Positions 1 to 64,000 of a stretch of 64,000 nt of DNA are shown piece after piece. Both the position numbers and the translations under genes were made by a program. The stretch's first letter is position 1; the number at the start of each line of letters is the position of its first letter. Under the pieces are notes generated by a model. The model was not told where the DNA came from. It did not search any database and saw only the letters and a program-made list of their open reading frames with translations. The stretch comes from Geosiphon pyriformis uo1 (Eukaryota; Fungi; Glomeromycota): NCBI GenBank assembly GCA_016748015.1, contig JAAOMT010000198.1, forward strand, positions 232,797 to 296,796. Direction: 5' to 3'.

Positions 1-3000
1 ATTTTTTGTTGCCAAGAGAGTTTTTTCTTGGTTTTCGGAGTGCAGAAAACACTGCAAGTTGATTGCGATGTTTAATTTCCTTACGAACATCCGTAATGGC
101 AGATTCCCATCTCATCTCAGAATGGGTGACCAAAGGTTTCCGTTCTTCGTTGAGAATGGCGTCGGGGACACAGCTATTTGGAAGGAAACGAATGATTATG
201 CCGACTGGGATTGAAAGGAATCCGATAAGTACGGTAGTAATCCATTGATACAAATTAAGACTTGTAGTTCCAAACGCCACACCACCATATTGGACAATAA
301 AGAATTGTCCAGCAATGACGACAATCTGAATTATAATAAAAACGTGATTGTGCAATATATTATGGAATATATTCAAGTGATCATCGATTCGTCGGCAATT
401 AAGTTCATTGAACACTTGTAGAAAAACGAACGTATTAAAAACAAGAGTTCTAAGCACAATTTTATCGTGCTTGCTATCGTCGAGATGGAATATTGCAGGT
501 CCCTGATTAAGGAGGGCTAAATTGATGAAAATCTGGAAAGTGGCCTGTCCGATAATCATTTTCCACATACGATAACTAATTAAGGAAGCCGTCTTTTCCG
601 TTGGATACCGGTTAAGGAGTTCATCGGTAGGTGGTTCGGTAGCTAATGCAAGTGCAGCAAGAGTGTCCATAATAAGATTGACCCAAAGAAGTTGCACAGC
701 AGAAAGCACTGATTCATTATCGTCGCTCAAGACAGCACTGGTGAAGGAAAGGACTACGGCTGTGATGTTGACGGTAAGTTGAAATTGTAAAAACTTTCGT
801 ACTGAATCATTGACTGCACGACCCCATCTCAAAGCATTGACGATAGAATTGAAGTTGTCGTCCATTAAAATAATCGAGGAAGCTTCTTTTGCAACCTCAG
901 TACCAGTTATCCCCATACTGAAACCAACGTCTGCCATTTTCAAGGCGGGACCATCATTTGTGCCATCCCCAGTAACTGCTACAACTTCGTTCAGTTCCTG
1001 CAAGCACTTGACCACAATTGTTTTATCAGTCGGAGACGAGCGAGCAAGCACTTGGAGACGTGGTACCATCTTTATTTGCTCCTCATGAGAAAGAGCACGA
1101 AATTCTGGGCCAGTAATTGCAATCCCTTTGTTATAAATTCCAGCTTCTTTAGCAATAGCTTTAGCAGTAGCAATATTGTCTCCCGTAATCATCCTCACAT
1201 AAACGCCAGCCTTCCTGAATGCTTCGACAGATTTAATAACACCTGGACGTAAAGGATCTTGTATTCCAACAATTCCTAAACAAATCAAGTTATCATTCGG
1301 AGGGTTTTCGTCATCAAATTTTGCAAACTCAGCACCAGATACTTCACGATAAGCGAGGCAAATTGTGCGCAGAGATTTGTTCGCAAAGTTAGTTATGATT
1401 GTGTCAAACTTTGATCTTGCTTGCTCATCCAACTTTTTGTTACTTCCATCACCTTCAACGTATTCAGTGCAAGAAGCCAATACAATCTCTGAGGCTCCTT
1501 TGACGTAGATACGGTATTCCGCGTTATCACTGGACGAAATTTTGACAACAGTTGTCATGGACTTTTTCTTTGAGGCAAAAGGATAGACTTTAACAACTTC
1601 TAAAGAGTTCCTTATTTCTCTATAATCTACGCCAAGATCTTTGCTAAATCCAAGCATAGCACACTCGGTTTTGGAGCTTACAAAAATGTGATTGAATTAG
1701 TACAAGTCATAGTTTAATACAAAAAGATCAACCATTTTGAACTAAAGACATACCCAATAAAATCCACCTTGTCATTTTCATCTTTCCCTTCGAAGGCCGA
1801 GGAATTAATGGCTATAGCTTCCATAATGAGGTTGAAAGTCGAGGGATTGACTTGTTTTTTCCATTCGGGTATCTCTGATTGACTTTCGAAAGTCTTTTGA
1901 GCAAGAACACCTTGTACAACTGTCATCTTATTTTGAGTCAATGTGCCGGTCTTGTCAGAGCAAACCGCAGTAGCGTTACCCATTGTTTCGCTGTTTGAAT
2001 TGAATAATGAATTAAACCAAAAATATTCAGTTTTTTGAGAAAGTGGTAAACTTAATCATACCATGCGGATAATACACGGACTAAGTTGTTATCTTTCAAC
2101 ATTTGAGTTGTGGCATAAGCAAGAGCGAGGGTAACCGCCATGGGTAACTTTAAATTCAAATGATTAGCTAAGCAGAGAATAATAAGAGCAGAAATTTGAA
2201 AATTTGAAAATCAGACCTACCCCTTCGGGAACTGCTACAACAACAATGGTAATTGCTTGGATAAAAATTTGAACAAGTGCAGCAAGAATTGTTTCAAAGT
2301 CAGGAAAGTGGTCAGACATAGCACCTGCGATGAAAAACTTGAGGGTCAGAGTGCTAAGAGAAACCCAAAGCGAAATAATAAATGTTAGTTAATATTCAAG
2401 ATTGTTATAATAAATAGTAAAATCATTTGGCCTCAAAATGACCCACATTAACATGAGGAGCGCAGCAGATATGCCTAATCTTGCGATGTGTTCAGCAAGT
2501 ATGTCCAGCTTCATTTGAAGAGGGGTCTCGTGATTTTCGTCGCTACGAAGAGCCTAAATTCAAATTCAAATTCAAATCCAAATACGTAAGATCTCTTGAA
2601 TATTATGAAAAAAGTTTTCACGAAGGCCCACTCACCATCATAGTTTTTCCGAAGAAAGAATTTTGACCTATTAAACAGTATAAGATATTATGATCTTTAA
2701 AATTGAATTAATCAGAGATTCCTACTTACCAACAGCAATTACGACAACCTTTCCAACTCCTTCAAGGACTTTGGAACCACTCAAAACGAAAGGATCACCA
2801 CCAGATTCTAGATCATTCTTTTTCATAGTGTCTGATTCTCCGGTAGCACTCGATTCATCACAGGTTAAATTATGTCCACTCAAAAATATTCCATCAACAG
2901 CGACAATATCACCTGGTTCAAGAAGCTATGTTTACGAAAAATATTATGTTATGATATAGTAAATAAAAAAAATTAGATGCAATAAAAATGGATAGGAGAA

Positions 3001-3964
3001 ATATATAAATTTTTTATGCAAGGTATTACCAAAATGTCCCCAACATTAACTTCGTGAACAGAGATTTGTTGTTCCCTGCCATCACGTATGAGCTGAGAGA
3101 GAAAGATAATAAGAGTAAAAAATAGATAAACAAATTTTTATTATCCATGTACCTCGACATCACATTTACCTTAACAGAACGATCTTCTTTTTTCGCATTT
3201 AACTTTTTGAATTGTTTTTCTTTTTGATAATCATTAATAGCGTTAGTAAAAACAACAGCTGCCACGGCAGTAAGAATAGCAACACCTATCGTAAAAAGAT
3301 GATTAGAATATAGGTTCATCCAATAGCAATTAAGGATCTATTAAAAAAAGCACCTTCAACCCAACCAACACGTGGTTCTCCTTCAGTATGACGGGAAGAA
3401 TAATCTTCGCTGATACCAACAGCCAGAGAGAACAAGGCTGCGATACTCAGCATGACTACAAAGGTAACAAGTTGTTTAAGATGTTTTTTAAAATTAATCA
3501 TGAGATATCGACATTGCCTTGATCAAAAATTTAACCATTAGATAGTAAGAAAAACTTACTCAAAGTTTTATCCTGATAAGCGTCCCATATTAAAGAAATT
3601 AGAGATCTTTGCGCGACATCTGGTAAAACCTTTAAAAAAGGGATGATTTGATTGTCAGTTGAAGGACAATTTAGGAAGCTGTCAAAATTATCGATGATGA
3701 GATATCATGTACATTTTTTCCATAGTATTTTCGCCTTTCTTTAAAAGGACCACTTTTTGAATCATCTAGGCCTTCATCAGAGCTCAACCCTACGGAAGGG
3801 TCTACCCGCAAACCCTGTAAAATTCGTTTGGTTCCGCCATATTCCTCCAACAATTCGGGATCTTTAGGGTCTACTAATTTGGCTAGTTGTTCTGGTGTAA
3901 ATGCGAATGATTCTCCTTCCTCATTCAACAAACGTTCCTCTTCGTGATTTTGATGAGGTGGCAT
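1..3964 (-). CDS. PMC1: P2B-type calcium-transporting ATPase (PMCA/Pmc1-like); 11 GT-AG introns seen; 3' end runs off the window
   Basis: Motifs VAVPEG|LPMAVTLALAYAT, CSDKTGTLTQNKM (phospho-Asp), KGASE, MITGDN, VAVTGDGTNDGPALK, LLWVNLIMDTLAALALATEPP; ATG at 3964 (MPPHQNHEEE). Confidence 0.96.
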
Positions 3965-4666
3965 TTCGGAAACTTTTCTAACAACAGAATTTCTTATATA
4001 TTAGATAAATAATGAGCCTGCTTTTTCTTGAATAACATATATAGACAAAGCAAAATAGCCGAATTAATGGGACACCAAGATTTTCAATATTATTTTAAGC
4101 TCTCTGGTACTTAATGAACTTACCGTCAGCGAGAGATAAAAATTAATGATTCCTCGGAAGAGATATTGGACAAAAAAAAGTGTTTACAAGGATATTTAAT
4201 TAAATTTTTGATGTGGAACATGATTACAATGCAAAAATTAAAGTAAATTTGCTAACAATATATGGTCATGATCTGTTTTAAATTCAATTATATATAATTG
4301 GTGAAATTCATGATTTCACGATTTACGTACAATTGATAACTGCTTGTTGTGTTTAGTGCAATCGGCCGATGATACATTAAATTGTTCCCGGGCTTAAAAC
4401 TTTCCAGAATTCTATGGTCGAAACAGTTTTTATTCTAGAAATGGTTATATTAACCAGATCATGCAGAGTAAATTGGTCAACTTATTCGTTATTTATTAGA
4501 GTAGAATCATAATGATATCACTTAGTAGAATTTATTTTAGCTTTTTCTGTAAATTAAATTGAAAAAAATTTGTATGAATATGCTAAGGAACATTCTAAAT
4601 ATTAATTTGACTACAATTTTCAATTTCAGCTACGACATATAGATATCAATGATAACGTCTTTGAAT

Positions 4667-6024
4667 TTAATAGTCCGAGATGTTAATTTTCCTCTGGTTT
4701 CTATTTTGTTTGTTGATAGCATTGTATATGTTGTCAAAATCAAAGATATCTTCCCATTCTAAAGCATCAGTCAACTTAAATTCCCCTTGTTCCGTTCTCA
4801 ACAAATCAACCATGCATGCCGCGCTGTCAAGTTCAGATCCCATATCACGAATTAATGATCGTATATAAGTTCCACTACTACACTTCAATTGGATTTTGAA
4901 AATCGGATATTTTTCACCATCTTCGTTGATTTGATCGATTTTTGTTGATTCTTCGTTTTCTTTATAGGTATACTTTATCCTTTTTGACTTGAGCTTTTTA
5001 TTTTTTTCATTGAAATTATTTTCTTCCTTTTTGAAAGCACTTGATTCCTTTTCTTGATGGTTTTTCTCATCTAGATCTGTGCAATAATTTTCGTTTTATT
5101 GATGAATATTTCCCTCTTTGGATTAAAATAAATTTTCTTAGAATTGATGGAATAATTTATTTCATTACCGTTATTTGTTGTAGGAGTATCACATTGTTCT
5201 TCAGATTCCTTTTTTTCATAATCTTCTTCATCTATATCATTTTTGGTTTCCTTTTGGGGAAAATAATTGTGATCTGTTGTAAAATCGAGAAGATTCAAAA
5301 AATGAATCTTGATTTCACGTCGAGGTATTTCTTTGGGTAATCCTTCATTTGATCGAGCATAATCATAAAGACGACGGCCATTCATACGAAGGGCGGAATA
5401 TCTAAAATTATAAATATGATAGATTAGTATTATATTCATAATCATGTTATTTTTCAAAAATAAAAAGTATTGGCCTGACTTTAAATACATCTTACAAGGG
5501 TGGAACCTGCTGGATAGCCCCAGTAAATTTGGGTAAAATGGCTTCGATCTTCTCTTTGGTGATGTGTTTGATTGAAGCTCTTTGGATTATTTTACCCTCC
5601 GAATCGTCAGTATCAGTAGAAATACCAAACATTCCAACAGCTTCATAAACCTAACTTACGTAATTAAAACAGAATGCGAAAGTCAATTTCGATGAAGCAT
5701 AATTTTTAATTTTGTCAATTCTTGGAATTGGTCCAACAGAGAAACAAATCACAAACCTTATGAACACACCTTTTCAACGAAATTCGTATGCTTATTCAAT
5801 TCCTTACAACCATCATTAACACCAATCACGAGAACACCTCTTGCAAGTGGATCCAAAGTACCTCCATGTCCTAATTTCACTATTTTTCTTCTGGTCATCT
5901 CCAATTTCGTGACAGCAGCATGAACTCTAAAAACTTTATCAACTGCCTCAAGAACCTGCATACAGGTCTTATGGGCTGGTTTTTTCACAGCAAATAGTCC
6001 ATGAAGGGGAATTTTTTTCGCCAT
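4667..6024 (-). CDS. PUS4: tRNA pseudouridine(55) synthase, TruB family; 4 exons
   Basis: GLFAVKKP, GHGGTLDPLARGVLVIGV (catalytic Asp), QQVPPL|YSALRMNGRRLYDYAR, KCSSGTYIRSLIRDMG; the frame is restored by an intron at ~5168-5077. Confidence 0.93.
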
Positions 6025-6194
6025 TGCTCATGTCTTGAGGCTCTGAATAAAATGCACTTTATTTAGCAGATGATATTTTTAAATTGTCGTGAAAAGAGTT
6101 GACTCTATGTGACTCAGAATTCTCGAATCTTCGGAGTCAATGAGTGCTACAATTAATATAAAATTATGGTTCTTTTGTGCGTTTGCAAACTTCG
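6025..6194. promoter_or_regulatory. 170-bp bidirectional promoter (PUS4/PRP38) with three TGACTC-type elements
   Basis: Head-to-head ATGs at 6024 and 6195; TGACTC 6100-6105, TGACTCA 6110-6116, GAGTCA 6134-6139. Confidence 0.65.
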
Positions 6195-7485
6195 ATGGCT
6201 AACCGCACAGTTTCTGATGCCATTGCGATTCACGGAACTAATCCACAATATCTGATAGAGAAGATAATAAGGTCCAGAATATACGACTCCTTATATTGGA
6301 AGGAGTCTTGTTTTGGTCTAACAGGTAAAGCTAATAAATATATCGATGTAAATCTCTTTTTAAATTAACACCAAGAACTACACTATTATTTTAGCCGAAA
6401 CTCTTATTGATCGAGCGGCTGCTCTGACAAGTTTTGGGGGTCAGTACGGAAATCAAAAACCAACAGAGTTTCTTTGTCTCGTTCTTAAATTGTTACAATT
6501 GCAACCTGGAAAAGATATTGTAGTAGAATTCCTCAGAAATGAAGACCACAAGCAAGTTTTTTCAATTTCATCGATTTTATTTAATGAGACTCACATTTAT
6601 CGAATCTATTAATCTTAAAATTTTGAAATATGAAGATACCTTCGAGCTTTAGGGGCTTTTTATCTGCGACTTGTCGGAACTTCTCTTGAAATATATCAAT
6701 ATTTAGAGCCATTACTAAATGATTATCGTAAATTACGCAGGAGAACTTTAGGTAAAAAGAACTCAATATATTATTATGGAGTTCTTTAAAGATTGGCAAG
6801 TTTAATTTTTCTATTGGTAGGTGGTGATTTTGATATAATCTCTATGGACGAATTTATTGATGAACTTCTTCGTGAAGAGCGTGTATGTGATACTATCATG
6901 CCTCGTATCACCAAACGCTACGTTCTCGAGGAAAATGAAGAGCTTCCCCCCAGGATCAGTGCTCTGGAGGAAGACTTAGAAGATGAAGAGGATGAAGTTG
7001 ACTTTTTATCAAAGTCGGAAAAGTCGGCAGATAGAGATAATCATCGTGAAAAAGATGATTATGAATTCCACCAAAATTCTAGGCCTAGAAGTAGAAGTAT
7101 TTCTTTATCTTCCCGAGGCGAGCGGCCTCCGCGAAAGTATAGGGATCTTTCTAGGGATGCATACGAGCGAGGTAATCAGAGGCTACGAAATTCACCTGTC
7201 CTGAAATAATATATATTCATATGTTTTTAACTATATATATATATATCAAATTAAGGGCGTACAAGACGTTCCAGATCCCCTGTGAAGAAACCCTCTAAAT
7301 CATATTCAATGTCGCGATCCCGCTCCAGGTCAATCTCACGTTCTAGAAATCCACGCCGGAGCTACATTGACCGTAGTACAAGCAGAAATAGGCGAAAAAG
7401 GCATTACTCCCGAAGCCGAAGTAGAGAAACATATCATCATAGAAGATCTTATTCAAAGAGTAGAAGTCCCAGCCGCAGCGGATGA
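6195..7485 (+). CDS. PRP38: Pre-mRNA splicing factor Prp38 (PRPF38A-like) with C-terminal RS domain; 5 exons, intron 2 is GC-AG
   Basis: MANRT..IHGTNPQYLIEKIIRSRIYDSLYWKESCFGLT, PTEFLCLVLKLLQLQP, KYLRALGAFYLRL, MDEFIDELLREERVCDTIMPRI; RS-rich tail. Confidence 0.95.
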
Positions 7486-8199
7486 ACAAAATATATTTTA
7501 TGGGGGTGGTATATCTCTTTGCCAATTTTTTGGATTGAACCCGTTTTTTCCATCTCATCCATTTCTTGTTCCTATTAATTCTTTGGGATTTCCGCTCAGC
7601 ACTCTCTTCTGGGATAAAAGAAAGTATATATTCCCAATTAATTCAGAAATAATTGCCTAGTGAAACAACAATTTTTTTAAACCAAGCAAAAGATGGGTAT
7701 TTTAATCTCCAAAATCAATCTTTAGTCACCCACTCAATTTTTCAATGGAACAATACAAGACTTCTAAGTCGCAATGATTGCTGGAATCTAAAGTTTATTA
7801 TATCATGATCTTGGATTGTTCAATAAATCAATAGGTAAAAAAATATCAAAGCTTCTTTTTTTATAAATTATATATTTACCTTTCCTTTATCGTTGGAATT
7901 TGATTTTAGGACTTTGAATTCTCGATTTAAAAAGTTCACTAATTGTTTGTGTCAAAATAAAAAACTTTGTAGTAAATTTTGTATTATATTACATAAAAAA
8001 AATATGTTTAAAAATTAGAGACTATTTGTCATCAAAGTTTAATTTAACATGGTTAACAAATATTTACAAGTGGTTTTTATGAAAGTCTGGACATCAATGA
8101 TCAAAAATTAAGTTTTCAATTAAATCCGAATCAGATTAACATATTGATCGCTACAACAAACAAAATGTCAATGATTTTTGTAACACGTATATCCATAAT

Positions 8200-9955
8200 A
8201 TACTAAAATTTAATACAATTTAATAAATATGTGTGTCAAAAATTTAAGAGCTAAATTTTTAATTATTAATAATATTGTTTGTTATTTACAAATAGTAAAA
8301 ATAGTTTAAATTAAACGTATATTTTTTTAAATATTATTATTTCATATTAATAATATTTAATATAGATTGAAAAATATTATCAAAATGTTTTAATTATTAT
8401 TATGATTTCAAAAATTTCAACCGGTTATAACTTAAAACAAAAAGTTTTAACTTGTAATAAAAAATTAATTGCAATTTAATTACAATATTAAAAATAATAT
8501 TAATTACAGTATATATATGTAAATTAAAATAATAAATCAATTGGTTTTAATTAAAATTAATCATTATTTCAATTTTATAAAAAAAAACTTTTAAAAAAAT
8601 TTATTTAAAAAAACTAATATGTTTAAATAATAGTTAATTCAAAAAATTCAAATATTTTCAAAAACAATAAATTGTTAATAACAAAAAAAAGTTTATTTAT
8701 TAATTATTTTAATAATTGAATAATTTATTAATAAATACAAAAATAAATTAACTAAAATTTTTTTAATAAAAGTAAAAAAAAAATAAACAAATTAATTTAA
8801 CAAGTTTAATAAACAATATGAAAACATAATGGGCATTAAAGTTTTGTAAAAAATTTTAATTAATAAACAGATATTGTAATATTATTAGATATTAATTATT
8901 ATTATTAATTAAAAATTAAATTTCAAAAATATTAAAAAATATTTTATTTTTTATTTTTATTATTAAAATTGTTTGCTTATTCAATTTTTATTATTCAATT
9001 ATTTAATTTAATTATTCGATTATTTAATTATTTTTAAATTAACTATTATTATTAATTAATATTATATAATTGTACAATCTTTTAAATTTTATAATTATTA
9101 AAAATATTATTAAAATTTACTATATAGTATTTAATATTACAATTTTATATAATAACAATTTTTAATAAACTAAATAAATGGCTAATTAATTAATTTTTAA
9201 TACATAAAAATTTTATTTAAACTAAAATTTAATTATTCAAAATAACAATTTATAAAACTAATAAAAAATTTAAACCTAATATTAAAAAAAAAATTTAAAA
9301 TTTGAATTTTATAATAAAATAAAATTAATTGTAAATTTCTAAAATTTTGGATTTAATATTATGTTTTATAATTAAATATTATAAAAAAACAATTTTTTTT
9401 TGCTAATACATAACAATAAATTAAAAAAATTTATAAAAAAAAATTAAAACAAAACTAATTATTTTTATTAATAATATACAAAAATTAATACAAAAATTAA
9501 AAAATATATATAAATAAAATTTATATATTAATTAATAAAAATATTTTTTCATTTATTTAACAAATGTAATTCAACTATAATTTATTATAAATAAAATACT
9601 TTAAAATAGATATAATTTATATTTTAATTATTAATAAATATATTAAATAAAAAAATAAATTAAATAAAAGCAATAATATTATAATATTTTATTTATACTT
9701 AAAAACTAAAATAATAAATAATAAATAATAAAATTTTGTATATATATAATAAAAAATTTATATAATATATTATTTTTTAATATAATATATATAATAAAAA
9801 TTAATTCAATACTTTTAAAGTTATAAGTATTTGTTTTTTAAGCTTTATATTTGTTTTTAAACTGATTAAAATTTTTAAACATAATAATAATTAAATTATT
9901 AATATATTTAATTTAAATTTTTAAAAAACTAAAATAATTATTTAATAATTACAAT
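8200..9955. repeat. Hyper-AT (~90%) decayed repeat DNA, origin not readable
   Basis: Almost no G/C; the residual C/G lies mostly in AC/GT dinucleotides, as in spacers that do align to retroelements. Confidence 0.55.
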
Positions 9956-11173
9956 GCCAAGTAGCTTTGAACACATGTAAATTTGAGTCTTCATTGATTT
10001 GTTCTGATTTCAGGAATCGGTGCTAGATCGAACATTGCCACATTACTGATGTTATTTGGAATAAGAATTTGAAGGTAAATTGAGTTAAAGTTAAGGGTCA
10101 TTTAGGTGTCTCAGGCAATGAGCAAGCTGATGCACTTGCTAGAGCGGCAGCTTCCTTCTCTTGGTGGCTACTTTATAGGATTGGTGAGCATTTTTTAAGA
10201 GGTAGTGGTTCTGTGGTTTTTGGTAATTCAAGACACTTTGTTTGTAATGTTTTTCGGTCTGTTAACCAATTGCATTGGGAGATTAGCTCTGGTTCCCAGA
10301 TTGTGGTTGGTAGTTTACATGGTAATATTAATTAGTCCAGATCTTTTTTGGTGTGGCATTCCAATTCCCATATGGCTGCTGGTTCCACTAGTGCACAAAT
10401 GGCTGGCCTTTAGACTTACTTTATAAAGGCTCTGCACCACCGTCTTCCTGTGGCTATGTGTAAGCATTTGTATGATAGATGTTATCCCAGCATGATGTGT
10501 TTATTCTGTGGTGATGTCGAGATTTCTGATCACGTCTTTTCCTGCTCCTTTGATGCTGCTGGTTGTTTTCATTTGATGAATACTTTTGCAGTGACTTGGG
10601 AAACCTGTTCTGGTTTATCTTGTTCCTCTTTTTGTGTTTCACAGTTGTTATCTACTTGCACATCTGATGTTGTAACTGATGCAGCTTTGTGTAAGGGTTT
10701 CATTTTCAGAGATTGGTATCAGAAATCTGTTTCCACTTTTAAGGACCCTAAGATGGTGGCTATTAATGTGATGAACTTTGTGCATGATTTTTGTATTGCA
10801 TTCCAGGATGATATTTGGCTGGTCTGTGCAAAATACCATGCTGTTATGGAAAGAAATGGGCTGATCTTACATGATGGCTTCATTCCTGTCTCTGTTTCTG
10901 ATTTTTCTGAGCAGCTTTTGTCTGGTGTTGTTAGGTTGTTGAGTGTTGCTAAAGCGTTTGGCATCAGTTTTGGGTTTCATAAGTTCTGTTTGTTTTTCTC
11001 TGATACTTGTAATGGGGTTTTGGTTTATATAGGTGTCTAGTGTAGTTTTGACTGGTCTGAGTGGCTGGTTATATGTAGTAAGAGCATGATTCATGCCTAG
11101 TTTAGATCATTTGAATGATGTATTGCACTAGGTGGCGTTTGGACTTCACTCATTAAATATTAATAAAAAAAAA
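9956..11173 (+). mobile_element. LINE copy A, 5'-truncated (end of RNase H, C-terminal zinc finger, 3' UTR, poly(A))
   Basis: VKGHLGVSGNEQADALA, CLFCGDVEISDHVFSC, stop at 11040, family 3' UTR, poly(A); probable TSD AATTACAAT on both sides. Confidence 0.92.
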
Positions 11174-11915
11174 AATTACAATAAAAAAATTAAAAAAATT
11201 AACCAAATTCATTAAAATCCAATTTTTATAACCATAAATTGAACCAAAATAAACAAATTTTATAGTTTAAATTTTAAAAAAGCTAATTTAAAATCAAATA
11301 TCTTTTTAATAAAACCATTAAAAAAACAACAACTTTAACATAAATTATAAATTTAGTAAATTAATTAACAAATATAGTAAAAAACTTTAAAAAAACAACA
11401 AAAACAGTTTTATAAACTAAAACCAAATAATTTAAACTTTAATACTTGTAATAATATTAATATTTAAAAGTTTTTTATTAAATACAGCTTTTATACAAAA
11501 TATTAATTTTAATAATTGTTTTATTAAAAAATTTTTTGTACTTAAAAATAACAATAATAATATTTAAAAAAACTTAAAATATAAACTTTATATAAAAAAT
11601 GTTTAATATTTTTTATAATTAATTTTAAATTAATAAAACCATGTAAAAATTAAAAAACAGTTTAAATATAAAATAATTTGATTTTTGTTGTATTATTAAA
11701 TATTAAAATAAAGCTTATTTAATTAAAAAAAATTTTAATAACTTGTAACAATTTTTTAAATACTATTAAAAATTATTTTTTTAACAATAATAATAATTTT
11801 ATCATGTATATAATTATAAAATATAATATATATATAAATATATAAATTAATTTAATATTTAAAATAATAAAAAATTTAAAATTTAAAATTTAAAACAAAA
11901 AAAAATTATTATTAT

Positions 11916-11960
11916 TAAAAATATAGTATTTAAAAATATAGTATTTAAAAATTTAGTTTT
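11916..11960. repeat. 15-bp tandem repeat x3
   Basis: taaaaatatagtatt taaaaatatagtatt taaaaatttagtttt. Confidence 0.6.
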
Positions 11961-12197
11961 TAAAAAATAAATATAAAAAAATTAAAAAAGAAATATAATT
12001 AAAATAGTTTATTAACTTAAAAACATTATTATAAAAGCATTATTTTTAAGCAATATAAAATTTTTATTATTTGGTTAATATTATAACAAAAATAAATTTA
12101 AATAATAAATAATAATTTATTTAAAATTAAAACATAACATAAAAAATTAATAATATATATTTTGTTTAAAAAATATAAATAATAAAAAACTTGAAAA

Positions 12198-15100
12198 TTT
12201 TTTTTTTTTTTTATTCAATTTAACGAGTAAGATCCAAACACTACCTAGTACAATACATCATACAATTGATCTAAACTAAGTGTGAATCATGCATTTTTTA
12301 CATGTAACCAGTTACTCAAGCTAGTCAGGACAACACTAAATACTTATATACACTGAAACTATGTTACCTACATTTAAAAAGAATAAACAAGACTTACGAA
12401 ACCCAAAACTAACACCAAATGCATCCACAATATCCAATAACCTAACCATACCAGCCGAAAGCACTGAAGAAGAACCAGAGATTGAAACAAGAACAGAGCC
12501 ATCATGCAAAATTATGCCATCTTTTTCCATAACAGCCTGGTGTTTAGCACATATTAGCCAAACATCATTATGAAACACAAGACAAAACTCATGCATAAAG
12601 ACCACAATATTCTAAGCTGTAATTTCAGAGTCTTTAAAAACAGCAACAAATTCACAATACCACTCCTTGAAAACAAAGCCCTTATACAGAGCTGTACCAA
12701 CTCCAACATTGGAGACACAAGTAGAAAGCAACTGTAAAACATATAAAGAAGAGCAAGATAAAACCAAGCATGTCTCCCAAGCAGATGCATGAACTTCCAC
12801 CAACCGAACATGACCAGCAGCATTAAATAAGCAGAAAAACACATGGTCCGAGACCTCAACATTACCACAGAATAGACATATCACTCTAAGGTAACTCCTA
12901 TTATAAAGACACTTACATACAGCAACCAGAAGATGATAATACAATGCCTTTATAAAATATGTTTAGAAGCCAGCAGTCTGAGTATTAGTAAAACCAACAG
13001 CCAAATAAAAGTCTGGATGCCATACCAAAGAAGATCTAAACCAATTAACATTAGCACACAGGCTGTCTACCAAGACCCAGAAACCAGAACCAACCTTCCA
13101 GTGCACACAGTAAACTGATTGGAAAACACTGTAAACAAAATGCCTAAAATTACCAGACACTGCAATACCACCAGTTCTGAAAAAATGTTTATCAATCATG
13201 TGAGGAAGATGCATATCAGAGAGCACAGCAGCTCCAGTGAAAGCATTAGCATGCTCATTGTCTAAGACACCAGAGTGACCCTTAACTTTAACCCAATTAA
13301 CTACCAAATTTATGTGACAAATAACATTAGCAATGTGGTAATACTCAATCCAACACTGATTCCTGAAATCTGGATGGATTAGCATGAATTTGGATTTGCA
13401 TACATCCAAAGCAGCCTGGCTGTCTAAGAACAAGTTGATCGAACGAGAAAAAGAAACACAGTCAAAAGCCAGAGCAATGGCCTGCAACTTTGCCATAGTA
13501 GAAGAAACCAACCCAGACACCTCCACATCCAAACTCAAATTAATGTCCTCAAAAAAAACAGCAGCACCAGCTTTCATACCAGGAGTACCCAACCCACTTA
13601 GAAAACCATTCATAAACAAAGAAAGATGACCTGAATTAACCCTTAACAGATGACTATACACAACTTCAAACTTATGAGACTCAAGAACATTAGACAAACC
13701 AACATCTGGCAACAGAAGATTGCAAACAAAAGATGGTCCAAAACCATTTAGAAAGCAAACAGAAACATTAAACCAATAAGAAACTGGGTCCCAAGGGTCC
13801 AATTTCTTCTACTGCTTAAAAGTCCTCTATTCAAAAACAGAACTCATATGACTGCAAAGCTGCTTAACAAAAGCAATTCCATAATGCCAAAGTAAAGAAA
13901 CACATTTGTGAAAAGTGGGCTTATTAAGAATAACAGACATAGGAGTTCCATTTTGAAAATGAAAAGCATTAGTTACAAGACCATCTAAAGAAAGGTCACA
14001 TCCCAAAAAAATCCAAACAACACCAGCCAAAAAATTATCTGAAGGATTGACATTAATATGAGAAGGAAAAAGCAGAGAGTGGCAAAGGCACCAGCTAAGA
14101 ACCTGCAAATTATGTGATCTATGTGCAAACAAACAGCCCAAGATACCAACAGAATTGGCAAAACTAACAACAAAAGCTGACTTGTCTTCAGCCTGAACCT
14201 GTTTAAAAGACTTCAAACCATACAGAGAAGAATAGTAAATAGTATTATTGGGAAAGTTGAGTGGCAAGCCAGATTTAGATTTTAAACTCTTGCAAATCAT
14301 AGTGTCCCACTTTACATACACATTAGTAGAAACAAAACTGAACTAAGTCCTGTAGGCAACAATGGAGTGGAAAACCACTGACACCAAATATGAGAACTGT
14401 TTGTTAGAGACAGCCTTTCTCAACACAAGATTGGTGAAAAATCAGACATCCAAATGAGCTTTAGCCAAGCTAGGCTTTGACAAACTCTTAGTAAACAGGA
14501 AAATGCCCAGGTATTAATAAGGCTCCTTCTTCTTAGCTATCAAAATGGGCAAACCACTGATCAGCAAACAAAGGTCAGAAACTCTGCAATTAATGAGAAT
14601 GGCCACTGTCTTGTCATTATTGATTGAAATGTCATTGATTCGAAAAAATTTGCTAGCAATATTGAGAATATGTTGTGTAGCAGCCTGGCTGTTACCAATC
14701 CAAATTGTGTCATCAATGAAAGCACCTACAGCAAAAAAAGAAGTCAAATCAGCCCAAGATTCAAAGTAACCAGTTTTGGTTATGAAACAAGAGTCCAACC
14801 TGTATCCACAGATACTTTCTTGTCTTTTGACTTTACACAAAAGAGGATCATAAAATATATGCCAAAGAAAAAGAGAAAACACCTCCCCTTGGTCCAAACC
14901 ATCATGTATCTGATATTCATTGGTCAACCCAAAATCTGTCATAACTTTGTTAACCTGACCATTGTGAATGCCACCAAAAAACTGAATGAACTTGTCACAC
15001 ATCTTTATCTTAACTAAACTCTTCCTTAGATGCTTCCAACCAACAGAATCATAAGCCTTTCGCATGTTCTGCAAAACCAACTACAGCTTATGGTTCTTTT

Positions 15101-18100
15101 TCAAGGCATTTTCAATGACTGATTCAATAGCAAAAATAGAAGACTGTGTAGTTGTACTTTTTAAAACAAAAAAATTATTCCCTCTTAGAACATTAAACTT
15201 ACTGTATGCAAAAAAAATTCTGTTTAAAAAAATCTTAGATAGAATTTTGTGAGCTGTTTCAATCAAAGCAATAGAACAGGTGTTTGTGAAAACATCTTTC
15301 CACTTATACAATTTGGAGATCATTAACACTCAAATCTCCTTCCAAGGCCCAAGAACAGATTCACAATCTAAACAAAGATTCAAAAGCACCAAAAGCATAT
15401 CCAAAACTGGTCTGTCACAATGTTTCCATAATTTATTTGAAATACCAAAGAAACCAGCCACTTTCTTATTAGGCAGATTTGAGATGACATCAGACATCTT
15501 ATTGAAGTCAATTGAGCACATTACACCAGAAAAAGCATTATCAAAAACATACTCCAAAGACTAATATTGGTGATGTCATACACCAGGAACATTAGAAACC
15601 ACATTGTGCTTTCTAGTCCATTCTTCCATGATTACATCCACCTTGGTTCTAACCAAATTAAGTTCCAAAACCAATTTATTATTCATGACCAGATGATTCA
15701 AAGTCACTTTGCGGAAGGGACATTCCAGCACACTCTTAATAGTATAACACTTGTTCAATTCAAAACTTTCCATCCTTTTATTTATTGCTGACCTAATACT
15801 AAATTTCCTAACACATTCCACTTCTGACATTTTGGAGAATCAATACAACTTTCTAACCTTAAACAAAACTGACCAAATGGTGTCAAAGGGGGAACCTAAC
15901 AGAAAAAGAGACTTTACCACAGAAGCATTAACCAAATCTAAACTCTCCCACTTGTCAAGCAAGGACATAAATTCTCCAAAAAAATCCAAACAAAATGCTT
16001 TAACTAACTTCAACACTAAGAGCTCTAGCTTGTAAAACTTGGATGACTCCTTAACAAAAATGCAATCATAGTCCTTGAACTACTTCTTCTTAAAAACTGC
16101 CTCAGCTGACCAACATAACACTTTATAGAGAGCAACCCACATTGCATTCAAGTCTGAACACATTCCGGCCACAAAAAAATCATCATAGAACATAGCAGCA
16201 TTTGCTGCCATATTATTTTTAAATTTGGCCTATTTAATATTATCCACACCTTTGCAATTGTATTTTCAACAATCCTTATTTGCCTGTTTGCGAACAGAGT
16301 TTAATTAGACATCAAGTAAACCACCTAAACCCACCAATACTGAGACAGTCTGATAATTAGTATCAAAGTATTTCTTAATACCAAACACACCACAACCCAT
16401 CACTACATTGACCAAGTTTGAAGAAATAAGCACATAATCAATTATCTTAACTACACCTTAAGAATTGGACTAAGTTAGTACTTTCCACAAAAGCTTCTAC
16501 CCAAGGCATTAACCAAACCAAAATTCAGGCATTTCTTGAAACTTGCATACTTACGAGAACTGTTTTCATTAAAATTATCTCTGATAATGACAAAAGAAGA
16601 TTCATTAACAGTCTTTGCTATAAGAGAGTTGATATTACCAGCCTGAGAAAACCAAGCCACTGAAGAGACACCAGTGTACAGCCCCAAAATTGACACTGAA
16701 AGTTTATTTTTGAAAAGCAACTTGATAGACAGGATCTGACCAGGCACTTCTAAAATTTTGCACACATGTCTCACCAAAAAAGAATCCATGACAATCACAA
16801 CACCAGCATCCAGATAACCAGATTCTAAACCAGAAGTAAATACCTGTATACCATTAAATTTGTTAACAATCCAGGAACAAATCTTCTCTTTTAACTTTGA
16901 TTTCATGAAAATAGAAACTAAATTGTTCTTTTTCTTATGCCAACAAATGATATCATCCTGTTTTGCAGGATTGTTCATTCCTCTAACATTACAAGTTGCA
17001 ACTTTCCAGATTATATCACTCATTGAGAAAGAAGAGAGGTAGAAACCAAACCAGCATTGTTTATTTTAGCTGAAAGGCTCATAACTGTGATCGAAAGATT
17101 GTTTAATGTTTCTTCCATTTTTAAGATAACTGTAGAATCAAAAACCACCACTTCCACAATAGTCTTACCACCAGTAGCCACACCCAAACTCTCACTCATC
17201 ACTATATCCGCCCCTTGATTCTGTAATGAAAGGGTCACCAATGGCTGATGTCCAGGACTAAGCTGGAAAACCATTGGCTCAAGTGTGTCCAACCTCTTAG
17301 CCAGTATGTCAACACACTCTGCGAGACTGGTGAGACTGTGCTCAAGAGTGGCAAACCTATCATTCAATTCCAAAGACACCAGCAGAGTAGGCTTTATCTC
17401 CAAAAAGAAGCCAGCTTTCAACAAAATATTCTGACCAGAAGGAGAAGAAAAAGAAGACTCACCAGCAATTTGTGCTCATGAGACACCACCAAAAGAAACA
17501 GAATGAGCAACTGGAACCAAGCATTTGATGTATATGGCAGCCAGCCTACTTTTATCCAAGTTTGAAAGAGTTTTCCATAATGAAGCACCAGAAGAAACAT
17601 ACTTTTTCTCATTAACAGAACAGGCCAATAATGTGTGGCCCAATTTTCTACACCCAGCACACTTGGCTGAAACAAGATAAGACCAGTGCAGATTTGCCTC
17701 TCTTAGAACAGGTGTGGTCTTTATAATAGCATCCAATGACTCAGCAGAATCAAAACAAACAGTAGTACACTTGGTCCAGGCATAAGAAACCAGGTAACAG
17801 TCAATTATGCAAGTTTTTCCACCCACTAAAACAACATAATCCCAAATATCATGTGCATTGGTTTCCATTGGCAGAGTGTACAAAAAGACTTTGTAAACAT
17901 CTCATGCATCCCAAAAATCTTTGTCCACATCAGATCTAACAACATGCACTGTATCTTTCTCAATCAGGATAGATCATTTTGCCACAACCAAATCAGCATG
18001 ATTAACCTGTTTAAATTCAACCACCATTTTTTGTCACAGTCCTACCAACTGCATCTTGATCAACTTAATTAATCTGAATTCAGATAGCACAGCACGCACA

Positions 18101-18965
18101 GCCTTTGTTAATGTTCCAATTGGAATTTCCTTTAACACCACAGTCTGATTTAAATGTCCAGATGATTTCTTGAGATTGGTGTTTACTAAAATCTTTGCTT
18201 CTTCAGTCTTTTTTGAAGTCTGCACCAAACTCAATTCAGAAGTGAATGTCACTCTAATAATTCCAGCAAATTTTAAGAGGATAGAGGCTCTTCCAAAACC
18301 ATTGATCTTAGAAAATAACTTTCTGATTATCACAAGCTTTTTCTGAGCAGATTTTCCAACAACATTGTCCAAACCAATGTCCAAAGCAAAAGATTTTCTA
18401 ACAAAAACATTAACCAATTTTTTCAAAGGGGGGGGGAAAACCACAGGTTTGTTTAAAAAAATGTCATCACTATCATTGCCCAAAAAGTCAATCTTCCTTA
18501 GTGGCTTACTCAGTGCTTTTTTGGTTAAAATTTTTGAACTTTTAGGAATTTGTTCCAAGTTTCTACCAGCAAGAATGCCATCTTCTCTATAATCAATGCT
18601 AGTTTCTTCAACCAAAAATTTCTCCTTTATGTCTACACTATCTGATTCAGTAGTATCACCAGTTTCAGAACCCCAAGAATGACCACTTGACACCTTAGCA
18701 GTAGTGAATTTCCTATTACCAATATTATTCTCCAAAGCATTACCTCTCTTCTTTTTTCTAGACTCAGCAGACTTAACACCAATGTTGAAACCAGGCTCCA
18801 TAATAGATTTGTTCAGAATGACAATACTAGAGTTAATGGTGGCTTCGTAATCAAGCAAAAATGGTTTGGATTTAATAGACTGAATGATGAAAAAAAAAAA
18901 CTTCTTTTAAAAAATACTTTGGCTCTTTTTTGGGAATTTGGGATAAATGAGAGAAAAAAGTTTTT
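12198..18965 (-). mobile_element. LINE copy B, near full length, inactivated; ORF1 ~18800-17020, ORF2 17023-12336 (APE-RT-RNase H-CCHC)
   Basis: ORF1 zinc knuckle CAGCRKLGHTLLAC; ORF2 WKVATCNVRGMNNPAKQ (APE), LQNMRKAYDSVGW, GLDQGEVFS, AFIDDTIW (RT), WVKVKGHSGV (RNase H); poly(T) at 12198; many in-frame stops. Confidence 0.95.
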
Positions 18966-19305
18966 GAAAAATTAATAATGAATATATAAAAAATTATAAA
19001 AAAAACAATACAAAATATTGATAATAAGTATTAAAAAACATACTTAAAATATTAATAATAAATATTTAAAATATATATAAAAAAAACCAATTACTTATTA
19101 TAAAATATAATAAAAAATTGGCTTAATAAAAAATTTATATATATATTTAATTATATTAACTATTTATATATATTAAATTAATTAATTCAATTATAAACTT
19201 ACTTAATATGTTTTTTTTTAAAAACTAATAATTTAAATAATCAAATTTTAAATGATTAAATTTAAAACTTTAATTATATATTAATAATACCAATTATAAT
19301 TATAA

Positions 19306-20455
19306 TTTTTTTATTATTATCAATTTTATAAGTAAAATTTAATTACTATTTAACATACAAAAATAAATTAAATAGTTCAGATTAAATATGATTTATATAC
19401 TTACTACATATGATTAGCTATTTAAACCAAACAAAACAATACTATATACTTATATAAATATTAATATTACTGTTTAAACCAAAAAAAAAGAACAAAGTTT
19501 ATGTTTATTAAAACTAATAGCAAAAAACTTAATAATTTTAAGTAATTAAATCATCTTATTTAATAAACTTTTTACAAAATTATACAACAAATCTAACACC
19601 AAACTACTATTTTATATCAAATTAACTTTTTCTATATTCACTTTATATTTAGACTTAACAAGCTATATTTTTGACCAATAATACTTTATTAGTTGTTTTA
19701 TAAATTTAACAACAGTTAAAATTGCCTTTTTTTTGTCTTTAAAAACCATAACAGTTTTAATACACTAATTTTTTAATATAAAATTTTTATAAATTATTAT
19801 ATATAAGTTTATATTTAAGATATACTTAGAAAAAATTCCCAAAACAACAGAAAAAAAAAACATAGAAATACTTATTAGCAAAATCTAAAGTTTAAAAATC
19901 TTTATCAATATTTTTTTCCAAATATTAACATTCTTAATACAAATAAAAACATAATCTAACAACTCTATTTTACTATATAATAAATACAATACACTTAGAT
20001 AAGTTTTATTATATAGTTTTTTTCTAATTGCTTATGGATAGCTTTTATTAAATATATATACAGATTAGCAAATTTTTTGCTAATAAGTTTAGACAGTATA
20101 TGTGAATTAAAATATTATGCTTGTATAATAAACAATCAATCTATCTTTTTAATTAAAGCACTTAAAATTACATCACAGCTAAGACCAGTTTTCTATTAAG
20201 CATAACAAATTAAATTATATATATTGTAAACAAAATAATAAATATTGTTAGATATAATTGTATTATTACTTTTTATATAACATTTATGCACTCTAATCAA
20301 CAAAAAAAACAGTAAGTAAACAATTTTACTTGTTAATAGATTGGCTTTAACATTGTTTAAAACTCTTAAATAATCCTTAATCTTTATTTATTTAATAAAT
20401 AAATTCTTATTTTTAATTAAATTAGCAATATGCTTTTTTTTACCTAATTATAATT
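19306..20455 (-). mobile_element. LINE copy B2, 5'-truncated and extremely eroded (absent from the ORF track)
   Basis: Minus-strand reading KKLYNKTYLSVLYLLYSKIELLDYVFI matches the family motif KRLYDKxYPSVLCLxCGEVExxDHVFxC; an eroded 3' UTR and T-tail lie at 19306-19440. Confidence 0.8.
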
Positions 20456-20940
20456 AATATAATCAAAATAAATAAATTAATTGTATTTTTTAGTAAACTA
20501 TTTTTGAATAAAATATTAAATTATATAAATAAAAATATGTAAAAATTCTAAAACATAATAAAATTTGTTATTATTAAATTATATATGTTAATTTTTAATT
20601 TTTATTAATATTTTTTAATTTGTTAAAATTTTTTATATTTAATTTAATTAAATAGTTAAATTATATTATATTTTATTATTGTAATTAAACTAATTATTAT
20701 TTTTTTATTATTGGTTAATTTTGTTAATTAAATACAATAATATAATTTTTTTTATATGATCTTAATAATAATTTTTATAGTATATATTGTAATTTTTGTA
20801 TTAAAAAATATAAAAATGCTTTAATTTTTATTTAATTAGCTTGATTTTTAAAATTAAATAACTTAATAAGCCAATTAAACAAGATTTTATGCAAAAATAT
20901 GATTTGTTTTGCTTTTAGAATTAATAATAATTTAATATAT

Positions 20941-23900
20941 TTTTTTATTATTATTATTTAACGAGTACAGTCTAACCACTATCTAGTACACAGAAACAAA
21001 GCAAAATGAATCAAACTAAATGTGGCTCATGTGCTTTCTATACATAACCAACCACTCGGACCAATCAAGGCAGCACTACACACTCACAAAAACTTCATTA
21101 CTATTATTCAGACCTGAAAAAAACAAATACTGGCTCCTAAAACCAAAATTAATAGCAAAAGACTCAATTATACCAAGTATATGAACCACACACTTAGATA
21201 GCAGACTAGACAAATCATGTAGAAGAGCAAAAATTTCACCTGTATCACAAACCAAACTACTCTTTTCCATGTTAACCCGAAATTTAGATCTTAACAACCA
21301 CATTCTACTATGATGACTCTTGGCCAAAGGGCGAACAAAATTGATGACAATTGGAATGGCACTCTTCCTATCTCCAAAGACAGCAACAGTTTCTCTAATC
21401 CAATCTACTAAAACAAAATCTTTGCACAACATAGTGTATACACTGTCATTTAAGGCCTCTGCAAAAATAAGAAGCACCAAAGATGAAACCGAGAAATGAT
21501 TGTCTACTAAAGACTTCTATAAATTAATATGACCGAAGATAATCTTAGAACACACCACCAAATCAGTGGAGCAAGTAAAAGCATGGTCAGAAAATTCAAT
21601 ATTACCACACATTAGGCACAAAACACTTGGGTAGCACTTGTCATACAATCTTTTTCAGATGGCCACTGGCAATCTCCTATGCACAGCCTTCATTAAATAA
21701 GTACGTAATACAGCTGACTTTTTACTAGTAAATTCTGCCAACATATAAGAGTCAAAATGCCAAACAGAGGCAGTATATTCTCAGTCAACATGCTGGATGT
21801 CTGAACTGTTCAAAACATTAGCTCTAGGCCCAGCCTTCCATAAAGCCCAGTTTACAGCATGGTAAATATCACAAATAAAATAATAAACATTACCAAAAAT
21901 GGTAAGACCATCTGCCATAAAGAAACTATTAGAAATGCCAACAGAAAGAACTAATTCTGAATGTGCTGTGGCATAAACAAGAGCATCTGCATGATTATTG
22001 TCTACAATGTCTGAATGTCTTTTTACCTTAATCCATTTCACTGAAATGTCTTTTGATCTGATTAAATTAGAAATATGACACCTCTCCACTCAGCAACTAT
22101 TTTGAAAGTTGGGTTAGCACAATTTACTTTCCTGCACACAAGCATCCAAAGCTGCTTGGCTATCCAAATAAAACACTATAGAGCATGATGAAGGAATACA
22201 CTCTAATGCCAAGGCAATAGCCTGCAGCTCAGCTAAAGTAGATAATAGCAAACCCTAAACTCTAATACTCACACCCAAACCAATCTTAGAAAAGAAAGCT
22301 GCTGCCCCACAAGCCACATTTCTTGTACCCAGACCACTTAACAAACCATTAATATATACGTTTAGCTCTCCAGTCCAGACTTTATGCAAATGCTTACAAG
22401 CATACAAGTATACATCTGAGCATAAAAAATTAGAGTATTTCACACCAGCTTTGCATACCCCAAATTGTGCCAAATAATTATTCATATGCACAAAAGTTTT
22501 AACAAATCATGATGGCACTGGACTCCTAGGACTTAATCTTTTCCAATGCCAAAAAGTCTTCTAATCCATAACATAACCATGCTTAGTAACTAGAACATCC
22601 CCAAAAGCAACACCAAAACACTTTAAGGAATGCACCATATCAAAATAATCAACAGTTCCAAGAATTTTAGACATTGGAAAGCAATTAGACTCACGGAATG
22701 CACAAGGTATATGATTGAACAAAGAAACATTTACATCAATAAAAATTCTCACAACTTCTACCAGAAAGTTATTCAAAGGACACACTCTCAGTTTGACTGA
22801 ATGGCACAAAAGATGAAGGGGTGCCCACCCCAAAATTTGCAAATTCAAAGCATGGTGTAAAAACAAACAACCAAAAATTCTAAATGTGTTAAAAAAACCA
22901 ACCACTAAGACAATTTTGGATTCAGTCTGCACCTGCTTAAAAAACTTTAGACCATACAAAAACAGATGATACAAGGCCTTATTAGAGAAGTTTTTTGGCA
23001 ACAAAGCCTTAGATTTAAGACTCTTTCTTACTAAAACATCTCACTTTCGACACACACTTTTGGTAACAAAACTAAACTGCATATGATAACAAATAATAAA
23101 CTGGAAGACTGCTAAAACCAAATAAGAAAATTGTTTATCTGTTACCACTTTCCTAAAAACCATATTTGAAAAAAATCTAACATCCACATGAGTTTTGGAT
23201 AGACTTGGTTTTGACAGACCCTCTATCGACAAAAAGACACCTAGGTATCTATGGGACTCACCTCTTTGTGCTATTGAGATAAGCTCACCACTAATAAACA
23301 AAGATGTATTTGCCACTCTCAGGTTGATGAGAATGGCCACAGTTTTGTCATTGTTAATAGAAATATTATTGAGCTCAAAAAACTCACTCATAATATTCAA
23401 AATGTATTGTGTTGAAGCCTAACTGTTCCTCACCCAAATCATATCATTAACAAAAGTACCAGCCACAAAGAATGAAGACTTACCCCCACTAGATTCAACT
23501 CTGCCCAATTTCGCCACAAAATTCAAATTGATCTTATAACCACACAATTGTTTCTGCCTTTTAATCTCACATAACAAAGGGTCATAAAAAATTCTCCAAA
23601 AAAGTAGAGAAAAGACCTTACCTTGATCCAAATCATCATGGACCACATAATCATCTGAAAGACCAAAGTCAGTCATAATTTTATTAACTCTGTTCATGTA
23701 AATCTCACCAAAAAACTTAATAAATCTGCCACACATCTTGATGCATTCCAAACAAATCTTTAAATGATACCAACTGACTGAATTATATGCTTTTTGCATA
23801 TCCTGTAACACCAACCAAATTTCATGACTCTTTTCCAAAGCATCTTTTACAACTAAGCCAATGGCAAAAATGAGAGACTGAGTTGAAATGCCTTTTAAGA

Positions 23901-26900
23901 CTGAGAAATTGTTACCACACAGAATGCCAAACTTGCTGCACGCAAATAAAATGCAATCTGACAAAATTTTTCTCGTAGTCTCAATTAGTGCTATTGGTCT
24001 GGTATTGGTCAAAATTTCATTTCAGTTATAAGATTTGGGGATCATGAAAACTCATGCCCTTTTCCAAGAAGCAGGAATATTACCAGCCTTTAAACAAAAA
24101 TTCAACAAATTCAAAAGACAAGCCAATATATTATTACCATATTGTTTTCACAACTTATTAGATATGCTGGAAAGACCGGCTTTGTCATTGGACAACTCAC
24201 TGACCACCAAGAACAATTCACTCAAATCAATATCATTCATCACTTCTAAGAAAGCAGTACCATCCACATGCTCTAATGGGGCATATTGACAAGCCCACAA
24301 ACTAAGCAAAACAGAAGAGATCTTTTTTTTGCAAGTCCAATTCACCATAATCTCATCAACTTGGAATTTTACTTCCTTAGGTTCTAAAATTAACTTATTC
24401 CCAATTACCAGATAATCCAAAACAACTTTGCAAAATGATCACTTTAGAACACTTCTGATCATTCTATCTTTATTTGAACTGAAACTTTCCATCTATTTAT
24501 CAATCACATCTTTGATGTGTCCATTCCTGACAAGCTTGGCTTCATAGTATTTGGACTTCTGATAATTCTTCTTGACCATCAACAAATGCACAAACAACAT
24601 ACTCACCCTCAAACCACCCTGAAACAAACCAATAAATTTAGATGTCTTAGCATTATCATGAGTTAACCAAATCTGAACAAAATGATCAAACTCTGACATG
24701 TGATCAGAACTCAAACACTTCACAATTTTAGCAACCAAAGATTTCAATCTGAAAATTTTCAAAGACTATTTACTTCTTGGGCAGTCAAATTCACAGAACC
24801 AATATTTTGAAAACACCTCATTTGCTGAATCATATATTGTCCCTCTCAAAGCCTCCCACATTCCATTTAAGTCCACTCTCTTTTTTGCAACTAAAAAAAA
24901 ATCTAAAAATACAGCCAACTTGGCTGAAGAAAGTTCTTTGAAACACACCTATTTGGCTGTACTTGCATTCTTAATCCTAAATTTCCACTTGTTTTTATTA
25001 GCCTGTTTATGAGTGCTGTTTAAATGGGCATCCACCAAACCTCCTAACTCCATTGAGATCCCAACTATATCATGATTAGTATCAAAATAATCAAACACCG
25101 AAATGACTTTGCACCCAACAAAATCTTGTTTACAAAAATATAGTCAATAACTTTCTTAGCCCCTTGAGAATTGCTCTAAGTGCTACATTTACTTAAAAAA
25201 GATTCTCTTAAAGCATTAACCAGGCCTAGGTCTGAACATTTCTTGAAACTGGCACACCTTCTATTTTCATCTTTGTTAAAGTTGCCACCAAGAATCACAA
25301 ACAAACTCATATTAATGGCCTTGGAAATGAGCAAATTGACACCAAAAGCTTGAGCAAACCTCATTTTGGCTGAAGTACCAGCATACAAACCAAAAAACAT
25401 AACCAAAAGCTTATTTTTGAACAACAAATGAACTGAAACAACTTAGCCAGAAATTTCTTCAATCTTAGAAACATGCTGAGCTAGTAAATTATTCATCACA
25501 ATAGCCACACCTGCACCAAAAAATTCCTCCACCAGGCCAGAAGTAAAAATTTTAACTCTTTCAAACTTGTTCTTGACCCATGTCTCAGCATTCAATTTCA
25601 ACTTAGTCTCAGTAAGAAAAGAAACCATATTACCAGACTTTAAGTGTCAATGAACAATATCTTCCTGCTTTGCTGGATTGGTCATACCCCTAACATTGCA
25701 CATAGCAATCTTTCATACTAAGTTAATCATTGAGAAGCAGAAAACACTCAAAAACCCAAGCCAGCACACAACTCATCTAACTTCACTAAAACTAAACCAA
25801 TTGAGGCTTCAAGAGCCACCAACTTGGACTCCAAACAGTCCACTTTAGTTGTCAAAATTTTTGAGCTATTAAGGCCCAGAGCTGGAGCAACAGGAAAAAA
25901 CATAGGCACAACTACAGAACTATCCAAAACCATATCTAAATTTGAATTCAAATTAACATTCATTGGGACAACTGAAAGACCAGAAAAAGGAGAGGGAACC
26001 AAAGGCATCAGTTTTATGCTGTTGAGTTTGTGCACAATGTTAGAAATCTGATCACTCAAGAGCTTCAAGGAGCATTCCAAAGAGACCAGACAAGCATTCA
26101 AAGATGAATTATTGGTCAGAACAAAAGGAAAACCACCACTCAAACCTGAGGCACCAGAAGAAAAGAAACCAGAACCAGAACCAGAATCAAACTAAAAACC
26201 ACCAAAAGAAGATACAGAAGAGACTATTTGAGCCCATGATTTGCCACCAAAAGCAGCAGAGCAGAAAATAGAAATATTCTTCTTGGCATATAATCTGGCT
26301 AATTAAATATGATTCACATTAGAAGCATTTCTTTTAAAGAGTTTTTTTGAAGAAACAGACACCAGAGTGCCAGAAGCATTATATTCCAAAGCCAAGTGTC
26401 CAGACTTCCCACACTTTTCACACCAAACCAAGTTCAATCTAGTCCAAGAAAGTCTCACACCACCAAAAATTGGCTCAGTGCAAAATGCAGACTCAAGTCC
26501 ATCTTCAGAGTCAAAACCAACTACAGTATAGTGAATCCGGTTGCCAGTCTCCAGAAAATGATTGATTACACAAGTTTTCCCACCAGCCCCTTCTAAAAAA
26601 GTACCAAGATCATGCGCAGTTGTTCCCACTAGCAAAGTAAACAAAAGTGCCCTAAAGTGATCCCTAGACATCCAAGTATCCTGATCTTTTATGGCCATAG
26701 TTACATGCACTGAGTCCTTCCTGATGAGAAAAGATCATCTTAATGCCAGTTGCTTAGCCTGCTCCAATTCAGCGAATTCTACCACAGCCTTTTGTCACAT
26801 TCCAATCAGCTAAATTTTGATTGACTTAATAACACTAAATTCAAATATTGTGGTGACAATCATCTCCTTTGGTGTATTTATGGAAATTTCCTTGATTATT

Positions 26901-27720
26901 ACAGCCCAATCTGAACAAATTTCTTGTTTTTTGAGATTATTGTTTATGATGATTTCCTTCTCTCTGACCAATGATATAGCCTTAATTAAGCTTTCTTCAG
27001 AAGTAAATGTTGATCAAATGATCCCTTTAAATTTTGAAGATATAGTGGCCCCCTCCAAAACCATTGACTAATGAAAAAAATTTTCTGATAAATTGAGTCT
27101 TTGCTGTTACTAATTTCTCTTCTACAGCACTAAAATTAATGTCAAAAGCAAAAAACTTAATAACAGATACTTCAACTTGAGATTTGACAATTTTTGGGTC
27201 AACCTATTTTTTTTTAAGAGAGATTTTAAAAAAAGGAGAAAGGGGCCCAACATTTTCATTCATACCATAATCAATTGAGCCAAGAGGAGAGCCACAGACC
27301 AGGTCAGTATTTACTCTTTTTACTTTAGGGGTGTTTGTCACCAAACCAAGAAAAAAACCATTACCAACATCAAAAGAAACATTATTGTCCTTATTATCAC
27401 CAGATACACTGTCCATATCTGAATACACACCATGACTAGGATTAGGTTTGACCAAAGAGATATCTTTTTCATCTTCAGAATGCTTAATATTACCAATAGA
27501 AACTCTCTTTTTTTGGGAGAAAGAACTCTTAACAGGACCATAAAAAACCTCTATGGGTGCTTTTTTCTTAGATATAGCACTACTTAAAGCAGCAGTTAGG
27601 TTCACCACAAAAGGATTATTTGATTGAGAAATGTTTGCAAGAAATAGCAAAAAAAATAAAAACTTTTTTTTTGAAAAAATTGCTTTTTAGGGTTTTTTGG
27701 AAGTAAAAAAGAAAGAAGTT
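20941..27720 (-). mobile_element. LINE copy C, near full length, inactivated; ORF1 ~27620-25727, ORF2 25730-21076
   Basis: CEKCGKSGHLAL knuckle; TNTRPIALIETTRKIL, LQDMQKAYNSVSW, TFVNDMIW; 3' UTR followed by a (TAA)n/A tail. Confidence 0.95.
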
Positions 27721-28169
27721 TTTATATTTTATACATATATTAATTTAATATATTAAGTAATTTATCAATATATATTATTACTACTATTATTTAAATAAAT
27801 AAAAAAATCATTGTATATAACCAAATTTATATTAAAAAATCCATTTTTTTAATTTTTTTAATTATTTAAATAAATATAAAAAAATTATAAAACAACAATT
27901 ATATTAAAACTAATTCTAATTAATTATTTAAAAAAAACTTTAAATAAAAAACCTTATTAATATCTAAAAACTATTTTATATTAAATTATTTAAAAAAAGT
28001 TATTTAATTAATTCTATTATAAAATTTTTTTAAGTATTAAAACTAATTAAAACAAAAAAATTAATTTTTGTTTTAAATATAATTATAAAAATATAAGAAA
28101 ATAAATTTATGTTATTTATTTTAATTTATTTTAAATAATAATTAAAATATATTAATATTTATATATATA

Positions 28170-29561
28170 TTTTTTTTTTTATTGCTTAACGAGTGAGATC
28201 CAAACACTACCTAGTACTATACATCAAGGAAATGATCTAAACTAGGTGTGAATCATGCACTTTCTACACGTGACCAGCCACTCGGGCCGACCAGAACAAC
28301 ACTACACAGCTATATGAACTGACACTGATTCACCTATACCTGAAAAGAACAAGCAAGCCTTGCGAAAACCAAAATAAACACCTAAAGCACTAGTAATGCC
28401 AAGTAACTTAACCACCCCTGCAAAGAACCTCGAAGCCAAACCATGAACTGAGATGATGGCCGAACCATCTAGCAGGATTAGTTCATTCTTCTCCATATAC
28501 GCACAATGCTTAGCACAAATCGACCAGACATCCTTCCTGAAAGCAAGACCAAGAGAGTGCACAAACTTGACAATCTCCAAAACAGCAATCTTGGAGTTGT
28601 GGAAGACGGAAACAGCCTCGTTAAACCATCCATTAAAAACAAAGCCCTTAAAAAGAGCCATAGACACAGAGGAGTCAGAAACACTAGATGACAACAGCTG
28701 CAATATATCCGAGGAGGAGTGAAAGGAGCCAGAAAGCGCCTTCCAGGACCCTACATAAGAATCCAACAACTGATGCCGAACAGACTCGTCAACCTTGCAA
28801 GAGAACACATGATCCAACACCTCCACCTCACCACAATATAAGCACAACACGCTAGGATAACGTTTATCATAGAGGCGCTTCCGAACGGCAACCAGCAGAC
28901 AATGGTATAAAGACTTCATAAAATAAGTATGCACACTTGACGAATACCTGCTGGTGAATCCTGCAGCCATGTGCAAATCAGGATGCCACACCAACGATGA
29001 ATGGGGCCAATCAACCTCAGAAGACAAGCTGTCCACCAAAATCCCAGAACCAGAACCAACCTCCTATCACGCACGACAAATAGAACAATAAATATCATGA
29101 ACAAAATGCCTCGAATTTCCAGAAACAATACCACCATTAGCTGTCAAGAAGCGCTCACTCAAGTGAAGGGGAAGATACCAATTGGAGAGAGAAGTGGCAC
29201 CAGCGATTGCGTCAGCACGCTCGTTTCCCGAAACACCAGAATGACTTTTTACCTTGCGAAATCTAACTCTTAAATTCTTACTGCGAATTACATTGACAAT
29301 ATGATGACGTTTGACCCAACACCGATTACAAAAATCGGGACACACCAGATCTAACTCCGACCTGCAAGCATCCAATGCTGATTGACTATCTGAGAACAAA
29401 CAAACAAAGCTTGACGAGAGAACACACTCCAGAGCTAAGGCAACAGTCTGCAATTCCACCAAAGTAGACGACATCAAACCCGAAACACTTACGCCCAAAC
29501 CCAAACCAATGTCCTCAAAAAAAACAGCAGCACCAGCTCTACAGCCAACTGTACCAAGACC
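28170..29561 (-). mobile_element. LINE copy D, 5'-truncated, comparatively young (CpG retained)
   Basis: RNase H (FSDSQSALDA, KVKSHSGVSGNERADAIA), CLYCGEVEVLDHVFSC, 3' UTR, poly(T); TSD-like AATATTTATATAT at 28154 and 29562. Confidence 0.94.
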
Positions 29562-29590
29562 AATATTTATATATTTATTATTAAAAAAAT

Positions 29591-32500
29591 TATTTTGATT
29601 AAATATTAAAATAATTATTATATTTTATATAATTAGCTATATTATTTTTAAATAATAATTATTAATCTAATTAATATCTTAATTAAATCTAATTACTAAC
29701 TTGGTTATTAATTAATTTTAATAATTACAAGTAATAAATCTCTTAATTATAAAAAAAACATAAAATTAAAATAATAAAATAATAAAATAATAATTATATA
29801 TTCAATATTATTATTATTATTATTTATTTGTTTTTGTATTTTTTATTTTCAAGTATCTAAATATATTTTTTTTTTTATTAATATTTAATGAGCAAAGTCC
29901 AAACACTGCCTAATGCAATACATCATACAAATAATCTAAACTAGGTGTAAATCATGCTTTATCTACACGTAACCACTCACTCGGACCAATCAGGACAACA
30001 CTAAGCACCTATATGAACAGAAACCTCACCCCCTGTGTCTGAAAAAAACAAACAAGACTTATGGAATCCAAAACCAATACCAATTGCCTCAGCAACACCC
30101 AGCAGCTGAGTCACACCAGATGACAGCCCTAAAGAAAGCCCAAAAATCGAGACAGGAACTGACCCATTGCATGGAATAAGCCCATTCTTTTCCATAAAAG
30201 CACAGTGCTTGGCACAAACCAACCAAATGTCTTCCCAAAAAGCCAAACTAAACCCACGTACAAAGGCCACAATGTTCTGACTTGCTATCCTGGAATCCTT
30301 AAAGACAGAAACAGACTCACGAAACCAATCCTTGAAAACAAAATCTTTACATAGAGCAGTACTAACTGAAATGTCAGATACACAAGTAGACATCAGCTGT
30401 GAGACACCTGAGGAAGAATGATCCAAACTGGAGCGCACACCCCAAACTGCCGCATGAATGTCCAACAACTGAGCATGACCATTGGCATCAAATGAACAAG
30501 AAAACACATGGTCTGAGACCTCGATATTACTGCAAAACAAACACACCACACTGGGATAGCACTTATCATAAAGCTGCTTATGCACGGCAACAGGGAGCCA
30601 ATGGTGCAATGTCTTTATAAAGTAAGTCCAGAAACCAGCAGTTCACTTGTTAATGAAGCCAGTAGTCATGTGAGAATCTGGATGCCAAACCAGCAATGAT
30701 CTAAACCAATCAATATCTGTATACAGACTATCCGCCACCACCTCCATACTACAACTGATTTCCCAATGTGCACAATGAACTGACCAAAAAATATCCTGAA
30801 CAAAATGTCTAGAATTACCAAAAATGGCTGCTCCCCCACCCCTAAGATAGCGTTCATCGACAGAATGGGGCAGATGCCAACCAGAGAGAACTGCAGCCCT
30901 GGCCAACTTATCAGCTCGTTCATTGCCTAAAACCTCTAAGTGTCCTTTTACCTTACACCAATTAACTTTTAAATTCTTACGACAAATGACATTAACAATA
31001 TGGCAGCATTTAATCCAACACCAATTCCTAAAATCTGGGCAAATCAATTCTATTTCCAACTTACAAGCATTCAAAGCAGCCTGACTGTCCGAGAACAAGT
31101 CAACCAAATGAAAAAAAGGGATGCACTTGAGCACCAGAGCAATAGCCTGCAGTTCCGTCAAGGTAGAAGACATCAAACCAGATACCCCCACACCCAAACC
31201 CATACCAATGTCCTTAAAGAAAACAGCAGCCCCAGTTTTCATATCAACAGTCCCTAAATCACTTAGAGATTCATCTGTGTAAACAGAAAAACGACCAACA
31301 TTAGAATTGAATAAACTGGCACCAATGATGCCAAATTTATGAGACCGAAGAACATCTGAAGAGCCGCAATCAGCCAAAAGCGTAGAGCAGATAGGAAAAG
31401 AAGACACGCTACCAAGAAAATAAACTGAAAGCTCAAACCAAACAGGAACCGGACCACGTGGATCTAACCACTTCCACTGTTTGAAGGTCTTCTACTCGAA
31501 AACAGCCCCATTTCGGTCCCGTAACTGGTCTACAAAAGCAATCCCATAATGCCAAAGTGAAGAGACACTCTTGACATAATTTGATTCACCAAGAACAAAA
31601 GACATAGGGGTTCCACCCTGACAACAAAAAGCACTAGTCAGAGAGCCATCCAATGACAAATCACACCCAGAGAAAATATGCACCACACTTGCCAGAAAAT
31701 TGTTTAGGGGATTGATCTTGACATGAACTGAACACTGCAAAGAATGTAGTGGGTGCCAGCAGAGAACCTGCAGATCATGTGACTGGTAAGAAAATAGACG
31801 CCCCAAAATCCCAACAGAGTTTGCGAAAGAAACGACTGAAGCCAACTTGCTCAAAAGTCTTCAGACCATATAGAGAGGGATGATAAATCACATCATTGGG
31901 GAAATCACATAGCAAACCAGACTTAGATCTCAAGCCCTTACAAATCATAGTGTCACACTTTCCACAAGCACTAATAAGAATGTAACTGAACTGTGTTTTA
32001 TATCCAATGATAGGAAAAAAGACAGCCGAAACCAAATATGAAAACTGCTTATCAAATACTGCCTTTTTCAGAACTAAATTAGAAAAAAACTGGACATCAG
32101 AATACACTTTAGCCAAGCTAGGCTTTGAAAGACCCTCAGTTGACAAATATATCACCAAATAGCGATGCAATTTCTCCTTCTTGGCAATAGAAATAGGTGA
32201 CCTGCTGATCAGCAAAGAAGAAGCCGAACCATCACAATTGATGGGAATGGCAACAGTCTTATTATTATTAATTGAGATGTCATTGACATTGAAAAATTCA
32301 CTAGCAATGTTGAGAATGTGTTGTGTGACACTTTGACTGCTGCCAACCCATATAGTATCATCAACAAAGGCACTTGCTGTGAAAAATAAGAATACACCAG
32401 CCCGAGACTCAACACAACCACATCCAGAAATAAAATGAGAATTCAATCTATAACCACACTCATCCACCTGTCTCTTAACTTCACACAAAAGGGGATCATA

Positions 32501-35500
32501 AAATATGCGCCAGAGGAGTGGTAAGAACACCTCCCTCTAGTCCAAGCCATCATGCATCTTGTACTCGTTTGTCAAACCAAAATCTATCATAACTCTGTTA
32601 ATACGACTATTGTGGATGCCGCCAAAGAACTTAATGAACCTGCAACACATCTTTATCCTAACCAAACTGTCCCGAAGGTGTTCCCACCCAACAAAATCAT
32701 AAGCCTTCCGCATGTTTTACAAGACCAATCAGAGCTCATGATTCTTCTCCAAAGCATCCTCAATAACTGAACCAATGGCAAAAATGAGAGACTGTGTTGT
32801 TGTACCCTTTAAAACCGAAAAATTGTCCCCACGCAGAACATCAAAAGTACTACAAGCCAATAAAATCCTATCTGAAAGAATCTTGGAAATAATCTTGTGG
32901 GCAGTCTCAATCAAGGCAATAGGTTGGGTGTTCATAAGAACTCCTTCCCACTCATACGGCTTAGGGATTATTGAGATCCAGGCTTCCTTCCAAGCATTAG
33001 GTATTGACTCATGAATCAAACAAGAATTTAAAAATACCAAAAGCATGTCCAAAATTGATCTGTCACAGTGTTTTCAGAGCTCGTTCAAAATTCCAGAGAG
33101 ACCAGCAGCCTTGCCCTCAAGCAGACCAGAAACCACATTGAACAACTCATTGAAACCAACAGGACTCATTACACCAGAAAATGCACCATCAAAAACATGC
33201 TCCAAAGGCATATACTGGTGAGACCAAATATCAGAGATATCTGGCACCATTTTGCGCTTCCTGGTCCAGCCTTCCATGATCTCATCCACCCTAGCCTTGA
33301 CCAAGCTGGGCTCCAAAATCAACTTGTTACCCACAACCAGATGATCCAGTACCACTTTGTGAAAGAGATGCTCCAAAACACTCCTGATAGTGTGACCTTT
33401 GTCTGATTCGAAACTTTTCATCCTTCTATCAATAGCCACCCTGATACAGGATTCTTCAGCGCATTTGGATTCCAGCAACTTAGCAGAGCGGTAAGACTTC
33501 CTCGCCTTAGCCAGAGCCGAGCAAATCCTGTCAAAACTGGAACTTGAAAGAAATAAAGACTTCATCATCAAAGCACCATTGACATTGAGCTTCTCCCACG
33601 TATTCAACAACGATGTAAATTTCACACTAGACAACAAACGAGACACCTTAACCAGCTTGGATACCAGCAACTCAAGTTTGTGAAACCTAGAAGAACTCTT
33701 GGTAAAAACCTTATCATAACTCTTAAACCATTTCTTTTTAAATGTTCCAACTGCTGAGAGAACCATTATTTTGCGTACAATGTTCTACATAGCATCCAAA
33801 TCTGAAGATTCTGCAGAAGCAGCAAAATCACTCGAGAACATTAGGCCATTGGCCAACATAGCATCCTTAAAATTGTTCCACCCTTTCTTGCCAGCATTTC
33901 CAAAATCAAACTTTCAACGATCTTTATTAGCCTGCTTGCACATCGAATTCAGCTGAGAGTCAAGCAAGCCATCCAAGCCCACAAAAACAAAAACAGTCTT
34001 ATAATCAGTATCGAAAAAGTTCTCGATACCAGTCACACCATGATCCACCACAGCATTGATCAAGCTCAAAGAGATGAACATATAGTCAATGGTTTTGACA
34101 ACACCACGAGAGTTATCCCATGTTGGTGTCTTTGCAAGCATACTTCCACCCAAGACATTAACCAGACCCAGATCAAAGCACTTTTTGAAACTGGCACTCT
34201 TACGAATGCCATCCTCATTGAAGTTGCCACCCAAGACCACAAAAAATGATTCATTTACCATCTTAGCAATCAAAGAATTGATGTCGCCAGCCTGTGAGAA
34301 TTGAACACTTGAAGAGGCACCAGTGTAGAGACCCAAAACAGAAACCGAAAGTTTATTTTTGAAGAGAAGTCTGACAGAAAGGAGCTGACTGGGCACTTCA
34401 GAAATCTTGAAAATGTGCCTTGCCAAAGAATTGTTCATGACAATTGCCACACCAGAACCAAGATAACCAGAATCCAAACCAGAAGTGAAGACCTGAACAC
34501 CATCAAATTTGCTAGTAATCCAAGGCCGAATCTTATCTTTCAACTTTGTCTCAGTAACAATCAAAACTAAATTGTTCAAATCTCTGTGCCAACGTATAAC
34601 ATCCTCTTGCTTCACTGAATTGTTCATTCTCCTGACATTACACGTGGCTATTTTCCATACTAAATCATTCATTGAGGTACAAAAGAGACCACAAAACTTG
34701 AGCCAGCACATATCTGATCTAATTTCTCCAATACTGAACTAACCGAAGCTTCGAGAGCCACCATCTTTGACTCCAAGCAGCCCACTTTCGAAGTCAGAAT
34801 TTTTGAACTACTTGAACCCAACCTTAAGACACCAAAGGAAATCAAAAAAGAAGGATTAACCACAGAATCAGGTTCATCTAAAACCATATCCGAACTGAAT
34901 TTTGTATTAACCAAACCAGGGGCAACCAAGGGCTGAGAAGAGGAGGCGAGAGCCAAGGGCACCAGGCTTAAACTGTCAAGTTTGCCAACAATACTGGACA
35001 CCTTATCCATGAGAAGTTCCAAAGAGCGCTCTAGAGAAGTGAGATAAGTTTCCAAAATCAAACTAACAGGACCCACAAGAGACGAGTTACCAACCAAACC
35101 TGAGGCGCCAAGAGAAGAGCCAAAACCAGGACCAGAACCAAAGTGAGGACCATTAGATGAAGACACTAGAGAGACAACCTGGGCCCATGATTTGCCACCA
35201 AACGCAGCCAGTCTGGAAATAGGCACACTCTTTTTTGCATATAGCTTGGCCAACTGGAGGTGGTTCTCATCAGAGACAACTTTTTTAAATGACTTGGAAA
35301 GTTTAGGAGAATGTGAGATCTTAGCATCACACTCCAGAACTGAATGACCAAGTTTTCCACACCGTTCACACCGAACCAGATCCAATCTAGCCCAAGAAAG
35401 TTTCATCCCACCAAAAACAGGCTCCGTACAAAATGCAGACTCCAAATCCTCGTCATTTTCAAAACAAATCACAGCACAATGAATCCTATTGCCAGTGTCT

Positions 35501-36874
35501 AAAGAACGATTTATAACACAAGTTTTCCCACCAGTCCCTGCCAAAAGATCGCCAAGATCATGAGCCGTTGTTCCCACTGGCAAAGTAAACAAAAGCGCTC
35601 TATACCAGTCTCTAGATGCCCACGTCTTACGATCCTGCACAGCCTTGGCCACATGCACTGAATCTTTCCCAATTAAGAATGACTACTTAGCTGCCAACTG
35701 ATCTGCCTGACTTGATTCGGCAAACTCCACCATAGCCTTCTGCCACAGCCCAATAAGTTGCAATCGGATTAACACCACTTGACCAAATTCAGACACTGTG
35801 GCGATGATTATTTCTTTTGGCATATCCATGAGAATTTCTTTGATGACTATGGCCCAATCTGAACGAACTCCTTGTCTCTTAAGATCACTGTTTACCATGA
35901 TGTCATTTTCTCTGGCCAATAAGGCAGCCTTTTCCATGCTTTCTAATGAAGTGAATATCGATCTGATGATCCTTTCAAATTTTGAGGAGATAGTGGCCCC
36001 CCCAAAACCATTGATTCATAAAAACAATTTCCTTATAACCTGAGTTTTAGACGTCGCCAATTTCCCTTCCACAGCCAAAAGATTGATGTCCAAAGTGAAA
36101 AATTTCTTAACCACTACTTCTACTTGAGTCTTAATAATTTTAGGGTCTAACCAAATCCTGTTCAGAGAGATACCAAGAGGAGGAGAGAGGAGACCACCAT
36201 CATCATTGTCCATATTATAATCCAAGGAACTGAGAGAGGAACTGCAATCCAGATTATTCTTAACCCTCTTTGCCTTAGGAGTTGTTGCAGCCAAGCCGAG
36301 AAGAGAACCATCACCACCACCAGCCAATATGTTACTAGCAACACTGTCACCAGAATCACTTTCCATATTCAAGTATTGACTTTCTTTAGAATGAGGTTTG
36401 GCCAAAGCAGCTTCATGTTTATCATCAGACTGAATCATATGGCGAAGGGAAACCCTTTTCTTTTGAGAGAAGAGGCCACTAGTAGAACCAGAAAAAGCAC
36501 CAACAGGAGCTTTTTTATTCAACATACCACTGCTGGGAGCAGCTTTCAAGTCCACAACAAATGGATTATTTGTAAGAAAAATAGTGAAATATAGCAAGTA
36601 AAAAAAACAAAAAACAAAAAAACTTCTTTCAAAAATATGCTCTTTGGAGAATTTAGAATGTAGGAAAGAAAAAAGTTTTTTTTAATTTATCCTAAATATT
36701 TATAAATAAAAAATTACTTATTGATATTTATTTTTTTTATTTTATTTTTTTTCTTAATTTGTATTATTAAAATTAATCTAAAAAATATTTGTTTATTTTG
36801 ATAATTTATTAAATAAAAAAATAATTAAGAAACACAATAATATTTGTTATTAATTTAAAAATTATTAAGTAAAA
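29591..36874 (+). mobile_element. Eroded LTR split by LINE E (pieces 29591-29865 and ~36690-36874), homologous to the solo LTR at 53581-54209
   Basis: Joined flanks ...caagtatctaaatat | tataaataaaaaattacttattgatattta align with aagtatctaaacatattaggataaaaaattacttattggcattta at ~53833; 29636-29690 aligns with ~53638-53690. Confidence 0.78.
29866..36680 (-). mobile_element. LINE copy E, near full length, least degenerate long copy; ORF1 ~36560-34669, ORF2 34672-30001; still carries stops and frameshifts
   Basis: CERCGKLGHSVLEC; WKIATCNVRRMNN; AWKEAWISIIPKPYEWEG; AFVDDTIW; VYTDESLSDLG; CLFCSNIEVSDHVFSC; poly(T) at 29866. Confidence 0.96.
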
Positions 36875-36958
36875 NNNNNNNNNNNNNNNNNNNNNNNNNN
36901 NNNNNNNNNNNNNNNNNNNNNNNNNNNNNNNNNNNNNNNNNNNNNNNNNNNNNNNNNN
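36875..36958. other. Assembly gap (84 N)
   Basis: Run of n characters. Confidence 1.
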
Positions 36959-37284
36959 ATTAAAATTTTATAAAATTTAATCATAAATTTTGTATAATTG
37001 CAATAATAAAATAAATAATAAATATATTTAATTACATATTTGTGTAAAAATATTGATTAATAAATTAATTGTATAATTTATATTAAACAAACCACTTTTA
37101 TTTTATAAGTTACCATTTATCTTATTGGTTAATCAGAGTTAATCAGTTACCCAGTTTCTGAAATCTCACATAAGCCACATCATAAATTACTTGTTTGATA
37201 AAGCTCACATTGTTCTTTAATGATTTTATTAAAATCTCTTTTCTTAAGTCAAAATTTTTAAAATTTCATACAAGGAACTAAGAA

Positions 37285-38080
37285 ATGATTTATAACATGT
37301 ACATATTCGATCGACACTGTACTTGTATATTTTACATAGACTGGCACCGTCATAGAAAGAGTGGGGGAGCTGGGGCAGTCGCCACTTCCACCACGAGTGC
37401 GACTGCAAGCACCAATGGACACCCAGAAGATCATGTCTCTCCCAATACCTCTGCCGTTGCTTCCACTTCCCAGGCTCATAATGTGGCTAGTCATCATTCA
37501 ACAACTTCCCAACTGACCAACACCAGCATGTTTTCCGATACCAGACTAATCAATTTGGACGAGGAGGCCAAACTAGTATATGGGGTAGTTTTTTCATTAA
37601 GAAATTTTGTACGTAAATTGAGTGGAAGGTTAGTGTTGTCGGGTGCCTTTTTCTCCGTTTATGAGGAGAGTATGAGTAGAGAAAAGAATTCTTTGAGACT
37701 ACGTCATGAATTTGATGATTTTATTAAAACTTACTTTGAGCCAGGAAATCTTATTTAATCGCCAACTGTTCTAAGAAAAATGTCTCTAACCACCCTCTGA
37801 CTTATTTAGTCAAGATGGATTCCTATCATATCGCACATCACTCTATAAACTTCATTATTACGAGACCCCAACTGGTCTCAAATTTGTCATAAATACAGAT
37901 CCAGCTGTTGACTCATTGCGACAGACACTTCGCCAAATTTATACAAGTTTCTATGTGGAATATGTGATCAAGAATCCTTTATCCCCAGCAGAACATCCTG
38001 CTGGCGAAGGAGTGAACAATGAATACTTCCGGACAGCTGTAGATAAGTTTGTCAAGAGTTTGCCTGGTTTTGAATCTTAG
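37285..38080 (+). CDS. BET5: TRAPP complex subunit Bet5/TRAPPC1; 2 exons
   Basis: MIYNMYIFDRHCTCIFY, EEAKLVYGVVFSLRNFVRKLS, YRTSLYKLHYYETPTGLKFVINTD, YVEYVIKNPL; intron 37629-37809. Confidence 0.94.
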
Positions 38081-38462
38081 AATTTCTAATTGGATCGGGA
38101 ATTTGAGCATATGTATTTATTTTTTTTCCCAGCTCCTGTCCACTAGTAACATCTGCAAAAAAATATTTATCAAAAAAAAAGTTCCAGTTACATATTTTGG
38201 TAAAATAAGATCCATTCTGGCTTGAGCTTTAAATTTTCAAAATAATGAAACTTGAGCTGTTGGTCGATAAAACAGTTTTTCGATTTCTCAAATTAAAAAT
38301 TGATTTTTCGACTCTGCTTTTGGACATCCAGCTATGTTTTACGATGGTATAATTATTTTTCATGCATGAATTTATCCAAATTTTATATGATGCTTGGTTA
38401 TAAGAAATCAACCCTGTTTCTCTGATATCGACTCTGCTTGGAAAATCTAATTTTTAAAATAT

Positions 38463-39326
38463 TCATGCTTGTGCCTCATTATCCTCCTTTTTTCCGGAAA
38501 TTATTTTATCATGACCGATAAGGATCTCTTTATCTCCTCCAAGACTTTTAGTGGGCTTGCCATCAGTAAGCTTTTTTCTATTACGTTTTTTCCAAGGTAG
38601 ATGACTCATCCCATCAGGAACAATTTCTTCGATGCATACTGCTTTGGGTATTGGTAAAAGGTTGCTATTCAGGATCTCGCGCCCGCGTTTAAGAATTAAT
38701 TTATCGTGCTCAACGTATTTGGGCCAATAATAGCCTTTTTTTGTTGGCAATTCTCTTAATGATAATTGCTGCCAGTACAATTTGAAATGGGGCTCAGAAT
38801 CCCCAAAGTCTTTCTTTCGTTTGTCTGGTAATTGATGCAAGGCGTCGCATAACGCAAGGACACAACTTTCTGTTTGTTCCATATCTTCAAATATACGAAG
38901 ACGTTTAGGTAGGCTAAGATACTTGGCCGAATGTGGTCGATGAACTATATGGTAACGCACAAATGAAACCAAAGTATCGCGAAATTCTCGGGTGGGAAAC
39001 CCAGTTAGGGCTATGAAAGGCATCCAATGGTCTGGTCGAACATAGGGTGACCGTAAGGTTACATCAATAATTTGTTTAAGATTTTTTCGCTATTTGTTAA
39101 AATGAAGGTAACCGACAAATGATAGTAAGGCTTCTATACATTACTTGAATTATCAAGAAATACATAAGGCTTCTTTTTAGATGTTCTCCATCACCTGAAT
39201 TCCTTCTTCAGTAAGCACAACTTGTGAGTTCAAGACATGTCGGAAGAATAACACCTTGGAAATATATGCTGGATTCGGTTTCCATATCTTAACAAGTTTT
39301 CTTGAACCGTTGGCTGCACTACTCAT
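38463..39326 (-). CDS. MHR1: Probable mitochondrial ribosomal protein mL67 / Mhr1-like; 2 exons
   Basis: KVLFFRHVLNSQVVLT, VRPDHWMPFIAL, EQTESCVLALCDAL and KLYW resemble the Mhr1 blocks FRN..SGQV, RPD.W, QE..ADL...L (recalled, not searched). Confidence 0.62.
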
Positions 39327-39457
39327 GGTGTAAATTCAGAAAACTGGGGCTAGTGATGATTTTTATCTGTTCAATAGCAACATCAATTGTGAAACGTAGA
39401 AATTGACTTGAATTTTAAAATCTTGGATTTTTAGATTTTTTACCGCTCTTCCTACTT
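39327..39457. promoter_or_regulatory. 131-bp bidirectional promoter (MHR1-like/YIP1)
   Basis: Divergent ATGs at 39326 and 39458. Confidence 0.6.
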
Positions 39458-40579
<1,122 letters not shown>

Positions 40580-41456
40580 GTTTTGCCCATTTTTCATGAA
40601 TCGACTTGTTTTTGCTGTGATGAAAAAAATCATTTATAAGAAGGTCAAGAATTTACCTCTAGACATATAATGCTTTTTCAACAGAAGAAAAAAAATGTTA
40701 ATATAAGTAAATAAGGTGTGCTAAAATATAATTTCTAAAATAAATTATTGTATTTTACATAAATTCAAAATTTGAATATTCTTTGTGAAACCTTTTTTTT
40801 AGACATTATTATCGATCTTTGGATTATTTTGTCTTAATATTCAAAAGAAATTTGTATATGGAATATACTGCAACAAAACCAAACAAAGTACAATTTCTTT
40901 ATTTTCAAGAGTTTTAAACTTAATGTTTTTTGCTTGTTTGCTATAAATCAATAGTAAACATTAGTGGTTATAGGTTTTTGGTTATTAACAAAGCATATTA
41001 ATAATTAAATTTTATGTTAATTCTTTTTTTTAATATTTTTGTTTATTATTAAAACTTATAATTTATTTTAATAATTTTAAAAGAACTTATTTTTCAAAAA
41101 GTTGTATAATTTTAATAAAGTTGTTTTTAAACTTTAAAAATTTTTTTTATGGTTAAAATTAGATCAAATAAAATGTTTTAAACTATTAAAATTTTAATAT
41201 GTCACAAAACTTATAATACTATACAGTAAAATTTATTTATTGTTTTAATAATTAAAAATATATATATATTGATAATTAATGCCAAAACTATAAAAGTAAT
41301 TATACTGGTATTTTGAAAAAAAAATACATATTTGTGTAGTTTTATTGTAATATTTTTTAAATTACAAGATTTTTAATATACAAAAGAAATATATAATATT
41401 TTTTTTGGCAAAATTGTCTTTAAATACCTTGAAATAAAAATTTTATGAAAAGACTG

Positions 41457-41750
41457 GTCACGTGTAATAAGAACATAAGTTACGTCTAATTTATTATTAC
41501 ATGTATTATTTATATTAATTTTATATTATGTTTTCATAATTTTATAAATATTAAAATTAATGAATTTTAAATTTAGTTAAAAATAACATTTTTTTAAAAA
41601 CATGTAGTATTTAAAATAATAATTAATTAATTTTAAATATATTTATTAATGCCAAAAAAGAATTACATTCACGTGACTATTTTACGTATAAAGGTATCTG
41701 ATTATGGGTTATATAAGCAGGAATGCAACAATTAAGATGTTTTCACGTGA
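41457..41750. promoter_or_regulatory. Three E-boxes (CACGTG) upstream of DBR1
   Basis: GTCACGTG at 41457, TCACGTGAC at 41669, TCACGTGA at 41743, in very AT-rich DNA. Confidence 0.55.
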
Positions 41751-41888
41751 ACTGATTCAAAGATATCAAAATGAATTAAAAATAAATATGCTGAATTTAA
41801 AGAACGAACAAAAATTAGAATTTTATTAAATCTGATCATTTTTGTCTAAAAAGATTTTCAATATCTACATAGCAAATAAGCTATTAAT

Positions 41889-42724
41889 ATGAGAGTGAGT
41901 AAAAAGGTTCTCCCTGAATGAATATTCAAAAGAAATTTTTTTCACATCAAATCTCTTTAATCGTAATGTAGATAGCAATTGAAGGGTGTTGTCATAATAA
42001 ATTGGATACCATATATAAAACTTTGGAGCACATCCAAAAATTAGACCAGATCCCAATCGATTTATTGCTAATATGTGGTGATGTTGAGGTTGGAATTGAT
42101 TGAAAAGTTCAAAATCCGATTTGCTTTCCCCTTCAAAAACTGTTTAACTCAAATTTGATGATTTTCTTGATTGGGATAGACGATTCGGAATGAGAATGAT
42201 CTGGATTCTGTAGCAGTACCTCCGAAATACCGATGTCTTGGTGATTTTCACAAATACTATTCTGGAGAATCTAAAGCTCCTATTCCAACTTTGTTCATTG
42301 GGGGAAATCATGAAGCGAGTAATTATTTATGGGAACTGTAAGAAGGTCACTTTTCATTTCAAAAGTTTTCTTGGGTCCTTTTTTCACCATTATGTCATTT
42401 ACACATTTTCAGATATTATGGTGGTTGGGTGTGTGAAAATATTTATTTTCTTGGTTACGCAGGAGTCGTTAATTTCGGCGGGCTTCGAATAGGTGGACTT
42501 TCCGGAATTTATAAACCACATGATTATAATATTGGTAAGGTTGAATTCATCAAAGTCTTTAAAAATAATTTAAGTCAAATTCAAAATTTTCTATGTTTAA
42601 AAAGGTCGTTTCGAACAAATGCCCTTTACGGATAGAACGTTGAGGAGCATTTATCATGTTAGAAATTTTGAAGTCATGAAATTAGCTCAGGTTTGGGGCT
42701 TTCTTTCAACAAATAATTATTGCC

Positions 42725-42771
<47 letters not shown>

Positions 42772-44567
42772 CGACTCCAATCATCCAATTCTTCCTAGAT
42801 CCGAAAACCTCTTGACATATTCCTGTCACATGATTGGCCACGTGGAATTGAACAATATGGAAAAACGGGACAGTTGATCGCGAAAAAAGAGTATTTTCAA
42901 AAACAGGCAAGATTGTGATAATAAAGCATAAAAAATTTATGCCTCAAATCAACTCGTCTTAATTTTATGTGTTTAGATCCAAACCAATACGCTTGGAAGT
43001 CCCGCCTGCGAAGAACTATTGTACAAACTGAAGCCACGTTATTGGTTTGCAGCACATCTTCACGTCAAATTTGCTGCCATATTTAATCATAACCCTCAAT
43101 CGGTAGCTACAGAGAATTACGTTGATGACTTTACCCTAAAAGATATTTATATTCCAGTGAGCACGAATGAATACCCACCAGCCAGTATTAAAAATCCCGA
43201 TGAGATTGAAATGAATTTCGATGATGATGATGATGATGATGATGATGATAATATAGAATCTACGAGTGAAAGCGCCTTTACGCCGAAACCCAGTCATGCC
43301 GAAATGGAATCAACTGATAGAAATGTTCCGGAAGATATAGAATCTACGGATGACAGCACCTTTACGCCGAAACCCAGTCATGCCGAAATGGAATTAAATG
43401 ATAAAGATGTTCCGGAAGTTATAGAATCTACGGGTGACAGCACCTTTATGCCGAAACCCATTCATGCCGAAATGGAATTAAATGATAAAGATGTTCCGGA
43501 ATATATAGGATCTGCGGGTGACAGCACCTTTACGCCGAAACCGAATCATGTCGAAATAGAATCAAATGATAAAGATGTTCCGGAAGGTATAGAATATACG
43601 GGTGAAAGTATCTTTACACCGAAACCCAGTCATACCGAAATGGAATTAAATGATAAAGATGTTCCCGAAGCAAATTGTGATAAAATTGTTGATGGTGATG
43701 AAGAAACTCATCAGCAAGATGAAAGTCTAGGGAAGACCGTTGAAAAAAAATTAGATTCCAATCTTGATAATATTGAAATTGATTCAAATGATCACGATAA
43801 TTTGGGTAAAACGGAAGGAGTTATGGAAACTAGCACGGAAAATGAAAATTCTGAGACATCTCAGAATTCGAACAAACCCAAAATCTTTGCTGATTCTTCA
43901 TCTATCCCTTTGAACCTTAATCAAACTATGATAACAAGATTCTTGGCACTTGATCGTTGTTTGCCAAGAAAGGATTTTTTACAGGTGAGTAGACTAGCTT
44001 AATCGGAGTTTTGTTTTCTGTGTTGATATTTCATAACGTTTGCTTTACAGATAATCGACATTCCAGAAGCTCAAGGACCACTTGAATTTAGTTATGATGA
44101 GGAATGGCTGGCCATAACAAAAGTTATGGATGAGTATCTTTATATGACTCATAAAGTGGTAAAGTTACCACACGAAAGTTACCTAGAAAAGTAGTTTAAA
44201 ATATATTTTTAAATGTTATATTTTTTCTCAATTCATATTTACTAATACTTCAAATCTTGTTGTGAAGACAAATCGATCCGCAGTTTCAATGGGTTCATGA
44301 TAACATCACCACGCGAGAAAACGGACTCTTAATTCCAAAAAATTTCATCCAAACAGCACCTCCTCAAAGCATTGTAGAGGATAAAAAATCCGATTTTGAC
44401 CCTTGCAAGTATTTTCTTTTGTTTACAAATATTGGGATTGAAAAAACATTTAAATAAAATTTTTTTTTTCTGTAGATAAACCATTTCTTAACCCTCAAAC
44501 ACAAAGTTTTACTGAACTACTCGGAATAAATAATAAGATCAATCCACATGGTCAAAAAGTAATTTAA
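41889..44567 (+). CDS. DBR1: RNA lariat debranching enzyme; 10 exons, two GC-AG introns
   Basis: MR|[89 protein letters not shown]. Confidence 0.96.
42725..42769. repeat. (TTA)n microsatellite in a DBR1 intron
   Basis: About 15 consecutive TTA units. Confidence 0.95.
43253..43672 (+). repeat. Coding minisatellite, 5 x 84 bp (28 aa), within DBR1, preceded by a (GAT)n run
   Basis: Unit [28 protein letters not shown] repeated five times. Confidence 0.95.
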
Positions 44568-45590
44568 ATAACGTGGAAGAATTATTGAATGAAAAAAATA
44601 TGAATGTTATGATATAAAATAGATTGTCTTAAAAATTTCGAGGTTAACTTCAACCTCAATCAAAATATTCAAAGTATTTTATTTGATTATTGAACTATTT
44701 TAGATCTTAAAACAATATGAATTTATTCTATAAAAATAAAGTTTAAAATAAGAGTGCCAACTGAAACATTCATTAAAAGAATGAATTGTTACTTTGTGAT
44801 TCGGATTTATCTTCATTACTGTGATCTTTCTTTTAGCGACTATGACCTCAAAGAGCAGAGATTGAAATTAACCAATTAAATTAAAGGAAAAAGCATAGAT
44901 CAATATAGATAACCCATAACTTTTTTAGATTTAAATGATAAATAGGTTTAAAATGTTAGCAACTTGATAAGGAAATTTTGATAATTGCCAGATCCAAACT
45001 TAAAACAATAATTAAATGCAATGATTTTAAAATTGGGAATTTTTTTTTCCATCGTGCATGAATCAGTAACAGAAAAGAATTTCACAAAAACTTTTTGTAC
45101 TTTCAGATTTCGGCAAGACCAGTAAAATAATCTTTAATTCTCTTTAAACTAAACAATATAAAAAAAATCAATAATATTTTTAAAATTAAAAAATAATAAA
45201 TAAATGTAATTTTAAACAAATAACAGAAATATTAATTAATTAATAAAAAAAAAAAAATGAAATCTAAATTCTTTTTGATCACATGAGGATAATTAGATCT
45301 TTTAAGTTATTTTTATAATTAACAATTTTTGGAGATCAATTTAATAATAGATTTAAACTTGTCATCGTGGGTAAAAGGGCGTTTTTTATTTGACTTTTTT
45401 GTCCTGGTAACCTCACCCTGAGAACTTTTGACGTTATATATGCATTTATAATATGCAAATGAACGAAACTCATCGCAGGAATTTATATGAAAGCCCTAAC
45501 TTTTCAAGTTCCTTTTTAAAAAGCCCTTATTCTGAACCCAATCTCTTTTAGCTGTTTAATAAGCATATAACTGAAATAAAAGAAAAACTA

Positions 45591-47494
45591 ATGGCAGACC
45601 AAATGGAAAATTTGCGCGGAAATCTTGGTGATCATAAAAACATAGATGATAACAACAATGCTAACGGAAATTTCAAAATTTCTTTAGACTCACAAATATC
45701 AAACTCACCTTTACAGTTTTCCACCCCGAATCTTCGTTTCGCCTTGCAAAATGATTTGGGTCGATTGTTTGCCACTCAAGGAAATATTTCCAGCAGTCCT
45801 GGTAGTAGCGTCGGTGTTCCCAGTAACAATAATAACGTACCTTCCGAACAGGTTACTTTCTCCTCACCGTCCTATTTCGATCAAATGGAACAACAATATC
45901 CTCACACCCCGTTGTTTCGCAAAATTGCTCGTCCCACTCCCCCTTCACTTAATACCAATATCACTCAATTATTAATTGCTCATAATAACAATATCAGCGG
46001 TCTTAACTCGTCTCCCTTTCCCATGGACAATATCATGAGTCCAGAAGATTCTTCAAGTCATCGTCGTCGTGATAGCAATGTATCTGCAATGTCAATTCAA
46101 TTGTATGATGCCCCTGAATCAAGTCACCAAAGACGTGATAGCAATGTTTCCAATATGTCTATGCAACTTGACACTCCAACTTCTAGTGGTGGAGAGGAAG
46201 GAAACGATGAAGATATTAATAAATTATCATTCGTTTTTCCTTTCACATTCACCCCCAGAGGTTCTTCATCATTATCACGTCCGGCCACACCTACTACTCC
46301 ACCTCCTTATCTCTCCTCATCCTCATCAGTCCAGATTCAGAACCTGAATAATTTTAACCTTAATCATAATAACCAAAATATTAACAATCATCCTGGTAGC
46401 AACCTGCAAATGTATTCCACGAATTCATTAAAATCACAACTATCTTCATCAATTTCTCATCCTAATTTTCTGAGAAGGAATAGTATGGACGTGAATTTAG
46501 AGAGTAGCATTGCACTTGCCTCTTCATCATCTGAAAAGCCTTCACCAATTCAACGTGCTGTAAGGGCCAGAAGAGCATCATTGTTGGTAAATAAACTTTA
46601 TTTTCTTTTCCTTTTAAATCACCATTCTAAAAATCCATGAGGTAATTTTTCCTAGCCGAAAACCAAGTCTTTTCAACGCATTGTTCATGAGCTGCAGGAT
46701 GAGTCTAAACCTTTAGAGACTGAGATCAAACAAGAATACAAGACTACAAAAGTTCTTATGACGGAAGGTGAAAAATATATGGATTCTAGTGAAGCTTTAC
46801 CAGATGTAAGTTTATCAAAAATTGAATGTTTGATTGGTATTTGATTGAATCGCAGTTTTTTCTTTATATAGGATTTTCTTTCAACTTGGATCAAATTCCG
46901 TGATGTACAACCTTCGCCACCACCATATAATGCGTCAAGACTCAATCCAGAACTTGAAATGTCGGTTAGTATCATAATCTCCAATATTTCCTAATTGATT
47001 TATAATTACTAAGTTCCATATAAATTAAATTGCATATCGTAGTTTCGTCAAGACACCCCATCTCCAACTTCTTCCATTGCTGGACCATGGCCTGCGAATG
47101 CAGTTAACAGCCGGATAAAGCGGAAAGGTAACTTTGTAATCTATTCGCATGAAAGATATTTTTTAAGTGAATTTTATGAACCTTTTATTTTTTAGCATCC
47201 GATGACCGGTTTGAGCCATATTTTAATCCTAAACGACGTGCAGTCTCCCCAAGTCTTGGTGGCAGCCCTCCAATAGGTGTTCCTTCACCACCAACCAATA
47301 ATGGAGGATCAACATCACCAATTGGAGTAACCTCGACATGTACAGGTTCAGCACCGTCCACACCATTACAGCAAGTCGTCACGAATAATAATGAAGCTGA
47401 AAATAATCATAATAATAGCAACACTGACATGAATTTGGTAAATATACAGGACGCAAACGGAAAGTTTAGCAGAATGAGCCTCTCGGGCGAATAA
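45591..47494 (+). CDS. Uncharacterised, largely disordered S/N/P-rich fungal protein; 5 exons
   Basis: Long ORF plus GT-AG-joined exons: ARRASLL|PKTKSFQRIVHELQDESKPLETEIKQE, KRK|ASDDRFEPYFNPKRRAVSPS, QDANGKFSRMSL. Confidence 0.85.
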
Positions 47495-47877
47495 AGGTTT
47501 AAAATCACATACGAGATGAAGATCTCGAAAACTTTATTCATCCAACCAAATAACGAAGAATTGTGAAGATATAATGGTAAAGATGAAAGGTTGGGAAATC
47601 TTTTTTGTAAATATACTTGTCGCTTTGCTAGAGAACTAGCAAATTGTAAACAATAAACCTCGATTTCCTTTTTCAAGGGTGCATATGATGATTGGAATTG
47701 AAGTGACAACTGTTTCTCGAAAATTTGTTACTAATATTATAAACTTCAGAAGATTGATCGATGTAAACCAAGCAATAAATAAGTATTTTTACCTTGTTTG
47801 ATTAGTTGGATTTTTTCTTTTACAGATCATACTAATAACGTATTATCAGAACGATCAAATATTGACTACTTCCATAA

Positions 47878-48445
47878 TTACGCCTTCTTTTGCCCTTTCT
47901 TGCCGCTCTTTATCATGACCAATGCCAAGAAAGTGGACACTACAGTCAAGCCGATAAGCAGCAGTACTACGGGTATACGAATAGCGTAATCACGATCAGG
48001 AAAATATTCATGTAGAGGATGGTCTTCATCGACGAATGGCTGTTTTTTGAGTATATGGTTTAGGGAATTATTCAATAGATGAAGAGTGCATTAAGCAAAA
48101 GGTTATTACAAGTTAATTGCCGAAGAGATGAGATTCGAATGAAAGAGAACAATGAGAACAAATCAGCAAATTTTCTGAAAATTGTTACTGAACCATTATT
48201 AACGCCCATATGGTGTAATAAAGAAATAAAGCCACGGAGAAAAGTAAAAGAGTTCCTCCAACGGCTCTATCTCTACCTGCTGAACCCTAAATTTTAGAAA
48301 TGCATTAAGAGAGTTTTAAATGTGAAAAAATGTCGTGAATAATTATTTATGTGTTACTTTAACATAATAGCCAAGACAAATATTGGAGTATTTGTTTTAG
48401 TTTGACAAGAGAAAACCAGTTTCACATAGGTAATAAGCTCACCAT
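47878..48445 (-). CDS. DPM2: Dolichol-phosphate mannosyltransferase regulatory subunit; 3 exons, the first coding exon is ATG only
   Basis: M|GSAGRDRAVGGTLLLFSVALFLYYTIWALIM|PFVDEDHPLHEYFPDRDYAIRIPVVLLL...KKA. Confidence 0.93.
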
Positions 48446-49393
48446 TTTAGCGAAGACGGTTTCGAGACGATATATCTTCGGTAGGCTAATGCTAATTAAC
48501 TACTAATCTGCTTATACAAACGCGAAACTTTAGAAGTTCAAAGTTATAGAGAAGCTAAAAGGTAAAGACAGGCAAAATATAATTAAAAAAAATCGTAGAG
48601 AAGTTGATAATAAAAAATGAATTCTCGAGCAAACAATGATTGCTTCGTTAACGAATGGGGCATTGACACGCCTATTATAAGATCTAATATGGTGCGTAAT
48701 CTTGTTCAACACAGTAAATTTGCTAGCCTTTTAAAAGGTGAGGTAATTTGTAAAAATCTCAAGTTGGTCATTAAAGATCAAATTATTCTGCGAGATGAAA
48801 TTCTTTTAAAGATTTTGTTGAGAAGTTTGTAAATTGGAGTTGCACAGAGACACAGGCGTAGAAGTGACTTTTCTCAGTAGCAGAGGTGATGGAGATATCA
48901 TTTTTGAGAAGTTAGATCAGAAAAGATAGAAGGCGGTAAAGAGAAGTTAAATACTTTTTTCAGATAATAGAAACGACAGCAAAGGAGGAGAAGAAAAGAA
49001 TAAGACGCTAAATACTTTTATGGTCTATAAAATACCTTTTTTAAATTTTTTAGATCATGGCGACAATTGAAACAGGGATGGCGGCCAAGTAGAGCAAAAA
49101 GGTAAGTACTTTTATCACTTGTCTTTTTTAAGACGAGGGTAGATAATGATCTTTCTCTTTAGAAAGCCTCATGATTATATATTTAAAAAATTCAACCAAC
49201 ACTTTGAATTTCATGTTAAGCTTTTTTGTGTAAAGTTTGCTGCTGTTACAAAGCTGAAATTACAACACATGTTATGAAAATTACCATTAGTTAATTACTT
49301 TATTTAAATACTAAGTGAAAAAAGTTGTTACTTTAAGTTCTTACAGATTTACAATTAAAGCTTTAAAATAAATATAATTTTATTAAGTAAATG

Positions 49394-51290
49394 TTTTTTT
49401 TTTATTAAGATTTAACAAGCACGGCCCAACTACTATTTAGAAATTAGAAAAAAATTAAGAGCTCCAAGGCTAAATGTGGTTTATGTACTTTTTATATGTA
49501 ACCAGTTACTCGAGCCAGTTCAGGCTATGCTACGTTGTTACAATAGAAGTAAACTTACCCAAAGCTAACATTCTTTGAACTACATCAAATAATTTAACAC
49601 TACAAAAAATTAACCCAACTAGCTATTCAGCTGTTTTTAAGAGATCAGTCTTAATACTATTAGGCTCATGTGTTCAAATTAAAAAATATATCATCATTAA
49701 TGTCAATTAAAGGATTTAAATTACCAGACATATTAACATCATCCATACAGCACTCTTTTTTCAATAAAATCACTTCTCTCTTTAACTTACCAACAACTTT
49801 ACTAAAAAAACTCAGATAAATCATAAATTCATTAACTTTAAGACTAAAAACACTGCTTAAAACCAAATTATTTTTAATAAACTGTTCAAATATAGTAACC
49901 AGAGAGCTAAAAAGCTTAACAATTAATTCAACCAATACAAAAAGTTTGGCCAAATCAGATTCCAAAGAAAACAACTAAAACAACACCAAAGGATCATTAA
50001 CAATAACAGAAAAAAAAACAGAAATCATCAAAGATAAAAACTCAAAAGAGCTTAAAGGAGCAGAAGCTTTGATATAAGACTTAGAATTTACAAAACAAAG
50101 TATAAATATCTTAGAAGCCTTAAAAAAAGAAGGTGGAAACATCTTATAGTTCACAGCCAGATAATCTATTTTTTGATATCTAAAATAGTACCAACAATTA
50201 GAGGTTTTTTATCAGATATAGCACTTTCTTAGCATATTAATTTTGATTACAATAATATTCAAATCTACTTGAAAACCAAATGTAATTAGAGCAAACTAGA
50301 AACAGCAATCAGAATTAGGAGAGCAAAAAATAAAACAAATCTGACCACTAACTTGAGAGATTATATTACTAATTTTAAAGACAATACAGTCAGAGAAAAG
50401 ATTAATCAACTTGTTTTTAAACCTATTATAAGATATAATGATCTTTCTTGATTTATTAAGAAAAAAATTTTAATACTATCTTTATTCACTAAAACTGATC
50501 AATAATTTAAAGCAGACACAACAGAGTTTAGTTTATTAAAGTGAATAACCATATATTGTTAAACATCAGTAGGCTTTAGCATAATATAGATCACTTTATT
50601 AAACACACTAAAAGCTGTCTTAATATTAGCAACAAATATACTCAAAGACATATTATACAGTACAACAGCAGTAAAAGAAAAGCCAGTCTTAGAAACCATC
50701 AAAGATTTAACAATTTTAAGAGTGGCCAAGTAAATAAAACTTGTAAATTTAATCAAAAAAGCAGTTTCTAAAAACTCTTAAAAAGCAAACTTTATACAAA
50801 AAAGCTTTATATTGTTTTTTAATATTGACTTTACATCCAAAAAATTATGTACAGACTGAAATACAGTTTTAATATAAGCTCACTGATGCTTTTGGTGTTA
50901 GTTTTGGGTTTTGTAAATATTGTCGGTTCTTTTTTGGTATAGGTAATATGGTTTCTGTTCATATAGATGTATAGTGTTGTTCTGATTGGCTTGAGTGGCT
51001 GGTTACGTGTAGAAAATGCATGATTCGCACTTAGTTTAAAACATTTATATGTTGTATAGTTCTAGGTAGCATTTGGACTTCACTCATTAAAACATAATAA
51101 AAAAAAATATATATAAGCTAATTTAATTTTAAAAATAACACCAAGTACTAAAGTAGAGATTACACATCTAATAAATCTTTAATCATTAATAATAGTTTCT
51201 TAAACACTACTAATAACAGCACCAAAAACCAGTAAAAAAGATAATTTAGTTTTTATCTAATTAGCTCAGTTCTTAAAAACAAATAACTTT
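49394..51290 (-). mobile_element. ORF1-only non-autonomous non-LTR element (HAL1-like), decayed; interrupted by LINE fragment G
   Basis: One RRM-like/knuckle-remnant/coiled-coil-like frame (IFVANIKTAFSVFNKV; KVVGKLKREVILLKKEC) ends ...GKFTSIVTT* at ~49530 and is followed directly by the family 3' UTR and poly(A); no APE or RT in between. Confidence 0.75.
50881..51107 (+). mobile_element. LINE copy G, ~230-bp 3' fragment nested in the HAL1-like element
   Basis: DAFGVSFGFCKYCRFFFGIGNMVSVHIDV*, 3' UTR, poly(A); TSD ATATAAGCT at 50872-50880 and 51111-51119; the host frame rejoins as KIKLA|YIKTVFQSV. Confidence 0.92.
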
Positions 51291-51294
51291 ACAA

Positions 51295-54200
51295 GAAATA
51301 ATTGTTTTGTTTTTAAAACTGCCAAAGATTTGTTAAAAAACATTATATTTGGTAACACAATTAGTGATTAATTTTGGCTCCAATTTTGTTAAATAGTTGT
51401 TCAACTTTAATTGAATTTAAAGATTTTATGGGACAAGTTCTTTCTCTTTTTTAACAACTATTATAAAATTTTACATACTATTAAATATTTTTTTGCATAT
51501 GGAATCAGAAATAATGTTTTATTGTTTTTTGAATTATTTTTTTCTAAATGTGCTAACAATAAATCTGTATATATGTTGTAAAAGATGGTTTTTTTCTTGT
51601 TTTCTTGAACTAATTTGAGTGAATTTGTTGGGTTTCTGTAATTTTGGTAATAAATTTTGTTGTAATAAATAAAATATTGTTTTGTTTGGTTTTGTAATTA
51701 GTGTTTTTTAACTGAAGACCAATTTTCTGGTATATTAAGAGTTTTCAAATAGTTTTTAATGTTGTTATAGTTTTTGGGATTTATTGTTTTATTATTAATT
51801 TGTTTATTAAGTTAGTTAGGTGTTAATATAAATTCTAATCTTATCTTATTTTGAAAAAGCTATTAATGTTTGTGTGTAATTTTCCAGATTTATGGTAAAC
51901 AATATATTTGTAATTAGTTAAGAAGTCAGTCTATTAAAATTGTTTTATATTGAGTTCCAATTTTTTTGTTAAGCTATTTAAGACCAATATTATTAGTTAT
52001 AATATCAAATTTTTTTCTATATTGCAAATATTATTGAAAGTGTTTTAGGACCCAAATAACAGCTGTTGCTTCTAGTTTAGTAAAATCATATTTGGTTTTA
52101 GTAAATTTAAGTGTTTTACTGGCATAAACAATAACTTGTTCATTGTTATTATTATTTAACTATAATAAAATAGCACTAAATATTGTGTATAAAACATTGG
52201 TAACTAAGTAGAACTGTCTGCTAAAGTCTAAATAAGCAAAAACTGGAACTGTTGTTAATTTTATTTTAAAAGTTTTAAACACTTTTTGTTGTTCATTGGC
52301 TTATTAATATAACATGTTTTTGTTAATTAAGTAGTTAAAAAATTTTGTAATTTTGGAGAATTTTTTAATGAATTTTTAATAGTAAGAGACTAATCTAATA
52401 AATTCTCTTAATTTGTAGTATTTTGAAGAATATGAAAATTTTTAACAGCATTAATTGTTCTTGAATTTGGTTGAACTCTATCTTTACTAACAATGTGTTC
52501 TAAAAAGATTAGACTTGTTTTTTTAAAGTAACATTTCTTAATGTTTAGCTTTAATCCTGTTTTTTGTAATTATTGAAATACTTTTTACAAATAGATAAGA
52601 TAAGCTTTAAAAATTGGAAAATAAATATTAGTATTATCAAGATAGACAATTATTAATTGCTATAAAAATTCTTTATAAACAACATTTATTAGTTGCTAAA
52701 ATGTTGCTGGTGTATTGCAAAGTCTAAAAAACATAACATTAAATTTGTAATTTCTTTTTTGTGTAGTAAATGTCATTTTAAAACAGTCTTTTAGATCTAT
52801 TTCAACTTGCCAGTATTTGCTTTTTAAGTTTAAAGTTGAAAAGAACTTGGCTTTTTCTAGAACATTTAGTATGTTATCAATTTTTAATAATAGATAAACA
52901 TTTCCTATTGTAACATTATTTAGTTGACAATAGTCTACACAAAATCTGATTTTTTTATTTTTCTTTTTAACAAGAACTACTGGTAAAACCTATAAACTTC
53001 TTGATGGTTGAATTAATCTATTATTAAACATTTTCTGAACTTTTTTTCTAATAAATTGGTAGTTAGCAGATGAGATTTTATAAGCTTATTGGCATTTTGG
53101 TAAAGCATTCTTAGTATGGATTTAATGTTAAATAATATTCATTTTTCCCAAATTATTGTTATTTTTAACAAATATATCAGCATATTCAGTAATTAACTGT
53201 TTTAATTGTTTTTGTTGTTAGAATTTTAAGAGATTTATGTTGATTTGAGAAAGTTTTTCTTTAATAATATGATAGTTTTTAGTTGTTAGAATGATGTTTG
53301 AATTTAAAAGTAGAGTATATTTCACAATTTCAATAAAATTAGAGACAATTTAAGAAGTTTTATTTTGGAAAATTTTGTTATGTATTATTCTAATTTTTAG
53401 TTTATTTAATAAAATGATAAAATATTTATTGAAATTGTAAAAAATAACTTGGAATTTTTTCATTTTTTTGAAATATAAACATTTGGAATTAAGATTTTAT
53501 GTTTTGTGCAGATTTGTTCATTTGATTCAAAAATTTGCTATGTAGTAGTAAGTTTTGAACAGATATAAATTTCGTAATATTGTTATGATTAAAACTCATA
53601 GTTTTTATTAGTTATTATATGTATTAGTCATTGATATTATATAATTAGTCACTTTATTTTTAGATAGTAATCATTAATCTGATCAATAATCTGATTATTG
53701 ACTACTTTTAATAGCTATATAAGCAATGAATCTTTTAGATGTAATAAAACATATAATAATTAATTAAAAATAAATAAAATAATAAATATTATTTTAATTT
53801 TTCTTCTATTGCTTATTTTTTTTTCTACTTTTAAGTATCTAAACATATTAGGATAAAAAATTACTTATTGGCATTTACCTACCCTTTTTCTAACTTGTAT
53901 AATTATAGTATTTAAAGAATATTGAATAAAATGTAACTGAAAAATACATCTAATACTTGATATTAAATTCTAAAAGTGCTAATGTGAGACATAAAATTAT
54001 ACAGTACAGACTATTTCTTTACTTTTAGATTCTCTAGTTATCTTTTGAAAAAAATTAGCAACTGAGATATTTTATGAAATTAATCTTGCACATTGAATCT
54101 ATACTTATTTAATTTGCTCTTTAAAATTGAATTCTTTTTGATTAATTCCATTACCTTACAATTCTGTTTTCTCTTGTTATCTGTTAACTTGTTACTTCAA

Positions 54201-54590
54201 TCCATAACAATATTTTCTAAAAAGTAAAATAACAATTGGTTGTAAAAGTCAAAAAATCTGGTGAAATTTATTTTGTATATTAAAAGCTATATTAACTGAA
54301 ACTGTGAATTGTTGAATTAAACCAAAATCTTGGATTCTTCTTTTACTTTTGCTTAATTGTTTTCTGTTGTTGACTGGTTGTAAACCTGAAATGTTAATTA
54401 AGAATAAGTAAATTACTTGAACAATTTTTTCAGGATGCTTAATTTTGAATGATTTTTCAGTTTTATTTTGTAACATAATAGTAATATCTTTAATGTATTC
54501 TGTATTTATAACTCCTTTTCTAATATTGATTTTTTTGCTTGCCAATAATAATCAAAAAGCAATTTGGACTATTGTTTCTGGTAGTAAGTA
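51295..54590 (-). mobile_element. Ty3/Gypsy LTR retrotransposon pol relic: dUTPase - linker - RT - RNase H
   Basis: RT FFSTLNLKSKYWQV..MTFTT..YKFNVMF..LCNTPATF, IVYLDNTNI; RNase H AYLDFSRQFYLVTN, VYASKTL..KLEATAVIWVLKHF; dUTPase-like ORF 54249-54545. Confidence 0.9.
53581..54209. mobile_element. Solo LTR (629 bp) inserted in the Gypsy pol relic
   Basis: Termini TGTTATG...CATAACA with 4-bp TSD ATAT (53577-53580 and 54210-54213); removing it joins the dUTPase-side and RT-side sequence. Confidence 0.85.
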
Positions 54591-54619
54591 GAATGACCAA
54601 TTTTATACCAGTTATTTTA

Positions 54620-54719
54620 TGTAGTTACTTTGTAGTAAATATCAACTCTTTCTTAAATATTGTTTGTTTGAAAGCTTACTAAAAATGTGTAGTTACTTTG
54701 TAATAAAAATTAACTCTTT
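54620..54719. repeat. Two 32-bp direct repeats separated by 36 bp
   Basis: tgtagttactttgtagtaaatatcaactcttt (54620-54651) and tgtagttactttgtaataaaaattaactcttt (54688-54719). Confidence 0.8.
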
Positions 54720-55405
54720 TACAAAAATTTTATCTATAAATTACTCTAATAATTATATTAAAAAAATAAAAAAAAAATAAAAAAATGTAAAAGAATTGAA
54801 ATTTTGTTAAGAGAATTGTTTTCTATTTAAGTTTAGAGTCACTAATAAATTACTAAAATTGGTAGCTAATTAATTTCAAAATATTAGTTGTGTTTTGAAA
54901 AATATTAAGTGTAAATATTTTAAGAATTTGTTTTTAAAGTATTTTATTTTTAAATTGTATTAATGAAGATAAATCTAAAAGTAAGATACATTTTCTCAAA
55001 AAAAAAAAGCTCTTTTTTTATACAACTTGTTATAGTATTAGTTTATAAACTTAAACTTTTTCTTTATTATAATTTCGATAAATTAAAAATATATTTTGAC
55101 AAACTACAAATTGTTTTTACCAACTATAAATAATTTCAGTAAATTATTATAATATTTTACAAATTTCTACAAATTTTGGCAATTTCTTAAATATTATAGA
55201 GTTTGGAATATTGTATAATCTAATTATTACAATTGTGTATCATATAAATTGAATTATTAATTGAATCATGCTTTTTGATAATTTGGTTAAATAATAAGTA
55301 ATAATTGAAATGATAATAATATATGCTAATTAATAATAGAAATTATAAAAGTAATTTCATGTTAACTACTAACTAAAATTTTATTAGTAATATTAAAGAA
55401 CATAA

Positions 55406-58400
55406 TTTTGAAAAAAAAAAATTATTTTTTCTTGATTTTTTTCCTTTAATATTTTTTAACTCAATAATTTTTTTGTTATGGATTTGAAAGCTGCTTTAAA
55501 TGGTAGTATATTTAAAAAAAAAAGTATTTAAAAGAGCTTTTTATAGTCCTGCTAGTGGCTTTTTTTTCAAAAAAAATGAATTGTTTTTGATAATATTAAG
55601 TATTCTAGTAATAAGAAAGACATTTTTTTGGCCAAGTCTAATTCTGATAATAGTATATTTTCGAATATAAATAGTAAGTCTAATGAAGGTAAAATTAATA
55701 ATTCCATAACTGATATTGATAATAATTCTCGTCTTGATTTAGTTGTAACAATTCTTAAAGCCAAAAAAATAATGTCTGATGTAATTTATGATTTTTTTTT
55801 TGGTTTTTTTGATTTCAATATGAATAAAAATATTGGTTTATTTTTATTTTTTTCAATATTCTTTTGGACAAAAAATGAATTAATTCCAAAATAGTAAAAA
55901 CTTTAGTTAAAATTGCCATTAAAAAATTCGTTGCTTTGAATATCAATCTATTAATGATAAAAAACAAATTAGCAATGACTAAAACTCAAGCAATTAGAAA
56001 AATTTTTTTATTAATCAATGGTTTTGAGAAAGTTACTACTTTCTCAAAATTTGAAAAGATTATCAAATTAATATTTACATCAGAAAAAAGCATAAAAAAG
56101 ACTTTATTATTGGCTAAGAAAAAGAAATTATTATAAACAATAATATAAAAAGACAAAAAATTAGGTCAAATTGGACTGTAATAATCAAAAAAAATTCCAT
56201 AAACATGTCAAAAAAAATTATTATCACCACAATATTTAAATATGACTAAATTGTATCAATTAAATTGTGATTTATTAAACTATAATAGAAAACTGTAGTA
56301 AAATTTGCCAAATTAAATTAAATTAATTAATTAGTATTTTAATAATCATTTTTAATTAGTAAAAACTCAATATGTATAGCCAAAGTTATAAAAGACCATA
56401 ATACTTGAATGTCTAAAAATTAATTCAAAGCATTTTTGTTTATTCTTCTCATAGAAACAACTGCTTATGATTTTGGTAATCTATTAAAAAAAATTGGTAA
56501 AAAAACTTGTATTATTAATTAGTTATTTAATACTAATAGTAGGATTTGCTGTGTTGTGCTGTGGTTGGTTTTAAATCTAATAAGTAACTAGAATCTGTCT
56601 TTTGTACAAAGCTTATTTTGGATAATATTAAGTTTTTTTGGACTAAATTAAATTTGATTCAGTATAAAAAATGTAGGTATTTTGAATATTTTTTTCTTAA
56701 ATATAACTTATTTGGTTTCCTTGTTTCAGTTCAAAAAAAAATTATAAAAAGTTTGTTTTAGATTAAAATTATCTTCAATTTGCTCATTTTTATGCAAAAA
56801 AAATGTGACTATTTCCTGATTTGCTGCTTTTGATAACAAATTTTGGGTTTAAATAATGTTTCTAATAGTTAGTTTTTATTAATATTTGTCTAGTTTTTTC
56901 TCTAAATTTTCTCTCTTTAATACTTTACTTCTAGACAATAAGATCTCTGATTTTCAAAATATGTTTGTAATTGGTGATTGGTTGGCTTCTTTAAAATGTT
57001 TTTTGGAGCTCTTAGCTAACCAAGTGTCCAATATTATGTATAGATTTAGTAATATGAACTTGGTGCTATTGGTTTTATTTTTTTCTACTTTTATTTTAGT
57101 TAATTCAATAATTATGAATTTGAACTTGATTTTAGATATAGTTTTAAATAACTCATAAGTATTATTCTCCCCTTTTTCTTTAGTAAATGCTAAAGCTTTA
57201 GTATTGGATCCAAGTAGTTCTAAGATTTTGACTATTAAAGTAGGCAGTCTGGAATTGAAAATAGTAGCTCTTGAGGTTTTTGTTAACTTAATTCTAAAAA
57301 AATTAGATCAGTTGTATACTGGCTCAAATTTTTTGGTGTATCTTTTATTTTAATGAATAAGTTTATTTGAAAAATAATAACATATAATGTCAAAAATATA
57401 AACAATTTGGCAAAACAAAAAAACATTGTTTAATAATATATAAATTTTAAGAATATTATATTTATTATAATTAAAACTAAACTTAAGTTAAGTACCAAGT
57501 CATAAATAAATATTAAATTTAGTGGGATCCAAATTTTCACATCTGGTTTGAAAAATAACTCTTTCAGAACTGGTATGACTATTATTATGAACAATTTTTT
57601 GGCTTGTTATATTACAAATATGAAAAAAAATTCTAATCAAATAATTTTAGTTTGTTTTTTGTTCAAGAGCAAATTGTCAGTTGTGATTTTGGGTTTGTAT
57701 ATTAGAACATCAATTAGAACTAGATTTTTGTAAGCTTTTAATATTAACTTTTTTATTTTTAAAACAAATATTTCCAGCTTATTTATAATTTTAAGTGGTA
57801 ACTTTAATAAAAATAGTTCTAAAAAATGTGTAAGTCTAAACAAGTGTCTAAATATGAGTTTGGTAAATTTTTTAGATAAACATTTTTTGGTTAAATGTTT
57901 CACTTGGCACAATTCAAAAGGAGTTGAAAAAATTATTAATTACATTTTTTTGAGTGAAAATCTGCTGTCAGCTGTTATAACTTGTAATATTAATTCTGTT
58001 TTTAATTTTTTTAATATTGATTACAAGGCAGTCTTAATTCAAATTGGTTTAAAAGACTTATTAGATGTCCATCTAAACATTGCTCACAAACAAGTCAATA
58101 AAAATTGCTAGAAATTTAAAACAAAGATACAAATAATGCCAAATAAACAAGATTTAAGAATTGTTTTTCTGTTAAGCTTTCAATAATACAGAATGAGTTT
58201 TCAAAAGCTAAAAATCTTTAGAATTTAAATACAATATGAAGAGTTTTGAGTGAAATAATAATAAATACAGCTAATAAAGTATTTTTTAAATATTGGTATA
58301 GTGAATTTAATTATTTAAAAACAAACAGTTTTCAAAATTTCACAGGCTAAAATTATTGGTTTTTAAGTTGTCTAAGATGTTAAGCTTAGACAATGGACTA

Positions 58401-61400
58401 GAATTTGATTATTTTATTAAAATATAATTATCTGTTAATAATGTAAAATCTTTTAAGATTAGCAGCTTAATTTAAAATAGTACAAATTTTGTGAATATAA
58501 TTAAACATTTGTTAATAATTAAAAAAAATTACTATAAATCCAAGTACTATAAGTTTGAAACAGCTAAAAATATAGTTATTAGAAATATAATTGAGAAATA
58601 CATGGAAAATTTCAGTTCCAATAAGGATAATATAATTAAAAGTATCTTAAAATAACTATTTTAGAAAATGGTTTTAAATTATCTAGTAATTAAGAAAAAA
58701 TTAGTTGTAAAGCCAAATGAGATAAAGATTAGAATTGATATAATCATAGAAGGTTAAACAAAAAAGCATAATATTTTTTTAGTTTTGTCTGATCTATAAA
58801 TTAGTTAATATATGCTCTTAGAACATATAAGTAAAGACATTTTTTTGACATAATAAAGACCATCAGCTTAAAAGATTTGACTTTAGTAATTGGTAGTTTG
58901 CCTAATAACAAAGCTGCTAACTTGTTTAACATAACTAATAAACTTTAAAAACATTGTAATATACAGTAGTAAATTGTTTATTGAATCTATTAAACAATTG
59001 TCTAATTCTTGGTAACATTCCAGTTTTTTGAAAGAAAATATGAGTTTTAATAATTCCCAAACCATATAATTAGAATAATATTTTGACAAACATAAAATCC
59101 ATAGCTTTAATTGAAATAGCTAAAAAAATTCTGTTAAAAATTTTGTCAAATTGTATTTTATCTGTTTATAGCAAGTTTAATGTTTTCTATAATAACAATT
59201 TCTCAATATTAAAGAGTACTTTAACTCAATTTCTAGTGTTTGCTGTTAGTTTTATTGTAAAAAATGCTTTAAAAAAAGACCAAAAGCTATAATTGGTTCT
59301 ACAAAACATGCATAAAGCTTATAATTTAGTTAGATAGCACTATTTAAAAGCTTGATTAAAATATATTAAAATATATAATAGATTTATTTGATTTTTTTAG
59401 TAATATATACAAAAACAGAGTTAATAAAATAATAACAGATTTTGGTTTTTCAAATAGTTATAAAATACATAATAGATTAGATTAAAATAAAGTCTTTTTA
59501 TTATTTTTTTGGAAAAAATTTTACAATCTTTTATTATATAAGGTCAAGAAACAAAAATACTTGTGTGGATATTAAATTAATGCCAGTTTGATGGTTAAGA
59601 TAAACAGAATAGAAATTAATAAGAGAAAAACTTTTTTTTTATGACAGGTGTTTTTGTAGATAATACTATTTAAGTAAAAAATAGTCAAGCTTTAATGCAA
59701 TACATTTTGGATCTGATTAATCAATGGTTTAAAATTAATAATATTTGCATTAACAATAAAAAAACAGTTGCAATTCTCATAAACCAAAAAGTTGTAGTTG
59801 TTTTGTTACATATTAGTAACTAATTTATTTTTATTGTAAAATATAGAAAATCTTACAGATATCTTAGAATTTTTTTATCAACAAATGATATGTCTAAGCC
59901 AAGTTTTGCCAAAACACATTCTAATATTAGATTTTTCTCAAACTTGGTATTCAAAAAGACTTTATTAAATAAGCAATTTTCATACTTAGTTTTAGCAGTT
60001 TTGCAATCTATAATTAGTTACTAAATACAATTCAGTTTTGTGTCCAAAAGTGTATGTCAAAAGTAAAATGTTATGATTAGAAAAAAGCTTAAATCTAAGA
60101 CTAATCTGCTAAAAAACTTTTTCAATAAGACTCTGTATTATTTATTCTTGTATAAACTAAAATTTTTTAAGCAGATATAAACAAAAGGCAAAATGACTTT
60201 ATTAATCTGGTTTTTTAATACAGTGGGTATTTTTGGTTATCTATTTATATATTAGTTTTTAAATTTACAAATTGTAAGTTGAATACCAAAAAACTCACTA
60301 CAATTTTTTGTCAAGTTGAAAATCAATTCTGCAAATAATTTTTTAACAGGTTTAATAAAAATACTTTTGGACAACAATATGTTTTTGGCAAATAAATTAC
60401 TTTGTGTATTTTGTTTTCTTGGTCACTTTTTAATGTTTGATATTTTAGATAGTTTATATTATTTCAATATAATTCAATCTTTAAAGCAACTTGATATTGC
60501 TTTTGGTAATTAATTTTTGAACAAATATGGTTCAGTTATGGATTGAAAAACTTTTTATTAATAAAAAAAATTAAGTTTAAAAGATTTAGTAGCAGCATGG
60601 TTTGTGAAAACTTCAATCTACATAAATAATCTTTCTATTAATATTATGAAATACAGTTTTAACTCTCAAAAAAATTTTTGGATGTTTAAAAATATTTACA
60701 TAAATTATAAACAGGAAAGATTAATATGTATACTAATAGTTTATTAAGTAATTTAAGTACAGTAAATATAACAAATAGAACAGCAGCATATTTTTTTGAA
60801 GTTGAGATGGGTTTAAGTGTTAAAGTTTCTGGTTTGTTGTCATTAACAATAGCTAAATTACAAGTTATTGCTTTAACTTTGGAATATGTTCTCTCTTTTT
60901 GCTTAGTGGTTTTGCATATAAACAGCCAAGCCACCATAGATATATACATATTTAAGCTTGTGTTTTATGTGTCTGATTTTAGAAACAAATACTGAGTTAA
61001 AAAGTAATATGTAACCAACTTAATAAAATCTAAAAACACTTCTGTTACATAAGTAAAAGTTAAAAGCTATTTAGAGAATATTAACAATAACAAAATCAAT
61101 ATTTTTGTAGGTGATATAATACAACTTTGTATTTTTTTACTTACTGGCATACATAAAAGATTTATCTTAACAGATGGTTCAATTGTTTTAGGCAATACTT
61201 ACTATTTTGTTTGCAATATCTATTAAATAGTTAGTTGGGCTCAATAAGAAACAGATTCAGGTATTAGAATTTTGAAAGAGTTTTTTATTTAAAACATTGA
61301 TTGGTATTGTATTACTTCAGTTTGGCATCCTAATTTTTATATGCTTTCTGGCTTTACCAACAAACTTTCAATAGTTTTTCACACATATTTAATAAAAACA

Positions 61401-62152
61401 GTACATAAGAAACTGCCAACTATAATCAAAAAAAAATTGTTTGATAAGAAGTATTTAAGTGTATTGTGTTTATTTTGTGGTAATATTGAGTTGTCTAATT
61501 ATGTTTTTACTTGTTCAAAAGATGTTTTATTATATTCTAAAATTTTGTTAAATTATGCTAAGTTGTAAAAGTCTTTGGTAGAAGCTTGTTTTTTATTAAT
61601 CTTTTTAATATTATATATTCTTTTTTTAGAAGTGTTTAATATTAATATTTATGAGATTTTGTCCAAAGAGTTTGTTTTTAGAGATTAAATTAATGAAGCA
61701 GTTTTAAGGCTTAAGAATAAAAAAAAGGCTTTAATAATAATAACTAACTTTATTCAATATTTTGCTAATATATATTATAGTAGAATATGGAATTTTAGGT
61801 CAAAATATAGGGCTAATATGAAGAAAAATGGCTTAATTAAAAACATAAAAATAGTACCTAAAGTATATGGTGATCTATCTAGCTTTTTTTTAGCAGGAGT
61901 GGTTTATTTACTTGGAATTTTTGAATCTTTTGCTGTTAATTTTGGATTATACAAGACTTGTTTTTTTTTTCAAGGTTAAATAATAGTTTAGAAGTCAATA
62001 TGAATATATAATGTAATCTTGATTGGCTTAAATGACTGATTATATATAATAAGCACATGGGCCATATTTAGTTTAAATTACTTAGTCTGCTTTTATATAT
62101 TAAATAATAATTAGATTATATTTGTTAATAAAAATAATAATAATAATAATAA
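55406..62152 (+). mobile_element. LINE copy F, near full length, heavily eroded; ORF1 ~55478-57356, ORF2 57353-62011
   Basis: MDLKAA at the ORF1 start; TNIKSIALIEIAKKIL, LQNMHKAYN, VFVDNTI, MYTNSLL, VLCLFCGNIELSNYVFTC; 3' UTR and (TAA)n tail. Confidence 0.93.
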
Positions 62153-63306
62153 ATATAAATTTTTACAAAACAACATAAAAATTCAATAATTTTTTACAAA
62201 TATTTATGCTTACTATATATATAAAAACAATTTAAAAAATTTACTTTATTTTAATAAAAATACAAAACACTAAAATATTTTTGTTGTATAATTATTTTTA
62301 AATTACAATAAATAGTTTTTTGTATATTATTTTTATAATATAAATAAAAATCATATGTAAATTAGAATATTATATTAAAAAAATACAAATTCGATCAATA
62401 TTTTTAATTATAGTTCTATTAATAATCTTAATATTAAGTATTTTTAAACACTATTATATTATTAGTTTTAACAAATTTTTTTAAACAAAAACAAAAAGCA
62501 ACAAAGCTAAAAAGCTATATTTCTAACAAGTTTATTAACATATTTATTATCAAAAATGGCTGAATATTAATATTATTATAAATATTAAAATTTAAATTAT
62601 TTTATTTATAACCATTTTTTTTGGTTTAAATAAATTATTTTTAAGTTATTTACTGTATTTAAAATTATTATAAACTGTTTACCAGTTTAATTTTATATGA
62701 TTTAATCTATTATGTTTGTTTTATTATATTTAATAAAATTTTTAATTTTAATTTTAATTTTTTAAAAATTCAAATATTAACATTAATTTGTTTAATAATA
62801 TAAGTTTTTATTATTGGCTAATAAAACCAAAATTAAAAAACTGGTTTTTTTTTTGGAAGCTTAAATCAAAACTTTTAATAAAGTAATAACTAATTTGTAT
62901 AAAGATTTTGCTAAAGCTAAAGAAAATTTTGGAATATACATGTTAAATAAAAATAATATAAATGCTAAAAATAAATTTTCTGTAAATAACATTTAAATAT
63001 ATGATTGCCCTTAATTCTAATATTAAATCTAACCAAACTTTAAATAAGTGAATTTGTTTTAAATAGCAAGAATTTGAATTATTTATATGTAAAATGGGTG
63101 CATTGGAATTGTTCTTAAATTCTCATTTAACATAATATTAAGTTCAAGTGGCAGGTCACGCATGATCCATGTCTATAATGTAACTAGAATAGCGATATTC
63201 ATATTTTATGTAAGAAAAAAACCGTTTCCAAATGTATCAAGTATCGAATTTGCAACTTCAGACTATTTTCACCTTAGGCGTCTGATTTGTCACTAGAACT
63301 AAAATT

Positions 63307-64000
63307 TTATCGCATCAAAACTTCAAGACGCGCGAGGGAATTGTATGTGTCTGTGGGTAAACTGATGGAAAAAAAATACTTAGCAATTTATTCCGAGAAA
63401 ATAAGTATTTACAAATATACCTCTGCTTGATTAATCCAACAAAGGTCATCAGACTCCGAGCTTTCCGTTGAATATTTTGCATTTTCTAAGAAAGAATAAA
63501 ATCGAATCACAAATAATTCACAGCGAGGAAACAATAAATTACACTCACGCTATAGTTATCATTGTCAAAAAGTAGACCCCCAGGCGAGGCTTTCATTTTT
63601 AGCTGCTTGTGGTATTCGTACATGGATTCCATAGTCAGCACCATAAGATCCGGGATATTACGTCGAAGTTCTTTACTTGCGGTGTAAAGTTCTTGATTTC
63701 GTTTTGCCATCCCAGCCAAATCATCATCGAGTGGGAAGATATTCAGCTCTTCTATAAACTTCAAAAAATTTATGTTTTTTTATACTTGGACCAAAAAGAT
63801 TTTACAGGGAGTTTTTTCAATTACAAAAATTACCTCCAAGGCCTTAACATAATCTTTTTGGTTGAAATATCTCACAAAGTCTGTCAGATCCATAAGAAGT
63901 TCACAATCTCTGACCAGAGCAGTTCCGGAATGGTAAAGGAGGTGATCCGTTTCGTATTGTTGGAACTTTCGCTTAACAAATGCAGGATCCAATTCGGAAT
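63307..64000 (-). CDS. NIC96: Nucleoporin Nic96/Nup93, 3' part (gene starts beyond the window)
   Basis: ALE|FIEELNIFPL, LRRNIPDLMVLTM, QRKARSLMTFVGLI..LPTDTYNSLARLEV* matches the Nic96 C-terminal pattern. Confidence 0.85.

Follow-up and report, generated by a model that had tools for sequence, protein, structure and literature searches.

The retrotransposon copies of Geosiphon pyriformis, an early-diverging fungus as the earlier note on this DNA had supposed, decay almost exclusively by C>T transitions, which fall equally on both strands and are spread evenly along and among the copies. By composition, this decay is absent from the introns, the unique intergenic DNA and the third codon positions next door. 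Our tentative explanation is a slow cytosine deamination, linked to chromatin or to methylation and confined to silenced repeats, in which the chromatin or methylation state of the repeats would be the cause.

The window, which is the whole stretch of 64,000 nucleotides that was analysed, can be described as two expressed genes followed by LINE copies, remains of other retroelements and AT-rich spacers. The features, in positions of the window, are as follows.

1563..7500: two unique genes, both expressed, with 15 introns defined by RNA, and the unique intergenic stretch 4314-5700; control DNA
8200..9960: AT-rich spacer 1, end-stage DNA, GC 8%; CG 3; TC/GA O/E 0.52, AC/GT 1.25, GpC 3.1
9964..11177, plus strand: CpG-depleted LINE 3' fragment, GC 38%; CpG O/E 0.21; 69-71% identical to copies A and D at their 3' ends
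11200..12190: AT-rich spacer 2, GC 8.5%; CG 0; TC/GA O/E 0.22, AC/GT 1.44
12195..18900, minus strand: LINE copy A, a lineage of its own, GC 36%, CpG nearly gone (O/E 0.09); CA/TG 1.34; transition-blind identity to D 0.85
19294..20814, minus strand: decayed 3' part of a LINE, GC 13%; 950 bits in transition-blind BLAST against a decoy maximum of 114
20925..27905, minus strand: LINE copy C, a lineage of its own, closest to F, GC 34%; CpG O/E 0.10; transition-blind identity to F 0.87
27939..29640, minus strand: young, 5'-truncated LINE 3' fragment, GC 37%, CpG still held (O/E 0.74)
29647..36874, minus strand: LINE copy D (APE-RT-RNase H), with a family of at least 20 relatives at 83-90% identity
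36875..36958: gap in the assembly, at the 5' end of copy D; no analysed sequence crosses it
50880..55444: remnants of other retroelements, GC 19-21%, among them a 2.2-kb element at 51380-53585
55445..62181, plus strand: LINE copy F, GC 21%, heavily decayed; three relatives, all ~20% GC, are 79-80% identical to it
62200..63000: AT-rich spacer 4, GC 12%; TC/GA O/E 0.44, AC/GT 1.16; weak similarity to LINE F-type sequence (150 bits against a decoy maximum of 114)

The domain match of copy D was above the cut-off for RNase_H, below it for RVT_1, and weak and below it for Exo_endo_phos. Its full-length relatives begin at query position 193-196, which corresponds to window position ~36680. The copies of the window had been taken for one LINE family, which is not borne out: A, C, D and F are separate lineages, with transition-blind identities of 0.77-0.87. 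The 2.2-kb element has at least 35 copies in the genome, at 75-76% identity. The peptide LNLKSKYW, which had been read as an eroded form of LDLKSGYW, is encoded at 52810-52833 on the minus strand, but LDLKSGYW itself is absent from the window. The CpG O/E is 0.04-0.35 in the copies, against 0.84-1.06 in genes. TpG/CpA is abundant, as had been noted: copies A and C, with a CpG O/E of 0.09-0.10, have a CA/TG of 1.29-1.34.

The main data set consists of 21 copies, relatives of copy D, in which changes were assigned to the terminal branches of a tree; spectra were obtained from per-column counts, without consensus or ancestral sequences. The terminal branches carry 4008 C>T changes, 785 T>C changes and 194 transversions. 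On the sense strand, private changes occur at equal rates of 0.0136 per C for C>T and 0.0142 per G for G>A. The claim that the changes are overwhelmingly C>T/G>A on both strands therefore stands, and the equal rates rule out cDNA or RNA editing of the LINE. Within families, 88-96% of the mismatches are transitions. CpG sites account for 963 of the 4008 C>T events (24%) and non-CpG sites for 76%, so that CpG deamination leaves out the bulk of the excess; at the C sites outside CpG, there are over 40 C>T changes for each transversion. Per transversion, the older F family has ~2-3 times as many C>T changes as the D family, which indicates that the process is not strictly clock-like.

The rate depends on the sequence context. 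In the D family it is 0.21 at CpG, 0.093 at TpCpH, 0.069 at CpCpH, 0.050 at ApCpH and 0.046 at GpCpH. The order is the same in the much older F family (GC 20%), where the mutated fractions are 0.90 at CpG, 0.73 at TCH, 0.68 at CCH, 0.50 at ACH and 0.44 at GCH, and in the 13%-GC relic at 19294-20814, where C is retained in 0.22 of RCH and 0.12 of YCH sites. The k-pattern among the F relatives is flat, which shows that the copies decayed independently. The effect of the 5' neighbour was reproduced by three methods in two families, with tree-based, leave-one-out and outgroup-ascertained counts mutually consistent, and it is modest in size (1.4-1.9x); the odds ratio is 1.8 for TCH versus ACH and 1.7 for YpC versus RpC. 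Private (singleton) substitutions gave no context effect and were dropped, since a 70% majority with a single carrier leaves out the fast sites. The earlier note had keyed the rate on the 5' base, which is correct insofar as pyrimidines exceed purines at non-CpG sites, but the TpC:ApC ratio is only ~1.8-1.9, and not large. Likewise, when the context spectra are set against introns and silent sites, the skew is confined to repeats, by composition only, but this ratio falls short of the large one expected. Within CpG, TCG is no faster than VCG, with tree-based rates of 0.201 at TCG, 0.227 at ACG, 0.213 at CCG and 0.218 at GCG; an independent ascertainment gave 0.355 at TCG and 0.320-0.365 at the other NCG. 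The 3' neighbour is nearly without effect (NCA 0.58, NCC 0.64 and NCT 0.57 in family F). The CA/TG O/E is 1.05-1.34 at all stages of decay, CpA is not depleted, and the TA O/E is below 1.

The changes are evenly distributed. Loads are uniform, at 5-11% of C/G in all 21 copies, and both strands are equally mutated in each of them. Strand-coordinated runs were sought in the 21 copies and none were found (run test mean z -0.26); 19 of the 21 have no positional clusters and the dispersion is Poisson-like. CC>TT doublets are not in excess over the expected rate in these copies. UV damage, considered for a fungus that lives on the soil surface, was rejected on this ground, and because purine-flanked C is also heavily mutated. 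The decay runs to ~10% GC, even though the resemblance within a family has already dropped to 80%. An active repeat-sensing defence had been proposed, but uniform loads, equal strands, the lack of runs and a decay that proceeds beyond the mutual resemblance of the copies give no pointer to it.

The AT-rich DNA has the composition expected of the end stage. The hand counts of the earlier note were reproduced exactly for 20481-20820 (AC+GT 17, TC+GA 4, CG 0), and the same skew was found at 9121-9460 (16, 4 and 0) and at 11175-11450 (24, 5 and 0); the four spacers pooled have 321 AC/GT and 119 TC/GA. AT-rich DNA beside 20 other loci has the same skew as the window and a bimodal GC distribution. 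There and in the window, the blocks of 5-15% GC have a TC/GA O/E of 0.2-0.6 and are enriched in AC/GT and GpC, and such blocks make up about one third of the windows sampled next to LINE copies. The spacers had been described as the end point of LINE erosion. This could be demonstrated for 19294-20814, which is LINE-derived, but not for the others; the transition-blind matches of spacers 8200-9960 and 11200-12190 to LINEs scarcely exceed the decoy. From the measured rates, an equilibrium GC of 11-17% is predicted, and the observed blocks have 7-13%. A forward simulation with the measured rates and a context-free T>C rate matched the dinucleotide skew at 21% GC, and matched the end stage in direction. 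With parsimony-derived, context-specific T>C rates, the simulation gave the wrong end-state dinucleotides; these rates were dropped because retained Cs at mostly mutated sites are misread as T>C.

The neighbouring unique DNA has a different composition. The genes of the window keep CpG (O/E 0.84-0.97) and TC/GA (1.04-1.16) by dinucleotide counts, as had been reported, and the CpG O/E of the intergenic stretch 4314-5700 is 1.06. The 15 introns have a GC of 0.24-0.26, with TC/GA at 1.13-1.23 and AC/GT at 0.68-0.79. Their cores, at 24% GC, have TC/GA up (1.23) and AC/GT down (0.68), which is the reverse of the end state of the repeats. The GC3 of the neighbouring genes is 0.30 with no YpC deficit, and C/(C+T) at third codon positions is 0.29 after A, 0.30 after T and 0.33 after C; codon positions were counted exon by exon rather than on a spliced CDS, with two ambiguous exons left out. 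Altogether, GC stays at 25-31% in introns, the unique intergenic stretch and third codon positions (24% in intron cores), none of which has the repeat-type skew; this control is of limited size (introns 1.27 kb, intergenic DNA 1.4 kb, 599 codons) and measures composition rather than a polarised rate. In Ambispora, Diversispora and Funneliformis, the orthologous loci, used as a composition control only, are gene-dense and without transposon graveyards. The non-coding GC at these loci of the three related AM fungi is 20-30%, and Funneliformis windows at 10-15% GC have a TC/GA of 1.10, with no deficit.

Under our tentative explanation, retrotransposon copies would be silenced after insertion and their cytosines steadily deaminated to thymine, site by site on both strands, with no need for a homologous partner. 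The rate is ~4x at CpG, ~1.9x at TpC and ~1.4x at CpC, relative to 1x at ApC and GpC, with back-mutation and transversions 7-50 times rarer than C>T. Because of this strong bias, the copies would slide from ~41% GC through ~20% to a floor of ~8-13%, where the surviving C/G lie mostly in ApC/GpT and GpC. Such deamination may act on 5mC, with CpG kept methylated by DNMT1 and non-CpG sites by another gene with a DNMT domain, or it may reflect poor repair of deaminated C in heterochromatin. Against this explanation, we know of no methyltransferase or spontaneous process documented with a 5'-pyrimidine bias. CpG methylation of transposons is documented in Rhizophagus and Gigaspora, two other Glomeromycota, but the assays in these relatives concern CpG only, whereas three quarters of the C>T changes here are non-CpG, which also counts against methylation-linked deamination (10.1101/2021.03.30.436303; 10.64898/2026.01.14.699541).

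The proposed search for methyltransferases and deaminases was fruitful for the former. A canonical DNMT1, with RFD, two BAH domains and an MTase domain, is located at C371:420-423.7 kb. DNMT domains without RFD or BAH are found at C657:788 kb, C657:820 kb, C646 and C692, and a DNMT-domain gene on C702 has a sub-threshold BAH match. In an exon-level comparison with PDB, the C657 exons match DNMT1, CMT and bacterial Dcm about equally, so that no RID could be identified among them, and the C702 pieces match nothing. No match in the genome was obtained with the Pfam profiles PF08210, PF18778, PF14441 and PF14428 (APOBEC_N, NAD1, OTT_1508_deam and DddA-like); the last three were also silent in control genomes, so that absence is not shown by them. 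A search for the UDG family gave two weak exon-sized matches, and uracil repair is thus not obviously missing.

An active RIP-like system would recognise duplicated DNA by homology or chromatin at some stage of the life cycle, and deaminate it by a DNMT-like or other enzyme that prefers CpG and YpC, mechanistically distinct from RID-dependent RIP. The near-pure C>T on both strands, limited to repeats by composition, the AT-rich blocks as in RIP-affected ascomycetes, the higher C>T per transversion in the older family and the DNMT-domain genes on C657 and C702 are consistent with such a system. We nevertheless consider it unlikely: CpA/TpG is not depleted and the 3' neighbour has almost no effect, strand runs and clustering are lacking, the loads are neither variable nor episodic, the decay continues to ~10% GC among members only 80% alike, and no RID could be identified from the exon matches. 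Neither for AM fungi nor for Mucoromycotina does the literature report a RIP signature (10.1101/2021.03.30.436303; PMC12543289). It is equally doubtful that the Glomeromycota, or at least Geosiphon, have an active chromatin- or homology-guided deamination restricted to repeats, in all contexts and in the order CpG > YpC > RpC, as an analogue of RIP that arose outside the Dikarya with different machinery, possibly one of the further DNMT-domain genes.

It is also rather improbable that compartment specificity is lacking altogether, the neutral spectrum of the whole genome being extremely C>T-biased with the same context, and only selection or biased gene conversion keeping genes, introns and promoters richer in GC. 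In favour of this, mutation is universally AT-biased, the genomes of Glomeromycota are AT-rich, old junk DNA has the GC of the measured equilibrium, and the small unique control may be constrained. The compositions of intron cores, intergenic CpG, third codon positions and related AM fungi given above speak against this explanation. The weak 5' preference could alternatively come from a cytidine deaminase, either AID/APOBEC-like or acting on double-strand DNA, that edits transposon DNA or its replication intermediates at TpC and CpC, which we regard as very improbable. A pyrimidine at -1 is a hallmark of APOBEC-type and DddA-type deaminases, and the changes are nearly all C>T. However, the preference amounts to no more than 1.4-1.9x, and mutation is heavy at ApCpA and GpCpA as well (0.47 and 0.42 in family F); the strand asymmetry expected for cDNA editing, runs and clusters are lacking, and none of the four deaminase profiles was matched, three of them being without a working positive control.

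Compared with known systems, the slow repeat-confined deamination that we favour shares features with several and coincides with none. As in the RIP of Neurospora crassa and other Pezizomycotina, C:G>T:A transitions riddle both strands and create stop codons, AT-rich blocks lie beside GC-normal genes, and the changes are confined to repeats, as judged from a small compositional control. However, the context is the 5' base and CpG, not a 3' A; CpA>TpA with CpA/TpG depletion and TpA enrichment is not seen, CpA/TpG being over-represented. The heavy, episodic, strand-coordinated mutation of single copies is also missing, and the host is glomeromycotan. The hypermutation of Pucciniomycotina likewise concerns C>T in transposons of fungi other than ascomycetes, and a 5' T plays a part there too, but the hotspot in Microbotryum and Puccinia is TpCpG alone and does not extend to partial matches (PMC3318451), whereas here TCG is not accelerated and the 5' T/C effect belongs to non-CpG sites. 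Both the CpA type of Neurospora and TpCpG are thus ruled out by context. Methylation-driven decay in vertebrates, plants and basidiomycetes also has CpG as the fastest site, depleted in repeats and not in genes, with a TpG/CpA excess and a DNMT1, but CpG makes up only the minor share of events here. The APOBEC3-type signature shares the 5' pyrimidine (TpC/CpC), yet lacks counterparts here in strength, strand-coordinated clusters, sense-strand bias and a detected gene.

RIP-like mutation of repeats is considered, in essence, a trait of ascomycetes. In a 2025 survey of the whole kingdom, AT signatures enriched in repeats were nearly restricted to ascomycetes (PMC12543289), and our search of the literature on Glomeromycota found no report of this decay pattern. 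Here, glomeromycotan transposons are destroyed nearly purely by C>T, mostly at non-CpG sites, down to blocks of 5-15% GC. Whatever the mechanism, Kimura-type ages of transposons are distorted and old repeats escape annotation. The finding raises the testable question of non-CpG cytosine methylation, or of a repair deficit, in glomeromycotan heterochromatin. An active process would mean that mutational genome defence had been invented independently here.

The window (C725:232797-296796, in an assembly of 128.3 Mb and 792 contigs) holds a transposon cluster and genic DNA. Fragments of the LINE ORFs in it match proteins of Geosiphon pyriformis only, which confirms the host.

Features of the window
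8200-36874 and 50880-63000, transposon cluster
1-8200 and 36959-49400, essentially unique genic DNA
36875-36958, assembly gap bordering LINE copy D on its 5' side
29647-36874, minus strand, LINE copy D, with a clear RNase H match and with endonuclease and reverse transcriptase matches under Pfam cut-offs
12195-18900, minus strand, LINE copy A, related to D
20925-27905, minus strand, LINE copy C, related to D
55445-62181, plus strand, LINE copy F, related to D
9964-11177, plus strand, LINE 3' fragment related to D
27939-29640, minus strand, LINE 3' fragment related to D

The two sides of the gap were treated separately, and no result crosses it; full-length relatives of D start at query 193-196, which is about 36680 in the window. 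The earlier note took the copies for a single LINE family. Pairwise, A, C, D and F have a raw identity of 0.52-0.63 and a transition-blind (purine/pyrimidine) identity of only 0.77-0.87, compared with 0.98-1.00 inside families, where transitions make up 88-96% of mismatches; they do not form a single family. Among 6484 first-look candidates, at least 20 relatives of copy D, with 83-90% identity, were recovered elsewhere; copy F has three, at 79-80% identity and each of about 20% GC. The block 19294-20814 (13% GC) is a decayed LINE 3' part, which scored 950 bits in a transition-blind search against a decoy maximum of 114. The same search assigned the remaining AT-rich spacers, 8200-9960, 11200-12190 and 62200-63000, to no element.

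Other features of the repeats can be noticed. LINE sense strands are normally A-rich, and the T- and G-rich sense strand of family D (majority states T 35%, G 26%, A 21%, C 17%, from 29647-36874 and the alignment) is unusual; this skew does not come from post-insertion mutation, because that is strand-symmetric. The family D copy L028 (C658:441416-446393) has 113 private substitutions, only 36 of them C>T and the changes strongly clustered (z 5.5), and may be a recombinant or partly misaligned copy. A 2.2-kb multi-copy element, 51380-53585, holds the peptide LNLKSKYW on the minus strand (52810-52833), which resembles the reverse transcriptase motif xDLxSGYxQ of LTR retrotransposons; if this likeness holds, the element may be a Gypsy-type fragment, neither LINE nor ORF1-only.

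Composition differs between the classes of DNA, and a recount of the AC+GT, TC+GA and CG tallies made by hand in the earlier note gave identical numbers.

Composition by class (dinucleotides as O/E)
AT spacers: GC 8-13%, TC/GA 0.22-0.54, AC/GT 1.16-1.44, GpC about 3
Copy F region, 50880-62200: GC 21%, CpG 0.06, TC/GA 0.83, AC/GT 1.04, GpC 1.48
Copies A and C: GC 34-36%, CpG 0.09-0.10, CA/TG 1.29-1.34
Genes: CpG 0.84-0.97, TC/GA 1.04-1.16, AC/GT 0.80-0.85
Introns (full to core): GC 0.24-0.26, CpG 0.54-0.71, TC/GA 1.13-1.23, AC/GT 0.68-0.79
Unique intergenic stretch, 4314-5700: GC 0.31, CpG 1.06, TC/GA 1.25, AC/GT 0.75

CpG O/E is about 0 in three of the four spacers (0, 0 and 1 CpG) and 1.0 in 8200-9960, which has 3 CpG. 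An independent sample, the 1.5-kb flanks of 20 family D loci elsewhere in the genome, is bimodal in GC, with 77 of 238 windows at 5-15% and 98 at 35-45%. The AT-rich class is skewed as in the window (TC/GA 0.56-0.59, AC/GT 1.24-1.28, GpC 1.9-2.6, CpG 0.07-0.34). The C>T decay of repeats described in the earlier note is confirmed, and it extends beyond the window. AT-richness alone is not the source of the skew, since windows of 10-15% GC at a Funneliformis locus, a small sample, have TC/GA of 1.10 and AC/GT of 0.89. Young family D copies (L010-L029, first and last 1500 bases) typically lie directly within 5-15% GC DNA, with very sharp GC boundaries; it thus seems that new LINE copies insert into graveyards of old, decayed repeats. 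Between unique genes, 40960-41760 and 45114-45278 are short stretches of 12-20% GC with dozens of weak genome-wide matches (67-77% identity), probably old decayed repeats.

The substitution spectrum was obtained from 21 aligned copies of family D, whose tree is star-like with long tips, by per-column parsimony. The decay consists almost purely of C>T, to an extreme degree: terminal branches carry 4008 C>T changes (0.0795 per C), 785 T>C (0.012 per T) and 194 transversions.

C>T per site, family D terminal branches (H, A/C/T)
NCG 0.213
TCH 0.093
CCH 0.069
ACH 0.050
GCH 0.046

CpG thus stands well above TpC, followed by CpC and then by ApC and GpC. CpG sites contribute only 24% of these C>T events, and TCG (0.201) is no faster than VCG (0.213-0.227; V, A/C/G). 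With ancestral states taken from other clades only, the ranking is unchanged, with TCH 0.145, CCH 0.122, ACH 0.086, GCH 0.085 and NCG 0.344. The four copies of the older family F have 130, 137, 102 and 71 C/T and G/A columns in which one to four copies, respectively, are still C, and only 32 columns hold any non-transition difference; these flat counts indicate independent decay from a GC-richer ancestor. The fraction of C lost is 0.73 in TCH, 0.68 in CCH, 0.50 in ACH, 0.44 in GCH and 0.90 in CpG, or 0.69, 0.65, 0.57 and 0.54 for the four non-CpG contexts when outgroup copy C sets the ancestor. In the relic 19294-20814, C is kept at 0.22 of RCH and 0.12 of YCH sites (R, A/G; Y, C/T). The proposed signature keyed on the 5' neighbour therefore stands in its direction, YpC above RpC, but the dependence is modest (TCH:ACH odds ratio 1.8 in family D with other-clade ancestral states).

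On the sense strand, C>T (0.0136) and G>A (0.0142) are equal overall and in each family D copy. The load of mutated C/G is 5-11% in all 21 copies, and same-strand runs are not longer than chance (mean z -0.26). CC>TT doublets occur in family D without excess over the expected rate. Along the copies, changes have a Poisson-like spread in 19 of the 21, with L028 and L022 as outliers. The pattern fits a site-by-site process on double-stranded DNA; cDNA editing, heavy episodic RIP, UV damage and a processive single-strand deaminase do not match it. From private-change rates, GC would settle at an equilibrium of about 13%, and forward simulation gives 11-17%. With context-free back-mutation, the simulation matches the dinucleotides of the copy F stage and, at the end stage, yields a skew of the right direction; the observed end stage is more extreme, which suggests that the T>C rate used is overestimated.

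As a control, transcript contigs from one public run defined 15 introns in a pair of unique genes that are expressed (1563-7500), 11 of them CT..AC in a minus-strand gene and 4 in a plus-strand gene with high expression. Among these 4, the intron at 6552-6635 is GC..AG. Transcripts and genome differ by a single T>C, at 3401, and run X3, labelled 'probably DNA', contains spliced transcripts. Third codon positions, tallied per exon with the coding sequence unjoined, have a GC3 of 0.30 and no YpC deficit: C/(C+T) takes values of 0.29, 0.33, 0.19 and 0.30 where the preceding base is A, C, G and T, respectively. Unique DNMT loci have a CpG O/E of 0.86-0.90 in GC-normal windows. Introns, 4314-5700 and third codon positions all lack the repeat skew, and the claim that the decay is specific to the repeat compartment is supported, by a small sample and by composition rather than polarised rate. 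Elsewhere in the unique DNA, an 84-bp unit is repeated in tandem about five times (43230-43670, 85-89% identity) within the 327-aa ORF 43019-44002, whose final 20 residues match the beginning of the C-terminal domain of the lariat-debranching enzyme.

A genome-wide bias, masked in genes by selection, is an unlikely explanation: weakly constrained genic sites are far from the repeat equilibrium and have the opposite dinucleotide skew, which supports compartment specificity. A dedicated deaminase is very improbable. The APOBEC_N, NAD1, OTT_1508 and DddA-like models have no match in the genome, in searches of which three of the four had no working positive control. An active RIP analogue is doubtful. 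RIP signatures were reported as not detected in Gigaspora and Mucoromycotina (10.1101/2021.03.30.436303; PMC12543289), a kingdom-wide survey found AT signatures enriched in repeats almost only among ascomycetes, with CpA preference (PMC12543289), and hypermutation in Pucciniomycotina is strictly TpCpG (PMC3318451). The literature searched holds no account of non-CpG C>T decay or YpC bias in Glomeromycota.

The genome has a canonical DNMT1 (RFD, two BAH domains and MTase) at 420.0-423.7 kb of contig C371. DNMT domains without RFD or BAH are found on C646 (684-686 kb), C692 (422 kb) and C657 (788280-789372 and 820713-821336), the two C657 cytosine-5 methyltransferase domains being 32 kb apart. 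At C702:1326200-1327926, a DNMT domain has a weak, sub-threshold BAH match upstream, an order reminiscent of the DIM-2 architecture. Comparison assigned none of these further domains to a class, the C657 exons matching DNMT1, CMT and bacterial Dcm about equally and the C702 pieces nothing. UDG-family matches are present and weak. The C657 and C702 loci are GC-normal and CpG-normal, and so are probably live genes. Transposons of Rhizophagus and Gigaspora are CpG-methylated, CpG being the only context assayed (10.1101/2021.03.30.436303; 10.64898/2026.01.14.699541). The most likely mechanism in Geosiphon is, tentatively, a slow deamination of cytosines linked to the silencing or methylation of repeats: repeats would be silenced or methylated, and their cytosines would then be slowly deaminated.
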